A stretch of 64,000 nucleotides of DNA, taken from assembly GCA_000004985.1 (NCBI GenBank), contig GG738854.1. One strand, given 5' to 3'. The translations under genes were made by a program, and so were the position numbers. Of the stretch, positions 1-64,000 are shown one piece after another. How positions within the stretch are numbered: the first letter of the stretch is position 1; every line of letters begins with the position of its first letter. The stretch comes from Naegleria gruberi (taxonomy: Eukaryota). The notes below the pieces were generated by a model. That model worked only from the letters and a program-made list of their open reading frames with translations, had not been told where the DNA came from and ran no database searches.

Positions 1-451
1 TTTTTCAAAAAATATTATAATTTTAAATAAGTTTTTGTATTAGAAATGCTGGGTAAATGTAGTGAGAGTGTTGATGAGATTCGTCCAATGTAGAATAAGT
101 TAGACGAATGTCAGATAGATCTGGTATTAATATTATGGTTGACTGATTCGTTGCATTGCATTCGAACTGGAAAGTTAGATCAATACAACGTAACCTTGTT
201 TTCACTAAAAAGAGATCTTGTTTTAAAAACAATGTTTCCAGTATACGAAACGTTTCTAATAAGAGATCTTGAACGAATCACTGTAAACAACATGAAAAAA
301 TTAAGGCAAATCTACAGTTTTCATTCTAAAAATCTCTAATCAAAATGCATTCAATCAATTTCTTAAACAATTTATTAATAGTTTACAAATATAACTGGAA
401 CTTTGAACAAAAGGTTTTTGGCGCGAATTTGTCAAGTTCATCCCAAAAAAA

Positions 452-1495
452 ATGTTCAAACATCAAATCGAAGGAATGATGTGGTGTTTGGCTGTTGGTG
501 ATGCCTTGGGCATTCCGTTTGAATGCAAAACTTATTCAGAGATTTTAAAAATGCGGGAAAATGCGGAGGAGAAATTGGAAAATCCATATAGGAAGTGTTG
601 TGGCCATCCGTTCATTCCTGATGATTTTGAACCGGGAATGTATACGGATGATACACAATTGAGTTTGGCCATGTTTCGTGCATTGGAAAGGTATGGACAC
701 AAGTTGAGTGATCAAGTAGAATTTGAGAAATCATTAATGCCCTTAATAGTTGAGGAACATGTCAAGGAATTTGAAAAATCAATTGTTGGTTGGGGAGGCA
801 CACGTGATGCTATCAAGAGGTTACAACAGAAAACACATTCGTATAAGGATTCGGGTAATGTTGGAGCTGTTGGAAATGGAGTGATTATGAAGTTGGCTCC
901 CCTCTTCTTGTTTTATTTCAGAGAATTGAAATTGGATGAATTGACAAGAGAGGAAGCTATAGAAAAGATTGAAAATATTTCAAATGAATGGTTGAATGAC
1001 CAAGTGACTGTAATTACAAAAATGACACATGACACTCAATCATGCATTGTAACCAGTTGCTTAATGATTAGATTTGGAATGTTAATTTTACTATATGGAA
1101 AGGAATTTATCAATTTCAAGAAGGAAATCTTTTCAAATTTATTGAAATATTGTAAAGAATTGGAAATTAATGATATAGCAAAAAGTATTACAACAAGAAT
1201 TCAAACTCTAATTGATAATTTGGATGATTTGAAAGATGACTTGACTCTTGTGAACATTACTAACGGAGGAACGTTTGAAAGTGTGAATAGCTTGATGATG
1301 GTTATTGGAATCGTCATGTCTTTGCAACCAAATCAGAAACCTTTCGAACTGATTGAAAGGGCAGCATATATTGGTGGTGATTGTGATTCTAATGCATCCA
1401 TGGTTGGTGGCTTGATTGGTTCTGTGTTTGGAAAGCAAATTATTCCAGATTCGTATATTAAGCATCTTGTTTTTGATTTTGAAATTTGTGAATAA
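452..1495 (+). CDS. ADP-ribosylglycohydrolase family protein (ARH/DraG-like)
   Basis: Single 347-aa ORF. The ATG at 452 follows an A-run (ccaaaaaaaATG) and the stop is TAA. The N-terminal LAVGDALGIPFE block and the C-terminal GGDCDSNASMVGGLIG block match the two signature regions of the ADP-ribosylglycohydrolase fold. Confidence 0.75.
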   Translation: MFKHQIEGMMWCLAVGDALGIPFECKTYSEILKMRENAEEKLENPYRKCCGHPFIPDDFEPGMYTDDTQLSLAMFRALERYGHKLSDQVEFEKSLMPLIVEEHVKEFEKSIVGWGGTRDAIKRLQQKTHSYKDSGNVGAVGNGVIMKLAPLFLFYFRELKLDELTREEAIEKIENISNEWLNDQVTVITKMTHDTQSCIVTSCLMIRFGMLILLYGKEFINFKKEIFSNLLKYCKELEINDIAKSITTRIQTLIDNLDDLKDDLTLVNITNGGTFESVNSLMMVIGIVMSLQPNQKPFELIERAAYIGGDCDSNASMVGGLIGSVFGKQIIPDSYIKHLVFDFEICE

Positions 1496-1600
1496 ATTAA
1501 ACTTGTCAACAAATTGTAATTCTCATCCACTTCACACATGTCTTCCTAGAATAACAGAAGTACGTTTCGCAAAGTTTAGCTATGCTTATGAAGATTAAAT

Positions 1601-4600
1601 TCAATGTAACGTGCCAGTATCACTGTTGGAATTTTGGTAATTATTAAAATTATGTAATGATTGGAGAGGAATCAATCGGGGGAGATCATCGATTTTTTGA
1701 CATTGTGATTGTAATTCTTCCAATAAATCAATAATTTCAATAAATTCAGGTCTTTGTGAGGAATCCTGAGCCCAACATCTTTCCATGATTTGAACATATG
1801 ATTCTAAAAATCCAATAATTTCACTTTTTCCAAGATTTTCGATATGTTTCTTTGTAAAATTGTGTTCAATCCACTCATCAATTTGTTTTTCACTGAATGA
1901 TTTTGCATGCAACAGTTCTGGCCTGTGTCCTTTTGCAACTCTCATCAATATTTGGAAAACAGTTGTAGAGTTATCAATTTCATTTGAAAATGGTAATATT
2001 TCATATAATAGCTCCCACATTATTACTCCAAATGAATAAACATCCACTTTTGTGCTTTTACCTTTGTGATTATCTGAAAGTAATTCCTATAAAACAAAGT
2101 TCAACAAATCTATTTTCAATAGATACTTACAGGTGCCTATTGTATTTGTTAATGAATTCACAATAAAATACTTCCAAACTTACCATATAGAGTAAAGTTC
2201 CAACATTTGAGGTCATGGTTGCTGAATTGTTTGAAACAATTTTGCTCAATCCAAAATCTCCAACTTTTGCGTTCATAATCTTGTCCAATAAAATGTTCCC
2301 TGGTTTCAAATCTCTGTAATATTTTTGTTTAGGATAGAGTAAAACTCATAACATACCTGTGAATGATTTTGTGAGGTTTGATAGAATGTAAATATATCAA
2401 TCCTTTGGTGATATCAATCAAAATTTTAAGCTTGGTCTCAAATCTCATAATTTCTCTTCCTATTCTTGAGTTATAAATTGCCTTTTCTAGACTTCCATGT
2501 TCCATATATTCAACAACCATATATTTTCCATTGGTTGTGAGCGAAACTCCATAACAACTGACAATACAGGGATGTCTCAATGAGCTCATTAACATTGCTT
2601 CATTCTCAAACTCCTCATCATTTGAATCAGTTTTCAATTGTTTGATGGCAACATCAGTTCGATTCCACTTGGCATGGTAGATCATGCCCATTGCTCCTTC
2701 ACCAACTCTTTTTAGAATATTAATTTCTGATATTGGAATAATGTATTGTTGTCGTTTTTTTTGTGAATTAAGGATTTCCTTAGTATTAGAAGAATCTATT
2801 CCACTGTTAATACTATTTGAAGATATTAGTGGGGTGAATTCACTCTCAAATATAAATTCATTATCTGTAAACTTCCTTTCAATTTCCTTTTCAGCACGTT
2901 CTTGCTTCCTCAATTTCAACAATTTTCTTGTTATGAATATTCCTGCGTATAAAACTGCTCCAAATATAATTAAGAGTGAAATGAAACCTAATATTGCAGA
3001 GGTTAAAATAATTGCTATTGGAGAATATTCACAAATATAACCATTATCAAGCTTGTTTAAAATATAACTGTTTGGGCATGGAAGTATTTTCACTTTGACA
3101 ATTTTCTCAATGTCTGGAGTTACTATGATTGATAGAGAAAATTCTTTGGATATTTGACTTGGAAATATTTGCAAGCTCACTAATATTGTACGATTGTCAA
3201 ATAGATTATTTTGAGAAACAGTTCCATCTTCAATATTCGTTGGTCGAATAATCAACATATTCGGTTCCATCAATGATGAGGCAGTTTGATTGTAAAGATC
3301 TTTCACTAATACATTCATCTTGAATGATTCTCCAGGGTATATTTCAAGTTCATTGCCATTTTCTGTATTTCTTTCAAATTGAACTTCAACAGTTTGCAAA
3401 GGTGTCGCCACATTATTGCCATAGCATAGAGCATTATTTCCAACTATTATTTCGCCATTAACGGTCAACTGAGAGTAAATGCACCCTCCAGCATAAGCTG
3501 CAAGATTATTTTCACAAATTATATTCTTAATATAGGGAGTTACCGTGTTTATCCACATGGCCCCACCATTTTTTGCCGAGTTGTCATTAAAGGTAGAGTC
3601 AGTAAAACGAATTGAGCCAAATAATTTAGTTGTTTCAACATAAATTGCTCCACCTAAATCAGCAGTGTTTTTGGTAAATTGTGAATTTCCAATGTCTAAA
3701 TCTGTTCCATAAAGATAGAGTGTAGATCCTTTGCTTCCACCTGTATTTTCAATAAATTTACAATTTGTAATGGAAAGTGAATAGGACAACATTGTTTGAT
3801 CAAAAAATTCTAATAAAGCAGTGCCTGTTGTGAGTCTATTTTCAATAAACAAGCTATTGCGTATAAGTATTGCGATAATGCTAATAGAAGGATTATCTGT
3901 AAAGGATAAAAACCTTCCCCTATTATTTGAAACTAGACAGTTATTAATTGTTAAGGAGTCAACCATTTGTAATGAAAGCAACGCATTAGAGGCTGTATTA
4001 TTTTTAAAGGAACTGTTTGAAATTAGTATTCCAGAAATGCCAATCATTTGAAAGAGCATGTAATATTCAGTGTTTTCAATAGTTACTCCATTCAATTCAA
4101 TATTATCCAATGATATGAATAAAGCATTTGATAATACAGTAGAATTGATAATTGAAACTCTATTTCCAAGATTGAATTTCGAGATGGTCAGTAAGGAGCT
4201 TAATTTTGAGGTCCAAATAGAATTACCAATAGTAAATGTCTCAAAATTATCCATGTGAAAAACTCCATTAATTCTGCAATTATTAAATAGAACTGTTTTA
4301 GAATTTTTCAAATTAATAATTACTTCCATATTAGTGTTGAAAACGAATAGGTTTAATACTCCCACAATACTGAAATAATAATAAAAATTACAATCAATAA
4401 TCTCCAATTTTCGAATTTCCGAATGCATGACGACTGCATCTCTTGTTGTGCAATTTAACAATTTGAAATGTTCAATTCCATTATATAGTAAGAATTCCCC
4501 ACCAATGAATCCAAACTCTATTGTAAATGCATCAATAATTGCGTATGCCTGTAAATTGCCACGAGTAGTGAACAATTGCTTGTCCTTTCCTTTCCATATC

Positions 4601-5040
4601 ATTTCGAATCGATTTGCGTATTTGGAAAAATCGAAATTTGTTTCATAGCTTCGCATAAGTCCATTAATTACAATCACCATTGTGAAATTATCCAATTTTT
4701 TACCTTGATTAATTATTTCTGCCAATTCATTGTTTGCTGCTTTTACAATTTGACTCGGAGAGGAACATGGTTGATGCTCATCCCTACACGTTGCATTCAA
4801 ATCATCAACATTAGGAAATTCAGAATCTAAATAATAAATAGCTGAATATGATGATGAATTAATTGTATTGTTGGCCATTACATATTGATGATGCTCTTGT
4901 TCTTGTGGTTGGAGTACTACTACTAATTCATTATTAGCTAATATCGACTCGGACTTTGTTATTATCATCATTATCATCATCATAATAATTAAAAGCCTAA
5001 TAAATCTAAGAACCTCCGAAGAGGTGGTTATCTTGTGCAT
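1601..5040 (-). CDS. Receptor-type protein kinase with Pmp-like (GGA[ILV]/FxxN) beta-helix ectodomain, paralog 1
   Basis: Exons (minus strand) are 5040..2357, 2313..2184, 2136..2131 (microexon) and 2086..1601, with introns of 43, 47 and 44 nt (GTATGT..CAG, GTAAGT..TAG, GTAAGT..TAG). The N-terminus has a signal/anchor (LLIIMMMIMMII). The ectodomain carries repeated GGAIY, GGAMW and GGCIY plus FTKN and FNDN motifs. The transmembrane segment is IAIILTSAILGFISLLIIFGAVLYAGIF. Kinase motifs present are GEGAMGMIY, VAIK, HR|DLKPGN (split by intron 1), DFGLSK, LLYM-AP-ELL and DVYSFGVIMWELL. The first ATG is at 5040; the ORF-track 'M' at 5052 is a TTG. Confidence 0.7.
2131..2136 (-). other. Candidate 6-nt microexon (GCACCT, Ala-Pro of the kinase APE motif)
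   Basis: On the minus strand the sequence reads ...CTATATG|GTAAGT...ACAATAG|GCACCT|GTAAGT...TTTTATAG|GAATTA. The six nucleotides are flanked by a perfect acceptor and a perfect GTAAGT donor. Including them gives the canonical GTLLYM-AP-ELL motif. Skipping them is also in frame but leaves the kinase without the AP of APE. Confidence 0.45.
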
Positions 5041-5328
5041 TTTGTTTTTCAATTTTTGAATTTGATTATCCGTCGGAAGCCTTCATATTCTCTTTCTCTC
5101 TCTAGCTGTGTATTAAGATGGATTCAATAGATTGTCTGATAATTTCTTGAAGTTATCTTAAATTGTAATAGAATTTGTGCTTATTGAAATTTTTATTTTT
5201 TAATTTTATTTGATGATTCGGAAAGTTTTTTTAAAAAAAACTTGCTGCTTTAATTATTATTGAATCCTTAATTAGCCTTGAAAACTTTGAAAGTTCTCCT
5301 GTCAGAGCATGTCAACCCATCAAAAAAA

Positions 5329-5802
5329 ATGTCACAAGATAAAGAAGACTCTCTCACTGCATGGTTGAACAATATTGTTGTTGCTCTAGGTGAAGAAGAT
5401 ATAAGCAATATTAATCTTTTGCCTGTCACTGTCAGTGAGACATCAACAAACCAAACAGTTCCTGCAGGTGATAAGAAGGTTAGAAAGCGAAAGGAAACTA
5501 AACAACTACCATTCCCAAATATTCAATCAACAGACATTTCTGATGGACTTGTTTCCACTAACAGGCGAGTTTCGAATAATAACAAGTCGAGCAGCAAGGA
5601 CCAACAACAAATAGATTTGTTAAAGATTGGAAAGGGTTTCGTTCAACACACCACTTGGACTACTTCATCTGTTCTCCATGGGAAGAGAAAAGAAACTCTA
5701 GAAAATATTAGAAACTCAAAGAAGAAGAAGAAAGAAACAGTTGACCCACACGAGACGACCAAGATCTGCAATGCAAATGTGGCTCGCACATTGCATCAGT
5801 AG
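5329..5802 (+). CDS. Hypothetical basic, Ser/Lys-rich protein (possible nuclear protein)
   Basis: 157-aa ORF starting at an A-run ATG (caaaaaaaATG). It contains a KKVRKRKETK basic cluster and low-complexity S/N/K tracts. No recognisable domain. Confidence 0.3.
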   Translation: MSQDKEDSLTAWLNNIVVALGEEDISNINLLPVTVSETSTNQTVPAGDKKVRKRKETKQLPFPNIQSTDISDGLVSTNRRVSNNNKSSSKDQQQIDLLKIGKGFVQHTTWTTSSVLHGKRKETLENIRNSKKKKKETVDPHETTKICNANVARTLHQ

Positions 5803-5914
5803 TTTGACCCACTCGTTAGCGTCTTAACTATTCCAAATTTGTAAAATTAAAGGTTTCTAATAGAAATTTATTTCAAATTTAATTTTAAAAAATATTTTGC
5901 AATTTTAAAAAAAA

Positions 5915-7213
5915 ATGAATAATAATCAAAGATTTGATGTTTTGATTCTCTCCACCATTTTTTCATTTCTTCCCGCCAAAAATTATTTACTGAAAATTTG
6001 TCTTGTTTGTCGAGATTGGAATTTTTCAAATTCTTGTAAAATTAATAATCATGAGAATAATAACGATCAGAATTATCCTCTTCCGATGGTTGCACTTGAT
6101 TTATCCAACCGTAAGATTTTTGATGAAAAATTAGTAAAATTACTTGATGAGCAATTGGATCGGTATGATTGGAGAAATTTGAGAATATTAAATTTGGAGA
6201 AGAATCTTATTGAACGTATTGGTTGTTTGATGGAGACAGGGAGATCGTTGCAATTGAGTAATTTGAGAGTTTTAAATTTGAATGAAAATCAAATTGATGA
6301 GGAGTGTAGTTTGTTGTGTTGTGGTGTGGAAAATTTTATCAATTTGAAGGAATTATATTTGAGAACGAATTTTATTAGAAATATTGTTGTGAGAACGCAA
6401 TTTCCTGCTTTGGAAACGTTGGATTTGAGTGGTAATTGTATTGGAAATCAGGGAGTTGTTTCTTTATTGAAGGATGGTCTTGAAAATTTCCCAAACTTGC
6501 GAAAATTAGTGCTTTCTAATGTGGATATGAAGAGTTTGGATCCATTGCTCATGAATTGCCACAATTGCCCAAAATTGAAATGTTTAGATTTTAGTAATAA
6601 TTTTATTTATAACTCACAAACGATTCATTATAAGCATTTTAATTTTCCATTATTGGATGAGCTATATTGCTCAGCAGTTAATTCTACAGCTCGTTTACAA
6701 GAATTAATTGTGGAAAAATCACTTGATTCCTCCCTCACAACACTTGATTTATCACAATGTTATGTTGGAGAAGTTTTTTTGAAAGCTCTTTCTTTGGGAG
6801 AATTCAAGAAATTGACTAAACTCTTACTATCTAATAATGAAATTGGAAATGAGGAAGTTCTGCTATTGGGAAAACTTGACATGCCGAATCTAGTTCATCT
6901 CAATCTTGATGATAACCTAATTGGATTGGAAGGCGCTAACATCATTTCCAATTTTACTAATTTTCCTCAATTAGAATTTCTTTCCTGTAGAAAATATCCC
7001 GCAACAAAACACAAAACATTTGAAAGTTATTCATTGAATAATTTTCTTGAGGATTGCAGGGAGGAATTGGGAGAGGAATTAGAGGAGGAAGAAGAAGATT
7101 GTGAAGAGGATTATTATGGAGGTTTACGTAATTCGAAAGGAAAGGAAATTAGTTTTGTATCGTCGTTTGTTAGCTTTACTTGGACAAAAAGTGATTATGT
7201 CTATGTCTATTAA
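5915..7213 (+). CDS. F-box-like / leucine-rich-repeat (RNI-like) protein
   Basis: 432-aa ORF starting at ttaaaaaaaaATG. The N-terminus has an F-box-like segment (LILSTIFSFLPAKNYLLKICLVCRDW). It is followed by about ten LRRs of the LxxLxLxxNxI type (LRVLNLNENQI, LETLDLSGNCI, LTKLLLSNNEI, LVHLNLDDNLI). The C-terminal tail is acidic (EEEEEDCEED). Confidence 0.65.
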   Translation: MNNNQRFDVLILSTIFSFLPAKNYLLKICLVCRDWNFSNSCKINNHENNNDQNYPLPMVALDLSNRKIFDEKLVKLLDEQLDRYDWRNLRILNLEKNLIERIGCLMETGRSLQLSNLRVLNLNENQIDEECSLLCCGVENFINLKELYLRTNFIRNIVVRTQFPALETLDLSGNCIGNQGVVSLLKDGLENFPNLRKLVLSNVDMKSLDPLLMNCHNCPKLKCLDFSNNFIYNSQTIHYKHFNFPLLDELYCSAVNSTARLQELIVEKSLDSSLTTLDLSQCYVGEVFLKALSLGEFKKLTKLLLSNNEIGNEEVLLLGKLDMPNLVHLNLDDNLIGLEGANIISNFTNFPQLEFLSCRKYPATKHKTFESYSLNNFLEDCREELGEELEEEEEDCEEDYYGGLRNSKGKEISFVSSFVSFTWTKSDYVYVY

Positions 7214-7289
7214 TGGTTTAGAATAGCAACTGACTGCTATTTTGGTTTGTTTATTCCATCAAATAAACCGACATTTGACTTTAAAAAAA

Positions 7290-7895
7290 ATGAGACAAGA
7301 CAAGATAACATTCAACCCAGATAATTATTGTCTCATCTATGAAGAGGTAATGACATGCCAAGAAACAAGAAATATCTTTAAAGAATTCTTGAAGGAAAAC
7401 ATGGCGGAAGAACCACTTCTTTATTTGGACGAATGTGAAAAGTATAAAGTGGAATATGCCAAGTTGAAAGAGAAATTTAACGGTTTATCTTTGATGGTTA
7501 AAAGAAGTAGTAGTGTAGGAAATGTTTCTGATTTGGGAAACGAGACAAGTGGCAAGGAATGGGATAAAAATCAGTTGACTAAATTATTTGTGAATTTAAA
7601 AGGAATTATTGATGAGTTTATTGTGGAAGAGGCAACTAAGGAGTTGAATTTGTCGGTTAGGAAGTGGACGATAATGGAATGGCAGATAATAGAAGCAATG
7701 ATGAACGGATTCGAACAGGATTCGTCCAATTTTGAACTTTCGAATAATTTGTATAGGAAACTGGATATTAATGTGCTGTTTGAAAAGGTAGATTTAGTGG
7801 TTATGATAGATTTGAAAATGGATCAATTTCCTCGATTTATTCGTTCAAATTTAGCTCGAAAATTTCTATTAGAAAAGGGAGAACATTTCACATGA
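7290..7895 (+). CDS. RGS (regulator of G-protein signalling) domain protein, paralog A, terminating at an in-frame TGA
   Basis: ATG at 7290 (ttaaaaaaaATG). The RGS signature is present: NIFKEFLKENMAEEPLLYLDECEKYK ... KELNLSVRKW ... MIDLKMDQFPRFIRSNL. The reading frame stops at TGA 7893..7895. The aligned position in paralog B is AGA (Arg). Confidence 0.6.
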   Translation: MRQDKITFNPDNYCLIYEEVMTCQETRNIFKEFLKENMAEEPLLYLDECEKYKVEYAKLKEKFNGLSLMVKRSSSVGNVSDLGNETSGKEWDKNQLTKLFVNLKGIIDEFIVEEATKELNLSVRKWTIMEWQIIEAMMNGFEQDSSNFELSNNLYRKLDINVLFEKVDLVVMIDLKMDQFPRFIRSNLARKFLLEKGEHFT

Positions 7896-8296
7896 ACTGT
7901 GGCAATCGATATTTCGAAAGGTTTCAAAGTTGATTTGAGATTTAAACCAAAAGATTTGAAAGATAAGGAAATTAATGACAATCACATTTATTTTGGTATG
8001 TTAAATTGCAAAATTTTCATTGTTAACCATTTTTAGGATTAACCATCGTTAACATTCCAATATTTTCGTCATTCTTTTACAAACAAATGGCGATGAAAAG
8101 GACGAAAAGTATAAGGAAATCAATGATGAAAGAATTGGATCGATTAACAGATTATGGACGAAAGAAAATGGATACTAGTTCATTTGTGGATGAATTGAAT
8201 TTTAGAAAGTGTTTGGAAGAAAATTGTGTGAAATATCCGAATCGATCATGGTATAAGGAGTGGCTGGCTCTAAAACAAAATCCAACTCAATTTTAA
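7896..8296 (+). pseudogene. Post-stop continuation of RGS paralog A, still in frame and homologous to paralog B
   Basis: After the TGA the frame continues as TVAIDISKGFKVDLRFKPKDL. Paralog B has TRSIAIDVSRGFHVDIRFLPKDL at this point. A 41-nt GTATGT..TTTAG intron (7996..8036) joins this to exon 8037..8296. Its end, ...KYPNRSWYKEWLALKQNPTQF, resembles the paralog B C-terminus, KAHPQKSWYRDYLSLFHNKSL. Relative to paralog B there is an internal deletion of about 250 codons. Confidence 0.4.
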
Positions 8297-8339
8297 AGAA
8301 TTCCAATTTACAGAAAACTTAACATTTTGAAGTGTTATT

Positions 8340-11300
8340 TTAATTCATAAGAATGGAAGAACACTTATTGAGCTTGTCACAAATTTCTGCAAATGAAGGT
8401 CTTTCAACGTCCTTGTCCCAACATTTTGTCATTATTTCACACAACTCTTTCACAACAAGGGCAAGCTTCATCTCTGAATTACGAGAAGATCCAAAAATTC
8501 CTCCCTTCTCATTTTCCATCAAAAAGGAATTGACATATTCCTTCAATAAAGGATCCAATTGTTGATATCTTCTTGAAGATGAACTAATGTGATCACTGCC
8601 AGTACCTTGGAAGGAGAAATTCTTCTTGATTCTAAATGGAATTATTGGTCTCAATCCATTCACAATCTCTGTTGTAATTGAAATCATGTTAAAGTTAGGC
8701 AAGGTAATAGAATCAATTTGCTCAATATCAATGTTTGATTTCACGAGAGGAGAGTCATTTCTAAGTGGTTCCTTTTCCAATTCCACATCATCAATATTAC
8801 TATCTTCATCCAAATTAATTGGTTCGTAAGGTTTCACATTAATAAGATTCTTGTGCTTGACCATAAAATTCTTCATGGCTTCAAAACTTTCGGGACTGTA
8901 GGCACGTTCTTCAAAGAGCAATTCCCACATGATAATACCAAATGAGTAACTGTCACACTTTTCTGAATAGTCCTGACCTAAAATGAGCTCTGGAGGCATG
9001 TAAACTGGTGTGCCGATGGCTGATGTGAGTACACTTGCAGAGTCTTGAGTAAATTCTCTTCCTAATCCAAAATCACAAATCTTGGCAACATTATTTTCAG
9101 AGATGAGAATATTTTCAGGTTTGAGATCTCTGTGAATCAATGGTGGATCTAAACTATGCAAATATTTCATACCATACGCAACATCTAACAAGTAATTGAG
9201 CTTTGTTGCCAGGTTGAGTGGGGTCTTTTTCTTTTTCGAGTCGTGAATCTTCTTTCTCAATGTACCTCCACTCAAATATTCAATGACAATGAACCGATCA
9301 CTTGGTGTAATTGCAATTCCATAGAAAGTAACAATATTTGGGAATCTGAGAGTACTGAGAATATAAGCTTCCTTTTCAAAAGTAGAGTTGATTGTGTCTG
9401 TTTCTGCTTGATTGTCTTCATCATATTGAGTAATGTCAATATTAATTCTCTTGACAGCTACAGTGTTATTCATCCATTTAGCTAAAAATATTACTGATTC
9501 ACCACCTTGGCCAATTCTTTCAACAATTTGCAGGTCTTCAGGTTTGATAATCCAACTCTTATCTTGATTGAAGGAGCTATTTCCTGCTGTATCATCGTGC
9601 AAACTGTGTTTGGAAGAAATAAGTTGATATTGGAGTAATCTCTTGTGTAAATCTTCTTCTGCTTGTTCTCTCTTCTTTAATTCTTTGAGTTTCTTTTTGA
9701 AGAAGTACAAACATAATGTGGTTAATAAAATGATAAAGGTCAAACCAAGGGCAACAATAACACCGAGTGAAATGAGTAATGCATTTTGAACTGCTGAATT
9801 GAAAATACATGCCTGATCATCTACACTGTAATCAAAACTGAAAGGACAATTTGGTTCAAGGTTGACTGGGAAGTAAAATTGTTGAATAACATTCTTACAT
9901 TTAAAGTAAAGAATTAAGGTTTGATTGAGTTGTCCTTTCACTTGTACGTTACTGAAAATAGCTGTATCATTTGAGAAGGTTGTAGAAACGTGATTCTTGT
10001 AGTCTTCTGTGTTGTTAATATTAGTTGTGAAAACCAAATCAATATCTGCATTCTTGATGCTTTCCATTCTTTCATTGAACAAGTCAAACGAATCCAAGGT
10101 TATTTTCACAAATTGACCTGCATATAAATTAAAACCAGTGTACTTTTTCAAGAGAAGAGACTTGAATATACTAAGAGGAAAATCGTACGGAGTATCCTTT
10201 GGTTCCCATCCATTACTAGAAAGAGCAAAATACTTTGGATCAGAGGCATAATTGTCTCCATAAAGTTCAGCATAATTATCGTCAAAAAAAGCAGTCTTGA
10301 ATTGGCTGGCAATACGCATACTGGTTGTTCCTACGAGAAATACAGCACCTCCAGAGTTTTCTGCTCTATTGTGAAGGAAATTAATATTGCTAAATTGGAA
10401 TTTTGAATTTGGATAATCAATGTTATACAAGTACATTGCTCCACCATTGTCTGCCTTGTTATAGCTCAGAGTGATATTAGAAACTGTAGTAGAAACAGAT
10501 GAAGGAGTGAAGAGAATTGCACCTCCCATTCCTTCTTTCACTGGATTGTGGACAATTCTATTGTACTGAAATAAGGAATCTTGGATATTCAAATTAGTTA
10601 AACCATAGGCAAATACAGCACCTCCTCCTGGAGCTTGCTCAGAGTAGGCCTCTTCAGGTTTGTAAATAATTACATTTTGACTAAATTTAGAACTTCTCAC
10701 ATCCAATAAATCTCCTCTCGACACGTAAATTGCAGAACCACGAATACTGGCAACATTACCTTCAAAAGAGGAATCCTTCAAAATGAGCGAACTCCTTCTC
10801 TCTCCATAAATACCGCCAGCTCTTCCTTGTCGTGCTAGTCCATAGTTGAAGCTACTTCTCTCCACAAATGAGTATGTACTTGATTTGAGATAGAGAGCAC
10901 CTCCATATCCATCACAGGTACTGTTAAATAGAGTTGAATCGTTCAGGAAAAATTTTCCCTTCTCAATAAAAATAGCTCCTCCATCGTACTTGGAATAACA
11001 TTTAGAGAATGTGGAATAGGTAATACTTGAATAAGGAATATCCAAATACAAACATCCACCAGAATCTTGACTTGTTGCTGTTTCGAATTTTGAAGTTGTA
11101 ATTGATACAGATCCACTCTCAGAAGTGACATAGATAAAACCACCAAATGAAGAGAGGGCAGTATTGTAACCATCAGAAAATGTGGAGCGTACCAATGTGA
11201 AAACTCTATCAGTAACTCGTTCGCTTTGATCTGAAATGTAGATTGATCCTCCATGTCTCAAAGCAGTATTTCCCTTAAAATTACAACGTAAAACACTCAA

Positions 11301-12928
11301 CTTCAATGTGTTTGAATTAATGGCTGCTCCAAACTGGGCACTATTATTAATAAACTGTGAATCAATAACCTTCAAACTGTCTGATGCTATCTCTGAAAAT
11401 TGTTGCAAGTCCAAATAACGAACTGCAGATGCACTGCTCGTTCCCTCAAAAACACATCCAATAATGGATCCATTCCTCACATTTTGTAAGAAGAGAGCTC
11501 CACCATCATTGTCCAAAAATTTTGTACCAACCACAGATGTAGCTTGTGAATCAGCAATAGCAAGAACAGGTAACGTGCCCATATTACTATTTTCCATAAA
11601 GGCAGAGTTTGCAACCAACACAATGTAATAATTTTGAATGGAAACAAAGTGACAGGTTGTGTAACTGAATTGAACATTGGTAATAAAAGCACTAGTACCT
11701 GTCAATGACTCACTACTCTTAACTTGTAAACTTCCAGTAGCATTAAAGTTGGTATCAGAGATTTTAACTTTGGAACACGTTGCACAAGTCATGGCACCAA
11801 CACTGTAACACTGACTTCCAGTGCAATTTGTTGCAAAATTGCTCTTCTCAATTGTGAACTGTCTAGCTGTGTGTCCAAAGATGAAATAGTGTTTTGGTGA
11901 TGTGGATGTGCACTTTTGAGTTGAGGCACCAAGATCTTTACTTTCATCCAAACCAATTGTTACATAACTGGATGCAACATTGAGTGTAAAGGAAACATTT
12001 CTGAATAAAGCTTCACAATTATTATCCAATTCAAAATCAATATATGATTCAGATGGTCCTAAATTCCTCACCACTTGCAAATTTTCATAAAAACAAGTGC
12101 CACCTGAACATTCAACATAAGAATCGACCAGTTTAGAATTTCTAATGACAATATCTGGTTGCCAAGTTGCCGAAAACACATCAAACATTCGATTCAACTT
12201 GTTCATCTCCACCTCTTCAAATATAACTCTTGTTGTGTAAATACTCGAAACATAATCATTCTCTACTGCAATCACAGCATTAACATCCCAATTTACAAAG
12301 GCAATATTGGTGAATGATATTTCCATTTTGAAAGGATTGATTCGTATAAAGGGAGAATAATCAGCACATGAAATGAAAGTCTTTGACAATCCATAAAAGT
12401 TGGCAATAATCTTGCTTTGGATAGCCTCTGAATTGTTATAGTATGGCAAGTCAATTGCACAATTATTACTACCATCACTCACATCTATATTATTCAATAA
12501 ATAAATATTTAATTCTTGTTCTTCCGCTATTATTACATGATAATAATTATAATAGTATTATTAGTATTAATTTACATATGATGATGATTATTATTAATTT
12601 ACATGATGATCATTAATTTACATTGAAAATCAACAAAATTACTATTCGCATATATAAAAACAAACTACCTACCTGTACTAGTCGTATTGAACAGCACACT
12701 CCACCTCTCCAGTACATATTTTAGTGAGTTACATGGCTGAGAAGGGGTAGAACAGGGAAAGAAGTTATTGTTACTGCTGCTACTAGCCTTCGGATCAATG
12801 TAGACACTACTCATTATCTTGGCAATTGTGGTGTTGATGGTCAAAATGTTGAGAAACGATAGCACCACGAGGATAGAAATCAATCGCCACACCTCATGAT
12901 CCCTTCGGGTCATCATTGAATGTCTCAT
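8340..12928 (-). CDS. Receptor-type protein kinase with Pmp-like beta-helix ectodomain, paralog 2
   Basis: Exon 1 is 12928..12673 and begins MRHSMMTRRDHEVWRLISILVVLSFLNILTI (signal anchor). The intron 12485..12672 runs GTAGGT..ATAG; an alternative acceptor would place the exon 2 boundary at 12526. Exon 2 is 12484..8340. The ectodomain (roughly 750 aa) has many GGAVF, GGAIL, GGAMY, GGALY and GGAIF repeats plus FSQN, FQYN and FLHN motifs. The transmembrane segment is ALLISLGVIVALGLTFIILLTTLCLYFF. The kinase domain is in one exon: IGQGGESVIF, VAVK, HRDLKPENIL, DFGLGRE, YMPPE, DSYSFGIIMWELL. There is a long insert between subdomains IX and XI. Stop is TAA. Confidence 0.7.
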
Positions 12929-13126
12929 CCACACAAACTATGGTAATTGTTGGAGTTGGAGGAGGTTTTTTATTCTTCTTGCGTACGATATTATCATTAC
13001 GATGACCAAGTAGTAACATCCACTCAATATTGGAAGTAAACATTGACATGTGAAAATACATTTGATACTTGTCAGCAATATTGAAAATTGCATTGTAATA
13101 GGTATTATGAATATTTACATAATAAT

Positions 13127-14206
13127 TTAATGCTTGTCTGTGATGAGATAGGATAATTGGAGAGCTTCGTTCTCTGTTAAAATTCCATCACCATCCAAAT
13201 CGTAAGGTGAGAGAACTCCCTTGCAAATGTGGTAATGTGTCTCCACTTCAGAGACTTGTATTTTACCTTCCACTTTCAATTGTTCAATTGATTTTCTGAC
13301 TCTCTTTTTCCATTCTTCCAATTCATGCAAATCTTCAATATTAGGAATGCTTAGCATTTGGTATTGATTCATTTTGGAGAAACCAGTTTCTGTTTTCTCA
13401 TGTCTGAACTTTTCCAAATCTGCTAAAAAATCCTTCTTCACCATTGATATGGGTGGAGATTCTACATTATCAATATAATTGCTCAATTTTGGAATTACAT
13501 CCTTCTTCCACTGATCAACTGACTTGTTCATTACTTCTTCGTATAATTGTTTGAAAATCCAAGCTTTGATATTTTGTCGAACAAGGTATTGAGGGTGAAT
13601 TAATAAATCAAAAACAGTTTCCAAATCCAACTTGTTGAGATAAACTGCTGCATAGGCAACACAAGCTCTATTACTCAGAAGTGAGTCCTTTGTTTCTATA
13701 TTTATGAGATTTCTCAAGAGTGGTTTAATTTCCTTATCTATCACAACAGTTTGACATCCTACACAAGCACTTAATTTCAAGGCATAATTTGGTGTATCAA
13801 TTGAACTGTTTGGCAATTTAAGGGCTCTTTTGATCATATCTGCTCTCATTGTTTCCGAAAGAATAACAAACGGATTCATCAGTAAATTACAAAGAGATTG
13901 GAAAGGATAAAATTCATTATCAGAAGATTCTGGCAATTTTCTAGTTCCTCTCAAATCAGCAGATATAAACCCGTGATCTATTATTTGCTTGAAAATATCC
14001 TCATGGTCTTGTAACGTTTCCTTCGTTAATCCTCTCCTCAACTTTTGCATATTATCAACATCTCTTGCCCTCAAAAATCCCATAACACTCTCCTCACAAC
14101 CACTTCCAAGATCCGACAAGTTTGCTCCCGAAGAAAACATTGATAAGGAATCACTCACCGACGATGATGACGTTAAGTGTTCGCTGTTATTGTTATTGTT
14201 GCTCAT
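13127..14206 (-). CDS. Hypothetical protein with a C-terminal EF-hand-like calcium-binding loop
   Basis: 359-aa single ORF from ATG to TAA. The N-terminus is N/S-rich. The C-terminal DLDGDGILTENE sequence fits the DxDxDGxIxxxE EF-hand loop. No other recognisable domain. Confidence 0.5.
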   Translation of the reverse strand: MSNNNNNSEHLTSSSSVSDSLSMFSSGANLSDLGSGCEESVMGFLRARDVDNMQKLRRGLTKETLQDHEDIFKQIIDHGFISADLRGTRKLPESSDNEFYPFQSLCNLLMNPFVILSETMRADMIKRALKLPNSSIDTPNYALKLSACVGCQTVVIDKEIKPLLRNLINIETKDSLLSNRACVAYAAVYLNKLDLETVFDLLIHPQYLVRQNIKAWIFKQLYEEVMNKSVDQWKKDVIPKLSNYIDNVESPPISMVKKDFLADLEKFRHEKTETGFSKMNQYQMLSIPNIEDLHELEEWKKRVRKSIEQLKVEGKIQVSEVETHYHICKGVLSPYDLDGDGILTENEALQLSYLITDKH

Positions 14207-14301
14207 TACTATAGTAAATAGATATCTATTGGTTATAAGGGCGAAGCGTTGGGTTTTTTTTTAAAGTTTTTTTATGATACTTTTTAATTGTACAGAAAAA
14301 A

Positions 14302-14310
14302 GGCGCCAAA
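14302..14310. promoter_or_regulatory. E2F-like GGCGCCAAA motif upstream of the gene at 13127..14206
   Basis: The sequence aaaaaaGGCGCCAAAttt reads TTTGGCGCC on the other strand. It lies about 96 bp upstream of the minus-strand ATG at 14206. It belongs to the recurring GCGC-core motif described in the findings. Confidence 0.25.
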
Positions 14311-14689
14311 TTTCAATGCCAATTTTGTAGGTTGCCATAAATCCAATAAAATTCATGGAATTAAAGAAATTAGTGTGGCCGGAAAGATTTCTGGCTGGGG
14401 TATTCTAGGAAAGAGTTTCTTAAAGAAATCTTTCCTGGAAAATCCAGTAAGCAACATAAAAATGGAAGCAATGCTTCCTTAATAGTTTTGAGTCCGAAGC
14501 TAATTGCACAGTTTTGAGCCTCAAAGACATCAAAAGAATATTCACAGCAAACTCAACAAAGAAGTACCTTGCATTCATAAAAAATATCAATTTTATGAGT
14601 AGCTTATTTTCGGAGTGGTTCTTCATCTTCCCACTCCAAGAATTGAACCTCATCATCTATACATCATCAATATAATAGTAATAATAGTA

Positions 14690-15480
14690 GTTTTATGTGG
14701 AAGTTTATCGTTATGGAATTAGATAGTAATTTTGATATTGGAAAAATTCAAGTTGGTGAATCATCATCAGAACACACACCAACCATCATCATTAATTTTT
14801 ACCATCATTATAACAATAGTATTTGTAGACTTTAATTTGAGAATAGTATTATTTTGACAAAAGTTAATTTTTCACTAAATTGGCCAATATCTTCCGATGT
14901 ACTGGACCATTATCAGAAATTCAAATGTGGGATTATTTGTAATAGTATATAGCAATACATATTCGAGTTTCATAGATTGGAATTTTGTTTTCATCAAGAT
15001 AGGTACATGTATATATTCAAAATAATATTGACCATATTTCAACATGTACTTCATCATCAACCAAACTTTCTTCGAATAGTACCATTCAAATACTTCATCA
15101 ACAACACTCCGAATAATAGTTTTTGGATATTTGGAGTTTTCACCTTGTTGGTGGTGTATTCATCATTCACCATATATTTTCATCATGATGATTGAATTTC
15201 AACAACATAGTATCATTAGTAGGGATGTCTAATATCACCATCAAGAGAGTTGGAATTTTTCCACTTAGTATTCATAGAGTTGTGGAATTTTCACTTCATC
15301 ATATCTTTTATCATCAATATCATCAGCAAGTCCACTTCCGATCATTAAGGTAAATATCTTAATGGTCATCATCATCACACCATCAATAAAATTCACTAAT
15401 GGTGAATTTTCCAACAAGGTAAATTTCAAGGTCGTAAATCTTGCTGATTTTCCACCTTGAATTATTTCAATAATTAAATA
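14690..15480 (+). repeat. Dispersed non-coding repeat, copy A
   Basis: It aligns with 31430..32110 in the same orientation. Shared blocks include ggaaaaattcaagttggtRaaYcatcatcRgaaca...ccaaccatcatcatt...catcattataaYaatagta.tatttgtRg, a second block ttttcactaaat, and a third, aggtWcatgtatat...caacatgtacttcaYcaac...attcaaatac. Identity within aligned blocks is roughly 75 to 85%. No ORF. Confidence 0.5.
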
Positions 15481-15919
15481 AAATTATATTTTTATTATTA
15501 GCATTGTGTTTTCTTGTAGCAACATCTGTTTTATGTATTCTCCACTTGATTTCATCAAATAAAATAGTAAATTAGAACATGATGTCTTTTCCTAATATCA
15601 TTGGTTTGCTGCTTCAGAACAAAAAATTACAAATTAAGGTGGATTCTTCACATACAGTCACTTTTGCCATTATGGTAACAACTCAAATAAGGATGAATCA
15701 ATATTGTTTACTGGAATTTCCAGGAAACTTTTTTCAGCGAAACTCTTTCCTGGAAAGACCAGAGGAAAAATCTTTCCGGCTACAATTAGGAAAGATTACA
15801 ATTTGTGAATTTTGAAAGTGTGAAAAGAGCAACTTAATGGTCAACCAAGAATGAGGAACTGGCTGCCAAGATCGGTCACATGTCAATAACTTGAATCATG
15901 CAAAAAACATTAAAAAAAA

Positions 15920-16561
15920 ATGAGAATTAGACCATCTCACTTTCGTCGTTTATTCCCAGACGAATGTTCTATTCGAATGGTCGCTTTTTTTCTTCTCCTA
16001 ATCATTAGCATTATCCTTTGCATTGCTTGCCTTATCGGAACGATTATTACCTATTCCCTCTATCAAGGAGAGGATCCAAAATATTGGACACTTGACCGTG
16101 ATCCATTTACGATGGTTTTTGCACATACAAATTCATGTTATGTGAAAGACGTTGTTTGTTCGAGGAGATATTGTGATATATATATGGAATTTCCACTTCT
16201 TACTAGTATTGTCTTTTGGAATTATTCGTCATTGGCTAAAGTTTCACCTGGTGTAGTTTATGATATTTCGAATAGTTTTGATTATGCCAAAATATCTCCA
16301 AATATTACACTAGAAAAGAATATATTGTATGGAACAGCAAGAACTTCGGATCAATTTACAAGTATGCTTGGAAAAACTATTACATGTTTTACAGATTATT
16401 CTGAAAAGGTATACATTAGTCCAATAATTCCAGCCAGTAATGTAAATTATGAATTAGGAAATGCTGGGCTAGCTACTGCAATTTGTAGTGGAATATTCTT
16501 TTTGACTTCATTAGGAATGGTGTTTATTTACTTTTTTTGTGGTTGGCTTTATAAAACCTAG
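15920..16561 (+). CDS. Small membrane protein (N-terminal and C-terminal transmembrane segments)
   Basis: 213-aa ORF starting at taaaaaaaaATG and ending in TAG. There is an N-terminal hydrophobic segment (VAFFLLLIISIILCIACLIGTII). There is also a C-terminal hydrophobic segment (GLATAICSGIFFLTSLGMVFIYFFCGWLY). The region between them is Cys-containing. No known domain. Confidence 0.45.
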   Translation: MRIRPSHFRRLFPDECSIRMVAFFLLLIISIILCIACLIGTIITYSLYQGEDPKYWTLDRDPFTMVFAHTNSCYVKDVVCSRRYCDIYMEFPLLTSIVFWNYSSLAKVSPGVVYDISNSFDYAKISPNITLEKNILYGTARTSDQFTSMLGKTITCFTDYSEKVYISPIIPASNVNYELGNAGLATAICSGIFFLTSLGMVFIYFFCGWLYKT

Positions 16562-16678
16562 TTTCATAATTTTCAATTCGGTACCAAGAGCTTGGGATAG
16601 ACAAGCTTATCGAATCATCTCAGAAATACGAGAAGTTCCAAAAAAAGATAATTCGACAGAATAATACCAAGTAGTATT

Positions 16679-18863
16679 TTATTTCTTCTTTGGTATTTCA
16701 CCATTAGATGAGGAAGTTCTCTTTCTCTTCTTTTCATAGGTTGAGTTATTCGTTTCAGTAGTGCTTAGTTTTGATTCATTTTTTTCTGGATTGGAAACAG
16801 TATCACGTATGGAAGGAAAGAAATATGATCTGTAATCTTGTGTATCGACTATATCTGTAATGCCAAGTAATGCCAAGCATTCTCTTGTGGTAGGTCTTTT
16901 CTTTCTTTCTATGGCCACCATTTGTTTAAGCATGTCAAATAGCATACTACCCTTATTGGGCTCTAGCTCGTGGCATTTGATTGAAATTGTTTGCCATATT
17001 TCATCAGCAGTATTTTCCAACCGTTTCTTATCTATATCATTTTCTAATATCAATTCAATAAAAACTAAACCAAGAGAGTAGATATCAGTTTTTGGATGAA
17101 TAAAGTTTTTCCCTGTGGATTCCTTTTCAGGAGCATTGTAAGAAGAGGTTCCAGCAGTTGACTGTATCCACAAGTTTACGAATTTGCAAGTATCTCCATC
17201 TTCAATGTCAAAACGCTTGGCTAGTTCAAAATCAATGAATTTACAAAAAACGTTTGGGCCTTTTTTTTGGTCGACATTTGTTTCCTTAATAACTGTCGAT
17301 TTTAAATGATCCTCTTCTAATATTATAATATTACTAGGTTTAATGTCATTGTGTATTATCTTTCTTGAGTGAATGTGGTCAATTTCAAGCAGCAGTTGAG
17401 AAATAATGTGCAATTTTTCTTGGTGTGATCGTTTGTTAACAGTATTGAGCTCGGTTCCTGCAATTGATATCTCGATATGTTCTTTACAAACTACATCATT
17501 CACAGTTACTCTGTCATGAAGAAGAAATATATTTCCAATATCAATCCATTCTGGTTTTTCCGAAAGGAAAATCTTTACAAACACTGGTTGAGAGGAATGA
17601 TCAAGCACACCATAGAACATGTCTTTGGTAGCAGTACCTCTTCCTTGACCAGTACTTATCTCGAAAAGATACTCCTGAAGTGTGATAGTTGTTGTAAGCA
17701 CTGTGTCTAATGATGTCGTGAGATGAATCACCAACTTATCACCCTGTGAAATATCAGATCCACTTTCAATAGAACTTTCCATTCTCTTTCTTCCCATAGA
17801 CTCTTTGGTAATTGTGTCGATAAGAATGTTCTCTTCAAAATTAGCTTGTCTACTTGCCTCTAGTAAGAATGAAATAAATGTGTCAAGTAATTGTTTCTCC
17901 TCTGTCGTTGAAGGGTCAAGTGGAAACATCCCAACATTAAATAATTGATATTTGTATCTTTTCTTGATACGTGAAGTTTGTGGAACAAAAGCTTTAATTC
18001 CCAGCACACGAATAAACCTCTTCTCTGTCAGTAATCCATAAGTAACCAGTTTGTCGATTTGGATTGCATGTTTTTCAGAGGGCTTTATGTTTTTAAGTAA
18101 GGTGCCATGAACCATTCTTATTAGAGCCACTACCTTCAAGAAATCAGGGTGAGCAGTCTCGAAGTCTACCTTGTCCTCATGCCCAAACTTTAGACGATTG
18201 AAAGGAACGTCTTTCTCATTCTTTAATTCTAATCCGGAAAAATTATCAGGTGAAATAGTGCCCTGCAGTAAGTTTGCTACTTCCTTGCTGAGATATCTCG
18301 AGTTTTTTATCAAATTGCTGATAGAAACATTTCTAAATTGTTCTGAGCTCTATAATGTTTGGTTAAAAAACTTACTCATTAATTTTGAAGCCGTAGAGAG
18401 TAGGTAGTTGTAATAGTTTGTGGTATTTGGTGTTATTGGTATGAAACATTTCCTCTCCCAAAGAATGCATTTTGGTTGGGTGTAAGCAATCGGATAAAAG
18501 TTGAAAAGCTGCACTCAAATCTATCAAGTTGAAAACATCGACAACATGCCCAAATTTTTCAATGACCAAACGATAATGTGTGGAAATGGCTTCATTGTCC
18601 TGTTTGAGATTGTCAATGAGGCAGAACAATTGTTCTATGAAATTTCGAAAGTCGGTTATCACAGATACTTTTTGTATTGCAGCATGGAGGTTGTGATCCA
18701 AATGATGATGACGATCTGAAAGCCAAGTTACTTGCAATAAATCCTCTGCAATACAGAGTTTGTGGTTGAATTCTTCGGAGCCTTCTCTCCAGATATCTTT
18801 GCGAAGATCGAGGTTCTTTTTCTTGTGGAGTTCCTCAAGCTTTTCATCAAAGGATTTTGTCAT
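16679..18863 (-). CDS. Atypical protein-kinase-like protein (possible pseudokinase)
   Basis: Exon 1 is 18863..18376 (MTKSFDEKLEEL...). A 43-nt GTAAGT..TTTAG intron spans 18333..18375. Exon 2 is 18332..16679. The C-terminal kinase-like fold carries HNDIKPSNIII in place of HRD and IDFELAK in place of DFG. It retains GTSSYNAPE and DIYSLGLVFIELI. No glycine-loop GxGxxG was seen. Confidence 0.6.
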
Positions 18864-18879
18864 TTTTTTTATCAGGCAA

Positions 18880-18895
18880 TTTAAGCGCGAAATTT
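18880..18895. promoter_or_regulatory. Palindromic TTTAAGCGCGAAATTT (E2F-like GCGCGAAA) motif about 20 bp upstream of the ATG at 18863
   Basis: An exact GCGCGAAA octamer, the reverse complement of TTTCGCGC, sits inside an AT-rich palindrome in the 5' flank of the minus-strand gene. Confidence 0.3.
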
Positions 18896-19071
18896 AGTCA
18901 AATACATTAAGGCAAGACTTGTACCAATATACAATGTACTTACATTGACTCGTTTCGAACGAAATGAAGAATACTGACATGACGATGGCAGATTACTATA
19001 ATTATGGCTTGTTATGCGTTACAAATCCTTCAGAAAGATATTCCTTACTTTATTTGAATAAATAATTAATT

Positions 19072-20537
19072 TCAATAATCTTGCTGGGCAAGGAGAATGA
19101 TAACTTGAGAGGCAAGGGACATGTCATGAAGTGAAACGAATTCGCTCTGTGAAAATGTAAACTTGAATGAAAAATTCAGTAAAAACTTACAGTTGAGTGG
19201 AAATTGTGGCCACCTGCGAAAATGTTAGCAGTTGGAAGACCCATCCAACTCAATTGAGAACCGTCAGTTCCTCCTCTAATAGAAACTTGCTTAACTTCCT
19301 CAATATTCAATTCCTTATAGGTTTCGATAATGCTCTTTTCCAAGTATGGATACTTGTCAATGATTTGTCTCATATTTCTGTATTGCTTGGTGAAAGTTGT
19401 TTCGATGGTTGCATTTTGATGTTCAGATTGAAGTTTGGCAACAATTTCCTTGATAATTTTTTGATAATTTTCCAAACCTTCATCATCAAAAGCTCTCAAT
19501 AAACATCTAATAGTTGACTTGTCAACATTTCCATTAAAATCCATACAGTGAATGAATCCTTGTCTGTCCTTGCTTACTTCTGGTGTTAAAACTTGATCAT
19601 TTGAAAATATCAAATCCAAAAATTTAGAAGCGACTTTGAGAGAGTTGACCATTCTACCATATGAATATCCTGGGTGAATGTTAAATCCTTTGAAAACCAA
19701 GGTAACAAGATCAGCACTGAAAGATTCAATATTATAGGTTCCAACTTCAGCTCCATCAGCAGTAAAAGCAACATCAGCACCAAACTTGGTTAAATTGAAA
19801 TAGTGTGGTCCTCTTCCAATTTCCTCATCAATAGTAAAAGCAATCTTAATATCACCATGTTTAATACTTGGATTATTCACTAAATATTCAACAGCAACCA
19901 TCATTTCAGCAACTCCTGATTTGTCATCCGATCCCAACAATGTTTCTCCACTGGCAGTCACAATATCATGTCCAATCATTTTAGCAAGCGATTTTCCATC
20001 AATTGCATACTCTACAATTGTTTTTCCATTCACAACCAAATCATTGCCGTCCTTATAATTTCTATGAACAATTGGCTTGACATTTGCTCCACTAAGCTCT
20101 GTAGCAGTGTCCATATGTGCCAAAAATCCAATATTTGTCTTTCTTTCGACATTTCCTGGCAAGACAGCATATACATTTCCATATTGATCCATTTCAGCTT
20201 GCAAATTCAAAGCTTTCAACTCATCAAGTAAAACCCGTGCAAAAATTAATTGTTTTTCAGTGCTCGGAACAGAAGCAGAAAGTGCATCACTCTGTGTATC
20301 AAATGTTACATAGTGCAGGAAACGTTCTTCCAATCGTTTTCTCATCCAATCTTGTTCCGTGATGGAAAATTTGGAATTTTCATAAATTAATTTTTTAATA
20401 TTTGATGGTGATGATTGTTCTCCGTTGAGTCCGATCTGGATGGATTCTTCCTGTGTTGCTGCGATGACGGAATAAGAAGCAAGCAACAAGAGGAGAAGCA
20501 AGGGAATAAATTGTTTCATTTTTTTTGTAATCAACAT
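19072..20537 (-). CDS. Peptidase M20B family tripeptidase (PepT-like) with N-terminal signal peptide
   Basis: Exon 1 is 20537..19191. A 44-nt GTAAGT..CACAG intron spans 19147..19190. Exon 2 is 19146..19072 and ends in TGA. The signal peptide is MKQFIPLLLLLLLASYSVIAA. M20 motifs are present: FLAHMDTA, GSDDKSG, FTIDEEIG and GGTDGSQLSW. The spliced C-terminus, GGHNFHSTSEFVSLHDMSLASQVIILLAQQDY, matches the conserved PepT C-terminal helix. Confidence 0.7.
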
Positions 20538-20712
20538 TTATACCAGTTTACAATATAAACTCAACTCTGATTCTACTCTTGGTGTTGTTCCAATCAATTA
20601 AGAATAAGGGAACAGAGAACATCAGTTGTTTTTTGAGTTTTTGATATTCGAAAGATCAAATACTTTAGATATCTAAAGGAATAGACTTAAATGCAAATGA
20701 TAGAAGACGGAT

Positions 20713-23700
20713 TTACATGAAAAGTGGGCTATCATCACATAATCTGGCAATTTCATACAAATGTTGGATAATTTCCTCAAAGCTTGGTCTTTCATTTGGG
20801 AGCTGATGCCAACACTGTTGCACTAGTTTGATATACTTGGAAACACCTTCAACAAATAGATTGCTGTTCTCATTATTGATTGGTTGAATAAATAATCTTG
20901 TCCATTCCTTCAATTGTTCATCATTTGAGAAGGGAATGTTTGGTCTTTTTCCTCTCACTATCTGGGTAATAACTGTTAGACTGTTACAATCTGACATCTC
21001 TGTAAAATAGTTCATCTTTTTGTGATTGTGAGTCGTATAAGGAACTTCTTCAAAAAAGAGTGACCACATAATAATTCCAAACGAATAGACATCAATCTTG
21101 GATGCATTCTTGATTCTTTCCTCTTTTGATAAGGAAGATCCTCCAAATGTACCTGATCCAATTGATGAATTACTATTCATATTTGAATTGGAATAATGGA
21201 TGGAGTCGGTAGCGTTTGAGAATCCAGAGAACTGTTCATTTTCAAAAAGCTCAGAATTATTAGAAACTCCAGAATCAAAATTCTCTGGAAATATTTGTTT
21301 AACACAGTGAAACTAGAATAAAACTTACCTGGAGGGCAATATAGAAGTGTACCAATGTTCAATGTCATACTAGTTTCAAACATGTTATTTCCAACAATTC
21401 TTGAAAGTCCAAAATCACAAATCTTTACACAATTTTTATCATCAAGAAGTACGTTTGCAATTTGAATGCCAGAATTCAATAAATTGTAATATAAATTACA
21501 TACCTGGTTTCAAATCACGATGACAAATCATATTTGGTTTAAGTGAATGCAAATAGGACATTCCTCTACTCACTCCCATCAAAATATCCAATTTCTGTTT
21601 CATAGTCAACTTTTGGCGACCAACTTTGCATTCACTGATTAGTTTTTCCAAACTACCTCCTTTCATGAATTCAATCACCATATATTTCTGGTTCTTGTTT
21701 GGAACACAAAAACCGTACATTGTAACTATTTCATCTTAAGTTATTTGAAACATAGGGGAATATTACATACCAATATTAGGATGTCTCAAACTAATTAAAA
21801 GTGCTCCTTCTCGTTCAAAAACATCTTCGTCATCTTGGTCCTTGATTGATTTAATTGCTACTTCAATTCCTTTCCATAATCCTTGATAAATCATTGATTG
21901 ACCTCCTTCTCCAATACGTTTCTGAATTGTAATATCCTCGGTTGGAATAATAAATGACGCCTTACTGTTAGGTCTATCCTCAGACTCTTCGAAAATAATC
22001 TTCTTATCAAGTAATACCCTTTCCATTTCAGATTCAGCTCTGGTTCGTTTTCTCAGTAGCTTTGATTTGTATCTAGCAACACAAAGTCCAATTAATCCAA
22101 TACAAGTGGTAATCAATGTCACTGCTGCTAAGCTTGTGACTAGAGGGAGAATGTAAAAAATGTTCACACAACCTGGTGCCTCATATCTATAGAAAGAAGG
22201 GCAAGAATCGAGAATAATATCCACCGTATAAGTTACTCTCTCATAGGTTACTGAAAGCTGCACACTTCTTGCTTCCTTGACTTCAGAATTTGAATACAAG
22301 CTAAAAGGCAGCCTGAAATCAGTATTGTTTGAGGAATCTGTCTTTAAAAACAGACTAGAATCACTAACTTGAAGAGTAATTGGAACCTTAGGTGTTTCAA
22401 TTAATCTTCCAAAAATGTTTCTTGCCTCAATCTCAATAATAAATTTTTGCCCCAAATAGGCTTTTTGAGTACCATTATAAACCGTGTGAGGATTGACATC
22501 AAGCTCAATAACTTTGTACTCAAATTCAAAACAAGGAGAGGAAATAGAGTCGTCATTGTCATAATAGTATTCTTCATTGATATAAATGGACCTATTACTG
22601 AGCACTTCTGAGTATCCAATTTTTCCATATTTTGCAGTGTTTGCATAAAAGACATTACTTGGAGTAATCGTGACCCGTATCTCTTTTGGTGCTTCCCCAA
22701 AGAAAATTACACCTCCCTTCTTTGCTATGTTTCGTTCAAAGTAACTTGTACTTATTTCAGAACTTCCTGTTACATAGAGTGCACCTCCTATGGTGTTTTC
22801 ATTTCCATTTCCAATAAATTTCGAGCCATCCACAGATAACACGTTTATATCGTATTTCGCACGAGACCTATATTCATAAAATATCGCTGAGCCCTTTGGA
22901 GCAACGTTATTGTAAAACTCACAATTCTTGACATGAAAAATAGCACTTGATTCAATATAAATTGATGATGTAGTGCAATTTAAAAATCTGGAATTTTGCA
23001 CAGTAGAAGATTTTTCGAAATAGTCATTGGATGGAATAATAGTATCATACGAAATTACATAATATATTGCTCCATTATAAGCATTTGGTTTCACATTAAT
23101 AAATTCTGAATGATCAACAAGGAAATAATGAATATCTTGCATGTGTAAACAAGTTGCAGAAATGTTGTTACATGACAGGTTTGTAATTTGTAACTCTTTG
23201 CATGTACTGATAAATATCATACTGCCTTGTGTGTTACTGTCATAGACTCTAACATTGTCAATCACTAGTTTGACGATAGAGGATACAAATAGCCAATTGG
23301 TTCCCATTGAAATGTTACTGTTAGTTATGTATGCGTCAATGGAATATCCAATATATAATACAGGATATCCTATTGCAAACGTTCCAATATAATCAATATT
23401 GTCAATAATTATTTCATTAGATTCAATGATTGAAAGTATAGAATCATCTCCAGTATCACACTCAAGTATTTTAACATCATCTACCCTTTCAATGAAGAGT
23501 TTGGCTTTCAGAGCAGAGTTTGTAATTTGCAAAATTCTTGAATTTCCTATAAAAGTATCCCCTCTGATTGTCACATGATCAAGCTCAATAATATCATAGT
23601 TAGCCATTCTCAAGTTTGTATCTGATATATCAACTTGTTGAAATATTGATACAGTTCCTTTTCTTGGTGAAAGAACCATTTGATTATTATATGTAAATTC

Positions 23701-24272
23701 ACCAAATTTCAAAAGTGATGCACTGAATTTACAATTTGTAAATGTTGCTTTGGGTGCACTCGTCAACGACATAGCAACATTGGTAAATCCAATATCTTGT
23801 GCCTCCACTGAAATGATGTTATTTTGATCAGTAAGAAGAGTTTGCCTTCCAACATGACAAACAATTGAGGCCATACCAGAATTCAATCCATTCTCAAATC
23901 TAACTCGATAACTAAAACCAGTTCTCTTATAAAAAGAAGGAACCTGACATTGATTCTCTGCTTGAATCCTAAAAACCACCGAGATAATAGTCTCTCCAAA
24001 CATCATTGTTTTTACCATATTATTCAAATGATTAACAGCACTACTCATATAATTACACAAATACTTTCCAGCACCTCCGGTACATGATGAACTAAATATC
24101 GAACTGATTGTATACTGATAACTCCTTTCCGAAACTCCAAGTACCAAATTATTATTTTCATTAATTATATTAGTACACAATAAAACAACAATGATCATCA
24201 AGTAATAAATTATTCTTGATGAACCCGAAGCGACTCTCCTTCTTGTATTCGTCATCACCATCATCGTGTGTC
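20713..24272 (-). CDS. Receptor-type protein kinase with Pmp-like beta-helix ectodomain, paralog 3
   Basis: Exon 1 is 24272..21771, from MMVMTNTRRR through signal anchor IIYYLMIIVVLLCTNII to ...LRHPNI. A 45-nt GTATGT..ATAG intron spans 21726..21770. Exon 2 is 21725..21504 (VTMYGFCV...HRDLKPG). The next intron starts with GTATGT at 21503 but has no AG acceptor before the IANVLLDDKNCVKICDFGLSR exon (to 21329). A 44-nt GTAAGT..CCAG intron spans 21285..21328. The last exon is 21284..20713. The kinase has LLYCPP|E, DVYSFGIIMWSLF and CWHQLPNERPSF. The ectodomain has GGALYVTG, GGVIFFG, NGAIYYV, FIGNGNEN and FERNIA. Confidence 0.65.
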
Positions 24273-24844
24273 TAGCTTCTTTAAATTTGATGACGGTTGT
24301 GTTGTGGTCAATGAATTGCCGGCATAAAATCTTTGTGAGATTCAAAGACCAAAATTATTTGTGAGATGCAAACACAATTTTTTTCTTCTTGAAAAGAGTG
24401 GAAAATGCGTTGTGAATCTTAATTACGGTTAGACTAATAAGGGGAAATTTTCCGTATTTGGTCCCTTAATAGAATTTATTTTTTGAAAAAGATGGAAGTT
24501 TATTTTAGAAAATGATAAGAAAGGGGTTTTGAAATGTCAATGAAGGGTCATGACAGTATTGAGATAACAGTGGACAGAATCTGTCATCGAATTGACACCT
24601 GGCAGTTTGTTTGAAATGAACAGAGATAAACAAACGGTAAAAAAATGCCTCTCCTTAACAGCTCAACTAAAGATAATGACCTGCAAGCTTCCAGAAATTC
24701 AAAAGCAGTTAAAAACGACGTACCGAAACATCACCAACTATCATTAATCAAGGAATCAATAACAGCAATGGGGAATTAGTTTTCAATAATGGACGAAACA
24801 GACACTTTACTGCCAATAATTACAAAGTTCTCTATGAAGAGTTG

Positions 24845-26302
24845 ATGAACAACCCAAAAGGAAGAGAAATCTTTCAGAAATATCTGAAAAATGAAGCATG
24901 TAGCGAAGAGCCAATTCTTTTCCTTAATGAAATGGATGAATTACGAGTCTAATATAACAAGATTAATAATTCGAATGAAATTTCATTGAAATTATGGAAG
25001 AAATATTTGGAGAAATTGTTTCGTATGGTTGAGAAATTCATCAGAGAGAAGAGTAATACTGAATTAAATCTTCAAGAAGCTCAACAGGAAAAATTATTGA
25101 GGAAAATTGATGAAGAAATTGCACCGCAATTTTCAAGAATATTTCTTTGTAATAATGGAGGAAAGAAAGTTTCGTCTCCTTCCTCGCCCTCTTCGCCAAC
25201 AAGTTCAAAAAGCTCCAAGTCAACCGAAAGCTATGAATCTTTCAGTAACCAATCTGTTGAATCAATAATAGAACAAGAATTGCAGAGCTATCTCAATATT
25301 GTCGATCCAGATGTATTATTTAATGAAATTGTCATATCAGTGAATGTTGATTTAAAGCTGGATCAATTTCCACGATTTTCCAGAAGTAAATTTCTCCTTG
25401 ATTTCCTTAACAAGCAAGGTGAAGCTTTCACCAGATCCATAGCCATCGATGTGTCCAGAGGATTTCACGTGGACATTCGATTTCTCCCAAAAGATTTATC
25501 CAAAAACTTTATCTACGACAAGGACATTTTCTTTGGATTTAGTTTAATTGAAGATTCACCAGATTGGCAAGTCATTCCTTGCTCTGCCATGTCAAACCAA
25601 GCTCAACTCTACCACTCCAACACATCCTACATATTTGGAAATAATGCAACTGGTATGAAACTCTACAAGATGGTCACAATTCTGCCCTACAAACTGGAAG
25701 ATGTCTTTTCAGCATTTTGTTTCATTCAAGGTGAAGACACTGGAGATCGATTGACTGAAAATCGAATCATTGGATCAAATGCTCCCAAACAGGCCATGTC
25801 CATGACTGGAGTGGATGAGAAGACTAATCCACTTGCCATTCGATATGTCACTTCATCATTGAAATTGTTACTTCCTGGACTAAAGGAAAGAGAATTTCCA
25901 AGAAGTTTAACTTGTGTCTATGATTGTGGATTGGATGCTTATATTAATGTTGGACACACGAGTCGTTATTCATTTCATGATGTGTCGAAAGAGAGAGTGG
26001 AGATGGATATGTTCTTTGTAAATATCATGTATCGAATAGGAGATTCGACAAGATTCGTATATGTTATTTACAGTGATGCACATACGCCCAAGGTATTGGA
26101 TTCGATGTTTGCAAAGGCTCATTGGAAACAACGTTGTGTGAGATTGGAACAAACATTCTTTCAATTATTACAAACTCACCAAACAAGTGAACTTTCAGAT
26201 AATTTTAAACTAAAAGAACTAGTTGAAGAAAACCTGAAAGCACATCCTCAAAAATCATGGTACAGAGATTATCTGAGTTTGTTTCATAATAAATCTCTCT
26301 AA
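24845..26302 (+). CDS. RGS domain protein, paralog B (5' structure unresolved)
   Basis: The RGS N-terminal box NNYKVLYEELMNNPKGREIFQKYLKNEACSEEPILFLNEMDELR is followed by an in-frame TAA at 24950..24952. Either a 54-nt in-frame intron (24947..25000, GTCTAA..GGAAG) removes it, or translation restarts inside the ORF-track ORF (24986..26302). The rest of the RGS domain (...KLFRMVEKFIREKSNTELNL...DLKLDQFPRFSRSKFLLDFL) and a roughly 300-aa C-terminal region are intact. Stop is TAA. The candidate upstream ATG at 24789 is in a different frame. Confidence 0.5.
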
Positions 26303-26511
26303 TTTTTAAATAACTCAGCTCCGAAAGACCTTGTTTATATGTATTCGAAAGTTAACAGATGTAAATAAGGAAGTTTTTACTAATTTAACAAAATAAATAG
26401 CCTCTTTGAAAGATTCACCTTACAATCTCCTTCCTTTTGTAAATAGCATTGGACAAATAGTCGGTGATGAAGTATGCTGATGTCAACTGTTAAAACATCA
26501 TAAAAAACAAA

Positions 26512-27633
26512 ATGACTTCTATCATCACCAACCAAACCTATGTCATTACTGCAACAACTGCTGATAGTGTTGCAAACCTTGTTGTTGATAGTGTAACTTT
26601 GATGGCAACAGCTCTCGTGATTATTCCAACACTCATTGTTTATTTCAAGAGAGATTCGTATTTGATTTTTAAAAGTCTAGTAGAAACTTGCAATTCGAAC
26701 ATGCATGCACCAGATCCCAGAACCAAATCAAAAGGTTTCTTCTTTTGCTTGATGAATAGTTTAGTTTTATTTCTGATATATCGAGTACTCATCGAAGGAC
26801 TCACAATCGCTCAGCACACTCAAGAATTACGAAAGAATGTCGAAACCTTTGTATTATTATTGAATATAAGAAGAATTTTAGATTACATTGGCATGTATTG
26901 GTTCTTAACCTTATTCACATTCATCATCCCAATTTGGATGAAAGTTTGCATTACATGGATTTCCACACAACGAAACCGAAAAATCATGAAAATTACAATT
27001 GGAATTCTTCTCATTCTTGTCAATGTGTTGGGATTCTGTGGTTTCTTACCAGTTACTGTCTTGTCAATTATTAGTGCAATTGATACAAATTTTGAGAGTA
27101 ATGATTTATTGAGAAAGATTTTAACTTATGGAATTGGAACACCACTTGTTGGTATTTCAACTGCAATTGTTTTCTTTTTGAGTATTGGAGTGGTGGTAAT
27201 GATTGTTATCATGTTGAGAGATGCTTCAAAGAAACAACCTGATAATAGTGAGCAATATCACATTCAAAGACAAGCTATTGTCAAATTGACTGTTGGAGTT
27301 ATTGTTTTGGCAGCTGCTGTCTTGATTGAAACAATTGGAGTTGCTGTGAATGGAGCTAATGTTCCAAATTATATTGTATTTCCATTGGCTAAGGGAATTC
27401 CATATGTTTTCTTTGCATTGTGTGTGGATTTAATATTTTGGCCATTTCCTCTGCCAATTCTGAGTCAACCAGTGCAATTTGTCATGCAAGAATTGAAGTT
27501 TTCCACCATTGTTAATTTACCATCAATAGAAAAGAAGAAGAAATTGGAGCAACAAGCAACACTCAGTAATCAATCCGCTAATCCTGAGACTAAACATGAG
27601 GAAATTCAATTGGAAGATCAATCAAATGTTTAA
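26512..27633 (+). CDS. Polytopic (about 7 TM) membrane protein, GPCR-like topology
   Basis: 373-aa ORF from ATG to TAA. Seven hydrophobic segments are present (for example VTLMATALVIIPTLIVYF, FFFCLMNSLVLFLIYRVLI, YWFLTLFTFIIPIWMKVCITWI, IGILLILVNVLGFCGFLPVTVLSIISAI, GIGTPLVGISTAIVFFLSIGVVVMIVIML, LTVGVIVLAAAVLIETIGVAV, IPYVFFALCVDLIFWPFPLPI). The N-terminus is short and luminal with an NQT glycosylation site. The cytoplasmic tail is polar. No family-specific motif was recognised. Confidence 0.5.
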   Translation: MTSIITNQTYVITATTADSVANLVVDSVTLMATALVIIPTLIVYFKRDSYLIFKSLVETCNSNMHAPDPRTKSKGFFFCLMNSLVLFLIYRVLIEGLTIAQHTQELRKNVETFVLLLNIRRILDYIGMYWFLTLFTFIIPIWMKVCITWISTQRNRKIMKITIGILLILVNVLGFCGFLPVTVLSIISAIDTNFESNDLLRKILTYGIGTPLVGISTAIVFFLSIGVVVMIVIMLRDASKKQPDNSEQYHIQRQAIVKLTVGVIVLAAAVLIETIGVAVNGANVPNYIVFPLAKGIPYVFFALCVDLIFWPFPLPILSQPVQFVMQELKFSTIVNLPSIEKKKKLEQQATLSNQSANPETKHEEIQLEDQSNV

Positions 27634-27982
27634 TTATTTCTCTGATATTAGAAAGTGTTTTAAATTATTTGAATGAATTCCCTTACTGGGCCATCACTTG
27701 AAACCAACTTTTGTGAACTTGAAGATTTCTTCCCTCCTATCCTCTGATTTCACAGAACATTGTAAATCAAAACAATAAATCATGTTTGTTTGCCAATGTT
27801 AACAAAAATTACTTCCTCTTGTTCGTGTAACCAACTAAAATGCAAACTCTTTAGCATGTAGGATCATCGTCAAAATAATTCTCCTCCCGCATATTTTGTG
27901 AACTTGAAAAAATAATTATTATTTTAAAAAAATTCTCAAAGGCTTCCCTGCAGGGTTTTATTATTTACTCATCATCTCCATA

Positions 27983-29028
27983 ATGTCGCAGAGATATTGT
28001 GTTCAACAAGCCTTGTTGTTGGTGCTGCTTGCTTGTTGTAGTGTTGTACTTGCTCAAAAATCGTACACTATCAATTCTATTAATTCTGTAGTTTATGTAT
28101 CATCGGGAAGTTGTGATGTGTCGGTTGTTGAGACTTATGTTTATGACTTTTTAGGATCTTATTCGACTGTTGCTAGAGCTATTCCATATACTATTGCTGC
28201 ATCATCTGCATTTCAAACTAGCTCATTGAAGGTTGATGTTTTAACTCCTGGATATTCCGTTTCAAAGTATACTAGTGATCAACAAGATGCCAAGTTTATT
28301 GTGGTAAATATTAGTCCTTCTACTCCTTCTGGTACCTCTACTAGAATGAGTATTCGTTATTCTTATTCTCTTACTGGACCTATTCGTCAATCAGGTGTAA
28401 GTATTACTATTATTTCACATTATTTCAACATGTTAATTTGTCATCTTGTGAAATAATTTCATTAAAATTCATCATCATATGGATATTGAACAATAATTGG
28501 AAATATCAATAACAGGGAAATAATCAAGTCACCTACTATTACAAGGAAGGAACTGAAATCAACAACTTGAATGCCACCTTCACCTTTGATTCATCAATTG
28601 ATTTGAAGGGAAGTTTAGTACCATCTGTTGGAGGTGTTGTAGTTGGAAATTCTGTCAACTTCCAAAAGATATCAATCTTCTCAAACACTGCCTTCCAACC
28701 ATCAGTTTCATTCAACACAATTTCTGGTCAGTTCAACAAGTGTAGTGGTCCTTCGTCTTCTGACCTTTTAACTATTATAGTTGTTGTGGTTGTCGTTGCT
28801 GTGTGTATTTGCATTTCCATCGTTTGTAGTATTCTTGGTTTCTTTAGAAGAGCTGTTAGTAATACTTTAGGATTTACAAGATGGGGAGGTTCTTCATCCT
28901 ATGGTTATGTTTCCAATGATTATGGACATCACCATCATCATTACCATTCTGGAGGTCATCATTCATACAGTGGTGGTGGAAGTAGTAGTCGTGGTAGTAT
29001 GACAGGCACCAGTGGTTTTGCTAATTAA
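27983..29028 (+). CDS. Type I membrane glycoprotein with His/Gly-rich cytoplasmic tail
   Basis: Exon 1 is 27983..28396 and carries the signal peptide LLLVLLACCSVVLAQK. A 119-nt GTAAGT..AACAG intron spans 28397..28515. Exon 2 is 28516..29028. A Ser/Thr-rich ectodomain with N-glycosylation sites leads to the transmembrane segment LLTIIVVVVVVAVCICISIVCSILGFF. The tail is ...GHHHHHYHSGGHHSYSGGGSSSRGS. Stop is TAA. Confidence 0.55.
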
Positions 29029-29270
29029 AATTGAAATAATTATCATCCAAACTTTTAGGTGCTCTTTTTTACCGTTACATTCTTTTAAAAAAAAATAGAA
29101 AATGGCATCATGTTGGATGAGTAGGAAGAGTAGTATAGTAGGTTGTGAACAAAATTATTGTTTTATTCATTGTTCAAATACTGTTGTTATTATTATTGGG
29201 AAAGCAAAATTGGGAGAACTCTTCTAGATTACAAGGTATCGGGAATTAGTACTAATTCTATTATAGCAAA

Positions 29271-29951
29271 TTACAATAGATTACTAATCTTGACTCTATC
29301 AAAACGTTTGGCTATTAGCGAAATGTCTTCATTGGAATATTTGGTTATCAGGTTTGGATAATTCAATACAAAATCAACAGCCAAATCGATTGCTCTTGAA
29401 TTTTCCTTATTGGAACTTGACTTTTGGTTTAACAGAGATTGAATTCTTCTATATGGCCAACGTTCAATATTGAGTCTAGTCTTGATTCTTTTGAGTTTGC
29501 TCTTGGAACACCCTAAACGCTTTGCAGCTTCATTCTCTGGAAGGAAAAAGTGCTTTTTAATATCATCATAACAAATGTAACTCTTTTGATTGGAACTAGT
29601 TCTATTGCATCGAATGATTTGAGATTGGTGTGAGGTTGTAAACTTATTCTTCAAGTCTACTGATCTCATTCTTGACTTGCTATTGCATTCTTCTTCATTG
29701 GAACTTGAAGAAGATGTATTATCATCAAGAATGACTGTTTTACGAGTACGTTTGCTACTTCTTTTCAGTATCGAACCATTTTCATCAGAGTTTTGGCTTG
29801 ATGCTGATGTATAGTCTGGAGCAATTGGAATACGAGTGGATGTTTTTACATTGGATAACGAACAATCAGAATATTCCAAATCACTAGTATTGGATCTATC
29901 TCTCTTCATACTGATTGGATGTATTGTCACTACTGAGTTTAAGGTGAGCAT
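29271..29951 (-). CDS. RWP-RK domain protein (putative transcription factor)
   Basis: 226-aa ORF from ATG at 29951 to TAA. The C-terminal KKHFFLPENEAAKRLGCSKSKLKRIKTRLNIERWPYRRIQSL matches the RWP-RK signature (..YF..P...AAK.LGVS.T.LKR.CR..GI.RWP.RK) with the variant RWPYRR. The N-terminal half is Ser-rich. Confidence 0.65.
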   Translation of the reverse strand: MLTLNSVVTIHPISMKRDRSNTSDLEYSDCSLSNVKTSTRIPIAPDYTSASSQNSDENGSILKRSSKRTRKTVILDDNTSSSSSNEEECNSKSRMRSVDLKNKFTTSHQSQIIRCNRTSSNQKSYICYDDIKKHFFLPENEAAKRLGCSKSKLKRIKTRLNIERWPYRRIQSLLNQKSSSNKENSRAIDLAVDFVLNYPNLITKYSNEDISLIAKRFDRVKISNLL

Positions 29952-31429
29952 GTTGTTATAGTTCTTCTTAATAATAGGGATGAAAATGTTTTTCTATTGG
30001 AAAGAGTTTGATCTTGGCAGGACGAATATCGTGGAGGTGGTTAATAATTATTATATTGGACGAGTTCGTGGAATGGTGTTGAGATCAGAGTAATATACAC
30101 AAGAGAGAGAGAGGAGGAATTAAAGTTGTTTTTTTTGAATGTGCTACTTTATCTCAGTAAGGGTGAGTGTTTAAATTGTGAGGAGGATTACACTGAATGA
30201 TTCGCTTAAATGCAACAACAAACTGCTTACTTGTCTCAATTATCAAGAGAGGTACCACCTAAAAGTACGTTCAAGGAATTGGAGTTAACAGGAGCGCGAG
30301 ATTTGAGTGCAAAAATCTAGCGCTACTGTGTTTTACTGTAATTTTGCACCATTTACTTTGTTTTACAGCGCTTAATTTGTGCATTCAAAATGCTAGAAAT
30401 GATTGTGTCATTGAGTAATGAGTCCAAACGGTTTATTTCAACGGTTAGAGTGGTGGTGTCAAACGAAAATATTATGTGGAGAATCTTCAAACGAAAACAT
30501 TACTTGGAAGAATGATGATATGTAGGACAATCATGATAAGTATTAATGAGTTTTGCAAATAATTGAGTAATGGCTCAATTCTTTGCTCAACTAACGCAAC
30601 AATTAATGGCTTGGTTGTTGAACAAACTCAGGAACACAAGGAACAAGATTATTGGAAGGTTAACTTTATACACTGAGATCTTGCGTTGGAGTTTTTGCAC
30701 CAATTTGTTGCCATTACGGTCGCATATTTTCCATTATTTCACTAGGTGAATCTATTAAGCACACAAAAGATTTTTCACACAATGAAAATTTATCAACATA
30801 TCAAATGAATGAGACAAATACCGTGAGTGGAATCATCAGCTTAATAGTTACAGAAGATTGGACAATTTATTTCTTTGGAAACAAGTGGCTTGGTAATGAA
30901 GTTGGGACAAGATGAAGAAAATTCACCTCAAAAACAAATTTTCCTCATCTGACCGATCTGTAAGGATCAAATGTAATAGGACTATTCCACAAGTTCATCA
31001 TTATCTCCCTCAAGAGCTCTTCAACTGGTCCTTCAGGTACTGGTGTTGTTCCTTCTGATCCTTCTGCTACCATTGCAGAGAAGGGTAAGATAATTTCCTA
31101 TTGTTCTGTCTTTGAGCTTTAGATTTCTTGGTGTTGGATTTGCCATTACGTTGTGGTCTCGAACGTTTTTGAATGGAGGTGAAAGTTTGATGAGTTTGAT
31201 GAGTTGTAGTATGAGCGATCATACAGAGGATGAAGAATTTGAATGAACAACAATAACATGCAGATTATCCAGAAGAATATTGCTTTGCGATGAAGCATCT
31301 TGTTCTAGGCTACTTTTTTCGCCTGAAAAACAGGCAAAAAATATTTAGGCCAAAAAAAATAGCCTAAAATGTCTAGGCGCAAAATAGTAGGGTGCTTATT
31401 TGATGGACAAAAGTTCTTGGTGTTGCCTT

Positions 31430-32110
31430 GTATGTATTAATAACACCGAACAAATACACGTTCCATTATTTTCCACCATTAAGAAAAAATATTTCAGCCC
31501 AAACACACATTGGGAACACTTTGGTGATTTTCAGAGTGATTTCACCCCATGAATCCACCAAACTTTCACATCATCATCTCAACATCATCCTAATAGTATT
31601 ACTGGTAGTATTTTTTATTATTGGATTGTGATTATAAATTTGGAATTTAATTTTCACTTGGGAAAAATTCAAGTTGGTAAACCATCATCGGAACAACTTC
31701 CAACCATCATCATTGTTATTTATCATCATTATAATAGTAATATTTGTGGAAATAAATCTGATAATAGTAATATTTTAGTGAAATTCAATATTTTCACTAA
31801 AATCATCATCACTGCCAGATTCATATGGTAATTTGGAAAACTTTCAATCTAGTATTGTTCAGCATGGTCGATTCCATCAGGTAAAATCACTTCCGAACAT
31901 TTTCCTATTGGTTATCATCATGATAGGTTCATGTATATTTTCAACATGTACATGGACCATAACTCAACATGTACTTCACCAACTTGGAAAATGTCTTTCA
32001 TAACTACTATTCAAATACATAATAAACAATATATTTATTATCAGTTTTTCATCATTTTGTTGTTTTACCAACTTCGGAATATTCATGATAACATATCATG
32101 ATTCATGCCA
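31430..32110 (+). repeat. Dispersed non-coding repeat, copy B (paralog of 14690..15480)
   Basis: Same-orientation alignment to copy A, sharing the same three blocks listed there. It sits inside a 3.4-kb gene-free interval. Confidence 0.5.
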
Positions 32111-33405
32111 AAAGTACATAGCCAAACTTCTTGAAACATTAATAAACTGTTATTAGTATTATTGTAGATGTACCATATCAAATATTTCGTTTTATTTCGA
32201 TGAGATCATAAAGATCTTAAATTTCTCTCTAAACATGCAAGTTCTCAGCCTAACCAGATGTTCACCATGTCAAAACATCAAAATAATAAATTTCATTGTA
32301 CTTTTGTATCACACATTAATTTATTGTGTTAAATTCATTGAATTGGAGATTTTAAATTTTTAAAAACTAATCTGTGATTATTTACCAATTAAATATACTT
32401 CTTTAATACTTGATAATTCATAAAATCCTAGTAGATATTGAATAGGTTCATAAAACAAGATATTACACATAATGGCTCTAAATTCATGCTAATAGAGCTT
32501 GTTTAATGAGACTTATCATATTAATGATATGTTGTCTAATTGGATTCTATTTGTGCAAGGCCTAATTCCATCCCTAATATAGCAGACTTTTAGGGATGGA
32601 TAATTTTAATGGAATCTATCCTAGAAGTATTTTTCGCCTGGAAGGTTCATACCAACGAATTTAACTGCCTGGGTCTTCATGCGAGTTTTTATCGCCTATA
32701 ACACATCTTCATGGTGATTATGAAGGGTCATGTTTTCTAATTCGGTTGTTGTGGTTTTGTCAATACTGAGATAGTCGGGTTGGACCTTAATTGGAAAATT
32801 TGTAAATGCGGAAGAACCTGATTTACAATTGGAAGGATGAGCAAGCGTACTTTGTGGGTTCATACCAGTAATGAAATTGGAGTGGGCATTTGGTGAATCT
32901 GTAACTGTAACTTGGGAATAGGGGCTGACCGGATGAGTTGAGAAGGTTGAATGGAGTTGGGAGGAGTTGGAACGGGGAAGGGAGACGAAATTGTCTATTG
33001 GATTGAGTATTGACACATGTTCTATTTGTCTCAATTGAAGAAGCTATTAAATCGTGATGGAATTGATTTGTGAACATTAAGGAAGGTGAAAGACAGATTA
33101 TCGTTTTTGAGGGTTTGACTATGGCGTTTTGGAGTTGTATTACAACAACTATAATCAACATTTCATTCCTTTGAAAACATGTGTAGAGGAGAGGGAGGAT
33201 ACATGTGTAGAGGCAGTTCGATGGGAGTTTAGGAAAATGTTGGATGTGGAAAGGAGAATGGTTGAAAATTTAGGAAAATTGTGAATTGTGATTGGAAATG
33301 TTGTTGATTGTAATGTGACAGGTGTCATTTCGGATGCTTTCCTTACATTCATAATTGGCAAGGTATTGAATTGATTCACCTACTAGAAAAATCAACACGA
33401 AAAAA

Positions 33406-35390
33406 ATGTTTCGAAACAGCCATCAAGAGACGTCAAATTTTGCATCAGACGAAAGTGAAGAGAAAGTTGAAGATACAAACGATGAATCATTAGTGAAAAG
33501 ATATGAAAATGAATTGGTACATATAACAGGAACAGAAAATGTTTACGGGTTTAGTTCTTCAACAAGTGCAGAAAGAGTTTCGAATAGTGAATTGATGGTT
33601 TTAGGAAAGGCTGTCACCGAAGGCATTCAACGTTTGAATATTCAAGAAGAAACAGAAGATGGTCCTTCTTCCGTCATTAGTGACAATCGAATAGTTTCAG
33701 AGCCATCATTATCACTCGAAACATTAGTCGAAACTATGCAACAACTCGAAGATTCTCAGAGAACAAACTCGCAACCAAATCAAACTCAACCTCTCACTTC
33801 AAAATTCATTCCCAAAGTAGATCACATACCACATAATGATCCTCAAGATTTGAATTTACTTTCGGATGCTTTCGGATACAGCAGTGCTTATTATTGTTTC
33901 GGTTCTAATGAAGAGAATTTCCTTTCACTGGACTATTCTGCACTTGCTACAAGTGGAGATTCGTATAATGGTGAAGTGATTTCAAAAGTTATGAGAAAAT
34001 CCTTTACAAATCAATCAGTTGTTTTAAACGAAAGTCAACAAGCAAGGAGTGGCTTGGGATTGGTAGATACTAATCAAAATGTTGACACTTCTCCATTCAA
34101 GGTTAGATGTTTGGGTGGAAATGAAGTAGTGGAACATATTAGAATTGGTGCCTACAACTTGGGAGTTATTACACGAAACCTTTCTAATAACTTTTCTAAT
34201 GGAAACTCTAAAACTAACTGCTATATTTCTGGATCTAACGAAAGAGGTCAATTCGGCAGACCAAAATCATTTAAGGGATCGAATGGTCTCATTAAAATTG
34301 ACCATTTCGACAAGAATAATCTAACTTTGAAAGATATTGCCTTTGGCTCTTATTTCACCTTATTTCTAACTGAATGTGGAAAGGTTTTCTCCTGTGGAGA
34401 GAATGAAAATGGTCAACTGGGAACCAATTCTATTTCCAACCAATACGAAATCAAACAAATGCGTGTCATTCATCCAGAAACTAAACTAGAAGAATTTGTT
34501 ACTGACATTGAAACTGGCGCCTTTCACACACTTGCCAAAACTTTGAGTGGAAACATTTATTCATGTGGATATAACTGTTGGGGGCAGTGTGCCATCTCTG
34601 AAATTGATGGAGATGTCATGGTTCCAACACTAATTGATAAATTTGGAAAGGACAAGATTGAGATTGAAAGAGTTATTTGTATTGAACATAATACTTTCTT
34701 TATTACAAAAGCAAATCCATATTCTGAAATTTATGGTAAGTTTTTGTTGTGTTATCAAATAATTATTAAAAGATTTGTTGGAAATTAGGTTGTGGATTCT
34801 CAAAGAAAGGTCAATTGGGAAAGGATTTTGGAGAGGCAGTTAGAAATCCAGTGAAACTGGATTTTTTCACAGGGAAGGATTTGAGTGTTAAGAGTGTGAA
34901 TGGTGGTTGGGGTCATGTCTGTATTGTAACTAATGGAGGTCAAGTATTCTCACAAGGATTGAATGATTATGGTCAATTGGGATTGGGTGATTTAGAATCA
35001 AGAAAATCGCCAACTTTGGTTCCATTCTTTGATCATCTTTACAAAAATTGTAAACTTGATAAGATAGAACAAGTCAGATGTGGAAGTTATCATTCTCTAT
35101 TCCTCACTCGTTCAGGAAAACTCTTTGGATGTGGATACAATGAGATGGGATCCATTGCCTTAGGAAATGAACATTCATGGATTTCCACACCAACCCTAAT
35201 TGTCCAATTCCCAAATTGCCTAATTGGAGAACCATTCTATGAATTGGAGGTTAAAACGTGGTGCTACACAACTTGCATTCTTGTAAAGAAGAGATTTAAG
35301 AGAATTGAGAATATGTTTGGCAGGTTGAGGAATTTATTGGCAAATGAAGAATTTAATTTTGGAGATGTTAAGATTATTTCATTGAATTAG
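33406..35390 (+). CDS. RCC1-repeat (regulator of chromosome condensation-like) protein
   Basis: Exon 1 is 33406..34735. A 53-nt GTAAGT..ATTAG intron spans 34736..34788. Exon 2 is 34789..35390. The N-terminus (about 270 aa) is acidic and Ser-rich. It is followed by at least six RCC1 blades with the GxNxxGQLG motif: GSNERGQFGRP, GENENGQLGTNS, CGYNCWGQCA, GCGFSKKGQLGKD, GLNDYGQLGLGD, GCGYNEMGSIALGN. The start is cgaaaaaaATG. Confidence 0.65.
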
Positions 35391-35507
35391 GAATAAAAGA
35401 TACTTAATCTTAGAATCAGACTTGGAGATTTAACTTTTCACATACTCCATATTTTTGTAATGTTAATTATTTTACCAAAATGGACATGTGTGTCGATTTT
35501 AATATGA

Positions 35508-37033
35508 ATGATTAACATGTCAATGAAATCAATTTCACGTGAAATTAAAAAAATGTCTCATTGGTTTAAAAACAATAATGTAGAGAGTGAAGATGATTCA
35601 GAGGAGGAAGCAGATGGAGAATATGTCGATGAAGAGAATGATGTTGCTGTTCAGGCACAAGCTTCCAATTCTGAACAGCTCTTGGTCAGCGTTTTGAGAT
35701 ACCTAGGAATAGATGATGAGACACTGAACAAGTTAGCTGATGAAAACTACATTTCTTCATTACAAAGCAACTTGATTGACATTCCTTCGTATTTACAAAC
35801 CAAGTTGGACAGCATTTTCTCAACATCTTTGAATAATTTTGAGTATGACAGCTGTCTTGGTGGAGGTGGTTGTGGAGTTGTGTTGAAATGTAGACACAAA
35901 ATGGATGGTAAAATGTACGCTCTAAAGTTTATTCCCTTTGCTGATGAAGACGATGATTCGAATGGTCAAATATCCATCAATGAAGCATTGAAAGAAGTCA
36001 AAATTTTGTCTTCACTGCATCACGAGCATACAGTACGATATTACAATAGCTTTATTGAAAAGGAAATTCCAGAATCATTTAAAAAAGACATTATCCATGT
36101 TTGTAAAGAAAATGCAATAGAGATTTCTGATAAGTTTCTCGTCATTCAGATGGAATGTTGCTTCACTAACTTGGGTTCATTCCTCGACAAATATAAAATT
36201 GGAAAAGGAGAAAGAAACCAACTCAGATCTTTTCTTAGACAAACACTTACTGGACTCTCCTATCTCCATAGAGAGGGAATTGTGCACTACGATATCAAAC
36301 CTCATAACATTCTAATCAGTGAAGAAAACAAAATCAAGATTACTGATTTTGGATTGAGTGCTACAGCAGGAAGATCCTCTGTTGGAGAGTGTGCTGATGA
36401 TTGTGGAACATCTCTTTATTTTACTGACAAATTTCAAAAAGAAGAAAGGGATTTGTTTGCTTTGGGAATTACTTATTTCCTAATGTAAGTAAGGGTACTT
36501 AGTTGAATAGTAATTCAATATAAATAATCGATAGGATTAACAATGATAATCGTGAGGCCAGTAAATTGAAACAAGACCCAAATAATTATGAATTCTCAAT
36601 TGATTTTACAGATATGGACAAGATGTTGATTAAGAAAATGCTTACTAATCCAACTAGTGCAGATGAGTTGATTAAAATAATTGACAAGAGCAAATATTTT
36701 TGCTGCAATTGCAATTTAGAACGTATTGGAATGGTACAGTTCATTGAGCATGAGAAATCTGAAGCGCATGTCAAAAAAATTGACCTCAACAAACAGCTTT
36801 CCAATATTACCGACGCAACCAATGCTCTAATTCGTATTTCTCAATCATGCAACATTCCTGAACCAATCTATAGCCATCCTTTAAATACAAGTTTCACTTG
36901 TAAGATAGATTTCAAAGCTAAAAGTCTGACTTCAAATGTTCATTCTACGAAAAAAGCTGCCAAAAACGAAGCTTCTCAATTAATGTTGGATCTTATTAAG
37001 GGAGAATGTTGTCAATTATTGAAAGACTCATAA
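35508..37033 (+). CDS. Protein kinase with C-terminal U1/JAZ-type C2H2 zinc finger and dsRNA-binding motif
   Basis: Exon 1 is 35508..36484. A second ATG at 35552 follows an A-run. A 50-nt GTAAGT..GATAG intron spans 36485..36534. Exon 2 is 36535..37033. The kinase domain has LGGGGCGVVLKCRH, YALKFI, HYDIKPHNILI (a non-RD kinase), ITDFGLS and DLFALGITYFLM. The next element is YFCCNCNLERIGMVQFIEHEKSEAHVKK (C-x2-C-x12-H-x5-H, a U1/matrin/JAZ-like finger). The last is a dsRBM-like segment, NALIRISQSCNIPEPIY...FTCKIDF...STKKAAKNEASQLMLDLI. Confidence 0.6.
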
Positions 37034-37352
37034 GAATATACAATTACTCCACCGTACGATTAGAAATAACAGAATGAGATTTATTAGAAACAAGGATGTG
37101 AAGATTTCTTAATTCTAGAACGAATAAAAGTAATTAACATATTCAATGAATTCTGTAGATGTGTGAAATTGTTGCAAATTGTTTCAAAATTTGTTGGAAC
37201 CTTGTGTATCATGCACCAATTTAGTAGTTGACCATCATTCCAACTCTTAAATCATCATTTTAAAATAACCAATAAGGAAAGTAGCAAGATAATCGAAAGA
37301 TTCTCCACACCTTCATCATTTTAAACACAATTCAAAAAAACAAGTCAACCAA

Positions 37353-38046
37353 ATGTCAAGCAATTACCAAACAGAAATTGTTGAAAAGTGGAACCAAGCT
37401 TTGACTCTTGCTCAATCCTACGAAAATGCCCCAGAAAAGTTTACTTCACACAGCAAGGGAGAAGTGACCATTACTGCATGTCAACATTCGGATGGGACTG
37501 TCATCAAGGGAGAGGTAAGTAAATTGGTTGGCCTTTTTATGTGAAAATTATATTCGAAAGTGCATTATTTCTAATTGTAAAGCTGCAGAATTAGTTAATA
37601 TTCTGGAAGTGACAGACGTCCAAACTAGACAAAAATTCGATAACAAGACCAAAACCCTTAAAGTTCTCGAAGATTTCACTCATCAAAATGAAAAATTCAG
37701 TGTCAGACATTATGTCACCTTGTCGCCAACTGTCATTATTTCAGAACGCGATTTTCTCTATGTAGAACATTGCCAAGTTTCTGAAAATTCCACAATTTAT
37801 CTTACAACATCTGTAGATGGAATCTTCCCTTCTGACAAATGTATAGCTGTCGGTGTCAGAGCAACGAACGTTTTTAATTATTTGAAAATGATTCAAGAAG
37901 GTGATGATTTGAGAGTTGTATTCATTGGACAATATTTACCAGGTGGATGGATTCCAACAGCAGTTGCTAATCAGGCTGTGTACGAAAGACCTTTGGGTGT
38001 TGTCAATGCTGCAAAATGCATTGGAAAATCAACTAGAGGGGTTTAA
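37353..38046 (+). CDS. START / Bet v1-like (SRPBCC) lipid-binding domain protein
   Basis: Exon 1 is 37353..37514. A 46-nt GTAAGT..GAAAG intron spans 37515..37560. Exon 2 is 37561..38046. The C-terminal ...QYLPGGWIPTAVANQAVYERPLGVVNAAKCI resembles the START-domain C-terminal helix region. The length is about 215 aa. Confidence 0.55.
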
Positions 38047-38825
38047 TTAGTTCAATAATAAAATAGACGAAAGTTTTTTGTTCGAAAGATTTTAACTTCA
38101 CCACCACTGAAGATTTCTTACTCATTTACATATCAGAAGATACCAACACTCAGTTTTCGATATTTTACAAGAGGAACTTTCATAGTTTTGATAACTGAAG
38201 CAATTGTGAATACCACCAATATTAGACAAGAACCCAGAAGAACACCACTAACATCTTCTACAAACAACCACAAATTCCATGCCAATTTCTGTTCGGCCGA
38301 ATCGTCTAGATTTGTACAGATGATAACAGAATGAAATAGAACTTACAGTATCATGACTTTCAGCGTAGTCCATTCTTAAATTTTCCTATTGCCATAATAA
38401 TCCAATGATATTGGAAGGTAAGGATCACTTGGAATCAATAAGGATCTTGTTCTCAGTGCCATACTACTCAATTATTAAGAGTTCATTGTGAATTGGAAGC
38501 GCAATATTATCACACACAAGATTATGTCGGACATTTAAGGTATTATACTCTGTGTGAGAGGGAGAAATATTAAGCCACTGTACAGATCGGTCACCTACCC
38601 AACCACTATCAAACTCCACTTAATCAATGTCCAACGAATGGAGAATTAGTTTTGTGTGTGGTCATGAGAAGAGACATCAGTTTTAATGGAGGAAATGTTT
38701 GGCGGGAATGTTGTGGACTTGTTAATTTGTGCTTGCGAGATGATTCAACACCAATCGATTTAAAGATGTGTGTTGAATTGTTTGTGGAATCATCAAAAAA
38801 AAACAAGCTTAACACACAACTCAAT

Positions 38826-40226
38826 ATGACTGAGGAGAATATCAAGAAATTCTCTTGGGAAGAAATTGAGAAACACAACCATGAGGAAAGTGCTTGGTTG
38901 GTTATTGATGGAAAGGTTTATGATGTAACCAAGTTTATTCCTCATCATCCTGGTGGTGATTACTTGTTATTGGGAGCTGGCAGACATTCGACTGAATTGT
39001 TTCTCAGTAATCATCCAGCCAAAATCCTAAACAATTCGAAAGCTCTATTAGAAAAGTATTACATTGGAGAGGTTGAACAAGAAACAATCGTCACTAAAGA
39101 AATGGTTCAAAAGCAACATGTCAAGTATTCTTACAATCCACCAGATCAAACCAATTTCTATCTTGAATGTAGAGCTCAAGTTGACCAATATTTGAAAGAC
39201 AACAATCTCACTGCTAGAGATGTTCCTCAAATGTATCTCAAGATGATTCTTTCCCTGTGTATTTGGTTTATTCTATACTTGGGAACTTTCTATTATTTCG
39301 AATCAAAATTGCTCAGTTTCGTCGTTGCCATTGTTTGGGGTTGGTCCAATGCAAATATTGGTGTTAACATGATGCATGATGCTAATCATAGCTCCTTTTC
39401 CAATCATCCAACTATCAACAGAGTTGTGGCAGTTGTTTGTTTTGACATTTTAGGTGGTTCTTCCTATGTTTGGAAAATGATTCACTCAGTTGGCCATCAC
39501 GTAAACACAAATATTGAAGAACGTGATCCTGACATTCACACAGGAGAACCTCACTTTAGAAAAATCAAATCAGCTCAGAAACATCATTGGTGGTATGCCT
39601 ATCAACATTATTACTTGCCAGTTCTATATTGTTCCTTATTATTTGAGTTGGCATTTCGTGATTTCTTTGCCATGATGATTGGATCATGGGGAGGTGTCAA
39701 ATTTCAACCACCTCCAAAAGGAGAATATTTGCTCTTCTTTTCTACAAAGATTTGGTGGTTGACCTATTCATTGGCTTTCCCAATTTGGTTTTCTAATCAT
39801 TCAGTTGGAACTATTTTCATGTTGTGGTGTACTGCTTATATGGTTGCTTCATTCTTGTTGGTTTTAATTTTCCAAGTCAACCATGTCACAAATATTGCTG
39901 ATTCTTTCCATGTCAATCAACAAGATGGAATGGTTCATGCTGATTGGGCAGCAACTCAAGTAAGTGGATCGAGTAACTTTGCCTGTGGATCATGGTTATG
40001 GAATCACTTGTCAGGTGGCTTGTGTCATCAAGTAGAACATCATCTTTTCCCATCCATTAGTCATATCCATTATCCAAAGATTCAACCCATTGTTGAGAAG
40101 TGTGCTAAAAAGTATGGAATCAAGTATAATAGTTATGGAACTTTTTGGGAGGCCATTATTGGTCATTTCACATTATTAAGGGATATGGGTCAGAAGGGAA
40201 TTCAATCAAATTGGAAATCCATGTAA
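38826..40226 (+). CDS. Cytochrome b5-fused front-end fatty acid desaturase
   Basis: An N-terminal cytochrome b5 domain contains the HPGG heme-binding motif (VYDVTKFIPHHPGGDYLL). Three histidine boxes are present, HDANH, HSVGHH and QVEHH; the Gln in box 3 is typical of front-end (delta-4/5/6/8) desaturases. Four transmembrane segments are present. An alternative upstream ATG exists at 38664. Stop is TAA. Confidence 0.8.
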   Translation: MTEENIKKFSWEEIEKHNHEESAWLVIDGKVYDVTKFIPHHPGGDYLLLGAGRHSTELFLSNHPAKILNNSKALLEKYYIGEVEQETIVTKEMVQKQHVKYSYNPPDQTNFYLECRAQVDQYLKDNNLTARDVPQMYLKMILSLCIWFILYLGTFYYFESKLLSFVVAIVWGWSNANIGVNMMHDANHSSFSNHPTINRVVAVVCFDILGGSSYVWKMIHSVGHHVNTNIEERDPDIHTGEPHFRKIKSAQKHHWWYAYQHYYLPVLYCSLLFELAFRDFFAMMIGSWGGVKFQPPPKGEYLLFFSTKIWWLTYSLAFPIWFSNHSVGTIFMLWCTAYMVASFLLVLIFQVNHVTNIADSFHVNQQDGMVHADWAATQVSGSSNFACGSWLWNHLSGGLCHQVEHHLFPSISHIHYPKIQPIVEKCAKKYGIKYNSYGTFWEAIIGHFTLLRDMGQKGIQSNWKSM

Positions 40227-40321
40227 ATAATAAATTGTTAACAACAAAAGAAATGAATTGTTTGGATTTATGAGTTTCTAATTGTTTCTAATTTTAATTC
40301 CATTCAAAAAAAGTTGAGGAT

Positions 40322-40975
40322 TTAATATTCAATTTCTTCAAAATCAATTTCATCCTCTTGAACACATGCGCCCATTACAACCATAGGTGGTACCAAGATT
40401 GAGTATTGGGTTGTGAATGCAACACAATTTCCTTTTTGTGTATTCGAAAGGAAAGATTCCATCGAATCAACTTTGTAAACATTCTTATTGCAAACATTAC
40501 AATATCTAATTGATGAGCTTTCAGGAGTACAAGTTAATTGATCATAATTGAGTGGACATTTGTAAATCCATTCACAATTTTCAATCATTTTTTCATCATT
40601 TCCTGATGTTACAAAATTAGGAATGTCCAATTTAAACAAATCAGAGTTGACTGAATTGTTATTGCCATGTAACTTGACATGTTGTAATCTTCTTCTCAAG
40701 AGATGCATCCAATTCTTAATATTCAACTGCTTTTCAAATTTTGGATAATAAGCAAAAACGAGCGGTTTCCAAATCAATTGCTGAACTCGTTCAAAATCCA
40801 AGGTTTCATCTTCACTTTCCTTTTTCTTCTCACCAATTTTCTCCCTTTTCACATTAAAAAACAACATTAATAATCGACTATTACACAACGACAAACCATT
40901 CAATTGTCTCACATCCATAAATTGTGCAATATTGATCATCAATTCCATCGGCAAATCAACCTTCATCTTTTCCAT
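40322..40975 (-). CDS. Hypothetical F-box-like protein
   Basis: 217-aa ORF from ATG at 40975 to TAA. The N-terminal LPMELMINIAQFMDVRQLNGLSLCNSRL is F-box-like. A short upstream ORF (41132..40963, MPLFRNFFKQ...) overlaps in another frame and may be a uORF or a missed exon. Confidence 0.4.
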   Translation of the reverse strand: MEKMKVDLPMELMINIAQFMDVRQLNGLSLCNSRLLMLFFNVKREKIGEKKKESEDETLDFERVQQLIWKPLVFAYYPKFEKQLNIKNWMHLLRRRLQHVKLHGNNNSVNSDLFKLDIPNFVTSGNDEKMIENCEWIYKCPLNYDQLTCTPESSSIRYCNVCNKNVYKVDSMESFLSNTQKGNCVAFTTQYSILVPPMVVMGACVQEDEIDFEEIEY

Positions 40976-41264
40976 ATAAATTCCGACATGATTTTTGCAG
41001 AATTTTGTTCAACAATTCGTTGATCATTCTTGGCAAGTGGTGCTTGTGTACGAATCTCCACTTGTGAAATATCATCACTCGCATCAGCAATGTTACTTTT
41101 TGATGGCTGCTTGAAGAAATTTCTGAATAACGGCATTTTTTTGTGTGTGAAATTCAAGTTGTGAGTTCATGGAAGTTCAGCTGACTAGTAAGTACGCGAT
41201 GGGATGAATAAGAAGGAATAGGCATTGTAAAAGGAGTAAATTTAGTTTGTATAGGTGTGGATTT

Positions 41265-42587
41265 TTAGTTTTGATAAGGTTTCATTTCATAATCGGTGAA
41301 AGAAGGATACATGGATGATGATGGAGTGGAAATATTTTGAGAACTTTCCTGATAGTTGAATGTTGGATTGATTTGATTTTCAATTATTGGAGGAAGAGTA
41401 TATTTGTTGATTGCTTCAATGTACACTTGTGGATTGTTGGTTTTTTCGAGTAGAACTAATGTTGAGGGAGGATTAGTTTCATGTTTCAATTCAATGCATA
41501 ATTTAGAATGGGATGCTGTTAGGAAATGACTTTCGTTGTGATGTTCATCCTCAAAATCATTCCAAGCTCTGGAAATTGACGAGAGTTCAATTGAGATTAA
41601 TTCAACTTTCCAACCATTTGCCTTCATAATCATAATTTTCATATTTGTTAACAATACATTAACACTAAATTTGTTAAAAGTATGTTTGTAAAATGCAATG
41701 AATATAACTAAACAGAGCCAAGCAGCACCAACGCTCAAAATGGAAGCAATTGTTAAAAAGGAAATTACTGTAAATAATATAAGTGGAATAATTGCAATGA
41801 GAATGTAAAATATTTTCATACGCCAAGAAATTCCACCCTCTTGATAAAATTCATGATATTGCAATTCCTCATCTGAAATTAATTGGGATGCTGCAATATT
41901 TCTTTGATTAACATTACCAAATATGGATTTGGCATCTTTCAGTCCATTCCATTTTGAAAAAACTGATTCTCCTTGGACACTCTTCTCAAAATGTCCACAA
42001 AATAGAAAAACATCCTTTTCCCTTCCCTTATAACTCTTGAACATTACAATAAATATGGTCACACACTTGGCCACAGCAAGAGTCGCACCAATTGTAATAC
42101 AGAAATAGATTAGCAAATTTCGTCCCCCAAAACTCTCAAATTCTGGATTGCTCATGAGTGAAATATCTTGATTTTTAACTTTTTCATGATTTCTCATCAT
42201 TTGAAAAACATTTCCACGACAAGGAAACTGACCACCATAATATTTCTTACAAGTTTCTGCCTTGTTGGCCGAATCTGATCGACAAAATTCATTCCATTCC
42301 ACTTGAGTTGGATAGCCCATCATGGAAACATTGGCATTATAAAAGTACACCAAGCCATCAGAGCTCGTTTTCATATTGGACAAGCTCTCCACTTGACATG
42401 TAAAACCTCTATAGTGCAACAATTGTGTCATGTCCAGAAATATACAGGACATGAAAAGAAACACTGCAGACACTAGCGGAATCACGAGTCTCGCAGCAAT
42501 ATTTCCACAATTGATATAGACCAGCTTTTTTGTGTGGTTAGATTCGGAAAGTGATGAAAAATTGGTGTGCTGCCGATTTATAGACAT
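41265..42587 (-). CDS. Hypothetical multi-pass membrane protein with Cys-rich luminal region
   Basis: 440-aa ORF from ATG to TAA with four hydrophobic segments (for example IPLVSAVFLFMSCIFL, LLIYFCITIGATLAVAKCVTIFIVMF, IFYILIAIIPLILFTVISFLTIASILSVGAAWLCLVIFIAF). A Cys-containing loop lies between TM1 and TM2. Confidence 0.45.
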   Translation of the reverse strand: MSINRQHTNFSSLSESNHTKKLVYINCGNIAARLVIPLVSAVFLFMSCIFLDMTQLLHYRGFTCQVESLSNMKTSSDGLVYFYNANVSMMGYPTQVEWNEFCRSDSANKAETCKKYYGGQFPCRGNVFQMMRNHEKVKNQDISLMSNPEFESFGGRNLLIYFCITIGATLAVAKCVTIFIVMFKSYKGREKDVFLFCGHFEKSVQGESVFSKWNGLKDAKSIFGNVNQRNIAASQLISDEELQYHEFYQEGGISWRMKIFYILIAIIPLILFTVISFLTIASILSVGAAWLCLVIFIAFYKHTFNKFSVNVLLTNMKIMIMKANGWKVELISIELSSISRAWNDFEDEHHNESHFLTASHSKLCIELKHETNPPSTLVLLEKTNNPQVYIEAINKYTLPPIIENQINPTFNYQESSQNISTPSSSMYPSFTDYEMKPYQN

Positions 42588-42728
42588 TTTTTTTGAAGTT
42601 TAATTTTATTGATGAGTTGGAATCAGGTTAGAATCGTAGAAGAAGAACTCTTAATCCATTACGGAGTTTGGTTATTAATCAAAATTGTTTTTTATGTTTT
42701 TTCTCAGGAATGCAAATTGTTGGCATAA

Positions 42729-44018
42729 TTAGTTGTGGATGGCGTTGGCCAAACCAATTCTCATATTTTGCTTATCATAAACAGTGTAGAAGAGAGATTG
42801 GAAGAGAGAACCAAAGATCCATTGACCAGCTTTGAGTTGATCGGCCTTATTGATACCACCTTGACAGACAGAAGGTCCAAAGATTGGTGGCTTGTTTTCA
42901 ATGACAAAGTTATGTGGTTCAATAGAATATTCATTGCCACCAATGACAAAAGTAAAGGTTGGAATTCTAGAGAATTGAATTTGAGAACAATCAGCTGGAA
43001 GACTGACATTGGCAAAAAGTTGCATAGCAGAGAAGGTGATTGGATCAGTAAACATGGCATAAGCACTTGTATCAAAAGTAGCAAGACACTTGACTCCAGT
43101 ACCAGGACCACATGTTAAATAATTGACCAAATTACCATTAACCTTAAGACCATCGAATTCAATCATCCAATTCTTTGAACCAGTTGGAATTGGATAGAAA
43201 TTCATTGGACCCTTATAGTAATCAGTTGAGTAACCACCCAAAACCAAAGCTCCTTTACCCTTTTGCTTTTGTTGATTTGGATTCTTGAGTTCACTCAAAT
43301 AAATAGAAAAGACATAGCTGCTAACTAGTTTTTGTTGCACAACATAATCCATAATGGATGGGAATGAATAGACATAGTTTGCACTTGGTTCTGGACTCAA
43401 ATTCAAACCAAGGAATCCATCAAATTGCAAAAAGCTTTCCTCAAAAGAATCATCACTCTTAACCAATTCAGCAAAAGTAACATTCTTAATTGTCAAATCA
43501 GCTCCATTATCCAAAATAAGTCCCATTTGATCATTGGCAAGTGTTCCAAAGAATTCAAATTCTCCCAAATACCAATCAACTTGTCTTCCATCTTTCTTGT
43601 AAGTGCTTGACTTGGAAGAATCATACTTTGGATGTCTGAAACATTGCATTCCACACAATGTAGAAGTAACAGTCAATAATCCTCCATTAGTATTAACCAT
43701 AAGCTTGAAAGTATTACTCTTATCTGAACCAAAATGTACATTGGCATAATAATAGAACTGTTTTCATTGACAATTCATCAAAATCATAATAAATTCATCA
43801 AGTAACAATAAGTGTCATCATCATTAATATTAATATAAAAATTTAAATATTTAGCAACGTACATTGTTATAATCCTGAAGAGGAACAACCATCAATGATT
43901 CACCACTCACTCCCTTCATCTTCTCCTTTGAAAAGTTTCTCATTGGAATGGCTCCCGACACACAGACAGCCAAAGCCAACACGATGGCTACAGAAATTAT
44001 GGCAGTAAATTGACGCAT
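42729..44018 (-). CDS. Pepsin-like (A1 family) aspartic peptidase homolog, predicted catalytically inactive
   Basis: Exon 1 is 44018..43863 and carries the signal peptide MRQFTAIISVAIVLALAVCVSGA. A 105-nt GTACGT..AACAG intron spans 43758..43862. Exon 2 is 43757..42729. The N-terminal lobe aligns with pepsins: QDYNNFYYYANVHFG...FKLMVNTNGGLLTVTS against QYYGEI.IGTP.Q.F.VIFDTGSSNLWV. DTG is replaced by NTN in the first catalytic motif. In the second, the sequence reads ATFDTSAYAMF, with DTS in place of DTG. Confidence 0.6.
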
Positions 44019-44322
44019 TTTTTTTTGTGTTTGTTTTCTTCTCTCGGAGGGAATTTCGGCGACAACCTTAATAAGGTGAAAATAAAGTTTTGAGAATTTG
44101 AGCGAAAAAATTGTTCATTTTGATTGAAGATTTTTTAAAGGTTCGTTTTTGGGTATGCAATATTCTGGAACTACTGACCTTTCGTTTATTTACAATGAAT
44201 GTGAAAAGAAAGTGAACTAATTCTAATACATAAATATTATTGTAAAGAATAAATATTATCATTTTACAATAAATATTTAAGAGAGTTTCACTTCCTTTCT
44301 GTGAGGTTCTTTTATGGAAAAT

Positions 44323-44336
44323 TGGCGCGAAAAGGA
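44323..44336. promoter_or_regulatory. TTGGCGCGAAAAGG (E2F-like GCGCGAAA) motif about 30 bp upstream of the ATG at 44366
   Basis: An exact GCGCGAAA octamer in the 5' flank of the acyltransferase gene. Confidence 0.3.
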
Positions 44337-44365
44337 TCAAAAAAAATTCAAAAAAAAATACAAAA

Positions 44366-46123
44366 ATGATTCTCTATCTCTTGCTCTTTCTCACGGTTGC
44401 TCTGATGGTAGCAGCCTCATTGTTGCTCCCCTTCGTAACGAGTATACAATATCCGAAGAGGAATCGTTTTCAATTAAAACAAGCACAACATTTTCCGATA
44501 TGGTTGGTTGTATTGGTAGAGTTTAGGAGGAGAGTTGTGTTTTTATTGGATTTTATTGTTCATTATATTCATGTAAATTATACAATGAAGCCACAAGAGT
44601 TGAGTCCGAAAGTTGGAGAGTATGGAAAATTGGATGTTGAAATTGTCAAACCAATTAAAGATGACACTCCACAACAACATTTTGGAATGTTATCACCTAC
44701 AGATGCTCCTTTTCCACCTTCACATTATTGTTTTCAATTTGAAGGATTTTTGGATAGAAAATTGTTTGTAGAATCCCTTTCGGAAGTTTTAAAGCACATT
44801 CCTAGATTGGGTTCTAAATTGGTCGAGTTCAAATCTTTGGATGAATTGAAGAGAGGAACTGCTGGATGGTTTGATGAGTTGGGTAATATGGAGAGAAGAA
44901 TTGTTGAAGGCAGACTTTTGAATGCTAAAAAGCCAATAACACTTTTTGATTTGAGAGATGCCCAATTGGAAGTTTGTTTTGCTGAAGATGACACTATTAA
45001 AACAAATGATGAAACTGGATTATTGACAGCCACTGATTTGGCAAAGAATATGCACATTCTTTCTGTGTTCGGTGTTAGAGGACCAATCAAGGTTATCCAC
45101 TCCGAACCAACAGATCCACTCACAAGACTTCAAGTTACTTATTTACGTAAAGCAAACAAGACTGCTCTCACCATTTATATGGATCATGCTGTTGGAGATG
45201 CTTCTTCCATCTCAATGTTCATGCAATTGTTGGGTGATATTTTGAGTGCAAAGCAAACTGGAAAGGAATTCAAACCACGTAATCTTCCAGTTTGCAATCC
45301 TGTTCCTATCTTTAAATTTGGATACAATAAGGAAGCAGAAAAGTTAGATGATTTCCTATTCACTTATTATGATCCTACTGCATGCTATTCCTTCTTCAGA
45401 GCTGAAGTATTCAAATATCTAGATCAAAACTCTAAAAATCCAGCAAAAATTATTGCCAAAGAAATTACTGTCAATAAGAAACAATTGGATCAATTGAAAA
45501 AGAAGATTTTGAACGAAACTCCTGAACTGAATGATGTTGCCTTCAGCACCAATGACATGTTAAATGTTTTACTTTTGAGATCTGTTGCTTTTGGAGACAA
45601 GATTAATAGAATTGGCAGCGAAAAGTTATTGACATTGAGATATGTTGCTTCATTTAGAGAACGTTGTGATTATATTACTAGTAATTATTTTGGAAATGCT
45701 TTTGGAATTATCTTTGATAGTGTATCCAAGAAGGAATTGTTGGAAATGACTACTGGTGAATTAATCCTCTTAGCAAAGAAGAATACTGAAAAGACTGTTA
45801 ACAATCAAGGTTATTGGGAAACTAAATTGGAAGAAATGAATCAAAGATATTTCGACCCTCTCCAAGTTGACTTTGGTTTCCCTGCCTTTGAAGGAAGTGA
45901 AAACTTTATGGGAGTCACAAATTGGGTCAAACCAATGTTAGAAATTGGTTCTCACTTCCAAGATAAATCCTATCTGGGTATCAGTACTCTTTGCATGCCA
46001 TTCCCTCATGTAAATAAGATTCTACCAACCTCAACAACTGATCCAGATGGTGGTGTTAGATTGGTGCTTTCCTTGTATGAGCCTGAATACTTGTATTTCG
46101 TTGGAGAAATTCCAAAAGTTTAA
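44366..46123 (+). CDS. HxxxD-motif acyltransferase (CoA-dependent acyltransferase superfamily; WS/DGAT-, BAHD- or condensation-like)
   Basis: 585-aa ORF from an A-run ATG (caaaaATG) to TAA. The N-terminus is a signal-anchor-like MILYLLLFLTVALMVAASLLLPF. The catalytic-type motif is YMDHAVGDASS (HxxxD). An alternative internal start sits at 44585 (MKPQELSPK). Confidence 0.55.
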   Translation: MILYLLLFLTVALMVAASLLLPFVTSIQYPKRNRFQLKQAQHFPIWLVVLVEFRRRVVFLLDFIVHYIHVNYTMKPQELSPKVGEYGKLDVEIVKPIKDDTPQQHFGMLSPTDAPFPPSHYCFQFEGFLDRKLFVESLSEVLKHIPRLGSKLVEFKSLDELKRGTAGWFDELGNMERRIVEGRLLNAKKPITLFDLRDAQLEVCFAEDDTIKTNDETGLLTATDLAKNMHILSVFGVRGPIKVIHSEPTDPLTRLQVTYLRKANKTALTIYMDHAVGDASSISMFMQLLGDILSAKQTGKEFKPRNLPVCNPVPIFKFGYNKEAEKLDDFLFTYYDPTACYSFFRAEVFKYLDQNSKNPAKIIAKEITVNKKQLDQLKKKILNETPELNDVAFSTNDMLNVLLLRSVAFGDKINRIGSEKLLTLRYVASFRERCDYITSNYFGNAFGIIFDSVSKKELLEMTTGELILLAKKNTEKTVNNQGYWETKLEEMNQRYFDPLQVDFGFPAFEGSENFMGVTNWVKPMLEIGSHFQDKSYLGISTLCMPFPHVNKILPTSTTDPDGGVRLVLSLYEPEYLYFVGEIPKV

Positions 46124-46171
46124 TTTTATTAAGACTCGATCAATGTAAATAAAAAGAGCATACCTCAAAGA

Positions 46172-47479
46172 CTAGTGTTCATATTGCTGCTCTTCATTAT
46201 GTTGCGTTTCATATTCATCCTCATCATCCTCATTCTCGTAATAGTAGTATTCATCAACATTTGAATCACTCACTGCTAATACTCGTCCAATTTTGTCTCC
46301 AAAATTTTTGTTCTTTGGTTTGAAGAATCGTTGCACATCCTTCAAAGGATTGAAAATCGAGACAATGAAAATAACAAAGATAAAGATTGCCAAATTATAC
46401 ACCATATGGAATATGTACATGCTAAACTCCCACAACACACTGAGGGGAATACAAACAAAACCAAGGCATTGTGTAATTAAGGCAATACTTAGTCCAACTT
46501 GAAGAGTGAGGGCCTTCCTCAGAGCTGATTGTTTCACTGAGAACGAGGCACTGTTGGTTGACTTGAGCTCATTATTCATTGATGATAATAATAATCGTCC
46601 AATTATTGTCAGCATGACAGTAATACAAATTGAACTGCCTAGAAAGATGAGACCTCCACATAAGAATAATGCCAATAACAAATATCTCAATACTGCTGAA
46701 CTGGCTCCAAAAGGAGAGGACATTAACCCAGCAAACACGAATACAATAATGGACAAGATGATAAATATTCCAGCAATTCCAATCAGTAAGAAAACTAAAA
46801 ATCTCCTATATCTCTTATAGTTTTGCATTGATAACTTTTCAATTACTCTGGTGGTATCCAAACTATAATTGTTAAAATTGATGAATTAATTTAAATAAAC
46901 CTACAATATACTGCAAATATGGGACAGTATTAAAATTTCAATATAAATGACAAAAATTACTGCCACTCGATCAATTCCCTTCACTATTTGATTTGCCATT
47001 TTAGAAATTTCCTTATTGGTAATTAGCAGTGTCAGTTCTGAACCCATCCTCGATAGCATATTGAAAATCATACCAGCACATAATGCAAACAGTAAACCGT
47101 AGAGAATTTTGTGATTCCTCCTCATATTCTTCAATTGAATGAAAAAGCTAACAATAGAAAATGCCAATAGCGAGATGAAAAGTGCTGTGAATGGAATATT
47201 CGAAAAGACAACCATCTGTTGGTACAACCCATAAGTCATTCCAGGAGCAGTTCCATTCTGCACTCCAGCTGCCAATTCGATTATCAAATCTTCTCCACTC
47301 AACAAATTATTCACAATTGTCAATCCACCATCAATTCCAATACTATTAATACCAGTATTCCACTGTTCAATCCAAACACTCGCTATAATTAAAAATCCCA
47401 TCATGATCATTATTAATCCAATCAACCGGAATTTCCCATCAAACAATGATCGATCCAATCGATCTTGAATTTTCCACAT
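46172..47479 (-). CDS. Hypothetical polytopic membrane protein
   Basis: Exon 1 is 47479..46905 (MWKIQDRLD...). A 42-nt GTAGGT..TTATAG intron spans 46863..46904 and removes the in-frame TAG. Exon 2 is 46862..46172. About eight or nine hydrophobic segments span both exons. The C-terminal tail is acidic (DEYYYYENEDDEDEYE). Stop is TAG. Confidence 0.5.
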
Positions 47480-47697
47480 CTTATTTAATAAATTATATAG
47501 TAAATTAATATAAATTTCTATTCCACTGTTGCCTCTCAGCACAAAAACACTCGAATGGTCTATTTTCCGAGTCTTGTGTGTGTTGCAGAGTTTCAGAAAG
47601 GCTTGTTTTTCTGAATGATGCTTGAATACGACGCGAAGAAGTAAAACAATTTTTTTTACAAGTGTTCTACTAATTACAGTTCCTGATTTGTGAAAAG

Positions 47698-47719
47698 GCG
47701 CGAAAACAGTTTTTGGCGG
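47698..47719. promoter_or_regulatory. GCGCGAAAAC plus TTTTGGCGG pair (E2F-like) in a divergent promoter region
   Basis: An exact GCGCGAAA (47698..47705) and a nearby TTTGGCGG (47712..47719) lie between the minus-strand start at 47479 and the plus-strand start at 48038. Confidence 0.25.
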
Positions 47720-48037
47720 TAATTAGTTATTAGTGAAAGATTTTTCAGAATTGTTCGAGTTGTTGGAGTTGATGAAGTGATGTGGAATATCAAGGCAACT
47801 TGTGGAGGAACTGTGTTGAGATATTTTTTTATGTTGGGTTATTAATTGAAATGTCAGTTTGACATGCGATAGAGGACTTGAGAGGATTACAACCATGACT
47901 TGATTATCGTGAAAGATATTTTACATTGTATCCATGAAGAAATCTTTAAACAACATAATGGTGTTTGTAAAGAATGTTAAATAGTATTGAATATTAATCA
48001 ATTAATATTTAAATGCATTTTTAAATATTTAAAAAAA

Positions 48038-48814
48038 ATGCGAATAAGTCAGGTGCTGCGGAATCACAAATCCTCACCATCAAAAACCCTTTTAGATGAA
48101 TGCATCACCAATTTTCTCTCCACTCTCCGAAATCATCGAGAATTTATTCTGGAAAATCCACAACTCAACCGTTTGAAATTAAATCATGATGGATTAAATA
48201 AGGATAGTCAGCCGAGAGTAATTGATACGAGTGTTGTAGCATTGAGACGGGAATATATTGAGAATTTAATTCCAAAACCAACACCTTCGGAATTTTTTCA
48301 AACCATGTTAAGGGAATCTAAATATTATTCGGAATTGATAGATTTGAATGTAATTGATCAATTTTGTGTATTTTGCAATAGAGAAATTGTTTCTGAGGGA
48401 TTGATTGAGGAAAGTGAGAATTTTATGGCACTTTATAATATTAGACCTGTTTTTCCTGGTCATTCTCTGATTATTCCAAAGAAACATGTGACTAGATTTT
48501 CATCTCTTCCATTGGAGCATGCTAAGGAATTTGTGGAATTTTCACAATTGGTAATTCGAGCATTAAAACAGATTCACAATACTGATTCGATAGAGTTACT
48601 GATACAGGAAGGACCTTTGAGTGGACAATCTATTTGTCATCTTCATTTACATTTAATGCCGAGAATACCTAATGATATGCCAAATCCAGAAGATGATTGG
48701 ATGGAATTCTTTTCAAGAAATGAACATTCGGCAAGATTACTCACGAAAGAAGAACGACAGGAATATGCTAAACATGTTAGACAAGTCATGAAGAGTTTAC
48801 GTTCCAATTCATAA
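48038..48814 (+). CDS. HIT (histidine triad) family protein with N-terminal extension
   Basis: The ATG at 48038 follows aaaaaaaATG. The HIT core is ALYNIRPVFPGHSLIIPKKHV ... with the histidine triad HLHLHLMP. The total length is 258 aa. Stop is TAA. Confidence 0.7.
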   Translation: MRISQVLRNHKSSPSKTLLDECITNFLSTLRNHREFILENPQLNRLKLNHDGLNKDSQPRVIDTSVVALRREYIENLIPKPTPSEFFQTMLRESKYYSELIDLNVIDQFCVFCNREIVSEGLIEESENFMALYNIRPVFPGHSLIIPKKHVTRFSSLPLEHAKEFVEFSQLVIRALKQIHNTDSIELLIQEGPLSGQSICHLHLHLMPRIPNDMPNPEDDWMEFFSRNEHSARLLTKEERQEYAKHVRQVMKSLRSNS

Positions 48815-48906
48815 TCCATTTTAACTTTTGTATTTAACTGAATGGGAATACAATTTTGTAAACTATTTACATTTTCATAATCCAAATTATTTTAAATTTA
48901 AAAAAA

Positions 48907-49794
48907 ATGAGCAAACACAATACTTGGGGAGGATCATCACCTTCATTATCGTCGACCACTAAATTAATTGTCGGATTATTTGTCCTCCTATTGATTGTAC
49001 AAACAACAATCGGATCAACATTAAATTTATCGAGTACAAGAATTGATACCACTCTCAATACAACACAAATAGAATTTCGACCTCTTGATCCATCAGCACC
49101 ATCGTCTATTCCTAATTATAATGTTGGAACACAAGTATCGCTGAGTTTTTCCTTCTTTTCTATTGAACATTGTTCTTTTGATATTGTAGTAGTATCAAAA
49201 CACTCTAAAAAGGAATATTCGACAAATGGTGGAATTTATCAATACAATACTAATGGAACTATTGAAGAAAAGGAATTAAAAATTACAATTCCTACTGAAA
49301 TTGATACTGCTGAAGGAGCTTATGTTTTCAGATTAAAAAAGAAGGTTGAAAAGGTATCTCAAGAATTGAATTTTGACTCTCCAGAATTTACTGTCACTGT
49401 CAATGTTGACAATACATCATTATCATGGCCAACTATTGTTTTAATTCTCTTCTTCCCACCAGCTCTGCTCCTAGTTGCAGTTGTAGGTGGTTGTGTCATG
49501 TGTAAACGACAACGTCGAGTCCAACAACAAGAATTGGAACAACACGATTATGAACAACAATTGGATGATGATGTTGATATCAATTTCGATCACGATGATG
49601 AAGAGGAGAATCATCACCGTCACCACCACACCTCCAAGCACCATCAAACAAATAAGAAGAAGGAAGAACCCAAGATGGCCTTTGTCTTGGAAGATGACGA
49701 TGATGATGAGCCAATGTCTAGTAGTCATATTCACATTGATGATGATGATGAAAATGAACGTCGTGGCAATTTCTACTATACCAAGAATATTTAA
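48907..49794 (+). CDS. Type I membrane protein with acidic, His-rich cytoplasmic tail
   Basis: 295-aa ORF from aaaaaaaATG to TAA. It has a signal anchor (LIVGLFVLLLIVQTTIGS) and a roughly 150-aa ectodomain. The transmembrane segment is WPTIVLILFFPPALLLVAVVGGCVMC. The tail contains ENHHRHHHTSKHHQTNKKKEE and DDDDDEPMSSSHIHIDDDDENE. Confidence 0.5.
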   Translation: MSKHNTWGGSSPSLSSTTKLIVGLFVLLLIVQTTIGSTLNLSSTRIDTTLNTTQIEFRPLDPSAPSSIPNYNVGTQVSLSFSFFSIEHCSFDIVVVSKHSKKEYSTNGGIYQYNTNGTIEEKELKITIPTEIDTAEGAYVFRLKKKVEKVSQELNFDSPEFTVTVNVDNTSLSWPTIVLILFFPPALLLVAVVGGCVMCKRQRRVQQQELEQHDYEQQLDDDVDINFDHDDEEENHHRHHHTSKHHQTNKKKEEPKMAFVLEDDDDDEPMSSSHIHIDDDDENERRGNFYYTKNI

Positions 49795-50344
49795 ACATGC
49801 TCTTCATTAATTGTTATTATGGAACAGTGTGTTAACATATTAGTTTACAATTTTAAGAATATTATTTAATCGAATAATGTAATAAAGGAAGGTAATTGGC
49901 TATGCCTATTTTGAAACAATCAGTGATGCGTACTTTGGTGTCCCTATTTGCCTTTCCTATCTTCCTCCTCACCTGTCTTTTAATAAGGAAGCTGCTAATG
50001 AACATACGAAAAAAACAGGACAAATCACTGTAATATCTCTTTCGAATAATATTTGTTTAATTGAATTATTATTTAATTCTTCACCATCATCAACAAGGAA
50101 GTTTATTTACCAATCGTGGCCTAAAATATTACAAAATCTTTATCCTAATGATTAAAGAAAGTATTTCGAGAATAGTTTAGTTTCAAACAAAGTCTTTTGA
50201 ATAGAAATCCTTTCAACTATTCATTCCTTATCTGTATTATCAACAGCAAACATAACAAGTACCACCAAATCGTGCTCTTTTCATACAATTCTCTATTAGG
50301 CCATATCCAGCTCAATTTGTAGTTTCGTCTAATTCTTCAAGAAC

Positions 50345-53077
50345 ATGCAAACTACATCTCTTCAAGAAAATTCAAACATTAGAAAAGAATTGTTCAACAA
50401 AAACAACTCCTCATCATTAAATTGTCAAAGCTCACATCATCAACATACAACTTTCTCAACTATCATGTGTTCCTCCTCAACAATGGAATCAAATTTTAAT
50501 TTACCTCCAAGCAACAAGAAGGAAGAGAAAAATCAACAAGAAAACAAAGAAGAAAAATACAGCAGTGCTGGTGGCGACAATGGAAAACATTATCAAGAAC
50601 AACAACGGATAGATGTTGCTGTAACATCATCATCAGCATCAGCATTGGAAGGAAAAGAGGATGGTATTACTCGGACAGTGTCTAGTTTAAATCCTTCTCC
50701 ATGTACAAATAATTATAATAATAATACAACAACAATAATAATAACCGATAATAATCAAAACGAGAGAGGAAAATTAGAAATGTATATTGATACTAATAAT
50801 TTACGTTTACCACTTTCTCCTTCTGCATTGTCTGTCTCCTCATCAACATCAGATGGCACACCAACTAAAATTCCAACCTCCACTAATTGCTCACCATCAC
50901 GACCTTTATCTACTATTTTGCATAATAATAATAATAATAACAATACTAATAGTGCCTTGCTCTCATCGAGTACATGGTGGAGAGAAAGATTATTCCCTAA
51001 GGAATTACTACCAAATTCTACTCTCACATCAGCACGAGCTTCATCATCAGCACTGAATTTCAACATAAGTCTCATCGATGAATCAACATTTGATACACTT
51101 GCTCCTTCATCATTGTCCTCTTCTCGTTTGGATGCTATTCATACATCTTCAGAGGGTGAGTTTTCAGAGGAAACACTCCTAGAACATATAAGCAAGGAGT
51201 TGTGTTCGAATATGCGTGAGGAAGAGCTTGAACAAGTTTCCACACCAGCTGTGGTTGACCATATATTACGAGAGATGAAGTTTTCAAAACAGAAATGTTC
51301 ACTAGTACACTTGGCAGCAAAACATAATCGTGTAGAACTCTTGCAGTGGTTTAAAAGATGCTGTTGCGATAAAAAGTGTTCCTACAAGCACATACCCATC
51401 TCTAAACTACTCAACTCTGACAAATCTTCATCAATAACGGATTCATCATTTTCTATTTTGGAAAGTAAGAGATTTAGCAGGAATTTTGGAAAAAACTTTA
51501 ATGTTGCCATAAGGCACTTCGACTCATTGGATGATGACAGTTCTTCCCAACATTCCAAACAGTGTCTACTTAAACAACAATCCTTGTGGTTTGCTTTGGA
51601 CCATTATTCTGCAACACCTCTCTTTTATTCTTGCAAGCATGCACAAGCCATGGAGGCAAGTGCTTTTCTGTTATCTCAACCAAGTGTCTCACAGAAACAG
51701 CTCAACCATCACCATGATCAATTTGGAAACCTTCCAATAACTATTGGATTTAGAAATGGAAATTTCAGACTATGTGACTTGTTGGTTTTGTTTGGAGCCA
51801 AAATTGATGTTACTTCAGGAATTCTTGCTGAAAGTCTACTTCACAAAGTTTGCAGAGATGGTGCAGATTTGGAGGTTGTTAAATATTTGGCTAGGTTTGT
51901 TTTATTCATATTTATTTTCAATATATCATCATTTATTCAATTCAGGAATGCACCAAAAGTCTTACTCAAAAGAAATCAAAGAGATGAAAGTGCACTGTTT
52001 GCCTGCATTAGGGATTTGAGAATGGTTCTCATTCCATCAAGTGGAGGCTCCTTCAGCAGTGATATAAGTCTTTTCCACAATAGAAAGAGTTCTAATGGAG
52101 TTAGTGATACATCATTCACTCTCCTTCATAATATTCTTTCCTATGGATCGGAATTGTTTGGAAGGGAAACATTTGAGAAGGCTGTTCTCATGAAAAACTC
52201 ATTCGGAATGAATATTTTAATGACGAGTATATTGTACAATGATATGGACGCAATGAAAGTGATTTGTCTTGGACTTTCCAACTATTGCAAACCTGGAGGC
52301 GCTAGAAAAGTTGATCTCAATACTTCACAAATGAGTGGAGATTCGACTGGAAGTGGTAGTAGTTCAGAGGGTATTGCTGCTGTGGATGATCAGATACCTT
52401 CTCCAAGAAAGAGAAATTCTCTCCGATTACGACTTCACCAGAGAATTTTATCGATGGATAAAAGGGATTCAAACAAAAGCATTCTGAAAACAATTGTATT
52501 CGATAAAGATAAGCAAGGAAAGACAATACTCCATCTCATAATTGAGACAGCTATTCAATTAGAAGATAATGGAGCATCATGGGACGATTTGATTGACTGG
52601 TTTGATGGATTCCAATGGCTTTGTTTGTGGCTAACTGAAGTTTTTTCACAAACGTTGAATGTTAGAACAAATGGTGAGTGGACTGCAGATTGTGGGCTGT
52701 GCCACTTTTTTGAAGCTAGAGACTTGCAAGGTTACTCACCATATGGAATGGTGGTATCCAAACAACCAAATGAGGAAATGAACTTTTTGGAAAAGGAGAG
52801 CACCGATGATAGAGTACTCTTCTGGCCAAGAGTTTTGGAGTTCATTCAAACAACGATAAAGAAGTGGGCAGTCTCTGAAAAGGTCAAGAATACATCTGAG
52901 AATAACCTGAATGGTTCTCGTAACAATTTCAGATATGCTGAAGTGACAGGAAGCAGGGGATTTTTAAATTCTGAATCAGATTCACTCGATTCCCTCTATG
53001 CAGATCAAGGTGAGGGAATTTTAGGCAAAATGAAAAGAAGATTCAAGAGAACTCAAAGTGTCGATTTGGACAAATAA
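50345..53077 (+). CDS. Ankyrin-repeat-containing protein with long low-complexity N-terminus
   Basis: 910-aa ORF. The N-terminal 300 aa are rich in N, S and T. Ankyrin-like units are present (SLVHLAAKHNRVELLQW, TPLFYSCKHAQAMEASAFLL, GNLPITIGFRNGNFRLCDLLVLFGAKID, SLLHKVCRDGADLEVVKYL). A probable 51-nt in-frame intron spans 51895..51945 (GTTTGT..TTCAG); it reads through as a hydrophobic junk segment if retained. Confidence 0.5.
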   Translation: MQTTSLQENSNIRKELFNKNNSSSLNCQSSHHQHTTFSTIMCSSSTMESNFNLPPSNKKEEKNQQENKEEKYSSAGGDNGKHYQEQQRIDVAVTSSSASALEGKEDGITRTVSSLNPSPCTNNYNNNTTTIIITDNNQNERGKLEMYIDTNNLRLPLSPSALSVSSSTSDGTPTKIPTSTNCSPSRPLSTILHNNNNNNNTNSALLSSSTWWRERLFPKELLPNSTLTSARASSSALNFNISLIDESTFDTLAPSSLSSSRLDAIHTSSEGEFSEETLLEHISKELCSNMREEELEQVSTPAVVDHILREMKFSKQKCSLVHLAAKHNRVELLQWFKRCCCDKKCSYKHIPISKLLNSDKSSSITDSSFSILESKRFSRNFGKNFNVAIRHFDSLDDDSSSQHSKQCLLKQQSLWFALDHYSATPLFYSCKHAQAMEASAFLLSQPSVSQKQLNHHHDQFGNLPITIGFRNGNFRLCDLLVLFGAKIDVTSGILAESLLHKVCRDGADLEVVKYLARFVLFIFIFNISSFIQFRNAPKVLLKRNQRDESALFACIRDLRMVLIPSSGGSFSSDISLFHNRKSSNGVSDTSFTLLHNILSYGSELFGRETFEKAVLMKNSFGMNILMTSILYNDMDAMKVICLGLSNYCKPGGARKVDLNTSQMSGDSTGSGSSSEGIAAVDDQIPSPRKRNSLRLRLHQRILSMDKRDSNKSILKTIVFDKDKQGKTILHLIIETAIQLEDNGASWDDLIDWFDGFQWLCLWLTEVFSQTLNVRTNGEWTADCGLCHFFEARDLQGYSPYGMVVSKQPNEEMNFLEKESTDDRVLFWPRVLEFIQTTIKKWAVSEKVKNTSENNLNGSRNNFRYAEVTGSRGFLNSESDSLDSLYADQGEGILGKMKRRFKRTQSVDLDK

Positions 53078-53288
53078 ACCTCGGCACGATCCCTTGTAAC
53101 ATTAATGCTTCTTTGGAGGATCTTTGTTATGAACTCGTTGTACTTGAGAGATTCTCATCTCTATATGCCCATATATATATATCTTTAAGCGAAAACAAGA
53201 AATCCCAATATGTACTTTGATCTGCTGGTTACCTTAATGAAAAAAATAAGACAAGTTAATATCAAGGGTCCAAAGCCATAACGTTACC

Positions 53289-56200
53289 ATGTCTGTTGCA
53301 GAAGCTTCTAATAATGGTGCAGCTGCAACTACATTTATTGAAAGGAGTATTAATTTTAATGAATCATCAACCATACAACAATCATCATCACAACAACGAG
53401 AAAATCAACATGTGTCGGGAAGTTTTATAGGAAGCAATACGAGTAGTTCATCTAGCTCGACCAATTTTTCAGCAACAATGATGAAAAGTATTAAGGAAGC
53501 TATTGTGTCCTATATAATTTCAATGCAATACAAGCCACTGAGGCAGGGCAAAAAGTTTATGCTTCTCTCTGTTTTGTATCATTTGTATATAATGTGGATT
53601 TCCATCTTTTTACCAACACTAGGCGATTATAATTGGGGAGAATATGCAAATTGGATATTCAAGGCAGTAAATTATCCAGTAACCCTTTCACTAGATTTAA
53701 TTCCCTATGGTGGCATTGAGGCTTTGGGAGCAATTGTGTTTGCAATCAGTGCCCTATCTGTTCTTGTTGTTATAATGGCAGTTGCGAGTGTTCATAGGAC
53801 GAGTAAACACATTGAGAGGGTGAGATTAATAGTAATGGTGACTGGACTTGTTCTCTCTCTGTTGGGACCACTCTTTGCATTTATTCTGACGGGCTTTACA
53901 GATTGTGAATACAAGCAAAAGGTGTACTTTGAGAGTATAGATGATAAGGCATATGCTCTTTCTAGATATCCAGAAGCAGAGTGCTTTGGGGATAATATGT
54001 ACCTTTACATTATTTCAATTATTGCAGTATTCGGAATTTGTCTATCCATATTATGCACCTTAATTTCCTTCTCATCAAGTTGGAAGAGTGACATGGTATT
54101 CAAAACAGTTGTCCATTATCCATTATCATACTTGGTTATTAGTAATATTCTTCAAATGTTCATCATGTATTTTATTCATGATGAGTTCATGTATGGAAGA
54201 GCAATCCTTCACTTGATTATTTCAGCAAGTTGGATTCCTATACTATTCTATGAACTGCCCTTCCAATACAGATATGAAAATTCAATTTATTCTGGAGTGG
54301 GTTTTGCAAGAATAGGAGCATCAATTGGTTCTCTGATATCTTCCCTTGCCAACTCAGCTGACAATTCAGGTTTTGGTTTGGGAATGTTTGGCTTAACGTT
54401 CGCTCTTATTATCATTTCATTCATTGGTGGAGTAATAGGAATGGAATTATACATTAGATTATCTACTCACAAGATTAGAAGTTACATGTTGTCTATTGTT
54501 GAGAAAACTCTATCTGTTAGTGGATCATTGCCTTCGAAATTCAAAGAAAGAGCCAAATACATTCTGGAAAAAGAGGCCACTTCAATTTACTCCCATTTCA
54601 TTGAAACACAACAGGCAGGATATTTAAGAATATTTATTCGATTCAGCATTGATCAAAACTCTAAAAACAGCTCAGAAGCCATCCTCACAAACACTGATTT
54701 ATCTCTGTATTTCATTAAGGGTGCGTCAACTCAAAGATCATTCAACGATAGCAAAACTCTTCTCTATTCATCCATGTTAATTTATTTCAACTATGGAGAT
54801 GGTAATTTAGGATCAATGTATGCAAAAGGGTTGTTGAAAATCTTGGCAAAGCAAAAATTGAATATACCAGAAGTAATTATGTTAACAGAGTTTTCTAAGG
54901 AAATTAAGGATGAGAATAGTGTAAATTCATCTGATCTCGAACAATTATTGAATAAGGTAGAGAGTAATATAGCTGAATTGAAGTCCCTCCATAAGGCCTT
55001 CTGGAAAGAATATTTGCAAGATGTAATTGAAGTGGGAACTTTGGAATCGATTAATAACAAGTGTTCACAACTGATGAGCCAATGCGAAACTATTTTCAAT
55101 AATAGGCTTTCCAGATACAAACACAATAAGAATTTCCTCAGAGCGTATGCACAATTTTTAAACGAAATCAAATTTGACAAGGAAACTGCCTTTGAAATAT
55201 TCCAAGACGCAGCCATTGTTGACGAAGATGAGCCATCTAAAAAACGTGTTCTTGCTAAGAGTAATTTATTCACAGAATATGGTAAACAGCATTCTGAAAC
55301 CAATTTGGGGTTTTCTCTAGATGGCTTAAAGGCTAGCAACCAAAAGAGTATGGACATTGAAACAATTCATGAAGATCAAATGTTGGATGGAGTTGAGAAT
55401 GATCCACTTGCAAAACGGGAGTTCATTTTCAAAAGTGCTCTCTCCCAACCACAACAAGGAGGATATCATATGGGATCTGTTATCCTGTTCTGCTTTATAT
55501 CCTTCTCTTTTGTGCTCCTTGCCTTAGTTTTGAATGTTTATTATTCAGTGGAAGTTCTTTCAAATGTCAAGTTTGTTCAGCAAGTTTGTGAGCCAACTGT
55601 TTCTTCATATGCCATTTTGAAACAAATCAGAAATAATCAAATACTCCTTCAAGCTAAAAATCAGGGTCTAGATGTTGATGAAACAGATATTATGGGTATT
55701 CTTAAGGACGAGACAAACGAAAATATTACTTCCATACAATCTGTTTGGAAGGAGAGACTTAATTTCTATGTTGAACATATTGAACATGTTAAAAAGATGT
55801 CACAAGGTAAAATTGTTGGAAAATTCACACCTGAAATGTATGAAGATTACAATAGTGAAACAAATGAAATATTTGTTCCTGTGATTCAAACAAAGAATCA
55901 AAATTCATTCATTGAGGTCATTAAGAAGAATGTTTCACTCTCTGAAATATCATCACTCTTGATTGATATTGTTGAAAATTATCCATCAGGAGGATACAAT
56001 GAAACATTGAAAGAATATGATTTCATGTTGGTATTCTTGAATAGGGAAACTTTCACAAATGCCTTTGTGAAAACATGTTTCAGTTTCTTGGAAAGATGTG
56101 AACTTGACTCCAAAAATTTCAACAATTACTACCTATACTTTTATGTTTCTGTATTGTCATTTTACATTCTTTACACAGCCATCTATATTCTCTATGTAAG

Positions 56201-58316
56201 AATTGAATTCTCATTTATCACTAGAACCATTAGATTAATGGAACGCAGTATTTCAAAGGATATTGTAGGTAAAATCTATCAAGATTTGGCAAAGAAAGTA
56301 GAAGAAAATGCTTCTTTGGGATTTCTCAAATCAATAATCAGCCAACCAAAAGTGTTTTCTGTTTTTTGTATTGCTTGTTTGGCTTTTCTTACAATACTTG
56401 CATCTTCAATGATGTTCGTAGAGTTGAGAATTAATTCTGATCTAGGATATTCAACAATGTTGAGTGTGCATAAGACCGCCGAAAATCTTGTTTTGGTTCA
56501 GTCAATTGGATACAAACTAAATGAGATTTTCTTTTCCACTCTATCACCCTCTTTATATAATGACCCTATCTTAATCAATGGAACCCTCTTAGATTATTAC
56601 AGGGTGGAGGTGAGATACAATGTAACAGATTTGAGAAGAAGTTTTAACGAATTGATTTATGGTAAGCTTGGAGGAAATTCAGCAATTTTAGGAATGATAC
56701 CAAGAATTGATCAGATTATTACAGGAACTGATTGTTCTTCTGGCAATTGTACAAGTTTGGAAAACTCTTTGGACGAATTTACAATTGGATCTAGCAAGTT
56801 CAACGAAGATTTGCTTAAAGGAACTTTTACAGAGGAAGAGTTGGTTTTAAAGAATGCTGTTGTGGATGAATTGAGCCACCACCTAAGTGTAGACTTTCTT
56901 GAATTTTTGGCCTTGTTTACCATTGCAAGATCAATACCTTCTACTGCTATTGCACTAATTTTCAGTATTCTTGGATTTCTCACAATAGTTATTTTCTATT
57001 GGTTACTGGTTCGAGTGTTTCAAATTCATTGGAATGATGTATTCCATTTAAGAAGCATGTTGAACTATGTAGATTATGACTACTTGGATTCTTATGACTC
57101 TTTAAGAAACTTTATTCTATACCATCAACTGCCTTCTAGAAACCTGTTCAAAAAGAAGAATAAGATTGCCTCAGCAGAGGGTGACGAATCGAAGGTGAAG
57201 AATATTCTCAATGCAGCAGTTGACGGAGCTATTCTTTGTAATAGTACATGTGATATTGAAATATTCAATCCAGCAGCTCAAAGAATGTTTGGATGCAAAC
57301 AATCAGATACTTTGGGAACTCCAATTTTCACTCTCTTTGATAAAGAATCGAGGACAGAGTTGGAGAGAGTCATTTCTGAATTGATTAAGAATGCCAAATC
57401 GACAACATCTTCTGAAAGTCTTGGTGAAACTGTTGAATTGGATTGTGTGAGAAAGAACTTGACAAAATTCCCTGCGAAAATCAATTTGTTCTCAACACTG
57501 TTTGATGGAAAACCAGTTGTGACATGTTTCATTAAGGATGCAACTTCTGAAAAGAAACAAAATGCATTGTTGGCTGAAGAAAAGAAAAAATCTGAAAATC
57601 TATTGAGATCTATTTTGCCAGAAAGTGTTGCCAATAGATTGAAATCTGGTGAAACATTCATTGCTGAGAAATTTGCAGATATTACTTGTTTCTTTTCTGA
57701 CATGGTTGGATTCACTCAAATGTCTTCAACTCTCAATCCAACTCAATTGGTTGGAATGTTAAATAATATTGTGAATGGATTTGATGCCTTAACAGACAAA
57801 TATAGTTTGGAAAAGATCAAGACAATTGGAGATGCCTATTTCTGTGTTGGAGGAATTGGAAATACACAATCTGATCACCCAGAAAGAATACTTCGTTTCT
57901 CAATGGACATATTCTTAGTAGTACGTAACTATAACGAGGAGAATGGGAAAGAATTTGGACATCAAATCAATATTCGAGTTGGAGTGAATACAGGAAGTGC
58001 AGTTGCAGGTGTGATTGGTACAAAGAAATTTGCCTATGATTTGTGGGGTGATACCATCAACACTGCTTCTCGAATGGAATCAACATCAATTGCTGGAAGA
58101 ATTCAAATTTCCAGATCAACTTATGAAAGAGTTTATGATATGGGTCTTGAATTTGAAGAAAGAAGTGTTGAAGCAAAAGGAAAGGGTTTGTGTCTCACTT
58201 ATTTAGTCAAATCTCATCACCATGCACAGGCCATAGTTTCTGATAACGAAATCATTGATTCTGACCTCGAGGTTTCCCTAACTACAAAACCAGAGGATGC
58301 AAAGGCAGAGATATAA
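53289..58316 (+). CDS. Polytopic membrane protein with PAS domain and class III adenylyl cyclase catalytic domain, paralog 1
   Basis: Single 1675-aa ORF from ATG to TAA. The N-terminal cluster has about ten transmembrane segments, and there are more downstream (about aa 745, 950, 1020 and 1220). A PAS-like fold is present (NILNAAVDGAILCNSTCDIEIFNPAAQRMFGC...PVVTCFIKDATSEKK). The cyclase core has FADITCFFSDMVGFT, KIKTIGDAYFCVGG, RVGVNTGSAVAGVIG and FAYDLWGDTINTASRMES. The metal-binding Asp residues, the transition-state Asn/Arg and the Lys...Asp specificity pair are all present, indicating ATP specificity. Confidence 0.85.
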   Translation: MSVAEASNNGAAATTFIERSINFNESSTIQQSSSQQRENQHVSGSFIGSNTSSSSSSTNFSATMMKSIKEAIVSYIISMQYKPLRQGKKFMLLSVLYHLYIMWISIFLPTLGDYNWGEYANWIFKAVNYPVTLSLDLIPYGGIEALGAIVFAISALSVLVVIMAVASVHRTSKHIERVRLIVMVTGLVLSLLGPLFAFILTGFTDCEYKQKVYFESIDDKAYALSRYPEAECFGDNMYLYIISIIAVFGICLSILCTLISFSSSWKSDMVFKTVVHYPLSYLVISNILQMFIMYFIHDEFMYGRAILHLIISASWIPILFYELPFQYRYENSIYSGVGFARIGASIGSLISSLANSADNSGFGLGMFGLTFALIIISFIGGVIGMELYIRLSTHKIRSYMLSIVEKTLSVSGSLPSKFKERAKYILEKEATSIYSHFIETQQAGYLRIFIRFSIDQNSKNSSEAILTNTDLSLYFIKGASTQRSFNDSKTLLYSSMLIYFNYGDGNLGSMYAKGLLKILAKQKLNIPEVIMLTEFSKEIKDENSVNSSDLEQLLNKVESNIAELKSLHKAFWKEYLQDVIEVGTLESINNKCSQLMSQCETIFNNRLSRYKHNKNFLRAYAQFLNEIKFDKETAFEIFQDAAIVDEDEPSKKRVLAKSNLFTEYGKQHSETNLGFSLDGLKASNQKSMDIETIHEDQMLDGVENDPLAKREFIFKSALSQPQQGGYHMGSVILFCFISFSFVLLALVLNVYYSVEVLSNVKFVQQVCEPTVSSYAILKQIRNNQILLQAKNQGLDVDETDIMGILKDETNENITSIQSVWKERLNFYVEHIEHVKKMSQGKIVGKFTPEMYEDYNSETNEIFVPVIQTKNQNSFIEVIKKNVSLSEISSLLIDIVENYPSGGYNETLKEYDFMLVFLNRETFTNAFVKTCFSFLERCELDSKNFNNYYLYFYVSVLSFYILYTAIYILYVRIEFSFITRTIRLMERSISKDIVGKIYQDLAKKVEENASLGFLKSIISQPKVFSVFCIACLAFLTILASSMMFVELRINSDLGYSTMLSVHKTAENLVLVQSIGYKLNEIFFSTLSPSLYNDPILINGTLLDYYRVEVRYNVTDLRRSFNELIYGKLGGNSAILGMIPRIDQIITGTDCSSGNCTSLENSLDEFTIGSSKFNEDLLKGTFTEEELVLKNAVVDELSHHLSVDFLEFLALFTIARSIPSTAIALIFSILGFLTIVIFYWLLVRVFQIHWNDVFHLRSMLNYVDYDYLDSYDSLRNFILYHQLPSRNLFKKKNKIASAEGDESKVKNILNAAVDGAILCNSTCDIEIFNPAAQRMFGCKQSDTLGTPIFTLFDKESRTELERVISELIKNAKSTTSSESLGETVELDCVRKNLTKFPAKINLFSTLFDGKPVVTCFIKDATSEKKQNALLAEEKKKSENLLRSILPESVANRLKSGETFIAEKFADITCFFSDMVGFTQMSSTLNPTQLVGMLNNIVNGFDALTDKYSLEKIKTIGDAYFCVGGIGNTQSDHPERILRFSMDIFLVVRNYNEENGKEFGHQINIRVGVNTGSAVAGVIGTKKFAYDLWGDTINTASRMESTSIAGRIQISRSTYERVYDMGLEFEERSVEAKGKGLCLTYLVKSHHHAQAIVSDNEIIDSDLEVSLTTKPEDAKAEI

Positions 58317-58515
58317 TGAATCCATTTTGGTAATATAGAATCATTTTATTTGCCAATATATTTTCCTTTTTTGTCACTTAACGATTCTGACAACCAATGA
58401 TGGCGATGTTAGTGAGTTACAGAAATGGCGGGTAAAACATGAAATCTCAATTCTTATTAAAAAAAACATCATTAACCCTTCTTGAATACAAAAAGATATT
58501 GGTTTGCTTTTTAAA

Positions 58516-61500
58516 ATGTCCGGGAGTGATGAGTTGGAGGCCTCTGCTATAGAAGACGACCAAAGATCTAATTATTTCGAATCGAGGACTCATATGAAAG
58601 GAAATGGAGAAGGCTCAAGTATTGTTGGAAGTGCACTAAGTGTTCAATCGAATAATAGTACAATAGCCTCGACAACTATGAGAACAGTGCAAACTGGAAT
58701 ATTGACTTTTATTTTGGCTCTACAGGATAAATCATACAAGAAATCAAAGAGGTTTATTTTTATTTCAATACTGTATCATTTGTATATCATTTGGACTTCA
58801 ATCTTCTTACCAACACTAGGCGAATACAATTGGGGAGAGTATGGAAGTTGGATTTTCAAAGCACTTAATTATCCAATCACATTTTCATTAGATTTGGTGC
58901 CCTATGAAGAGAGTGCTGCAATTGCAGGTGTCATTATGGCTGTCATCTTGTTGGGTTTGTTTTTTGTGTCATTTTCTGCTTGGACTGTTTATAGAAATAG
59001 CAAGTTGGTTGAAAAGATGAAAGTGGTAATGGCTGTGTCGAGTTTGGTGTTTTCAGTGCTGAGCAAACCATTTGCTTTTGTTTTGGCTGGTTTTATTGAT
59101 TGTGACTTTTCAAAGACAGTTTACTTTGAAGATATTGATGATAATACTAATGCACTTTCTCGATTCCAAACAGTTGCTTGTTTTGGAGGTAACACGTACT
59201 TGTATGCACTTTCGATTATTTCAATGCTTGCATTTTCTCTAGTGATACTTTCAACTCATTTTGCCTATTCTCCTAGTTGGAGGAGTAAGGTTGTGTTTCA
59301 TACAGTTGTTGGTTGGCCCATTACCTATTTGGTTATTTCAAACATGCTTGAGATTTATCTAATATTCTTTATTCCAAAATCTGAAATTTGGGCAAGAGCT
59401 ACTTTACATTTGGTAGCAGCCCTGACATTTGTTCCAATGATTCTAATTACACTTCCCTTTCAGAGACGTATTGAAAATTCCTTCTATCTTGCTGTAGCTT
59501 TTGCAAAGGTTGGATCTTCAATTGGTTCACTCATTTCTTCCTTGGTCAATTCTAATAATAAGTGGGATTTAGGTCTTGGAATGTCAGGTTTAACAATTGG
59601 TCTCATTATTTTAGGTTTCTGTGTTGGATTCATTGTGATGGAGTTGTATATACTAAGAACAATGGCTTTCATTAGACACAAGATGATTAAGGCCATCGAG
59701 AGAGGAGTTTCCATTTCAGATACTGCTCAAACTCAACTTTCAGAGTCTGCAAAAATGGGCCTTGAAAGAGAAGCTACAAATATCTATTCCTCACTTCATG
59801 AATCACAAAGTTTGAACAAGCTCAAAATATTTATTAGGTTTAACATAATCCGAAGAAGCAAGCAAACAAAGGCAATACTAGACGATACGGATATGTGTCT
59901 CGCATTTATTAAGGGTGTTTCTCATCAGAAAACATTCAATGATCCTTCTCTAATATTGTTCTCCAGTTTACTTATCTATGTCAACCATCCAGATGAATCG
60001 AATAGCTCAATTTTTGCCAATAGTTTGTTGAAAAAAACTACGCGAGTCAAGTTATCATTCTTTGAGAAAGTTACCCTTGGTGAGGTTACCAAAGAATTGA
60101 ACATCTCTAAAAATGGTAAAGTTGCAAGAAACACAACAGACTTGGAATCATTGCTAGTTAGAGTTGATTCAAATTTTTCGCAACTCAAATCTCTTCACAA
60201 ATCCTTCTGGAAAGAATTTTTACAAGATGTTGTTGACACTACTAACTTGGAAGTTATCAATAGTAAATGTGCTCAATTGATGGCTGACTCTGAAAATATT
60301 TTCCACAATAGAATTTCAAGATATAAGAATAACAAAACCTTCTTGAGATCATATGCTCGCTTTCTAGATGAAATCAAGTTTGACAAGGATCAAGCTGCTG
60401 AACTCTTCCAAGAAGCAGCAACTATGGAAGAGGAAGAGCTTGCCACAAAGAGAAGGAGGCAGAGAAAGTTTAGTCGTGTTGTGCCCTATGATGGACCTGT
60501 AGTAAGCGTTGAACCTCCTGCATTCTCTCTCGATGGGTTGAGAAAGGGAACAAATGAACCAATTACAAACCTAATGGATGATGATTTTGATGATCATATG
60601 TTGGATGGTGTTGAGAATGAACCTGCAACTAAGAGAGAGTATGTTTTCAAAGCGGCTCTAGCACAAAAGACCAACGGAGAGTTGCACGTGGCCTCTGTAG
60701 TAATGTTCTGCCTTCTTTCATTTGCAATAATACTTGTTTCCCTTGTGTTGAATGTGTATTATTCAGAGGAAGTTCTTTCAAATGTCAAGTTTGTCCAACA
60801 AGTTTGTGAACCAACTGTTTCTTCATATGCAATCTTGAAACAAATCAGAAATAATCAAATACTAATCCAAGCAAAGAATCAGGGTATTGGTGTTCAGGAA
60901 GCTGAACTAATTGACGTCTTGGAAATAGAAACAGATAGCAACATTACTGTAACAAGTTTAAATGAGATTTGGAAGGAGAGACTTAATTTCTATGTTGAAC
61001 ATATTGAACATGTTAAAAAGATGTCACAAGGTAAAATTGTTGGAAAATTCACACCTGAAATGTATGAAGATTACAATAGTGAAACAAATGAAGTATTTGT
61101 TCCTGTGATTCAAACAAAGAATCAAAATTCATTCATTGAGGTCATTAAGAAGAATGTTTCACTCTCTGAAATTTCATCACTCTTGATTGATATTGTTGAA
61201 AATTATCCATCAGGAGGATACAATGAAACATTGAAAGAATATGATTTCATGTTGGTATTCTTGAACAGGGAAACTTTCACAAATGCCTTTGTGAAAACAT
61301 GTTTCAGTTTCTTGGAAAGATGTGAACTTGACTCTGTGCAATTTGATAACACTTTCCTCTATTTCTTTGTTGGTTCTGCCTGTTTTTATATTCTGTCCTC
61401 CCTAATTTACATTATTTACATCAGGATTCAATTCACTCTAGTTGCCAACACACTGGCATTATACGAAAGACATTTAACAAAAGACTTGGTTGGTAAGATC

Positions 61501-63558
61501 TACCAAGAATTAGGAAAGAATGTTGATGAGAATTCTACCACTAGCTTCCTTAAATCTTTCATTACCAAACCAAAGGTATTTTCTTTTGTTTGTATCCTTT
61601 CTTTGGCTTTTCTTACAATTCTTGCATCATCAATGATGTTTTTGGAGTTGAGATTGAACTCTGACTTGGGATTTTCAACCATGTTGAGTGTGCGCAAGAC
61701 TGCAGAATCATTAGTGTTGGCCCAATCAATTGGGCACAAGTTGAATGAGCAGTTCATATCAACACTTTCTTCATCTATTTACAATGATCCCTTGCTTGTA
61801 AACAACTCAACAATGAATCTATTCAGATATGAAGTGAGATATAATGTTACTGATTTTAGAAGAACATATAATGAGCTGATTTACGGAAAAATAGGAGTTT
61901 CACCAACCATTCTTGGCGCCATTCCAAAGATTGATGAAATTATTACAGGAACAGACTGTACTGCTGGAAACTGCACAAGTTTGGAAAACACAGTCGATGA
62001 GTTCACTATTAAATCAAGCAAGTACAATGAGGATTTGATGAAAGGTGTTTTCTCTCCAGAGGAGCTAATTTTGAAAAACACAGTAGTTGATGGTTTGGTA
62101 CATCATTTGTGTGTTGATTTGTTAGAGTTTTTGGCCTTGTTTACCATTGCTAGATCAACACCATCAACAATTATTGCACTTCTATTCGGTATATTTGGAT
62201 TTTCTGCCGTAGTGTTATTTTTTGGCTTGTTGAACAAGGTGTTCCACAATCATTGGAATGATATTTTCCATTTAAGAAACATGTTGAATTATGTTGGATA
62301 TGATCACTTGGATTCCAGTGATCCTTTGAGAAACTATGCTTTGTACAATCAGTTACCAGGTAAGAATATATTCAAAAAGAAGAATAAGATTGCCTCAGCA
62401 GAGGGTGATGAATCCAAAGTAAGAAATATTCTCAATGCAGCAGTTGATGGAGCAGTGTTGTGTAACAGTGCATGCGATATTGAAATATTCAATCCAGCAG
62501 CTCAAAGAATGTTTGGATGCAAACAATCAGATACTTTGGGAACTCCAATTTTCACTCTCTTTGATAAAGAATCGAGGACAGAGTTGGAGAGAGTCATTTC
62601 TGACTTGATTAAGAATGCCAAATCGACAACATCTTCTGAAAGTCTTGGTGAAACTGTTGAATTGGATTGTGTGAGAAAGAACTTGACAAAATTCCCTGCA
62701 AAAATCAATTTGTTTTCAACACTGTTTGATGGAAAACCAGTTGTGACATGTTTCATTAAGGATGCAACTTCTGAAAAGAAACAAAATGCATTGTTGGCTG
62801 AAGAAAAGAAAAAGTCTGAAAATCTATTGAGATCTATTTTGCCAGAAAGTGTTGCCAACAGATTGAAATCTGGTGAAACATTCATTGCTGAGAAATTTGC
62901 AGATATTACCTGTTTCTTTTCTGACATGGTTGGATTCACTCAAATGTCTTCAACCCTCAATCCAACTCAATTGGTTGGAATGTTAAATAATATTGTGAAT
63001 GGATTTGATGCCTTAACAGACAAATATAGTTTGGAAAAGATCAAGACAATTGGAGATGCCTATTTTTGTGTTGGAGGAATTGGAAATACACAATCTGATC
63101 ACCCAGAAAGAATGCTTCGTTTCTCAATGGATATTTTCCAAATATTGAGAACCTACAATGAACAGAATAGAAAGGAATTTGGACATCAAATCAATATTCG
63201 AGTTGGAGTGAATACAGGAAGTGCAGTTGCAGGTGTGATTGGTACAAAGAAATTTGCCTATGATTTGTGGGGTGATACCATCAACACTGCTTCTCGAATG
63301 GAATCGACATCAATTGCTGGAAGAATTCAAATTTCCAGATCAACTTATGAAAGAGTTTATGATATGGGTCTTGAATTTGAAGAAAGAAGTGTTGAAGCAA
63401 AAGGAAAGGGTTTGTGTCTCACTTATTTAGTCAAATCTCATCACCATGCTCAAGCAATCATTACGGATGATGTTGTTGATTTTGTTCCAGAAGAAGAAAA
63501 GGATGAGCAAGACTTGGAAGTAAGCTATCCTGTTAGGTCCAGTAAAGATGAAGAATAA
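58516..63558 (+). CDS. Polytopic membrane protein with PAS domain and class III adenylyl cyclase catalytic domain, paralog 2 (tandem duplicate)
   Basis: The ATG at 58516 (MSGSDELEAS...) opens a 1667-aa protein in the frame of ORF 58504..63558 (1684 aa as tracked from TTG 58504). The stop is TAA. The architecture is co-linear with paralog 1. The N-terminal membrane domain is about 60 to 70% identical to paralog 1 at the protein level. The 3' half contains long stretches about 99% identical at the nucleotide level. The cyclase core is identical except for one patch (ILRFSMDIFLVVRNYNEENGKEF versus MLRFSMDIFQILRTYNEQNRKEF). Confidence 0.85.
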   Translation: MSGSDELEASAIEDDQRSNYFESRTHMKGNGEGSSIVGSALSVQSNNSTIASTTMRTVQTGILTFILALQDKSYKKSKRFIFISILYHLYIIWTSIFLPTLGEYNWGEYGSWIFKALNYPITFSLDLVPYEESAAIAGVIMAVILLGLFFVSFSAWTVYRNSKLVEKMKVVMAVSSLVFSVLSKPFAFVLAGFIDCDFSKTVYFEDIDDNTNALSRFQTVACFGGNTYLYALSIISMLAFSLVILSTHFAYSPSWRSKVVFHTVVGWPITYLVISNMLEIYLIFFIPKSEIWARATLHLVAALTFVPMILITLPFQRRIENSFYLAVAFAKVGSSIGSLISSLVNSNNKWDLGLGMSGLTIGLIILGFCVGFIVMELYILRTMAFIRHKMIKAIERGVSISDTAQTQLSESAKMGLEREATNIYSSLHESQSLNKLKIFIRFNIIRRSKQTKAILDDTDMCLAFIKGVSHQKTFNDPSLILFSSLLIYVNHPDESNSSIFANSLLKKTTRVKLSFFEKVTLGEVTKELNISKNGKVARNTTDLESLLVRVDSNFSQLKSLHKSFWKEFLQDVVDTTNLEVINSKCAQLMADSENIFHNRISRYKNNKTFLRSYARFLDEIKFDKDQAAELFQEAATMEEEELATKRRRQRKFSRVVPYDGPVVSVEPPAFSLDGLRKGTNEPITNLMDDDFDDHMLDGVENEPATKREYVFKAALAQKTNGELHVASVVMFCLLSFAIILVSLVLNVYYSEEVLSNVKFVQQVCEPTVSSYAILKQIRNNQILIQAKNQGIGVQEAELIDVLEIETDSNITVTSLNEIWKERLNFYVEHIEHVKKMSQGKIVGKFTPEMYEDYNSETNEVFVPVIQTKNQNSFIEVIKKNVSLSEISSLLIDIVENYPSGGYNETLKEYDFMLVFLNRETFTNAFVKTCFSFLERCELDSVQFDNTFLYFFVGSACFYILSSLIYIIYIRIQFTLVANTLALYERHLTKDLVGKIYQELGKNVDENSTTSFLKSFITKPKVFSFVCILSLAFLTILASSMMFLELRLNSDLGFSTMLSVRKTAESLVLAQSIGHKLNEQFISTLSSSIYNDPLLVNNSTMNLFRYEVRYNVTDFRRTYNELIYGKIGVSPTILGAIPKIDEIITGTDCTAGNCTSLENTVDEFTIKSSKYNEDLMKGVFSPEELILKNTVVDGLVHHLCVDLLEFLALFTIARSTPSTIIALLFGIFGFSAVVLFFGLLNKVFHNHWNDIFHLRNMLNYVGYDHLDSSDPLRNYALYNQLPGKNIFKKKNKIASAEGDESKVRNILNAAVDGAVLCNSACDIEIFNPAAQRMFGCKQSDTLGTPIFTLFDKESRTELERVISDLIKNAKSTTSSESLGETVELDCVRKNLTKFPAKINLFSTLFDGKPVVTCFIKDATSEKKQNALLAEEKKKSENLLRSILPESVANRLKSGETFIAEKFADITCFFSDMVGFTQMSSTLNPTQLVGMLNNIVNGFDALTDKYSLEKIKTIGDAYFCVGGIGNTQSDHPERMLRFSMDIFQILRTYNEQNRKEFGHQINIRVGVNTGSAVAGVIGTKKFAYDLWGDTINTASRMESTSIAGRIQISRSTYERVYDMGLEFEERSVEAKGKGLCLTYLVKSHHHAQAIITDDVVDFVPEEEKDEQDLEVSYPVRSSKDEE

Positions 63559-64000
63559 AATTCAATTAATACTCCTGTTGTGTCCATTCCGCAAGTGAAG
63601 GTTGAAAAAATTATCTGTTTAAAATGAAGATGAATCATGGAGAATTTTTGTTTTAATTAATTTATTTTTATTTTATAAATTTAAGCGCCAACGAGAACCG
63701 TTACGAATCATCCTTCAAAAATATCATTTTTTCATCACAACAATAAAAAAATCTTTCTAGATTATCAGGCAATCCGATCTCACAAATTATTCTCACTTCA
63801 ATCCCAAACCAGATGCAAAATTCTTCTTCTCACAATACTAATATCATCACATGATCCATCGAAAATATCTTTGCCAAAGGAATTACCCAGCCGATAGGGT
63901 TGCTCATCATTCTCCTCACCATCACAAACTCTCTTCAATTCATCAAAACTAACGCTCCATGACCATTTAGAAGGTGTATCTATTATACAATGATTCGTAA

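Follow-up and report, generated by a model that had tools for sequence, protein, structure and literature searches.

Enrichment of an E2F-type motif 5' of start codons in a 64-kb window of the Naegleria gruberi genome

Promoters and gene-specific control of transcription are almost unstudied in Naegleria and other Heterolobosea, and we found no description of promoter motifs from these organisms in the literature that we searched. Here we analyzed a 64,000-nucleotide stretch of Naegleria gruberi nuclear DNA (the window; GC 34%, CpG observed/expected 0.46) and observed that the enrichment of an E2F-type motif in the 5' flanks of its genes is real. Taken together with the presence of E2F, DP, DEL and Rb proteins with conserved recognition helices, this enrichment makes start-proximal E2F-family sites the best reading of the motif. 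We therefore propose, with a probability of roughly 55%, that the sites are bound by E2F-DP, possibly also by a DEL/E2F7-8-like protein, near the transcription starts of some of the genes. If they are real E2F targets, they would provide a defined cis-element for studying the E2F-DP-Rb module in a lineage remote from animals and plants, would support an origin of the module, DNA specificity included, as early as the last eukaryotic common ancestor, and would give a practical handle on regulated promoters in Naegleria. No general concept would change, as any organism with E2F and DP is expected to have E2F sites near its promoters.

To assess motif abundance across the window we took expectations from dinucleotide shuffles. 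The E2F consensus form TTTSGCGC occurs five times compared to 0.55 expected, a count reached in 0 of 100 shuffles, and the looser TTTSSCGS occurs nine times against 2.99 expected. Exact copies of GCGCGAAA number three (18885-18892, 44325-44332 and 47698-47705; 0.16 expected), as do copies of GGCGCGAA (420, 44324 and 47697; 0.09 expected). The sequence-only reading had anticipated fewer than one chance copy of its motif. We then used class-specific first-order Markov models to separate upstream non-coding DNA (6.8 kb) from coding DNA (49.6 kb). All five TTTSGCGC copies lie in non-coding DNA 5' of a start codon, where 0.089 are expected (Poisson p 4e-8); there are none in coding DNA (0.38 expected) and none in other non-coding DNA. 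TTTSSCGS appears in coding DNA at the chance level (2 observed, 2.1 expected), and each of its nine matches in the window lies within the interval from -236 to +104 around a start codon (p<5e-5 by permutation). Although CpG is less depleted upstream (observed/expected 0.70) than in coding DNA (0.42), a CpG-island side-effect was rejected, as an excess of about 56-fold in TTTSGCGC persists once upstream dinucleotide content is modelled.

The motif was originally picked by eye, and a post-hoc pattern in a single window could reflect a chance cluster of non-functional sequence. When all k-mers were scanned in upstream DNA, however, GCGCGAA emerged as the top 7-mer (4 observed, 0.06 expected, p 6e-7, Bonferroni about 0.005) and GGCGCGAA as the top 8-mer (p 2e-7, Bonferroni about 0.008), so the motif remains significant after correction for the full sets of 7-mers and 8-mers. 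That every copy is confined to 5' flanks, which make up roughly a tenth of the window, at a count that no shuffle attained, likewise argues against chance, which we consider very unlikely even when the data from related species described below, which lean toward it, are taken into account. The five sites sit in mutually unrelated flanks that fail to align, so the motif is not a dispersed repeat, and a MITE origin was ruled out on the same grounds; combined with the occurrence of the motif in either orientation with respect to the gene, the unrelated flanks point to an element acting at the level of DNA. An association with ncRNA or tRNA genes was also ruled out, there being no Rfam or tRNA match in the window.

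The promoter sites and the two matches in coding sequence are as follows:

417..427, plus strand: TTTGGCGCGAA, E2F-type (TTTGGCGC on the sense strand of the gene), 24 nt 5' of ATG 452 of an ARH3-like ADP-ribosylglycohydrolase gene (452-1495) whose product is 100% identical to an annotated N. gruberi protein, which confirms the start.
14302..14310, minus strand: TTTGGCGCC (plus strand GGCGCCAAA), sense orientation, 95 nt 5' of the annotated ATG 14206 of NAEGRDRAFT_64581 (13127-14206, minus strand).
18885..18892, minus strand: TTTCGCGC (plus strand GCGCGAAA), sense orientation, 21 nt 5' of ATG 18863 of a minus-strand kinase gene (exon 1 at 18375-18863, then 16679-18347; kinase domain match).
38698..38708, plus strand: TTTGGCGGGAA (minus strand TTCCCGCC, the form preferred by E2F7/8), 117 nt 5' of ATG 38826, the likely true start (MTEENIKKFSWEEI...) of a cytochrome-b5/fatty-acid desaturase gene; this start is placed by the beginning of the b5 domain, and the desaturase identity comes from Pfam domains.
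44324..44332, minus strand: TTTCGCGCC (plus strand GGCGCGAAA), in a 347-bp divergent spacer, 33 nt 5' of the annotated ATG 44366 of the acyltransferase-like XP_002680270 and 305 nt 5' of ATG 44018 (minus strand) of an aspartyl protease with a signal peptide.
47697..47719, paired sites in the 558-bp spacer between two divergent genes: TTTCGCGCC at 47697-47705 (minus strand) and TTTGGCGG at 47712-47719 (plus strand). ATG 47479 of a multi-pass membrane protein gene (minus strand) is 217 nt away and ATG 48038 of an FHIT-like HIT hydrolase gene (plus strand) 318 nt away, both starts being assigned from the first ATG and its AAAAAAAATG context.
553..560, minus strand: TTTCCCGC, in coding sequence, about 100 nt 3' of ATG 452.
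5970-5980: TTCCCGCC/TTTGGCGG, in F-box coding sequence, about 60 nt 3' of ATG 5915.

The two coding matches are of the weak-consensus type and compatible with chance, their number being that expected for coding DNA. Most of these sites had been located in the sequence-only reading, with two coordinates (18886 and 44326) each 1 bp too high, the remaining ones correct, and the sixth promoter site, TTTGGCGGGAA at 38698, overlooked. Its placement of all copies in 5' flanks held, yet the spacer around 47698 is not a short one as it had supposed, and its description of TTTAAGCGCGAAATTT as palindromic applies only loosely, symmetry being limited to the central CGCG. As a separate observation, start codons in this genome lie in a fixed A-run context.

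Closer inspection of the sites shows that the E2F consensus TTT[C/G][C/G]CGC is matched by five perfect TTTSGCGC copies together with TTTGGCGG (47712) and TTTGGCGGGAA (38698). The consensus for E2F binding in vitro is TTTSSCGC, and E2F sites typically lie at core promoters (PMC3069401). All of the sites match this consensus perfectly and most also match TTTSGCGC, in agreement with the sequence-only reading, which had called the motif a canonical E2F/DP sequence; its E2F interpretation is partly supported. Like the E2F/DP sites of animals and plants (for example those of the adenovirus E2, DHFR and E2F1 promoters), the N. gruberi sites combine this consensus with a T-run and a symmetric SGCGCS core, are promoter-proximal, occur in both orientations and as a pair at one promoter, and are found alongside a cognate E2F, DP and Rb. 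Unlike those of animals and plants, they do not precede replication or cell-cycle genes, and an orthologous promoter in N. fowleri lacks the site.

A search for the cognate factors, which the sequence-only reading had suggested as a check, was positive: N. gruberi encodes E2F, DP, DEL and Rb, listed as NgruE2F, NgruDP, NgruDEL and NgruRB in the supplementary FASTA of Medina et al. 2016 (PMC4862756). NgruE2F corresponds to N. gruberi protein P0046 and carries the Pfam domains E2F_TDP (PF02319) and CC-MB (PF16421). Using the E2F4-DP2-DNA crystal entry PDB 1CF7 as a reference, we observed that the 22-residue recognition helix of NgruE2F is identical to that of human E2F4 (chain A), while NgruDP aligns to chain B with an E value of 1e-28 and its helix, NIRRRVYDALNVLMA(L/M)NIISK, is nearly identical to that of human DP2. 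The winged-helix DNA-binding domains of both E2F and DP are intact and retain the RRXYD motif, and the DEL/E2F7-8-like protein has two DNA-binding domains. In this reading E2F-DP would occupy the GCGC core, flanked on one side by the T-run, and an Rb-family pocket protein would, as in animals and plants, switch the promoters between repression in quiescence or differentiation and activation in proliferation.

The atypical E2F7/E2F8/DEL site is TTCCCGCC (PMC3333892). Exact copies of TTCCCGCC occur twice in the window (38701 on the minus strand and 5970 on the plus strand) compared to 0.19 expected, one of the two being in coding sequence, and E2F-DP and DEL sites are indistinguishable by sequence alone. 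The fungal SCB and MCB elements (CRCGAAA and ACGCGT, bound by SBF and MBF) offer a further likeness in that the CGCGAAA within GCGCGAAA fits an SCB, but this element does not account for the two sites with a GGCGCC core, at 14302 and 417. E2F and SBF specificities overlap, and SBF/MBF are confined to fungi (Medina et al. 2016, PMC4862756).

Binding by another GC-core factor, whether CG-1/CAMTA-type, CXXC-type or lineage-specific, would make the resemblance to E2F sites coincidental. Because CpG is strongly depleted genome-wide and less so upstream, CpG-containing words could mark protected promoter DNA for other readers, and the CAMTA/CG-1 CGCG box (VCGCGB) resembles our sites in having CGCG at its core and in lying at promoters. 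However, none of the five sites fits VCGCGB on either strand: four read T-CGCG-C / G-CGCG-A and the fifth, at 14302, has no CGCG at all, so that the CGCG box was rejected. The mixture of CGCGC-core and GGCGCC-core sites with a T-run is the degeneracy of the E2F consensus and thus fits E2F rather than CAMTA; the T-run plus S-GCGC pattern common to the sites is E2F-specific, the motif excess withstands the dinucleotide correction, and no alternative GC-core factor was identified. We consequently judge such a factor improbable, and retain E2F-family binding as the preferred reading.

When evaluating the genes themselves, we found that 6 of about 28 promoters in the window (about 20%) carry a site, at distances of 21-318 nt as counted from motif to ATG rather than to the TSS. 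The genes that follow encode the ARH3-like hydrolase, the kinase, the desaturase, the acyltransferase-like protein, the FHIT-like hydrolase and unknowns; classic E2F targets (MCM, PCNA, RNR) are absent from this set and from the window as a whole. Functional heterogeneity of this kind would suit a general start-proximal promoter element, perhaps bound by E2F, that serves constitutive initiation at unrelated genes with no Rb-controlled cell-cycle regulon, a role already proposed for such motifs in Cryptosporidium. Three sites lie only 21-33 nt from the ATG, in a genome with a fixed start context, and in Cryptosporidium parvum the genes preceded by E2F-like motifs, about 2,400 in number, share no expression pattern (PMC3734150). 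Nevertheless, a fifth of the promoters is too small a share for a universal core element, the spread of distances and the variable orientation are ill-suited to a positioned one, and Naegleria retains Rb, unlike Apicomplexa. A universal core-promoter or TSS element, which should be present at the majority of promoters with constant spacing and orientation, is therefore not what we observe, and the more general version of this explanation, raised as an alternative in the sequence-only reading, appears unlikely. If the sites are E2F-family elements instead, they may link a wider range of genes to the growth state of the cell, and not to S phase itself, a coupling that is possible because the genes with the motif are metabolic, signalling or DNA-damage-related and not replication genes.

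A close parallel is the compact genome of Cryptosporidium, where no upstream motif is more abundant than the E2F-like ones (Oberstaller et al. 2013, PMC3734150). The C. parvum motifs, DTTGSCGCCH and TTTGGCGGGAAV, likewise occur in an AT-rich protist genome with short intergenic spacers, include the same variants as those in the window, among them TTTGGCGGGAA (window 38698), and precede functionally mixed genes. The two systems differ in that the C. parvum motif stands before most genes in a genome without Rb, whereas in the N. gruberi window it marks about one promoter in five and Rb is present. Copies of the CHR partner element (TTYGAA) were also seen near the N. gruberi sites, a hexamer too common in AT-rich DNA to interpret.

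We next compared the sites with related species. The N. fowleri orthologue of the acyltransferase-like gene, FDP41_007150, is 58% identical and syntenic with the aspartyl protease gene, but its promoter (locus L035, true start 5779) has no TTTSSCGS within 170 bp 5' of the ATG, and none occurs throughout the 13.6-kb locus. The promoter of the Willaertia homologue (L036) also lacks the site, so that at the one gene compared (N. fowleri and the Willaertia homologue) the site is not conserved. Scanning JGI metagenomes for further related loci returned no match to the acyltransferase-like protein and, with the kinase as query, only distant kinases of 24-35% identity. Turnover of sites is common at such divergence, so this non-conservation weakens the case for function but does not defeat it. 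Five loci taken from N. lovaniensis, N. fowleri, Willaertia and Acrasis, with a combined length of about 80 kb and some 45 genes (three of them E2F genes), contain TTTSSCGS twice compared to about five by chance, with only one of the two matches in a promoter. In N. lovaniensis (L001), Willaertia (L002) and Acrasis (L003) the promoter of the E2F orthologue has no E2F site, the sole match in the Willaertia locus lying about 45 nt inside annotated coding sequence; autoregulation of E2F genes through E2F sites is common in animals but not defining.

The lack of enrichment at these loci indicates that the density of 6 sites per 28 promoters is not shared by Heterolobosea at large; it may be a feature of this region alone or of N. 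gruberi. One could envisage a large-scale recruitment of E2F-type elements, at about one promoter in five, to start-proximal promoters of N. gruberi genes outside the cell cycle, unshared by N. fowleri, N. lovaniensis, Willaertia and Acrasis, as a lineage-specific rewiring of the ancient E2F-Rb module that is perhaps tied to the switch between amoeboflagellate growth and differentiation; we regard this rewiring as doubtful. The E2F-type sites described here are of an ordinary regulatory kind, probably one that is labile in evolution.

The window has a GC content of 34% and is strongly depleted of CpG (observed/expected 0.46). An ORF-based map, for which we combined open frames with Pfam hits, protein annotation and a very regular AAAAAAAATG start context, shows it to be gene-dense (coding share ~78%), with many kinase genes. 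The translated ORF at 452-1495 matches, at 100% identity, a Naegleria gruberi ADP-ribosylglycohydrolase-family protein annotated on a 665-kb scaffold, and two other ORFs match N. gruberi NEG-M proteins exactly. Of the 28 putative start codons, about half (for example 452, 5329, 5915, 7290, 15920, 18863, 42587, 44018, 48038 and 48907) share this strikingly uniform A-run context. It helped us to pick true starts and hints that the N. gruberi genome is under a strong constraint of a Kozak-like or 5'-UTR kind.

The sequence-only reading had claimed that an E2F-type motif recurs in 5' flanks, and our counts bear this out. The stricter consensus form TTTSGCGC is perfect at all five loci on the appropriate strand (0.55 expected; no shuffle reached five), always in a non-coding 5' flank of the gene map. 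Two of the motif coordinates first assigned were 1 bp too high, and the others stand. For the looser pattern TTTSSCGS, all nine matches fall within -236 to +104 relative to an ATG (p<5e-5 by permutation), one of them marking a sixth promoter that had not been listed before. The sites are as follows.

420: GGCGCGAA, 24 nt from start codon 452
14302: GGCGCCAAA, 95 nt from the start codon
18885: GCGCGAAA, 21 nt from the start codon
38698: TTTGGCGGGAA (a TTTSSCGS match), upstream of a cytochrome-b5 desaturase gene whose true start is probably ATG 38826
44324: GGCGCGAA, with GCGCGAAA at 44325, 33 nt from the start codon
47697: GGCGCGAA, with GCGCGAAA at 47698, in the 558-bp spacer of a divergent gene pair, with the two start codons 217 and 318 nt away
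47712: TTTGGCGG

In the window, GCGCGAAA and GGCGCGAA each occur three times, against 0.16 and 0.09 copies expected, respectively. When expectations were drawn from class-specific Markov models, every TTTSGCGC site lay in upstream non-coding DNA, against 0.089 expected there.

Motif matches by sequence class (observed / expected)
Class; length; TTTSGCGC; TTTSSCGS
Upstream non-coding; 6.8 kb; 5 / 0.089; 7 / 0.47
Coding; 49.6 kb; 0 / 0.38; 2 / 2.1
Other non-coding; 7.6 kb; 0 / 0.04; 0 / 0.29

Because the motif was originally chosen by eye, we scanned every 6- to 8-mer of upstream DNA and ranked them by Markov p-value; the top 7-mer, GCGCGAA, and the top 8-mer, GGCGCGAA, both survive Bonferroni correction. 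We consider it very improbable that the sites arose by chance. Their flanks are mutually unrelated, indicating independent sites and ruling out copies of a repeat.

Sites with a CGCGC core and sites with a GGCGCC core are both present, and every site carries a T-run. By sequence, mixed cores with a constant T-run are just what the degenerate E2F consensus TTTSSCGC describes (PMC3069401), and TTCCCGCC, the form that E2F7 prefers (PMC3333892), is exact at two sites. The CAMTA CGCG box was rejected since the site set does not fit it. A search for E2F and DP homologues was positive: N. gruberi encodes NgruE2F and NgruDP, plus the E2F7-8-like NgruDEL and NgruRB, all four given as FASTA sequences in the supplement to Medina et al. 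2016 (PMC4862756). NgruE2F (protein P0046) carries the Pfam domains E2F_TDP and CC-MB, and N. lovaniensis, N. fowleri, Willaertia and Acrasis each have an orthologue. NgruE2F shares an identical recognition helix with the human E2F4 of crystal entry 1CF7 (E2F4-DP2-DNA), and NgruDP matches the DP2 of that entry with a near-identical helix. Taken together, these findings make it a strong inference that N. gruberi E2F-DP binds these sequences; a different reader of the GC core is a rather improbable occupant.

Our favored reading, to which we assign a probability of roughly 0.55, is that E2F-DP would act on the start-proximal sites, restrained by the Rb homologue and possibly antagonized by DEL, and would thereby couple a subset of genes to growth state. 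The main rival, an unlikely one in our view, is that the same motif is in general promoter use and tied to no particular expression programme, as in the comparison case of Cryptosporidium (PMC3734150); a universal core element sits poorly with the low frequency of sites in the window and with their varying spacing and orientation. The favored reading is limited by the lack of any classic E2F target among the genes downstream of the window sites, which encode an ARH3-like hydrolase, an uncharacterised protein, a kinase, a desaturase, an acyltransferase-like protein adjoining an aspartyl protease, and a membrane protein paired with an FHIT-like hydrolase. Promoter E2F sites are textbook biology, and only their apparent documentation in a heterolobosean is new here; we found no published promoter-motif work on Heterolobosea in the searchable literature.

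Related species limit it too. In the E2F-gene loci of N. lovaniensis, Willaertia and Acrasis (L001-L003), the promoter of the E2F gene has no E2F site, and motif enrichment is essentially absent. A representative-library search recovered the acyltransferase-like gene's orthologue from N. fowleri (locus L035; 58% identity); the aspartyl protease gene is still its neighbor, and a retroelement has inserted between the two. Neither the orthologue's promoter (true start L035:5779) nor that of the Willaertia homologue holds an E2F-type site. Across ~80 kb from four related species TTTSSCGS matched twice against ~5 expected by chance, and the high site density of the window is thus a local feature or one peculiar to N. 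gruberi. The sole promoter-located E2F-like match in that DNA is TTTGCCGC at 15210-15217 of the Willaertia magna locus L002, 38 nt upstream of ATG 15256 of an MGMT-like (PF01035) DNA-repair gene.

CTTAAT, often as CCTTAATG, lies in sense orientation at -45 to -105 upstream of 9 of the 28 start codons (for example at 18911 on the minus strand and at 5267 and 53233 on the plus strand), and the reverse form ATTAAGG occurs in three further promoters. Upstream DNA, 9% of the window, holds 18 of the 62 ATTAAG/CTTAAT copies, making CTTAAT a candidate for a second, perhaps TATA-like, element of promoters. Coding DNA has a CpG observed/expected ratio of 0.42, compared with 0.70 for 5' flanks and 0.58 for the remaining non-coding DNA. 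These values are in line with a loss of CpG through methylation from which promoters are spared; N. gruberi encodes DNMT and Tet enzymes.

In N. fowleri, the DNA that separates the aspartyl protease gene from the acyltransferase-like gene (L035 620-5610) carries a reverse-transcriptase-bearing insertion flanked by direct repeats, AATAAACCCAT(C/T)CCTG(A/T)ATTTTTTT(T)CCTTGTTTAGAG, at ~835-870 and ~5597-5630. A tRNA-like fragment, GGCCGAGTGGT...GTTCGAATCC, lies at ~650-715, where ARAGORN calls no tRNA. The annotated protein FDP41_007150 starts 74 codons too late, and ATG 5779 is backed by a 593-aa Logan member.

Within the window, 30000-33400 is a 3.4-kb stretch without a long ORF, unusual given the otherwise 78% coding content; Rfam and tRNA searches of it gave no match, and two short tandem repeats, each of two 28-bp copies, lie within it (30459-30513 and 31326-31384). 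Tandem paralogues at 53289-58316 and 58516-63558 each encode a TPR-PAS-adenylate/guanylate cyclase protein of ~1,680 aa. In a minus-strand kinase gene, a very short apparent GT...AG intron of ~26-28 nt (18348-18374; 3' splice site approximate) separates exon 1 (ATG 18863) from the exon at 16679-18347. A separate N. gruberi scaffold of 44 kb carries NAEGRDRAFT_76267, a copy of NAEGRDRAFT_64581 (13127-14206) with an identity of at least 90%; the copy is an allelic haplotype or else arose by recent duplication.

Follow-up and report, generated by a model that had tools for sequence, protein, structure and literature searches.

Predicted single-pass receptor kinases with Pmp-type beta-helix ectodomains encoded by three paralogous genes of Naegleria gruberi

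Introduction

To our knowledge, the means by which Naegleria perceives its prey, surfaces, or host tissue are almost entirely unexplored. A stretch of 64,000 nucleotides from contig GG738854.1 of the N. gruberi assembly GCA_000004985.1 (hereafter, the window) raises the question of whether three of its genes, referred to here as A, B, and C, encode surface receptors in which a bacterial-type adhesin fold is joined to a cytoplasmic kinase, as was originally predicted from the letters of the window. The hallmark of Pmp proteins is a repeated pairing of FxxN and GGA[ILV] tetrapeptides with one pair per rung (PMC10715098), and beta-helices of this type are adhesin scaffolds in both Chlamydia and the single-pass surface proteins of Trichomonas (PMC10715098, PMC6701047).

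Results

Genes A and B were confirmed as minus-strand genes at the places first proposed for them, and so was gene C except for its start, which had been put at 24272, whereas the first in-frame ATG lies at 24264 (Table 1). Each of the three encodes a protein that starts with a cleavable-looking signal peptide and continues through a beta-helix ectodomain, a single TM helix, and a juxtamembrane motif to a Ser/Thr kinase. Hydropathy profiles contain one N-terminal and exactly one internal hydrophobic segment per protein, and TM scans place the single helix that had been predicted. As the ectodomain, the TM helix, and the kinase N-lobe occupy one uninterrupted ORF in every case, they are not the products of separate genes, and the split arrangement named by the original prediction as its counter-case was rejected. 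The ectodomains comprise about 645 (A), 950 (B), and 665 (C) residues, rather than the 700–750 first estimated, and carry 7–14 N-x-S/T sequons. Close to the membrane, a small beta domain ends in a CP...C cysteine pair; in the structure model of gene B, the membrane-proximal 160 residues are of low confidence (pLDDT below 50). The anticipated basic stretch of the KLRKQERAE type follows the TM helix in all three proteins (KLRKQERAEKE in A, KELKKREQAEED in B, and LRKRTRAESE in C). Across the family, this juxtamembrane helix takes the form [KR]x[KR]E[KRQ]AE[KE]..E.[KR][LI][LI], and both the motif and the CP...C pair are conserved family-wide. Judged by these sequence features, A, B, and C are predicted type-I single-pass receptor kinases, and the order of signal sequence, beta-helix ectodomain, TM helix, and kinase is assigned with high confidence.

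Table 1. Positions of genes A, B, and C and of their features within the window
Feature	Position	Strand	Remarks
Gene A	1601..5040	minus	1101 aa; hand-built model, 3 GT-AG introns of 43-47 nt
Gene A exons	5040-2357, 2313-2184, 2136-2131, 2086-1601	minus	
Gene A signal peptide	5040-4951	minus	
Gene A beta-helix ectodomain	4950-3019	minus	
Gene A Pmp-type rungs, three recognisable (FTKNTADLGGAIY, FNDNSAKNGGAMW, NNLAAYAGGCIY)	3475..3678	minus	residues 455-522; motif scan and shuffle test
Gene A TM helix	3018-2941	minus	residues 675-700; TM scan
Gene A juxtamembrane region	2940-2716	minus	
Gene A kinase	~2716 to 1604	minus	Pfam kinase match
Gene A 6-nt microexon GCACCT	2131..2136	minus	codes Ala-Pro of kinase APE; introns of 47 and 44 nt either side
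Gene B	8340..12928	minus	1466 aa; 1 intron of 188 nt
Gene B exons	12928-12673, 12484-8340	minus	
Gene B ectodomain	up to 9789	minus	
Gene B Pmp repeat region	10251..11600	minus	residues about 381-830; 9 GG[ASC][ILVM] motifs
Gene B TM helix	9788-9705	minus	residues 985-1012; TM scan
Gene B kinase	9533-8343	minus	C-lobe insert of roughly 100 aa
Gene C	20713..24264	minus	1138 aa provided intron 2 is spliced; 3 introns
Gene C exons	24264-21771, 21725-21504, 21457-21329, 21284-20713	minus	
Gene C signal peptide	24264-24157	minus	
Gene C ectodomain	24156-22162	minus	
Gene C TM helix	22161-22081	minus	residues 702-728; TM scan
Gene C intron 2	21458..21503	minus	46 nt, GTATGT...AAATTG; donor canonical, AG acceptor absent

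The public model P0013 is identical to residues 417–1101 of gene A, YMAPELL included, and P0001 is identical to the gene B protein with a start 138 residues further in. The two models are thus short by 416 and 138 residues at the N-terminus and are missing their signal peptides, which is why neither resembles a receptor. No gene calls around P0001 are on public record; the exon 1–2 junction and the signal peptide of gene B are backed by unbroken alignments to P0002 and P0022. The Ala-Pro encoded by the gene A microexon is also present in P0013, and an alternative gene A model with a single 97-nt intron and no microexon was rejected, because it would drop these two residues of the APE motif, which the public model retains.

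Gene C poses a separate problem, as its intron 2 ends in TG rather than AG. All GT/GC/AT donors were enumerated against AG/AC acceptors for this intron and none of the combinations kept HRDLKPxN and DFG together, which led to the rejection of a canonical splice, while read-through would yield a stop directly after DLKPGM. The closest homologue found for C is an orthologue-like L001 gene (about 34% protein identity), which has intron 1 in common with gene C and is devoid of introns 2 and 3. Moreover, searches among 5.8 billion sequences, which found A and B at once, recovered nothing identical to gene C even in part, and gene C appears to be absent from public annotation. Given an intron without an AG acceptor and the missing public protein model, gene C may be a fresh pseudogene, in which case A and B would be the working receptor kinases of the locus and C a relic. 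We regard recent inactivation as a serious possibility falling somewhat short of an even chance. Against inactivation, all four exons are still open in a genome of 33% GC, the six remaining introns of genes A, B, and C are all canonical, the 46-nt intron itself has a normal donor and a normal size, and an assembly error at a single base or the use of a non-canonical acceptor would look identical.

The ectodomains had been described as packed with GGA motifs. This is true of B, which has nine GG[ASCG][ILVM] matches, but not of A (three) or C (one), with 0.1–0.2 expected by shuffling. There are four strict FxxN..GGx pairs in B, two in A, and one in C (about 0.01 expected by shuffling), while loose FxxN/GGx pairs number eight, four, and three, respectively (about 0.2–0.4 expected), the signal of C being weak. 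Neighboring GGx motifs of gene B are 26–33 residues apart and the wider gaps are multiples thereof. The paired FxxN and GGA[ILV] rungs are well preserved in B and largely degenerate in A and C. Gene B passes both Pfam PF02415 Chlam_PMP (34.7 bits vs. a cut-off of 20.6) and TIGR01376 POMP_repeat (16.0 bits vs. 15), and seven of eight further family members tested also pass PF02415. Gene A is below the cut-offs (Chlam_PMP 14.7–16.3 bits, TIGR01376 13.8 bits), while gene C matches neither model and narrowly misses the cut-off of Beta_helix (25.0 vs. 25.9 bits). The Pmp-type beta-helix originally ascribed to all three proteins is directly recognizable in B, whereas A and C, which fail these cut-offs alone, are linked to B through hhalign. 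When the ectodomain families of A, B, and C were compared with each other, the probabilities were 97.7–99.8%, and comparisons of these families with kinase-less Pmp proteins gave 98.5–99.9% (99.6% for the A-family profile), although such profile-profile scores can be inflated by repeat-rich, compositionally biased beta-helices. The ectodomains were assigned to the right-handed parallel beta-helix fold. No PMP_M or Autotransporter Pfam domain was detected in A, B, or C at E values up to 10, and the C-terminal part of each protein consists of the TM helix and kinase, where Pmps have a middle domain and a beta-barrel.

These genes belong to a family of at least 25 members in N. gruberi, N. lovaniensis, N. 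fowleri (FDP41_007123, FDP41_001441, and FDP41_009158), and Willaertia (Willaertia magna), all of which are annotated as hypothetical. Among the 150 best database representatives in an exhaustive phmmer search, about 20 combine the repeats with a single TM helix and a kinase, and the family is visible only by this method, word-indexed search being insensitive (seven matches for A and two for C). In the literature searched, neither a fusion of Pmp repeats with a kinase nor any receptor kinase of Naegleria was found described, with a mention in the N. gruberi genome paper (Cell 2010) being possible, and within that literature the vahlkampfiid family (Naegleria, Willaertia) is hitherto undescribed. 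The paralogy of A, B, and C holds, but it is not a close one. Their overall identity is about 25–30%, B and C each cluster with other species' genes, and A clusters with another N. gruberi paralog. Their sequences indicate that they are old paralogs within a vahlkampfiid multigene family. A recent tandem duplication was rejected, since the A and B ectodomains match only barely in tblastn (E value of 1e-4), C matches neither, and the genes fall into different subclades. The intron numbers of three, one, and three were reproduced by our gene models. Intron positions, which had been considered non-homologous, are not so without exception: intron 3 of A and intron 3 of C, both at the P|E boundary of APE, are offset by just 1 nt. 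Intron turnover is supported by the L001 gene; calling it recent is unsupported at such a low level of identity.

The kinase domains of A, B, and C have in common an invariant VAIK Lys, HRDLKPxN, DFG, (A/P)PE, and subdomain XI Arg (in C, given splicing of intron 2), and the same catalytic motifs recur in the majority consensus of a 22-sequence family alignment. The kinases are of the RD type, that of C has an insert of roughly 55 aa beyond its PPE motif, and the activation-segment motifs YMAPE, YMPPE, and YCPPE read exactly as first reported. All three kinases are predicted to be catalytically competent, for C on the premise that intron 2 is spliced. The top PDB match of each is CTR1 (103–144 bits), followed for gene A by TAK1, RIPK4, ZAK, and RIPK2, and it is on these best matches that we, too, tentatively class the kinases as TKL-like, with the tyrosine kinases ITK and CSK scoring just below. 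An alternative view is that the proteins are mainly adhesins, the kinase being a vestigial or scaffolding tail without ligand-regulated phosphorylation. Pmp-type single-pass proteins do raise adhesion in Trichomonas (PMC6701047) and the ectodomains diverge fast in an adhesin-like manner (20–30% identity between paralogs). However, the invariance of the catalytic Lys, HRD, Asn, DFG, APE, and subdomain XI Arg, together with the kinase and juxtamembrane motif being the best-conserved protein parts in the family, argues for selection on catalysis and renders this view very unlikely. At least as unlikely are surface polysaccharide lyases or hydrolases tethered to a kinase, which would digest prey capsules or matrix with signaling as a possible by-product, because the ectodomains are just 7–15% identical to such enzymes as phage tailspike depolymerases and the cell-surface hyaluronidase TMEM2, contain no enzyme family detectable by Pfam or NCBIfam, and point by their sequence signal to Pmp repeats, scaffolds of passengers or adhesins that have no enzymatic role.

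Discussion

The explanation we favor is that A, B, and C are type-I single-pass Pmp-beta-helix receptor Ser/Thr kinases signaling from the cell surface. We consider this full account probable, and the same applies to their acting as signaling receptor kinases at all. The beta-helix would lie outside the cell and bind an extended ligand, the likeliest being a polysaccharide or the surface of a particle, for instance that of bacterial prey, the substratum, or other cells. Ligand binding would bring receptors together, allowing the kinases to phosphorylate each other's Ser/Thr-rich activation segments, and the activated kinases may then act upon the adhesion, phagocytosis, or motility machinery, comparable to plant receptor-like kinases and Entamoeba transmembrane kinases. 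A putative role in the sensing of surfaces, carbohydrates, or prey is plausible; a glycan or prey surface as the actual ligand is proposed only tentatively. The sub-threshold profile scores of A and C and the possibly non-functional kinase of gene C are observations that count against a receptor explanation.

Several implications follow for the biology of these amoebae. The family supplies concrete sensing candidates that are putatively surface-exposed, contain a druggable kinase, and are present in N. fowleri. Annotation is corrected as well, with extended N-termini for A and B and a model for gene C. In the broadest scenario, vahlkampfiids, including N. fowleri, would employ an expanded, fast-diversifying family of beta-helix receptor kinases as pattern-recognition receptors for bacterial or host surface glycans that lead to adhesion, phagocytosis, or trogocytosis. 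Such a scenario is unlikely in its entirety, but if true, it would constitute a third independent case of surface recognition by receptor kinases, besides plant RLKs and animal RTKs/receptor Ser/Thr kinases, and a recognition system built upon a bacterial-type adhesin fold.

When compared with chlamydial Pmps (PF02415, TIGR01376), the Naegleria proteins share FxxN and GGA[ILV] pairs every 26–33 residues on predicted right-handed beta-helix rungs, and the Pfam/TIGRFAM models are passed by gene B and most Naegleria/Willaertia family members. They differ in being type-I membrane proteins of eukaryotes that begin with a signal peptide, in having neither the Pmp middle domain nor the autotransporter beta-barrel of type V secretion, and in carrying instead the small Cys-pair domain, an alpha helix through the membrane, and a kinase on the cytoplasmic side. 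In A and C, moreover, merely about three canonical rungs are left. The Pmp-like proteins of trichomonads (TVAG_212570, TVAG_140850; PMC6701047) are similarly eukaryotic and single-pass, with outer FxxN/GGA repeats followed by a C-terminal TM segment. However, their cytoplasmic part is only a short tail that bears endocytic motifs and lacks a kinase. They also have a conserved ATPITK motif, and a role in adhesion has been proposed for them (PMC6701047). They are located mostly in the ER and Golgi rather than at the surface (PMC6701047), which counts against a surface-receptor explanation of their Naegleria counterparts.

Plant receptor-like kinases and Entamoeba transmembrane kinases provide close parallels in overall design, namely a signal peptide, a variable ectodomain, one TM segment, and an RD-type TKL(-like) kinase, encoded by expanded multigene families with fast-evolving ectodomains. 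The ectodomains themselves are distinct, as plants use LRR, LysM, lectin, malectin, or WAK domains and Entamoeba uses CXXC-rich repeats, such that the Pmp beta-helix would be an added ectodomain class among receptor-kinase designs. The Naegleria kinase is also nearer to CTR1 and TAK1 (141–144 bits) than to solved RLK/Pelle kinases (about 103–108 bits; SYMRK 108, CERK1 103), with plant RLKs found among the kinase sequence matches at 93–111 bits. Finally, an amoeba protein from Planoprotostelium fungivorum, annotated as 'tyrosine-protein kinase Fps85D-like isoform 2' (P0014, 1706 aa), likewise couples Pmp repeats (matching PF02415, with 17 GGx motifs) to a cytoplasmic kinase and has one TM segment. 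Yet Amoebozoa is another supergroup, the kinase bears the tyrosine-kinase signature HRDLAARN, and neither the CP...C pair nor the ...RExAEK... juxtamembrane motif is present. By its sequence, P0014 looks like an independent fusion that echoes the Naegleria arrangement, and the Pmp beta-helix, known as a chlamydial adhesin, would thus have been joined to kinases at least twice in eukaryotes.

Results

Genes A, B and C, which were rebuilt by hand on the minus strand (see table), are predicted from sequence to share a type-I receptor Ser/Thr kinase architecture, with a beta-helix like that of chlamydial polymorphic membrane proteins (Pmp) outside the cell and an intact TKL-like kinase inside. The predicted fusion of ectodomain and kinase was borne out in all three, as ectodomain and transmembrane helix lie on one unbroken ORF that extends into the kinase N-lobe. 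Separate ectodomain and kinase genes are ruled out, since this single ORF joins both parts without splicing. Hydropathy shows a hydrophobic segment at each N-terminus and, further in, a single helix directly followed by basic residues, while the ectodomains (~645, ~950 and ~665 aa in A, B and C) carry 7-14 N-x-S/T sequons. This layout is that of a type-I membrane protein with a predicted cytoplasmic kinase.

Gene models and associated features (window coordinates unless residues are stated)
Feature	Position	Strand	Remark
Gene A exons	5040-2357, 2313-2184, 2136-2131, 2086-1601	-	1101 aa
Gene B exons	12928-12673, 12484-8340	-	1466 aa; one 188-nt intron
Gene C exons	24264-21771, 21725-21504, 21457-21329, 21284-20713	-	1138 aa
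Gene A single ORF	2329-5052		ectodomain to kinase N-lobe
Gene B single ORF	8340-12497		ectodomain to kinase N-lobe
Gene C single ORF	21763-24345		ectodomain to kinase N-lobe
Internal TM helix	residues 675-700 (A), 985-1012 (B), 702-728 (C)		hydropathy
Juxtamembrane motif	2880-2940 (A), 9640-9700 (B), 22020-22080 (C)	-	
A intron 3	2087-2130	-	phase 0, between CCT and GAA
C intron 2	21503-21458	-	without AG
C intron 3	21285-21328	-	phase 1, inside GAG
Missing from P0013	3790-5040	-	416 residues of gene A
Missing from P0001	12515-12928	-	138 residues of gene B
ADP-ribosylglycohydrolase	452-1495	+	neighbour
LRR protein	5915-7213	+	neighbour
RGS-domain protein	7242-7895	+	neighbour
M20-family peptidase	19176-20537	-	neighbour
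Protein kinase	16679-18313	-	no beta-helix ectodomain
Protein kinase	~35943-36479	+	no beta-helix ectodomain

The window has a GC content of 31-38 % and short GT-AG introns. The large ORF of gene B is 100 % identical to P0001, a public protein on a 665-kb scaffold labeled "serine/threonine protein kinase [Naegleria gruberi]", and P0013, another N. gruberi protein, matches gene A; these matches identify the window as nuclear DNA of this organism, a heterolobosean amoeba. Both public models (1328 and 685 aa, respectively) begin at an internal Met and lack the signal sequence along with other N-terminal residues, and the receptor topology is thereby hidden. Exon 1 of gene B is supported by P0002, its N. 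lovaniensis orthologue, and by P0022, both of which align continuously over the exon 1-2 junction. The three introns of gene A (43-47 nt) are GT-AG throughout, and its third exon, a 6-nt microexon (GCACCT) with a canonical intron on either side (47 and 44 nt), codes for Ala-Pro in the kinase APE motif; these residues also occur in P0013 (YMAPELL).

The beta-helix assignment is strongest for gene B, whose ectodomain contains 17 FxxN and nine GG[ASC][ILVM] motifs (GGALF, GGSIY, GGCLY, GGAIF, GGALY, GGAVF, GGAIL, GGAMY and GGAVF), with adjacent GG motifs 26-33 residues apart and wider gaps being multiples thereof. Only gene B passed the curated cut-offs, scoring 34.7 bits on Pfam Chlam_PMP (cut-off 20.6) and 16.0 on TIGR01376 (cut-off 15), whereas gene A reached 14.7 bits on Chlam_PMP and gene C 25.0 on Beta_helix (cut-off 25.9). 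Genes A and C each have only ~3 recognizable rungs (residues ~455-522 and ~450-515), although these sparse motifs still exceed shuffled expectation. The link to gene B comes from profile-profile comparison, which connects the three ectodomain families to each other (97.7-99.8 % probability) and to kinase-less Pmp-repeat proteins from metagenomes (98.5-99.9 %). AlphaFold2 modeled the B ectodomain with a mean pLDDT of 70.7, most of the helix core scoring 80-97 and the last 160 residues below 50, and the C ectodomain with pLDDT 87.6 and pTM 0.82, its membrane-proximal beta domain being covered with good confidence. The rung model published for the Pmp beta-helix has FxxN packing against GGA[ILV] within every turn (PMC10715098), and these findings agree with it. 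Neither the Pmp middle domain nor the autotransporter barrel is present in A, B or C.

The kinase domains share VAIK, HRDLKPxN, DFG, (A/P)PE, DxYSFG and the subdomain-XI Arg, HRDLKPxN being a Ser/Thr-type catalytic loop. All three are RD kinases with activation segments rich in Ser/Thr. A TKL-like label remains probable on matches to solved structures, where Arabidopsis CTR1 is the best relative of each, followed for A by TAK1, RIPK4, ZAK and RIPK2. Gene B has a ~100-aa insert within the C-lobe, and gene C a ~55-aa insert from PPE to DVYSFG, also found in its homologue on contig L001. Two additional protein-kinase genes in the window, ~27-31 % identical to the kinase domains of the receptor family, lie outside it.

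When B was compared exhaustively (phmmer) with 1.84 billion cluster representatives, full-length relatives were recovered, and ~20 of the best 150 matches combine a kinase with GGx repeats and with one transmembrane helix lying ~200 aa before HRD. Members include NAEGRDRAFT_80827, 70310, 69813 and 74710 of N. gruberi and FDP41_007123, 001441 and 009158 of N. fowleri, together with at least 10 genes in N. lovaniensis and at least four in Willaertia magna; every named member is labeled "hypothetical" or "predicted". Chlam_PMP was passed by seven of the eight members tested. Nearly all of ~25 members from four species have a CP...C Cys pair just outside the membrane and, directly after the helix, the motif [KR]x[KR]E[KRQ]AE[KE]..E.[KR][LI][LI].

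Judging from these comparisons, A, B and C are old paralogs whose closeness within 23 kb appears coincidental. Their ectodomains can barely be aligned pairwise, their kinase domains are only 35-46 % identical, and a neighbor-joining tree (without bootstrap) places B among orthologues from N. lovaniensis and Willaertia, whilst C falls beside N. lovaniensis 011057 and N. fowleri 007123, and A joins N. gruberi 69813. The genes beside and between them are unrelated to them and encode, apart from another kinase, an ADP-ribosylglycohydrolase, an LRR protein, an RGS protein and an M20 peptidase. On L001, too, the C-like gene is adjoined by an LRR protein (4792-6864, minus strand).

The original prediction gave the correct intron counts for A, B and C (3, 1 and 3 in our hand-built models) and placed the start of gene C 8 nt away from its first in-frame ATG (24264). 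Its view that all intron positions are non-homologous does not hold, as the third introns of A and C lie 1 nt apart at the P/E junction of the aligned APE motif. As for the proposed recent intron gain or loss, turnover is evident from the closest C homologue found, the orthologue-like P0020 on L001 (Logan assembly of SRR25266757), whose gene has C intron 1 (HPNI/V site) and lacks introns 2 and 3 (L001 4080-4230); at 34 % identity, this homologue does not show the turnover to be recent.

C intron 2 is the one exception among seven otherwise GT-AG introns: it has a canonical GTATGT donor and ends in AAATTG. No combination of GT, GC or AT donors with AG or AC acceptors retains both HRDLKPxN and DFG, and reading through produces a stop immediately after DLKPGM. 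A single A-to-T change from an AAATAG acceptor would account for this end. Either the intron uses a non-canonical 3' splice site, or the assembly contains a single-base error, or gene C is a fresh pseudogene. No protein identical to C was found in a database of 5.8 billion sequences that did return A and B, and C seems not to be among the public N. gruberi proteins; this fits an assembly error and also fits inactivation, to which we would give somewhat less than an even chance. Any such inactivation would be very recent, as all exons of C are still open.

Discussion

Based upon what is established for receptor kinases and for beta-helix adhesins and glycan binders, several steps of a mechanism can be proposed. 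The long helix face may bind an extended ligand, for instance a particle surface or polysaccharide, upon which the receptors would cluster, trans-phosphorylate their activation segments and signal downstream. For a bacterivorous, surface-crawling amoeba, adhesion, phagocytosis and motility would be the obvious outputs.

The pairing of Pmp and kinase domains is already visible in the automatic annotation of some public entries, and no description of it was found in the literature (full text and genome papers). Interest in the family is raised somewhat by its N. fowleri members and by an apparent second, independent fusion in the Amoebozoa. The Planoprotostelium fungivorum protein P0014 (1706 aa) has 17 Pmp-type GGx repeats, one transmembrane helix and a kinase whose loop, HRDLAARN, is of the tyrosine-kinase type; it lacks the family's juxtamembrane motif. 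On this evidence, P0014 looks like an independent fusion in which this type of ectodomain was joined to another kinase. Trichomonads are known to encode Pmp-like single-pass proteins without a kinase (PMC6701047). Receptor kinases with lineage-specific ectodomains are themselves an already known kind, as plant RLKs and the TMKs of Entamoeba likewise illustrate.

Follow-up and report, generated by a model that had tools for sequence, protein, structure and literature searches.

The window analysed here is a stretch of 64,000 nt of Naegleria gruberi DNA, which carries on its minus strand the gene NAEGRDRAFT_64576 (XP_002680385.1, EFC47641.1, UniProt D2V6W1). The gene encodes a receptor kinase, and we placed the following features within it:

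2357..5040, minus strand: exon 1, with a signal-peptide-like start, a parallel-beta-helix/Pmp-like ectodomain, a putative transmembrane segment and the kinase N-lobe
2314..2356, minus strand: intron 1, 43 nt, GTATGT...ACAG, phase 2 within the Arg codon of HRD
2184..2313, minus strand: exon 2, 130 nt, (R)DLKPGNILLDKIMNAKVGDFGLSKIVSNNSATMTSNVGTLLYM, placed by translation and tblastn
2137..2183, minus strand: intron A, 47 nt, sequence GTAAGTTTGGAAGTATTTTATTGTGAATTCATTAACAAATACAATAG, GTAAGT...ATAG, phase 0, between YM and AP
2131..2136, minus strand: predicted microexon GCACCT, 6 nt, coding for the Ala-Pro of the APE motif
2087..2130, minus strand: intron B, 44 nt, sequence GTAAGTATCTATTGAAAATAGATTTGTTGAACTTTGTTTTATAG, GTAAGT...ATAG, phase 0, between AP and E
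1601..2086, minus strand: last exon, starting ELLSDNHKGKSTKVDVYSFGVIMWE, with the kinase C-lobe and tail and the stop codon TGA at 1603..1601

Exon 1 has 908 open codons upstream of its donor, with the first ATG at 5040, and ends with ...KIIH followed by the AG of the HRD arginine codon. Removal of intron 1 restores IIHRDLKPGNILL, and the ORF of a third relative, P0230, which runs from the intron into RDLK, is consistent with the position of this intron. Exon 2 ends with ...NVGTLLYM (sequence ...DFGLSKIVSNNSATMTSNVGTLLYM), while the last exon opens with ELLSDNHKGKSTKVDVYSFG.

After removal of three canonical introns, the spliced product has 1101 residues. From its N-terminus, which is hydrophobic, it runs through an ectodomain with GGAI-type repeats and a single hydrophobic segment to a complete kinase domain; the hydrophobic stretches, judged by eye, are LLIIMMMIMMII near the start and IAIILTSAILGFISLLIIFGAVLYAGIFI ahead of the kinase. 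The Pfam Pkinase profile matches the product with an E-value of 1.3e-51 (175.9 bits, compared to a gathering cut-off of 31.7), and the motifs GEGAMG, VAIK, HRD (in HRDLKPGN), DFG, APE and DVYSFG are all present in the spliced protein. The GGAI-type repeats are visible; the spliced protein gave no match to PF02415, the Chlamydial polymorphic-membrane-protein repeat, at E <= 0.001. Distant homologues of the ectodomain carry PF02415, and a relative from N. lovaniensis gives a faint Chlam_PMP match.

Positions 2183..2087 of the minus strand, which separate the exon ending GTLLYM from the exon starting ELLSDNHKG, comprise 97 nt: a GTAAGT...ATAG intron of 47 nt, the six bases GCACCT, and a second GTAAGT...ATAG intron of 44 nt. 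An earlier note on this DNA had described the region in this way, and its coordinates, lengths and motifs were all reproduced from the minus-strand sequence. The six bases are bordered by an ATAG/ acceptor immediately upstream and a /GTAAGT donor immediately downstream (slashes mark exon borders throughout). Each of the two introns has GTAAGT as its donor and ATAG as its acceptor, full-consensus signals that are neither weak nor unusual. According to the translation of both flanking exons, all junctions around the microexon are in phase 0, so that its inclusion keeps the frame and restores YM-AP-ELL. Moreover, GCACCT is the sole stretch of the 97 nt that is able to code for Ala-Pro between canonical splice sites. 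Enumeration of the GT-AG paths through the region gave four that stay in frame: one with the Ala-Pro, one without it and two by way of a weak internal donor. The path without Ala-Pro is a single 97-nt intron, which is canonical GT-AG, in frame and free of stops. The junction predicted for the mRNA is TTACTCTATATGGCACCTGAATTACTTTC in the case of inclusion and TTACTCTATATGGAATTACTTTC in the case of skipping. Introns placed by homology or by ORFs in the window and its relatives measure 40-68 nt, mostly 43-53 nt. The point made previously, that a lone intron of 97 nt would have about twice the usual local length, therefore roughly holds.

Branch-point-like YTRAY motifs (TTAAC, TGAAC) are found in both introns, 12-13 nt upstream of the acceptors. 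We have discounted them as support, since the pattern is too loose for AT-rich DNA.

The arrangement AG/GCACCT/GTAAGT is far beyond chance. The pattern AG/GCNCCN/GTAAGT occurs once on both strands of the window (128 kb), exactly at the microexon, while the number expected from base composition is 0.002 per 128 kb and 1.4e-6 per 97 nt. About 44 copies of GTAAGT would be expected in these 128 kb but only 16 are present, two of them inside the 97 nt. Only one pair of strong donors (GTA[AT]GT) less than 130 nt apart is present in the whole 64-kb window, which is the pair of the microexon; a search for strong donors within 130 nt brought up no other tandem pair and no other candidate for a microexon across the window. 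The kinase profiles also respond to the two residues. With Ala-Pro the product scores 180.0 bits with Pfam Pkinase, versus 162.3 without (+17.7), and 176.2 versus 164.2 bits with Pfam PK_Tyr_Ser-Thr (+12.0). Among the 120 best homologues, 73 have AP-E at this site, and about 98 have a residue followed by P-E, as judged by a crude pattern match.

A homologue of the gene, L005, was found on an ENA metagenome contig (ERZ929261 / ERR1078381; 3793 nt, 32.5% G+C), which was reached by a short ORF fragment, P0176, that shares 85% identity with the region around DFG. With its introns taken out, L005 encodes a product of 1048 aa, which aligns collinearly with the 1101 aa of the window protein all the way from the ectodomain to the C-terminus. 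The two are 37% identical as a whole, a figure that rises to about 70% within the kinase domain. Where the activation segment ends, L005 reads ...GGAACTCTATTAT/gtaagt(45 nt)aaag/ATATT/gtaagt(40 nt)aaag/GCACCT/gtaagt(49 nt)atag/GAGTTACTT..., translated as GTLL-Y-I-A-P-ELLSNHHRG. Three introns thus lie within 11 coding nt, and the GCACCT exon is adjoined by a second one of 5 nt, ATATT. The features that correspond to those of the window gene are:

L005, 3280..3319: intron at position A, 40 nt
L005, 3320..3325: GCACCT exon, identical to the window including the AG/ and /GTAAGT flanks
L005, directly downstream: intron at position B, 49 nt, same position and phase as in the window

The 14-nt block AGGCACCTGTAAGT (AG/GCACCT/GTAAGT) is identical in L005 and the window, whereas the intron cores beside it are 47% and 38% identical. 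Among the GT-AG paths in L005, which were enumerated exhaustively, none stays in frame and free of stops without an exon of <=11 nt. Leaving out the 6-nt exon of L005 would be in frame, but skipping of the 5-nt ATATT exon leads to a frameshift. Since this exon is obligatory for the frame of L005, we infer that the lineage splices such exons routinely. In P0230 (JGI sample 3300059473), the read-through peptide GTLLCKYNV...DSDIVSNFKIM suggests the structure T/gtaagt...ag/ATATT/gtaagt, as far as this can be deduced from a peptide. A metagenome scan with a kinase-domain alignment and N-lobe peptide patterns returned only four distant kinases (27-31% identity).

The two intron positions are also found separately in other members of the kinase family:

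Position A alone (Y-M / A-P, phase 0): N. lovaniensis C9374_013523 (L011, 2338..2398), 61 nt, TATATG/gtaggt...aaag/GCACCTGAA
Position B alone (two residues / Glu, phase 0): L001, 46 nt, IAP/EILED
Position B alone (phase 0): L002, an EGF-type receptor kinase, 43 nt, YMPN/EMISEDD
Position B alone (phase 0): N. lovaniensis C9374_002741 (L012), 68 nt, YMSN/EMISG
Position B shifted by one base (phase 1): the window paralogue with an intron at 21328..21285, 44 nt
Neither intron: L003, L004, L013 and the window paralogue at 9554..8805

The positions that make the microexon appear, from these sequences, to be shared and differentially lost across the receptor kinase family. It is because positions A and B lie 6 nt apart and have both been kept in the window gene that a microexon exists. 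Two other origins of intron A were considered and rejected. It is not a tandem copy of intron B, as the cores of the two align no better than shuffles (-9, compared to a mean of -2.3). A recent gain private to the window gene does not fit either, since the same position is occupied in L005 and in N. lovaniensis L011. Some relatives deviate from APE at this site, with SNE, GNE or PNE, and each of them still has two residues before the Glu.

Overall, we consider it highly probable that GCACCT is a genuine and constitutively included exon of 6 nt, which arose from two independent old intron positions that have both been retained. What the data show is how the sequence is built, how well it is conserved, how improbable it is by chance and that the homologue cannot do without tiny exons; inclusion in the mRNA and constitutive use are what we infer. 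The core of the earlier note, in which a 6-nt exon between two short introns supplies the Ala-Pro of APE, is strongly backed by comparative and statistical evidence, and it matches XP_002680385.1. Naegleria receptor kinases may possess an intron-dense spot where the activation segment ends: as many as three introns would fall within 11 coding nt and leave obligatory exons of 5 and 6 nt.

Splicing of such an exon would probably proceed by intron definition. Each of the two introns (47 and 44 nt) would be recognised across itself; short introns pair their splice sites across the intron, and for this reason the exon itself does not need to be defined as one entity. As the 3' splice site of intron A and the 5' splice site of intron B are only 6 nt apart, the introns are probably removed sequentially, one after the other, in line with the steric arguments cited in PMC8378409. 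After the first splice the microexon would become the end of an exon of ordinary size, and the predicted product would be a kinase whose activation segment ends canonically, with ...GTLLYMAPELL.... In Caenorhabditis elegans, a microexon is released from its need for PRP-40 once a flanking intron is shortened, a result read by the authors as intron definition (PMC8378409).

Alternatively, the exon could be spliced in or out depending on the condition, giving a skipped isoform that is two residues shorter and lacks the Ala-Pro. We regard such regulated alternative splicing as unlikely, and equally small are the chances that the exon is skipped under particular conditions, for example in the transitions between amoeba, flagellate and cyst. 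It is true that skipping would be in frame in both the window gene and L005. Exon skipping is also seen in N. gruberi transcriptomes, in a survey where intron retention exceeded exon skipping in all but one species (PMC6142364). RNA-seq of N. gruberi is available as PRJEB23822, although exons of this size are missed by standard aligners. However, the splice sites, GTAAGT and TAG, match the consensus in full, and L005 has kept the exon together with its flanks unchanged. The neighbouring 5-nt exon of L005 is unskippable without a frameshift, which argues that the lineage includes such exons efficiently. The Ala-Pro is part of a core kinase motif, and an isoform without it loses 12 to 18 bits against the kinase profiles and would have a shortened P+1 loop. 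The microexon regulators SRRM3/4 are not known outside animals. It is in animals that these dedicated factors have been described (PMC12626424). The regulatable switch that had been predicted from this locus is therefore unsupported, with the exon and both splice sites conserved and the adjacent exon in L005 having to be kept for the frame. If skipping did occur, it would yield a receptor kinase without Ala-Pro, an inactive isoform or one of altered specificity, and thus a microexon switch outside animals and plants. Compared to conditional skipping, the intron-dense spot with obligatory tiny exons is the more modest reading, and we rank it as more likely.

Even less probable, in our view, is that the whole 97 nt form one intron, that GCACCT is never used (no TATATGGCACCTGAATTA in the mRNA) and that the kinase naturally reads YM-ELL. 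The corresponding path is canonical, in frame and stop-free, and some family members deviate from APE, with SNE, GNE or PNE. Yet none of these deviating relatives has a two-residue deletion. A single intron would need AG/GCACCT/GTAAGT to have arisen by chance (1.4e-6) and to have been conserved by chance in L005, the splicing machinery would have to pass over an internal GTAAGT donor, and intron borders are found at both edges of the six bases in homologous genes.

That the gene is a decaying pseudogene with a meaningless exon-intron structure is hardly credible: it does sit among paralogues, one of which (22932..20749) has an intron without a usable AG acceptor, but its 1101-codon frame is intact once the three canonical introns are removed, all catalytic motifs are present and the Pkinase match is strong (1.3e-51).

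Constitutively included, tiny exons are well known from plants, where conserved exons of 1-15 nt occur constitutively and an adjacent pair of 5 and 12 nt has been validated in rice (PMC8831610, Yu et al. 2022). Pkinase is among the top domains encoded by such microexons in Chlamydomonas (PMC8831610). The Naegleria exon resembles them as a tiny coding exon between canonical introns with strong GTRAGT donors, which encodes residues of a conserved domain and which is kept between species and lost in some homologues via intron loss (PMC8831610). It differs in its lineage (Heterolobosea/Discoba), in its very short flanking introns (40-68 nt) and in being predicted here from DNA. In contrast to the Naegleria exon, which is already annotated, most of the plant ones are missing from annotations (PMC8831610).

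Human MPC1 likewise contains a constitutive coding exon of few nucleotides, a 4-nt microexon, the inclusion of which was attributed to strong exon-definition regions in a long-intron context (PMC9929638). Unlike the exon described here, it belongs to a vertebrate gene, and its 4 nt are not a multiple of three.

The microexons of animal neurons measure 27-30 nt or less and are described as regulated by SRRM3/4 and dependent on PRP-40/PRPF40A (PMC8378409, PMC11648925, PMC12626424). The Naegleria exon falls into the same size class, in which the length is often a multiple of three; like the neuronal ones, it adds one or two residues to a surface or loop of a protein and is too small for exon definition. 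However, the neuronal exons are switch-like, with long flanking introns and dedicated regulators, whereas in Naegleria the introns are of about 45 nt, the sites are consensus and there is no sign of regulation. Moreover, the residues of the Naegleria microexon form a core motif of the catalytic domain, while those of the neuronal ones are an optional insert. In the micro-exon genes of Schistosoma, very short exons of 6-36 nt follow one another in runs. These genes encode secreted proteins and have almost exclusively symmetric microexons, the skipping of which generates variation. Here, by comparison, just one or two microexons lie within an ordinary kinase domain.

Naegleria appears to splice exons of 5-6 nt routinely between introns of about 45 nt. 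The tiny conserved exons known from plants gain a heterolobosean counterpart, which provides a natural test case for the splicing of near-minimal exons by intron definition, as well as a small data point on the dynamics of intron gain and loss. We found no relevant paper linking Naegleria with microexons in the literature. The exon itself is not new, as it is already contained in the reference model and exons this small are already known elsewhere. What the present analysis adds is confirmation by comparison, a relative in which exons of 5 and 6 nt stand side by side, and a map of where in the family the introns are present or absent.

For NAEGRDRAFT_64576 little changes, because the Ala-Pro is already present in XP_002680385.1. 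This public protein of 685 aa contains YMAPELL in the stretch ...NVGTLLYMAPELLSDNHKG..., and since GCACCT is the only source of Ala-Pro between canonical sites, the reference model must already include the 6-nt exon. The model may stem from a homology-driven predictor, and we do not count it as independent evidence. Searches of the protein collection with queries of 1101, 303 and 125 aa gave matches of about 71-1780 aa, among which there was no transcript-derived fragment of the gene and the public model was the sole identical or near-identical match. The expectation that gene finders would easily miss the exon thus does not hold for this gene. Two paralogous N. gruberi models do stop in the same region, P0197 (XP_002678082.1) ending with ...SNVGT and P0067 with ...YMAPE, which calls for caution in gene prediction in heteroloboseans. 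At the other end of the gene, the public model takes an internal Met at 3792 as its start, whereas the first ATG lies at 5040; the N-terminus of the model looks about 416 residues too short.

A 22-kb part of the window holds three paralogous receptor kinases whose ectodomains carry Pmp-like repeats, and the intron pattern at the APE motif differs among them. Intron A (between YM and AP) and intron B (between AP and E) are both phase 0.

5040..1601, minus strand: paralogue 1, introns A and B at the APE motif
about 11195..8805, minus strand: paralogue 2, no introns at the APE motif
about 22932..20749, minus strand: paralogue 3, a single intron position, in phase 1 and shifted downstream from B by one base

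Two contigs from other sources show further arrangements of this region.

L005 3230..3374 (ENA ERZ929261 contig; also L006): close homologue, a cluster of three introns inside 11 coding nt
L002 about 1780..1920 (JGI 3300002220 contig): environmental relative, an EGF-repeat receptor kinase with PNE in place of APE

Since three introns fall inside 11 coding nt in L005, a 5-nt exon (ATATT) adjoins the 6-nt exon GCACCT, and no in-frame splice path through 3230..3374 can do without an exon of at most 11 nt. In L002, intron B is present together with another intron 52 nt downstream, interrupting IDVFS-FGVL, which leaves a 52-nt exon between the two.

The public models of two close N. gruberi paralogues, located on other scaffolds or elsewhere on the window's scaffold, are 'partial': P0197 (XP_002678082.1) has the last residues SNVGT and P0067 has YMAPE. 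Both ends coincide exactly with the APE-region intron cluster, where the annotation pipeline may have failed.

The public model of paralogue 1, XP_002680385.1, looks N-terminally truncated. Its start is an internal Met (ATG at 3792), and the ORF is open further upstream.

3792..5040, minus strand: upstream extension of XP_002680385.1, open as far as the ATG at 5040

This extension adds 416 residues, opens with a signal-peptide-like stretch and is collinear with the L005 protein.

Paralogue 3 has an intron after DLKP-G.

21503..21458, minus strand: intron starting GTATGT

It has no AG ahead of the position at which the reading frame has to pick up again (CAAATTG, then CAAACGTACTTCTTGAT, read as ANVLLDD). 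Either the intron is 46 nt long and apparently of the GT...TG type, or the gene is damaged.

Over the whole window and both strands, GTAAGT is rarer than expected (16 copies against about 44 from base composition), a scarcity that would fit strong donor sites being avoided where there is no intron.

Follow-up and report, generated by a model that had tools for sequence, protein, structure and literature searches.

The window (the whole stretch of Naegleria gruberi NEG-M DNA that was analyzed, 64,000 nt) harbored an RGS gene on its plus strand, facing a convergent kinase ORF (8343-12326, minus strand) that corresponded exactly to EFC47642 (P0158). The RGS gene began with ATG 7290-7292, which opened a 201-codon ORF closed by an in-frame TGA at 7893-7895 (context ACA TGA ACT). 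Pfam placed the RGS domain PF00615 ahead of this stop (residues 17-188, HMM positions 2-113 of 117, 33.9 bits against a cut-off of 23.9), in agreement with an earlier sequence-only reading in which the domain was complete and was ended by the TGA. The in-frame continuation past the stop, proposed in the same reading, was also recovered: the frame stayed open for 34 codons to 7995. Splicing out 7996-8036 gave a 966-nt reading frame, a multiple of three, with TAA 8294-8296 at its end, and the approximately 120 stop-free codons after the TGA had a chance probability of about 1e-4 (arithmetic at 33% GC and a stop frequency of ~0.075 per codon). The features of the gene, and of a paralog located on the same strand, were as follows (L001 is the intact allele introduced below):

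7290..7892, plus strand: surviving ORF of 201 codons with a complete RGS domain (translation, Pfam)
7652..7733, plus strand: three changes at the amino-acid level found in the window allele only (L001 DNA alignment, allele table)
7893..7895, plus strand: premature TGA in place of AGA (Arg), A>T at 7893 (AGA at L001 1353-1355; AGA in paralog B)
7896..7995, plus strand: rest of exon 1, in frame, with the family's most conserved linker motif TVAIDISKGFKVDLRFKPKDL...IYFG
7996..8036, plus strand: GT-AG intron of 41 nt, GTATGT...TTTAG (identical to L001 1456-1496)
8037..8296, plus strand: exon 2 remnant, composed of 4 codons, the deletion junction, the C-terminal START-fold helices, and the original TAA 8294-8296
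8048..8049, plus strand: point at which 555 bp (185 codons) are missing in frame relative to L001 (blastn, MAFFT)
24728..26302, plus strand: paralog B (RGS-START), interrupted by TAA 24950-24952 (the GenBank model P0010 begins after this TAA)

Elsewhere in the window, two tandem paralogous ORFs of ~1,680 aa (53289-58316 and 58504-63558, plus strand) carried TPR_TmcB, PAS, and adenylate/guanylate cyclase domains, which is typical of the Naegleria cyclase expansion. Three large kinases (8340-12497, 21763-24345, and 2329-5052, all on the minus strand) displayed N-terminal beta-helix or Chlamydia-PMP-like repeats and were apparently receptor-like; kinase ORFs 2329-5052 and 21763-24345 finished within the kinase domain, suggesting that they contain introns or are truncated.

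The annotated protein EFC47518 (P0007, NAEGRDRAFT_47142, 164 aa, 'predicted protein'), encoded on the same 665,159-bp contig as EFC47642, matched residues 38-201 of the window ORF exactly and terminated at the TGA; TGA 7893-7895 had already been taken as a stop in GenBank annotation. An exact-protein look-up of the window's own 201-aa product gave no record. The annotated start of NAEGRDRAFT_47142 was Met38 (7401), while the ORF from ATG 7290 encoded FNPDNYxxxYEEV. Because this motif was conserved across the family, and because P0001 (a second NEG-M protein model, see below) began at the equivalent of 7290, the start of NAEGRDRAFT_47142 was probably called too far downstream, at Met38 instead of ATG 7290.

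Relatives of the RGS gene were found in N. gruberi, N. fowleri, N. lovaniensis, Willaertia magna, and metagenomes. The profile search returned 456 representatives at E<=1e-3, 68 of them reaching E<=1e-30, the 456 being 50%-identity cluster representatives with named members from Naegleria and Willaertia. The TGA position corresponded to R195 of P0002, a relative 40% identical to the window RGS gene, and lay within the block FTRxIAxDISKGFxVDxRFKPxDL. This Arg was invariant: all 25 of the 25 family members matching the linker motif had it, and every one of them continued past it. The block (P0002 193-215, equivalent to window 7887-7960) was the best conserved stretch of the family and was located between both domains, while the linker residues 203-214 of P0002 had the lowest confidence in its structural model (pLDDT <50); the block may be an interaction or regulatory motif instead of a passive linker.

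The AlphaFold2 model of P0002 (pLDDT 79.9) was composed of a helical RGS domain (~18-197), a short low-confidence linker, and a helix-grip domain (helix 223-233, strands 239-399, and helix 407-434). The best Foldseek matches of P0002 in PDB were START domains, namely those of STARD5, STARD10, StAR, CERT, and STARD4 (E ~1e-8, target-normalised TM-score 0.65-0.75), and the model thus displayed the START / Bet v 1-like helix-grip fold. By sequence, the Pfam START profile (PF01852) had no match at E<=1 in full-length L001, P0002, P0004, or P0011, in which RGS alone was detected, and the family profile searched against PDB sequences gave no START match, hitting RGS chains only (RGS17, RGS16, RGS2, and RGS4). 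The intact family is predicted, on the strength of the model, to join an RGS domain to a START lipid-binding fold through a conserved linker. The C-terminal 250 residues of the family resembled STARD4/5, StAR, CERT, and STARD10 in this predicted fold but shared a sequence identity of only ~10% with them and escaped the Pfam START profile. Literature searches found nothing on project PRJEB11402 or on Naegleria proteins that combine RGS and START.

An intact allele of the window gene, L001, was reached via P0003, which was 99% identical to the tail. L001 was a 4,186-bp ENA metagenome contig from run ERR1078381, and it was syntenic with the window (LRR gene tail, RGS gene, and kinase on the minus strand). 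It aligned to window 6616-8048 and 8049-10171 with an overall identity of ~99%: 99.5% identity to the right of the deletion and 23 mismatches over ~1,430 bases to the left. At the site of the stop, L001 read TTC ACA AGA ACT, with A at base 7893 where the window has T. It further contained 555 extra in-frame bases, and its spliced ORF encoded 507 aa. The 41-nt intron described in the sequence-only reading was identical in L001, and the exon junction of L001 after intron removal, IYFG|LTIAEDTPDW, fitted the family consensus IYFGxxLxEDTPDW gaplessly, so that the intron was validated; ORFs P0005 and P0006 both went out of frame directly after IYFG. Scans of JGI metagenome contigs found no further natural alleles or relatives.

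The window allele and L001 differed at nine places within the gene (TGA included): (i) three non-synonymous differences, one codon indel, and two synonymous differences upstream of the TGA and (ii) no non-synonymous and two synonymous differences downstream of it. The first of these two, at 7907, was the single difference in 7896..7995, and the second, at 8146, was located in the exon 2 remnant, the tail of which had 100% amino-acid identity to the L001 tail. With just nine differences between the alleles, a dN/dS comparison upstream against downstream of the TGA was powerless. At the window-L001 divergence, a neutral remnant of 360 nt would be expected to have gathered ~2-6 substitutions and ~0.1-0.3 new stops; both numbers are so low that the intact look of the remnant says nothing about selection.

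Three of the upstream changes were private to the window allele: one Ser codon lost after 7652, Q>K at 7662, and L>F at 7733. L001 and P0001 had a common alternative state at all three sites. All three fell within 80 nt directly after ELNL, a conserved motif in the RGS domain; the motif itself was kept, and the codon loss and Q>K fell 1-5 residues beyond it. The (E/Q)xN(L/I) loop with its conserved Asn goes with GAP activity towards G-alpha, and the loop after ELNL contacts G-alpha in RGS4. The clustering of private changes at this place is a weak hint that constraint has been relaxed on the RGS domain too.

Two further observations were made on L001. In the upstream intergenic region (window 7213-7282 versus L001 599-739), the window was without 21+16+34+1 nt and displayed a substitution cluster; these gaps may reflect either insertions in L001 or additional deletions that are private to the damaged allele and affect its promoter. 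Two assemblies of ERR1078381 differed by one base (L001 2169 / L002 709), giving Tyr or Cys in the tail, and the Cys state was common to a copy on a 43.7-kb NEG-M scaffold; two haplotypes are probably present in the sample, and L001 could have been assembled from both.

The large internal deletion noticed in the sequence-only reading was found to be exactly 555 bp long: L001 1509-2063 was absent at window 8048|8049. It ran from the second base of an Ala codon through the first base of an Ile codon and preserved the frame, taking out 186 residues (AEDTPDW...TYSEI) and making one new Val codon, with the peptide predicted across the junction reading ...IYFGLTIVNIPIF... No microhomology was present at the junction, only a 6-nt ATTAAC close by, and the deleted segment was not found elsewhere in the window. 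The deletion corresponded to P0002 residues 233-401, i.e., all beta strands of the START fold in the AlphaFold2 model, while the model's helices 407-477 fell in the exon 2 remnant region. Because the whole beta sheet was taken by the deletion, the window allele, unlike P0002 and the START lipid-transfer proteins, would be unable to build the fold even if the stop were ignored.

A second NEG-M copy of the gene was located on a 43,759-bp scaffold. P0001 (EFC36068, 202 aa) stopped at the same ...EKGEHFT, and the adjoining P0008 (EFC36067, 230 aa) covered the START region, intact save for an in-frame loss of five residues (15 bp); NAEGRDRAFT_76266 and NAEGRDRAFT_54590 on this scaffold each represent half of a single gene. 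Exact-protein look-ups of P0001 and P0008 gave no record. The two NEG-M copies differed at six other amino-acid positions. Because the P0001 model ends there and TGA is the sole stop one step away from AGA, the second copy would appear to carry TGA at the same codon. If so, a sequencing error is excluded as the source of the stop, the stop is probably older than the 555-bp deletion, and NEG-M is without any uninterrupted copy. As for synteny of this scaffold, the cluster of the kinase neighbor was single-member, and the homologue search gave no second NEG-M kinase copy.

Paralog B had been used in the sequence-only reading as a comparator, with AGA aligned opposite the TGA. That AGA was indeed found, at 25433-25435, and paralog B and the window gene shared 32% identity (tblastn E=6e-30); however, paralog B could not serve as an intact reference, since its frame was broken by a TAA at 24950-24952 and lacked an ATG ahead of it. 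At the position of this TAA, the window gene had GAA and the closest paralog P0011 had Glu (KEYAKY). The interval between the preceding stop and the TAA contained no in-frame ATG, and P0010 (425 aa), the GenBank model of paralog B, started at a Met inside the RGS domain. Two ways of bypassing the TAA were considered and rejected: (i) a GT-AG intron linking ATG 24645, the sole ATG ahead of the TAA and in another frame, to the frame of paralog B, for which there was no candidate, and (ii) a 15-nt mini-intron (GTCTAATATAACAAG) over the TAA, which would delete residues aligned with the conserved KEYAK of the paralogs. Both RGS-START paralogs in the window therefore carry nonsense lesions. A scan for single-stop interruptions with long open flanks, run at a threshold of 70 codons (below which the TGA of the window RGS gene falls), returned paralog B and four others, the latter being read as antisense frames of real genes. 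A dN/dS comparison against paralog B, suggested in the sequence-only reading, was dismissed as uninformative, given the 32% identity, the disruption of paralog B, and its divergence long before the lesion.

Taken on their sequences, the family, paralog B, and L001 agreed, and AGA together with the full domain is thereby shown to be the ancestral state; relative to L001, the window allele displayed disabling lesions against an intact ancestral form. The locus is probably a young allele-specific truncation, caused by AGA>TGA and the 555-bp deletion, that has left either a nascent pseudogene or a remnant with RGS alone. At 7893, an A>T transversion turned the codon of the invariant linker Arg from AGA into TGA, and the 555-bp in-frame deletion at 8048|8049 stripped every START beta strand. 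The TGA probably preceded the deletion, because the second NEG-M copy appears to have the stop yet retains the START region. Translation would end at the TGA and yield at most a 201-residue RGS-only protein, while 7896-8296 would be an untranslated remnant, coding-like only because there has been too little time for decay. Nonsense-mediated decay may act on the mRNA, as the exon junction follows the stop at a distance of 100 nt. The sequence-only reading had offered a recent nonsense mutation with a decaying 3' remnant as one of its accounts: its nonsense part was borne out by AGA in L001 and by the invariant Arg, while its decay part held for the 555-bp deletion only. The other downstream codons had two synonymous and no amino-acid changes against L001, and they would be undecayed because the lesions are very young.

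Shedding of the START domain under selection, in which the TGA allele is retained for the benefit of a free-standing 201-residue RGS protein, would accord with the complete RGS domain before the stop, with the appearance of a same-residue stop in both NEG-M copies despite their six other amino-acid differences, and with the location of both later lesions (555 bp and 15 bp) downstream of the stop. Many animal RGS proteins are likewise little more than an RGS domain. We nevertheless regard this as an unlikely account of the locus: the private codon loss and two substitutions after ELNL hint at relaxed constraint on the very domain that would be kept, none of the 25 linker-motif family members ends at the Arg, and the stop 100 nt upstream of the intron makes a classical configuration for nonsense-mediated decay. 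Loss-of-function alleles can also drift in NEG-M, a long-cultured axenic laboratory strain. We infer that the copy is a nascent pseudogene and not a selected RGS-only gene.

The readings that leave the downstream frame translated, or that dispute the DNA itself, were weighed against the same evidence. Programmed or tolerated readthrough, with UGA decoded, e.g., by a near-cognate Arg, Trp, or Cys tRNA, would explain a frame open for ~120 codons across a spliced intron, two deletions that are both in frame, and the lack of any downstream stop or frameshift in either NEG-M copy. Near-cognate decoding of UGA can even restore Arg. Continued translation likewise predicts zero amino-acid changes downstream of the TGA and in-frame deletions (555 bp, and 15 bp in P0008), but the neutral expectation is nearly the same at ~0.5% divergence, and two in-frame deletions would arise by chance with p ~0.11. 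Against readthrough, the intact AGA allele makes the TGA a new mutation rather than an ancient one, and all 25 of 25 relatives have Arg, none a stop, at this site. The stop was in the TGA-A context, as were two ORF-ending TGAs in the window, and was not of the leaky UGA-C / TGA-CUAG type; the 103 nt from the stop folded no better than shuffled sequences (z=+0.76); and the product of the window allele would be without the entire START beta sheet. Neither conservation of the stop in orthologues nor a stimulatory context or RNA element, by which a recoding site would be recognized, was found, and readthrough is thus highly improbable. The TGA looks like an ordinary minor terminator in the window, judged from the ORF ends: long stop-free stretches were ended by 27 TAA, 7 TAG, and 3 TGA, close to the earlier count of 27 TAA or TAG among 29 stops, and TGA-A also terminated long ORFs at 19176-19178 (453 codons) and 1601-1603. 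A non-standard code (ciliate- or Blastocrithidia-like), raised by the TAA of paralog B opposite Glu together with the in-frame TGA of the window RGS gene, was rejected, as the DNA is from N. gruberi, TGA, TAA, and TAG ended other long ORFs, and just two genes were interrupted.

Selenocysteine insertion at the TGA has some footing in that N. gruberi possesses Sec machinery, reported as SPS2 fusions (PMC4561486). It is nevertheless scarcely credible here: the Rfam SECIS models had no match in 7000-9500 even at E<=10, the 3' UTR would be at most ~44 nt long before the end of the convergent kinase gene at 8340, and the ancestral and family-wide residue was Arg, not Cys or Sec. The recoding option of the sequence-only reading accordingly found no support, with no SECIS, no downstream structure, a TGA-A context, and a destroyed START fold against it. 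Its sequencing-error option fared little better. A wrong base at 7893 and/or a collapse of 555 bp during assembly would be compatible with the existence of the intact sequence elsewhere at ~99% identity and with the single assembly in which the window haplotype was seen, but an independent NEG-M scaffold model halted at the same residue, the deletion junction had no repeat that would mislead an assembler (just the 6-nt ATTAAC nearby), and the other private differences mark a distinct haplotype, not a misread L001 copy; an artifact is therefore very doubtful. Only slightly less doubtful is that NEG-M uses low-level UGA readthrough to make a full-length RGS-START protein from the 43.7-kb copy, or that an RGS/START gene fission is under way. 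If true, either would represent a newly arisen stop tolerated via basal readthrough in a heterolobosean.

The truncation was also compared with known systems. With programmed UGA readthrough genes, e.g., Drosophila kelch and hdc and mammalian AQP4 and MDH1 (UGA-CUAG), the window gene shares an in-frame UGA beyond which a homologous frame stays open, but its UGA is a derived polymorphism, neither conserved nor placed in a leaky context, and is followed by no downstream structure. The window gene is also like a young polymorphic pseudogene of a heterozygous diploid protist, in which a nonsense mutation at a conserved codon and an internal deletion coexist with an intact allele persisting in the species and with undecayed downstream sequence. 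It departs from this model in two respects: (i) the window ORF still encodes one complete domain and could persist as a shorter gene and (ii) the stop is seemingly on both NEG-M copies, the deletion on one. The truncated product, at ~200 residues with a single RGS domain, further resembles the R4-type small RGS proteins (RGS1, 2, 4, and 16, among others), which are essentially RGS-only G-alpha GAPs; it is not an orthologue of these, carries a long insert in the RGS domain (residues 60-100), has only putative GAP activity, and acquired its RGS-only form by truncation of an RGS-START protein.

A young truncation of this kind is an ordinary event, and its significance lies mainly in annotation: NAEGRDRAFT_47142 represents the truncated allele of an RGS-START gene whose full-length product has 507 residues. 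The damage found in these copies points to several young loss-of-function lesions in the expanded RGS-START family of NEG-M, which calls for caution with signaling-gene counts drawn from the N. gruberi reference proteome. The recognition of a large heterolobosean RGS family with a predicted START fold that sequence profiles miss may outweigh the stop codon in usefulness.

Follow-up and report, generated by a model that had tools for sequence, protein, structure and literature searches.

Among described mobile elements, the repeat analysed here comes closest to the non-autonomous DNA transposons with terminal inverted repeats (TIRs), that is, to MITE-like elements and deletion derivatives. It has in common with them the TIRs, a target-site duplication of fixed length, the lack of an ORF and a position in a gap next to genes, as well as the occurrence of copies at unrelated loci with homology starting at the terminus (in our case the left end, in a copy on the metagenome contig L004 described below). 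Compared with classic MITEs the element is longer (1.4 kb) and its arms are only 77% alike; its known copy number is very low for a MITE-like element, and its old copies have kept their inside and not their ends, the reverse of what is usually seen. The second group that invites comparison is Ginger2/TDD, whose members have TGTNR ends, TIRs of 45-300 bp and a duplication of 4-5 bp (5 bp in TDD-4 and TDD-5), with an AT-rich target preference, RTATAY, reported for animal Ginger2 (PMC2836005). The paper describing the Ginger elements makes no mention of Naegleria (Bao, Kapitonov and Jurka 2010, PMC2836005). Ginger2/TDD elements have been discussed in the literature as relatives of LTR-retrotransposon integrases, and what defines them is an integrase-like transposase of the DDE class that has an H2C2 zinc finger and is encoded by the element or by an autonomous relative. 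In the Naegleria gruberi genome transposons are scarce (0.28%; bioRxiv 10.64898/2026.06.24.734286) and repeats in total amount to 5.1% (PMC6125883). A literature search found no published description of the element reported here.

The stretch of N. gruberi nuclear DNA that we analysed (64 kb in all; the window) is gene-dense, with 34% G+C, and the gaps between its long ORFs mostly measure 100-650 nt. Two gaps are outliers, 14207-15919 (1.7 kb, locus A) and 29952-32695 (2.7 kb, locus B), and each contains one copy of a dispersed repeat. An initial sequence-only reading had placed both copies in the two largest intergenic regions of the window. This description fits locus A, a true 1.7-kb gap with divergent genes on its two sides. 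It needs amending for locus B, because 30909-31007(+) encodes 33 residues that are 42% identical to residues 108-140 of the RWP-RK protein 29271-29951(-) (E 5e-5), so that the 2.7-kb gap is partly non-intergenic; judged by this match, the fragment probably stems from a divergent RWP-RK paralogue that has decayed or is spliced. From the analysis described below we consider it likely that the repeat represents an internal module and that the elements carrying it form an old N. gruberi family of non-autonomous cut-and-paste (TIR) DNA transposons, of which copy A is structurally complete and copy B a relic.

Architecture of the 1,411-bp element at locus A

Locus A is flanked by the genes for a 359-aa protein of unknown kind (13127-14206, -) and for a 213-aa membrane protein. 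Within the gap, copy A is bracketed by the longest inverted repeat of the 64-kb window, detected by a repeat search and by arm-to-arm blastn (77.6% identity over 85 columns, E 2e-13). Its 84-nt arms begin 5'-TGTRGCCGGAAAGATTT..., the left one occupying 14374-14457 (+; 5'-TGTGGCCGGAAAGATTT) and the right one 15701-15784 (-; reverse complement 5'-TGTAGCCGGAAAGATTT), and the start of the left arm is marked independently by the point at which homology begins in L004. The element ends read TGTRGCCGGAAAG.../...CTTTCCGGCYACA, giving TGTGG as the left terminus and, read as reverse complement, TGTAG as the right one, and the pentanucleotide ATTAG can be read directly outside both of them, at 14369-14373 and 15785-15789. 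When 370 x 740 position pairs across the A gap were scanned without bias for inverted ends that match at 11 or more of 14 positions and are bordered by a direct repeat of 5 bp, this pair alone was returned (14374/15784, ATTAG, 13/14 matching), with a chance expectation that we estimate at ~2e-4. Copy A is therefore part of an element bounded by inverted repeats and a duplication, which spans 14374-15784 (+) and measures 1,411 bp. It is structurally complete and has no coding capacity, none of its ORFs exceeding 78 aa. Both the right terminus and the target-site duplication are features seen in copy A only, since the copy on L004 breaks off at the position matching 15517 of the window.

The arms contain a further regularity. 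Each of them carries two palindromes of the TTCYNGGAA type, those of the left arm being TTCTAGGAA and TTTCCTGGAAA, and the related motif TTTCCWGGAAA occurs three times in the window, in all cases within the two arms (0.14 occurrences expected). We regard these palindromes as putative transposase-binding sites.

The sequence-only reading had found neither terminal inverted repeats nor target-site duplications at the two copies. For copy A this was mistaken, as shown by the 84-nt arms and the ATTAG outside both; for copy B it was correct. Candidate inverted termini with a duplication around copy B do not rise above chance level (30539/32410 and 30235/32497, both with 11/14 matching; ~0.17 expected by our estimate), blastn detects no arm sequences in its surroundings, and the resemblance of 31312-31335 to part of an arm is short and not significant.

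Removal of the element together with one ATTAG leaves ~297 nt between the divergent genes, a typical gap for the window, and the promoter region at locus A would thus be anomalously long because the transposon inserted there. In the mechanism we propose, the element would have landed in a divergent promoter region of ~300 bp and duplicated the 5-bp sequence ATTAG, and the pre-insertion site would read ...AAATTAGGAAAG... (...GAAATTAGGAAAGATTAC...) with a single ATTAG. A transposase made elsewhere and acting in trans would bind the inverted ends, then excise the element and reinsert it across a 5-bp staggered cut. The combination of 5'-TGTNR ends, TIR length and 5-bp duplication suggests that this enzyme would be of the integrase type, of the Ginger2/TDD kind. 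With the Dictyostelium elements TDD-4 and TDD-5, element A shares the TGTGG/TGTAG termini, the 84-nt TIRs and the 5-bp duplication, and by this analogy an affinity to Ginger2/TDD is suggested; the likeness is one of ends and duplication only, as element A has no ORF, and neither an integrase-type transposase nor an autonomous partner was seen. It also differs from animal Ginger2 in its target, AAATTAGGA, which is off RTATAY, a single site being unable to define a preference.

The 359-aa gene at 13127-14206(-) clusters with EFC47643 of the 665-kb scaffold to which the window belongs. A second copy of this gene, EFC36072, is 99% identical and lies on a 43.7-kb N. gruberi scaffold, which is probably allelic and could carry an empty insertion site. 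The three loci of N. fowleri and N. lovaniensis that we examined (L001-L003) lack the element, and they are rearranged with respect to N. gruberi and thus uninformative on the insertion. In these two species peptidase T is encoded directly next to the orthologue of the 359-aa gene. In N. gruberi ~5 kb lies between the two, taken up by a kinase gene, a 163-aa ORF, the membrane-protein gene and the transposon.

The module shared by copies A and B

In the blastn alignment, 14606-15175 and 31527-32096, which lie on the same strand, are 66.6% identical (578 columns, E 3e-68). The similarity had been judged to be far beyond chance from the letters alone, and the scores bear this out: the two copies score 245 bits, whereas 200 dinucleotide-preserving shuffles of copy B average 25.8 (sd 3.1, maximum 36.8). 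The blocks quoted in the sequence-only reading (GGAAAAATTCAAGTTGGT, CCAACCATCATCATT, TTTTCACTAAA, CATGTATAT and TCAACATGTACTTCA) are all present and collinear. The unit itself is smaller than the 0.7-0.8 kb assigned to it earlier. With boundaries set by eye and accurate to a few bases, the module recovered by blastn and nhmmer measures ~580 nt and extends over 14604-15182 (+) in copy A and 31525-32105 (+) in copy B, and the remaining stretch at locus A, 15183-15480, holds only a degenerate inverted partial module. The two copies lie 16.9 kb apart in the same orientation, and neither an nhmmer search with the two-copy profile nor a pattern search found a third in the 64-kb window.

Identity between A and B is unevenly distributed along the module. 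It reaches ~73-75% in two best-kept cores, 14640-14880 and 14980-15100, and falls to ~46% between them, and none of 2000 column shuffles (0/2000) attains the observed variance. Indels are few and small (~4) against ~33% substitutions. In composition, both copies are enriched in CATCAT with a marked strand bias (12:2 in copy A, 10:0 in copy B), and AATAGTA motifs are likewise abundant in both. Runs of tcatcatca had been reported earlier for both copies and for the intron 12540-12640; the former is supported by this enrichment, and the intron reads atgatgatg on the + strand, which is the reverse complement. This AT-rich, intron-like stretch with its atgatgatg runs belongs to the 5' region of a large ORF, 8340-12497(-), that combines Chlamydia-PMP-type repeats with a transmembrane segment and a protein kinase domain.

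The inverted partial module inside the element (15166-15498, -) was identified by minus-strand blastn against copy B, which matches it in two pieces, 15166-15262 (68.7%, E 5e-5) and 15442-15498 (68%, E 3e-4). Its clearest piece, 15442-15479, is complementary to 14729-14766 and forms an internal inverted repeat of 38 nt at 76%. The resulting nesting of inverted repeats, with the 84-nt arms, the 38-nt inner pair on roughly the same axis and the inverted partial module, is reminiscent of foldback elements, from which element A differs in that its halves are mostly non-complementary and subterminal tandem-repeat arrays are absent.

Copy B is an immobile relic, because it has no termini and only the ~580-nt module is left; under the transposon reading it would once have had them. 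Its neighbour on one side is the RWP-RK protein (29271-29951, -); on the other lie two ORFs of 112 aa each, overlapping and of unknown family (32696-33161, -), and further out an RCC1-like protein. When the A and B neighbourhoods are compared in translation, the repeat itself is all that matches, which argues against the two copies lying in UTRs of paralogous genes, a possibility raised in the sequence-only reading. Upstream of copy B, 31273-31404 forms a palindromic region in which two short G+C stems (GCCTG...CAGGC and TTTAGGC...GCCTAAA) stand amid runs of A and T; permissive Rfam scans give matches to it on both strands, all far below threshold.

A SINE-like nature had been offered as one option for the repeat, which is indeed short, non-coding and dispersed. 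It has none of the hallmarks expected of a SINE: a head of the tRNA, 5S or 7SL type is absent, Pol III boxes do not occur in register, and no tail of A-rich or simple-repeat sequence is present. Copy A bears inverted termini, which SINEs lack. We therefore discard this option.

Copies beyond the window and the history of the module

Using the translation of the conserved A/B frame purely as a probe, a search in protein space retrieved a 46-aa ORF identical to that of 14695-14835 on an ENA metagenome contig of 3,528 nt (L004). Bases 1381-2508 of this contig are 97% identical to 14374-15517 of the window. The identity begins exactly at TGTGGCCGG, corresponding to base 14374, the predicted left terminus, and the 1.38 kb upstream are unrelated to the window. 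The flank of L004 contains a 144-aa ORF, which falls into one cluster (90% or more) with XP_002668304/XP_002669068 of N. gruberi (NAEGRDRAFT_76785), located on a 195-kb scaffold; because this flanking ORF maps to the 195-kb scaffold and the window to the 665-kb scaffold, L004 represents a different locus of N. gruberi. The copy is without the right arm and breaks at the equivalent of window position 15517, which a deletion, a rearrangement or a chimeric assembly could explain. Immediately before its left terminus, L004 1196-1380 is an open frame (...IHPAQRGFRRLASTTDQLVIV...) with a weak, below-threshold match to RVT_1 (E 0.015), and going by this match the copy may have inserted into a retroelement remnant. 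A search with the 38-aa ORF of the element as query returned L004 only.

A more distant relative was found through an exhaustive profile search (entry P0130) on a 513-nt contig from another metagenome (L005). Over ~335 nt it is 76% identical to copy B and 70% to copy A, its likeness to the A type appears to extend leftwards beyond the B boundary by ~65 nt, and no inverted termini are present within its 513 nt. The known copies of the family thus comprise three N. gruberi loci and one metagenomic fragment; exact-pattern scans of JGI metagenome contigs and viral contigs for module and arm motifs gave 0 matches. The similarity is thus not confined to loci A and B, a confinement that the sequence-only reading had named as grounds for preferring a local segmental duplication. 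The 97% copy at another N. gruberi locus indicates that movement was fairly recent, and copy B and L005, at 66-76% identity, would be much older relatives. Of the options put forward from the letters, that of a decayed non-autonomous transposon is hence the one that gains support, by the TIRs and duplication of copy A, by a 97% copy elsewhere that starts at the terminus and by the diverged L005.

What speaks against a single family is that B and L005 have no inverted termini, and the module and the TIR element could have had separate histories. The module would then be a separate, older dispersed element, for example a solo LTR, and copy B would never have had the 84-nt arms; at locus A, an unrelated TIR transposon would have captured a copy of the module or received it by insertion, or would have been built from two inverted module-bearing units. 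We judge such nesting of two repeats to be unlikely, though far from negligible. It would account for the sharp limits of A/B homology, which lie well inside the arms (by 230 nt on the left and 600 nt on the right), and for the inverted partial module in the right half of the element. Furthermore, the module resembles a solo LTR in being ~580 nt long, dispersed and non-coding, and in copy B it reads TG...CA as a solo LTR would (31525 TGATTTTC ... GATTCA 32105). However, copy A reads TT...CA, the module has no flanking duplication of 4-6 bp in either A or B, and no full-length retroelement, internal sequence or other retroelement body lies beside any of its copies. The boundaries on which this reading relies were set visually, with an uncertainty of a few bases, and the similarity of L005 to the A type seems to pass the B boundary by the ~65 nt mentioned above.

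Conservation, coding capacity and RNA structure

Simple neutral decay of a transposon family does not readily explain the pattern of conservation, in which identical columns come in blocks and indels are very few. When A, B and L005 are aligned, the identical columns are clustered to a degree that none of 5000 column shuffles (0/5000) reaches in variance, and the near-invariant blocks in these three copies, otherwise 25-35% diverged, include CAAGTTGGTRAAYCATCATCRGAACA, CATCAWTATAAYARTARTATTTGTRGA and TTTTCACTAAA. One way to accommodate this would be that the blocks are under selection and that the module is a functional unit borne by or derived from the transposon, for instance a regulatory module that is portable or a gene for an unstructured RNA, with the TIR element as its vehicle; the family would then be the first of the Ginger2/TDD type described in Heterolobosea. 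We consider this combination improbable.

Coding potential was assessed in a 269-nt gap-free block of the A/B alignment. Stops occur in all six frames, the substitutions are spread evenly over the three codon positions (28/27/28) and show no codon periodicity, and codon changes comprise 6-10 synonymous and 46-49 non-synonymous ones. Neither copy has an ORF longer than 72 aa, in agreement with the sequence-only reading, and a protein-coding exon or small ORF is ruled out by the stops in every frame and the lack of periodicity.

Among RNA genes, ARAGORN predicts no tRNA, and no Rfam family matches at the gathering score, permissive settings yielding sub-threshold noise such as miRNA-like matches on the arm hairpin. 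The richness of the minus strand in TGATGA prompted us to consider a C/D snoRNA cluster, which was rejected since CTGA (D box) is conserved on neither strand. Single copies fold somewhat more stably than their shuffles (z -1.2 to -4.3) into structures that differ between copies, and folding two or three copies to a consensus gives weak structures, with covariation terms near zero (-6, -6.75, -0.8 and +1.8 kcal/mol in the two- and three-copy alignments).

These results bear on the view that the module is a conserved functional non-coding element, an ncRNA gene or a cis-regulatory module, which is under selection and came to lie between inverted repeats at A by chance. The blocky conservation in three diverged copies, the paucity of indels and the slightly increased fold stability would all be compatible with such an element. 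We nevertheless rate it as very improbable, given that no Rfam family comes near threshold, that no D box is conserved, that predicted structures disagree between copies with almost no covariation, that it does not occur at the loci examined in N. fowleri and N. lovaniensis, and that a 97% copy resides elsewhere in a transposon with a defined terminus. For the scaffold-attachment or origin region suggested from the letters we found no support, and the data can be explained without it. A local segmental duplication, or a chance similarity of AT-rich low-complexity DNA, might be suspected because the 64-kb window contains just two copies, which share their orientation and are separated by 16.9 kb, and because CATCAT and AATAGTA motifs are plentiful in both, but is scarcely credible with a score ~70 sd above shuffles, unrelated flanks and neighbouring genes, and further copies on another scaffold (L004) and in another metagenome (L005).

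Under the transposon reading, the object is an ordinary low-copy transposon family, previously unclassified. The N. gruberi genome is compact and dense in genes and contains very little mobile DNA; here the coexistence of recent (97%) and ancient (66-76%) copies provides a marker of transposon activity in a deep-branching eukaryote (Discoba), and the known range of Ginger2/TDD would widen if an autonomous partner of the integrase type were found. For annotation, the sequence should be flagged for repeat masking.

Two other features of the window were observed. The first is a pair of tandem paralogues, 53289-58316(+) and 58504-63558(+), which encode proteins of ~1,680 aa with PAS and adenylate/guanylate-cyclase domains and are 66% identical. 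They contain near-100% tracts at ~aa 837-940 and from ~aa 1290 to at least aa 1510, with 99% identity at the DNA level between 55744-56043 and 60968-61267, and from their sequence these tracts look like gene-conversion patches. The second is the peptidase T gene, 19176-20537(-), whose product is 100% identical to an NCBI N. gruberi protein and has its best matches outside Naegleria in bacteria, several of them of the Ignavibacteria type, at ~42-49% identity, a distribution suggestive of an old lateral transfer of the gene to Naegleria.

What the first reader, a model, noticed from the sequence alone, without database searches (positions are those of the whole stretch)
35508..37033. Protein kinase fused to a U1/JAZ-type dsRNA-binding zinc finger and a dsRBM: a possible PKR-like dsRNA-sensing kinase with inverted domain order
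After a 50-nt intron the kinase domain (non-RD, HYDIKPHN; ITDFGLS) continues into a Cys2His2 finger with the spacing C-x2-C-x12-H-x5-H and flanking aromatic and basic residues (YFCCNCNLERIGMVQFIEHEKSEAHVKK). This is characteristic of matrin, U1-C and JAZ fingers, which bind double-stranded RNA. It is followed by an alpha-beta-beta-beta-alpha dsRBM-like segment ending in the family-typical basic helix STKKAAKNEASQLMLDLI. A kinase with two independent dsRNA-binding modules is reminiscent of vertebrate PKR, which has dsRBMs at the N-terminus and phosphorylates eIF2-alpha. This fusion could be an independently evolved dsRNA-activated kinase relevant to antiviral or stress signalling. The N-lobe insert between the VAIK-equivalent and the hinge (EKEIPESFKKDIIHVCKENAIEISDKF) recalls the inserts typical of eIF2-alpha kinases.
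Basis: partly seen in the sequence, partly recalled or inferred. Interest (0 to 1): 0.65.

Follow-up and report, generated by a model that had tools for sequence, protein, structure and literature searches.

The report
Kinase fused to dsRNA-binding-type modules
A Naegleria gruberi gene really does join a stress-kinase-like enzyme to a zinc finger and a degenerate double-stranded-RNA-binding motif; the layout mimics the vertebrate antiviral sensor PKR, has no counterpart in any other sequenced organism searched, and its function is untested.

Summary
The window is Naegleria gruberi. The described gene is real. Two exons (35508..36484 and 36535..37033) flank a 50-nt GTAAGT..TAG intron, and the product equals the deposited model XP_002680267.1 / D2V6X5 ("CAMK family protein kinase", start at M16).

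- **Kinase:** it has all catalytic residues but is non-RD (HYD). Its best matches are eIF2-alpha kinases, above all GCN2, and it carries the family-typical beta4-beta5 insert. My tree is inconclusive. Several PKR/GCN2 functional residues are missing: the R262/D266 dimer salt bridge, T446, T487, the APE Glu and the subdomain-XI Arg.
- **Zinc finger (C382, C385, H398, H404):** it gets no Pfam hit. It does match bona fide JAZ/zf-met fingers significantly.
- **dsRBM:** it scores just under Pfam's threshold (22.7 against 23 bits). It aligns over the whole domain and keeps KKxAK. It lacks the alpha-1 Glu and the GPxH loop, so it resembles degenerate "type B" dsRBMs.
- **Structure:** prediction of the tail failed.
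- **Distribution:** no orthologue was found anywhere. The gene sits in a 7.3-kb segment absent from the syntenic locus of two relatives.

The PKR-like interpretation is an architectural analogy that is only partly supported. RNA binding and the eIF2-alpha substrate are untested.

The parts
35508..36484 (+). Exon 1 of the kinase gene. The first ATG is at 35508; the deposited model starts at the ATG at 35553 (M16). It encodes the acidic N-terminal region and most of the kinase domain.
36485..36534 (+). 50-nt spliceosomal intron (GTAAGT...GATAG), phase 2, inside kinase subdomain IX/X. The neighbouring RCC1-like gene has the same style of intron (34736..34788).
   Evidence: The kinase alignments run across the junction.
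36535..37033 (+). Exon 2: end of the kinase domain, the zinc finger, the dsRBM-like domain and the stop codon TAA (37031..37033).
35577..35645 (+). Acidic tract, residues 24-46: 13 D/E and no K/R. It lies inside a predicted helical, low-confidence N-terminal region (residues 1-107, pI 4.1).
35829..36685 (+). Protein kinase domain, residues ~108-376, interrupted by the intron. It is PEK/GCN2-like. Catalytic residues present: G-loop 117-125, K140, E163, D262, N267, D280.
36060..36140 (+). 27-residue insert between beta4 and beta5 (residues 185-211), at the position of the eIF2-alpha-kinase inserts.
   Evidence: absent from WEE1, MYT1, IRE1, CDK2 and PKA in the same alignment; predicted as helix plus strand with high confidence.
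36285..36308 (+). Catalytic loop HYDIKPHN (residues 260-267). Non-RD: Tyr replaces the Arg.
36692..36778 (+). Single C2H2 zinc finger of JAZ/zf-met (U1-like) type, residues 379-407. Ligands C382, C385, H398, H404; spacing C-x2-C-x12-H-x5-H.
   Evidence: There is no direct Pfam hit.
36800..37003 (+). Divergent dsRBM-like domain, residues ~415-482. The alpha-1 to beta-1 spacing is canonical. The beta1-beta2 loop is shortened by 6 residues (no GPxH). Beta-2 is FTCKIDF. Alpha-2 carries the KKxAK motif.
36950..36964 (+). KKAAK (residues 465-469), which matches the KKxAK 'region 3' dsRNA-contact motif of dsRBMs.
35391..42728 (.). Context: a 7.3-kb segment holding this gene and four others. It has no counterpart at the syntenic position between the RCC1-like gene and the Asp-protease gene in N. 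lovaniensis or in a third Naegleria-like assembly.

Best explanation
This is one real, intact N. gruberi gene. So far it is known from this species only. It encodes a soluble, probably active, non-RD Ser/Thr kinase. The catalytic domain is a divergent offshoot of the eIF2-alpha-kinase (PEK) family, closest to GCN2. It is fused at its C-terminus to one JAZ/U1-like C2H2 zinc finger and one degenerate dsRBM.

Most likely mechanism (inferred, not shown): the basic tail (pI 8.7) tethers the kinase to A-form duplex or structured RNA, or to an RNP. The kinase then acts on RNA-associated substrates, or is concentrated or dimerised on RNA. eIF2-alpha is the leading substrate candidate but is unproven.

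The protein is an architectural analogue of PKR, assembled independently with different modules in the opposite order. It is not a PKR orthologue. It lacks the RD arginine, a T446-equivalent and the R262-D266 salt bridge, so any activation cannot follow PKR's route of activation-loop autophosphorylation. The acidic activation loop (ECADDCGT) fits a kinase that does not need loop phosphorylation.
For: - Gene and fusion.
- PEK affinity: the top 17 distinct PDB sequences are GCN2, PERK or PKR, ahead of the first other family. GCN2 is on top for the N-lobe alone (top 9 all PEK) and for the C-lobe alone. Panel scores are GCN2 88 bits, PKR 72, PERK 71, against CAMK1 38. The insert, the IQMExC motif, the D289/Y293/Y323 triad and the EFxxDF motif are shared. 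The top Foldseek hit is the PERK kinase domain.
- Catalytic residues are present and the kinase domain is predicted with high confidence.
- Finger: E 2e-6 to 8e-4 against 1.84e9 proteins, only to multi-finger zf-C2H2_jaz/zf-met proteins. Ligands stay in register. hhalign gives 94.9%. The score exceeds the 99.9th percentile of ligand-fixed shuffles.
- dsRBM: Pfam E 1.6e-4; own profile 17.7 bits against a shuffle maximum of 7.5; hhalign 80.6% over the whole domain; KKxAK intact.
- Literature: PKR-type dsRBD-kinase fusions are reported only from jawed vertebrates (PMC11305385; PMC5025754).
Against: - No experiment or structure supports RNA binding. AlphaFold gave pLDDT 30-58 for the tail.
- The dsRBM is below Pfam's gathering score, and the finger has no Pfam hit.
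- dsRBM regions 1 and 2 (the alpha-1 Glu and the GPxH loop) are lost.
- The tree placement is weak.
- The eIF2-alpha docking Thr (T487) and the dimer salt bridge are not conserved. The APE Glu and the subdomain-XI Arg are lost, and the alphaG-alphaH region is shortened.
- No orthologue exists to show purifying selection.
Confidence: 0.45

Rival explanations
1. Full PKR analogue. dsRNA from viruses or stress binds the ZnF-dsRBM tail and drives dimerisation and activation. The kinase then phosphorylates eIF2-alpha Ser51 and shuts down translation as an innate defence.
For: The architecture combines a PEK-like kinase with two module types known to bind dsRNA. The beta4-beta5 insert, the N-lobe D/Y/Y triad and a possible E490-S-K493-like alphaG stretch are present. 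The gene is lineage-specific and lies in a variable genomic segment, as is common for defence genes.
Against: R262/D266, T446 and T487 equivalents are absent, the kinase is non-RD, and the C-lobe is remodelled around alphaEF-alphaG, where eIF2-alpha docks. There is only a single, degenerate dsRBM. The nearest kinase is GCN2, not PKR. No functional data exist.
Confidence: 0.18
2. The tail is a protein-protein or dimerisation module, not an RNA sensor. A degenerate 'type B' dsRBM, as in Staufen dsRBD5, together with the finger mediates self-association or docking to a partner. This would give constitutive or partner-controlled kinase activity.
For: The only PDB match to the tail, and its best full-length alignment, is a Staufen dsRBD whose alpha-1 (SRLMQIQQA) resembles the query's NALIRISQS. 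The alpha-1 Glu and the GPxH loop are lost, and Pfam matches only profile positions 29-64. From established knowledge: PEK kinases are activated by dimerisation, and degenerate dsRBMs such as STAU1 RBD5, PACT-3 and TRBP-3 mediate protein contacts.
Against: KKxAK, the main phosphate-backbone contact, is perfectly kept. The dsRBM is basic (pI 9.35). It is paired with a second module of a dsRNA-binding finger class.
Confidence: 0.2
3. The gene is a young, evolutionarily transient chimera made by exon or domain shuffling in a rearranged region. It would have little or no selected function and might be on its way to becoming a pseudokinase.
For: No orthologue was found in 1.84e9 representatives or 5.8e9 clusters. 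The control search recovers the neighbour's N. lovaniensis orthologue at 59% identity. The gene is absent from the syntenic loci. The otherwise near-universal APE-Glu/subdomain-XI-Arg salt bridge is lost, and the dsRBM is degenerate.
Against: The ORF is an intact 491 codons with a correctly phased intron, all catalytic residues, all four zinc ligands and KKxAK. The kinase core is predicted confidently.
Confidence: 0.12
4. The fusion is a gene-model artefact, and the kinase and the ZnF-dsRBM are separate products.
For: No cDNA evidence was available to me.
Against: Kinase subdomains X-XI, the finger and the dsRBM share one uninterrupted exon. Only the 50-nt intron restores the frame, and the kinase alignments cross the junction. 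An independent deposited model is identical.
Confidence: 0.03

Closest known systems
Vertebrate PKR (EIF2AK2)
   Same: A PEK-family-like kinase domain with a beta4-beta5 insert, joined in one polypeptide to dsRBM-type nucleic-acid-binding modules. The D289/Y293/Y323 N-lobe triad is conserved.
   Different: PKR has two or more canonical N-terminal dsRBMs. Here there is one C-terminal degenerate dsRBM plus a JAZ-type finger. The kinase is closer to GCN2. It is non-RD and has no R262/D266, T446 or T487 equivalents. The PKR clade is restricted to jawed vertebrates (PMC11305385), so this is not an orthologue.
GCN2 (EIF2AK4) kinase domain
   Same: It is the best sequence match overall and for each lobe. 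Shared motifs include HHExxVRYYNxxIE, IQMExC and EFxxDF.
   Different: There is no RWD, pseudokinase, HisRS-like or C-terminal ribosome-binding domain. The protein is only 476-491 aa. The SRY..D/E salt-bridge residues and the T-x-M-E-R alphaG motif are not kept.
Fish PKZ
   Same: It sets the precedent that a PKR-type kinase can exchange its nucleic-acid sensor for another module type (Z-alpha) (PMC7137213, listed).
   Different: PKZ nests inside the vertebrate PKR clade and keeps its sensor at the N-terminus. The Naegleria protein is unrelated by descent.
JAZ/ZNF346, ZMAT3 (wig-1) and dsRBP-ZFa type zinc fingers (Pfam zf-C2H2_jaz PF12171, zf-met PF12874)
   Same: The ligand spacing C-x2-C-x12-H-x5-H is identical to validated fingers, with an aromatic residue before the first Cys and KK after the last His.
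   Different: Those proteins carry several fingers and no kinase. This finger does not reach any Pfam model.
Degenerate ('type B') dsRBMs such as Staufen dsRBD5
   Same: The C-terminal third, including KKxAK, is conserved, while regions 1 and 2 are lost. A Staufen dsRBD is the only PDB match.
   Different: The E-value of that match is 1.9, so it is not significant alone. The query has an additional 6-residue deletion in the beta1-beta2 hairpin.
Deposited annotation: 'CAMK family protein kinase' (XP_002680267.1 / D2V6X5)
   Same: The sequence and the intron are the same.
   Different: CAMK assignment is not supported: CAMK1 scores 38 bits and AMPK 41 bits, against 88 for GCN2. The precomputed domain list holds only kinase models, so the finger and the dsRBM are unannotated.

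Membership tests
eIF2-alpha kinase (PEK) family | The kinase domain is most similar to PEK members rather than to any other kinase family. | tested here: met
   The top 17 distinct PDB sequences are all PEK. The N-lobe top 9 are all PEK, and the C-lobe top 4 are GCN2. In the panel, GCN2 scores 88 bits, above all non-PEK kinases (64 or less).
eIF2-alpha kinase (PEK) family | An insert lies between strands beta4 and beta5 of the N-lobe. | tested here: met
   There is a 27-residue insert at the same alignment position as the PKR, PERK and HRI inserts. It is absent in WEE1, MYT1, IRE1, CDK2 and PKA.
eIF2-alpha kinase (PEK) family | The domain is placed phylogenetically inside the PEK clade. | tested here: inconclusive
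   In the NJ tree the query is a long branch next to PEK+WEE. An all-PEK sister group appears in 111 of 300 bootstraps. The panel is small, and most reference sequences were recalled from memory; five were validated against PDB.
eIF2-alpha kinase (PEK) family | Back-to-back dimer interface: the R262-D266 salt bridge (PKR numbering). | tested here: not met
   R262 aligns with T and D266 with N (STSLNNFE against KRFGMDFK). The D289/Y293/Y323 triad is kept.
eIF2-alpha kinase (PEK) family | An activation-loop Thr (PKR T446) together with an RD catalytic loop. | tested here: not met
   The catalytic loop is HYD instead of HRD. The T446 position aligns with Ala within ECADDCGT.
eIF2-alpha kinase (PEK) family | Helix alphaG substrate-docking residues (PKR T487, E490). 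| tested here: not met
   No Thr or Ser falls at the T487 position in any plausible register (NNDNREASK). A Glu and an S-K can be aligned with E490 and S492-K493 only in one register. The alphaG-alphaH region is shorter.
eIF2-alpha kinase (PEK) family | The kinase phosphorylates eIF2-alpha on Ser51. | not testable with these tools
   This needs a yeast growth and eIF2-alpha-P assay or an in vitro kinase assay.
PKR (EIF2AK2) orthologue group | N-terminal tandem dsRBMs, and a kinase domain that clusters with vertebrate PKR. | tested here: not met
   There is a single C-terminal dsRBM-like domain. The kinase is nearer to GCN2 than to PKR. The clade is reported only from jawed vertebrates.
dsRBM (Pfam PF00035 dsrm) | The sequence reaches the Pfam gathering score. 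| tested here: not met
   Scores are 21.5 bits (128-aa tail) and 22.7 bits (77-aa piece) against a cut-off of 23. E is 3.7e-4 and 1.6e-4. Only profile positions 29-64 of 66 are matched.
dsRBM (Pfam PF00035 dsrm) | Similarity over the whole alpha-beta-beta-beta-alpha domain that is beyond chance. | tested here: met
   hhalign gives 80.6% probability and E 1.3e-5 over template columns 5-69 of 71. The HMM score is 17.7 bits against a maximum of 7.5 in 5000 shuffles. The sole PDB hit is a Staufen dsRBD.
dsRBM (Pfam PF00035 dsrm) | RNA-contact regions: the alpha-1 Glu (region 1), the GPxH loop (region 2) and KKxAK (region 3). | tested here: inconclusive
   Region 3 is intact (KKAAK 465-469). In region 1 the Glu aligns with Arg. 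Region 2 is removed by a 6-residue deletion.
dsRBM (Pfam PF00035 dsrm) | The domain adopts the alpha-beta-beta-beta-alpha fold. | tested here: inconclusive
   AlphaFold without homologues gave pLDDT 42 for the tail alone, and 30-58 for the tail within the full-length model.
U1-like / JAZ zinc finger (PF12171 zf-C2H2_jaz, PF12874 zf-met, PF06220 zf-U1) | A direct Pfam model hit. | tested here: not met
   No zinc-finger family appears at E<=10 for the 491-aa, 128-aa or 40-aa queries.
U1-like / JAZ zinc finger (PF12171 zf-C2H2_jaz, PF12874 zf-met, PF06220 zf-U1) | Ligand spacing and flanking residues as in validated fingers, with significant similarity to them. | tested here: met
   The only non-self hits in 1.84e9 proteins (E 2.2e-6 to 7.7e-4) are proteins whose fingers score 47-89 bits on zf-C2H2_jaz or zf-met. 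C, C, H and H stay in register. hhalign gives 94.9% and E 4.8e-8. The finger scores 18.0 bits, above the 99.9th percentile of ligand-fixed shuffles.
CAMK group (deposited annotation) | The kinase domain is most similar to CAMK-group kinases. | tested here: not met
   CAMK1 scores 38, AMPK 41 and DAPK1 57 bits, against 88 for GCN2. These three are also the most distant in the distance matrix.
WEE1/MYT1 family (also non-RD, with similar N-lobe motifs) | Best similarity to WEE-family kinases, and no beta4-beta5 insert. | tested here: not met
   WEE1 scores 41.6 and MYT1 61.4 bits, against 88 for GCN2. The insert is present, and the motif is DFG rather than WEE1's DLG.

The most novel reading that the evidence does not exclude
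A free-living heterolobosean amoeba independently assembled a dsRNA-responsive eIF2-alpha kinase from a GCN2-like catalytic domain, a JAZ-type finger and a dsRBM. It would be the first PKR-type sensor outside jawed vertebrates. It would also be evidence that kinase-mediated translational shut-off in response to duplex RNA arose convergently in protists, for example against the RNA of viruses that infect Naegleria.
Probability: 0.17. Interest if true: 0.8.

Novelty: new variant of a known kind. Interest (0 to 1): 0.5.

Why it matters
Current surveys state that kinase-dsRBD fusions of the PKR type exist only in jawed vertebrates (PMC11305385; PMC5025754). Those surveys use Pfam-level domain calls, which this protein escapes. 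Its dsRBM sits 0.3-1.5 bits under threshold, its finger gets no hit, and it is filed as "CAMK".

If the tail binds duplex RNA, this would be a natural second example of the molecular tinkering proposed for the origin of PKR: an eIF2-alpha-kinase-like domain capturing RNA-binding modules. It would be built with other parts, in the opposite order, and on a non-RD kinase. That would bear on how easily nucleic-acid-sensing kinases evolve and on innate defence in protists.

If the tail does not bind RNA, the protein is still a clear case of an orphan chimeric kinase in a lineage-specific genomic segment.

Tried and rejected
1. AlphaFold2 on the 128-aa tail alone gave pLDDT 41.9. In the full-length model with a 45-sequence kinase alignment, the tail blocks had pLDDT 30-58. 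No structural verdict on the finger or the dsRBM was possible, so no fold search of the tail was attempted.
2. The search for homologous proteins with the 86-aa dsRBM piece returned one candidate and no score, not even the protein itself. I treat this as a technical null.
3. Foldseek of the full model against PDB put the PERK kinase domain first and GCN2 at ranks 5, 11, 29 and 38, with CDK2, TNIK and PDK1 interleaved. It does not discriminate between families.
4. The NJ tree is inconclusive because the query is a long branch. An earlier run timed out.
5. Scans of viral contigs and metagenome contigs found no relative. The single metagenome locus, L001, is a generic kinase at 22% identity.
6. 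CAMK, WEE1/MYT1 and IRE1 (which shares DLKPHNILIS) were considered and rejected on scores and on the insert.
7. I found no terminal direct or inverted repeats around the 7.3-kb species-specific segment, so nothing points to a mobile element.
8. Literature searches by accession (D2V6X5, XP_002680267, EFC47523) and by topic found nothing on this protein.
9. I did not build a tail alignment seeded with canonical dsRBMs for AlphaFold.
Full report
**Source and gene structure.** The window has about 34% G+C and short GTAAGT...TAG introns. The spliced product of 35508..36484 plus 36535..37033 is 491 aa. It is 100% identical to the Naegleria gruberi protein XP_002680267.1 / EFC47523.1 / UniProt D2V6X5, 476 aa, annotated "CAMK family protein kinase", which begins at the second-choice start M16 = 35553. 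The intron (36485..36534, 50 nt, phase 2) lies inside the kinase domain. The Pfam Pkinase match (residues 112-398, E 1e-37) and the pairwise alignment to yeast GCN2 (query 109-360) both cross the junction at residue 326/327. The end of the kinase, the zinc finger and the dsRBM-like segment share one uninterrupted exon. The fusion is therefore not an artefact of gene modelling. The upstream RCC1-like gene has the same style of intron (34736..34788).

**The kinase: similarity.** All catalytic residues are present: G-loop LGGGGCGVV 117-125, K140, E163, HYD with D262, N267 and DFG 280-282. AlphaFold2 with a 45-sequence alignment models the core confidently, with most 10-residue blocks above pLDDT 90. 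Against every distinct PDB sequence, the top 17 hits are eIF2-alpha kinases: GCN2 6e-29 to 2.7e-20, PERK 5e-20 and PKR 1.7e-19. The first other family follows at 1.8e-17 (CDKL3), and HRI comes at 2.9e-16. The N-lobe alone gives nine PEK hits before any other family. The C-lobe alone puts GCN2 in the first four places, then a flat plateau of generic kinases.

**The kinase: panel scores.** I wrote a reference panel from memory. PKR, PERK, HRI, WEE1 and MYT1 were checked against PDB chains as essentially identical, gapless matches at about 2.2 bits per residue. The yeast GCN2 sequence was taken from the alignment printed. The scores are GCN2 88 bits, PKR 72, PERK 71, HPK1 64, CDKL2 62, MYT1 61, HRI 61, WEE1 42, AMPK 41 and CAMK1 38. 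The deposited CAMK label is not supported.

**The kinase: shared and missing features.** The alignment shows a 27-residue insert at exactly the beta4-beta5 position of the PEK inserts. It also shows the HHExxVRYYNxFIE and IQMExC motifs, the PKR D289/Y293/Y323 triad and a GCN2/PERK-like EFxxDF motif. A neighbour-joining tree, however, leaves the query as a long branch beside PEK+WEE, and an all-PEK sister group appears in only 111 of 300 bootstraps. Foldseek puts the PERK kinase domain first but interleaves CDK2 and TNIK. Several residues that carry the PKR/GCN2 mechanism are absent:
- R262 aligns with T and D266 with N, so the dimer salt bridge is missing.
- The RD arginine is Tyr.
- The T446 position is Ala within an acidic ECADDCGT loop.
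- No Thr falls at the T487 docking position.
- APE is TDK, and the subdomain-XI Arg is gone.
- The alphaEF-alphaF and alphaG-alphaH regions are shortened.

My reading is that this is a divergent PEK-derived, GCN2-like kinase, probably active, whose substrate cannot be deduced.

**The zinc finger.** C382-x2-C385-x12-H398-x5-H404 gets no Pfam hit, even when submitted as a 40-aa peptide. An exhaustive phmmer search of the 128-aa tail against 1.84 billion representatives found only the protein itself and five weak hits (E 2.2e-6 to 7.7e-4). All five fall on the finger. All five are multi-finger proteins whose fingers score 47-89 bits on zf-C2H2_jaz or zf-met. Pairwise alignments keep the four ligands, the preceding aromatic residue and the trailing KK in register. 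A profile of 21 fingers from those proteins matches the query with hhalign probability 94.9% and E 4.8e-8. The HMM score is 18.0 bits, above the 99.9th percentile (13.7) of shuffles in which the four ligands are held fixed; the maximum of 5000 such shuffles is 20.6. The class assignment (JAZ/matrin/U1-like) is supported by transitive rather than direct evidence.

**The dsRBM-like domain.** Pfam dsrm is the only family matched by the tail: 21.5 bits (E 3.7e-4) on the 128-aa piece and 22.7 bits (E 1.6e-4) on a 77-aa piece, against a gathering score of 23. The match covers profile positions 29-64 of 66. The only PDB sequence matched at E<=10 is a Staufen dsRBD (7e4v_A, E 1.9), and that alignment covers the whole domain. 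I built a profile from dsRBMs recalled from memory, which were not individually validated. It gives 17.7 bits against a maximum of 7.5 in 5000 shuffles. hhalign gives 80.6% probability and E 1.3e-5 over template columns 5-69 of 71. In the alignment the spacing from alpha-1 to the P-x-Y of beta-1 is canonical. Beta-2 (FTCKIDF) and alpha-2 with KKAAK (= KKxAK) are conserved. The alpha-1 Glu is Arg, and a 6-residue deletion removes the GPxH loop. This is the pattern of degenerate "type B" dsRBMs. From established knowledge of Staufen RBD5, PACT-3 and TRBP-3, such domains often mediate protein contacts. Structure prediction could not help because no homologues exist: pLDDT was 42 for the tail alone and 30-58 for the tail in the full-length model.

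**Distribution and context.** No orthologue was found in the 5.8-billion-cluster search, in the exhaustive tail search, in viral contigs or in metagenome contigs. As a control for database coverage, I searched the upstream RCC1-like neighbour (my spliced model equals P0060). It has a 59%-identical orthologue in N. lovaniensis (P0061) and another in a Logan assembly (P0062). In both of those loci a convergent Asp-protease gene follows the RCC1 gene after 36-39 bp. The N. gruberi orthologues of that protease and of the next gene (a transferase) lie at 42729..43700 and 44366..46123. About 7.3 kb (35391..42728) therefore has no counterpart at this position in the two relatives. This segment holds the kinase gene, a gene with no Pfam match, a cytochrome-b5/desaturase fusion, an F-box-like ORF and a multi-TM ORF. 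tblastn of the kinase and of the tail finds nothing in those two loci. The third lineage groups with N. lovaniensis, so I cannot distinguish an insertion in N. gruberi from a deletion in the other lineage. No terminal repeats flank the segment.

**Literature.** A survey of 246 organisms concluded that kinases with dsRBDs form one clade, PKR (with PKZ nested inside), which is present only in jawed vertebrates (PMC11305385). Another paper states that PKR is absent from plants, fungi, protists and invertebrates (PMC5025754). Nothing in the searchable library mentions this protein or a Naegleria eIF2-alpha kinase with RNA-binding modules.

**Mechanism.** Shown: one gene; an intact PEK-like non-RD kinase; a JAZ-like finger; a dsRBM-like domain with KKxAK; a basic tail (pI 8.7) and an acidic N-terminus (pI 4.1, with a 23-residue tract holding 13 D/E). 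Inferred: the tail tethers the kinase to duplex or structured RNA, or to an RNP. That would localise or cluster the kinase, which then acts on RNA-associated substrates, with eIF2-alpha the leading candidate. Activation cannot copy PKR's loop autophosphorylation. The acidic N-terminal tract might mask the basic tail until RNA competes for it; this is speculation.

**Rival explanations.**
- A true PKR analogue (0.18).
- A tail that serves as a dimerisation or protein-docking module (0.20).
- A transient orphan chimera (0.12).
- A gene-model artefact (0.03).

**Verdict.** This is a new variant of a known kind: a nucleic-acid-module-bearing kinase of the eIF2-alpha-kinase family. It is an analogue of PKR and not a member of the PKR group. 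Interest is moderate (0.5). The architecture is unique and contradicts a stated distribution, but it occurs in a single species, both RNA-binding modules are marginal or degenerate, and the functional claims are untested.

Noticed in passing
window 35391..42728, compared with L002 (N. lovaniensis PYSW02000032.1) and L003 (Logan SRR29240419): A 7.3-kb block of five genes sits between the RCC1-like gene and the convergent Asp-protease gene. In two related genomes those two genes are 36-39 bp apart. No flanking repeats were found, and I could not resolve whether this is an insertion or a deletion.
   Followed up: partly
window 38652..40226 (+): Inside the species-specific block there is an ORF with an N-terminal cytochrome-b5 domain (E 1e-20) fused to a fatty-acid desaturase domain (E 1e-30), the layout of a front-end desaturase. 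The true start is probably an internal Met.
   Followed up: no
window 37353..38046 (+), 40322..40975 (-), 41265..42587 (-): Three further ORFs lie in the block and have no confident Pfam family. The first is a two-exon gene directly downstream of the kinase. The second has a sub-threshold F-box match (E 0.005). The third is a 440-aa ORF whose long hydrophobic stretches suggest a membrane protein.
   Followed up: no
window 53289..58316 (+) and 58504..63558 (+): Two tandem ORFs of 1675 and 1684 aa share the same architecture: TPR_TmcB, PAS, then an adenylate/guanylate cyclase catalytic domain (E 2e-51 and 2e-52). They look like a local duplication of a sensor cyclase gene.
   Followed up: partly
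window 8340..12497 (-): A 1385-aa ORF carries a C-terminal protein kinase domain (E 1e-47) and a weak Chlamydia-PMP-type repeat match. It is unrelated to the finding: 25% identity to the query kinase. Weaker kinase-like tblastn hits also occur near 2187..2375, 17294..17404 and 21339..21482.
   Followed up: partly
window 33406..34735 + 34789..35390 (+): The upstream neighbour is a 643-aa RCC1-repeat protein with a 53-nt intron. My spliced model is identical to the deposited 'predicted protein' (P0060). Its long N-terminal region is poorly conserved, even with N. lovaniensis.
   Followed up: yes
database record XP_002680267.1 / D2V6X5: The public name 'CAMK family protein kinase' conflicts with the similarity ranking, in which GCN2, PERK and PKR are on top and CAMK members are near the bottom. 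The precomputed domain list shows only kinase models, so the finger and the dsRBM are unannotated.
   Followed up: yes
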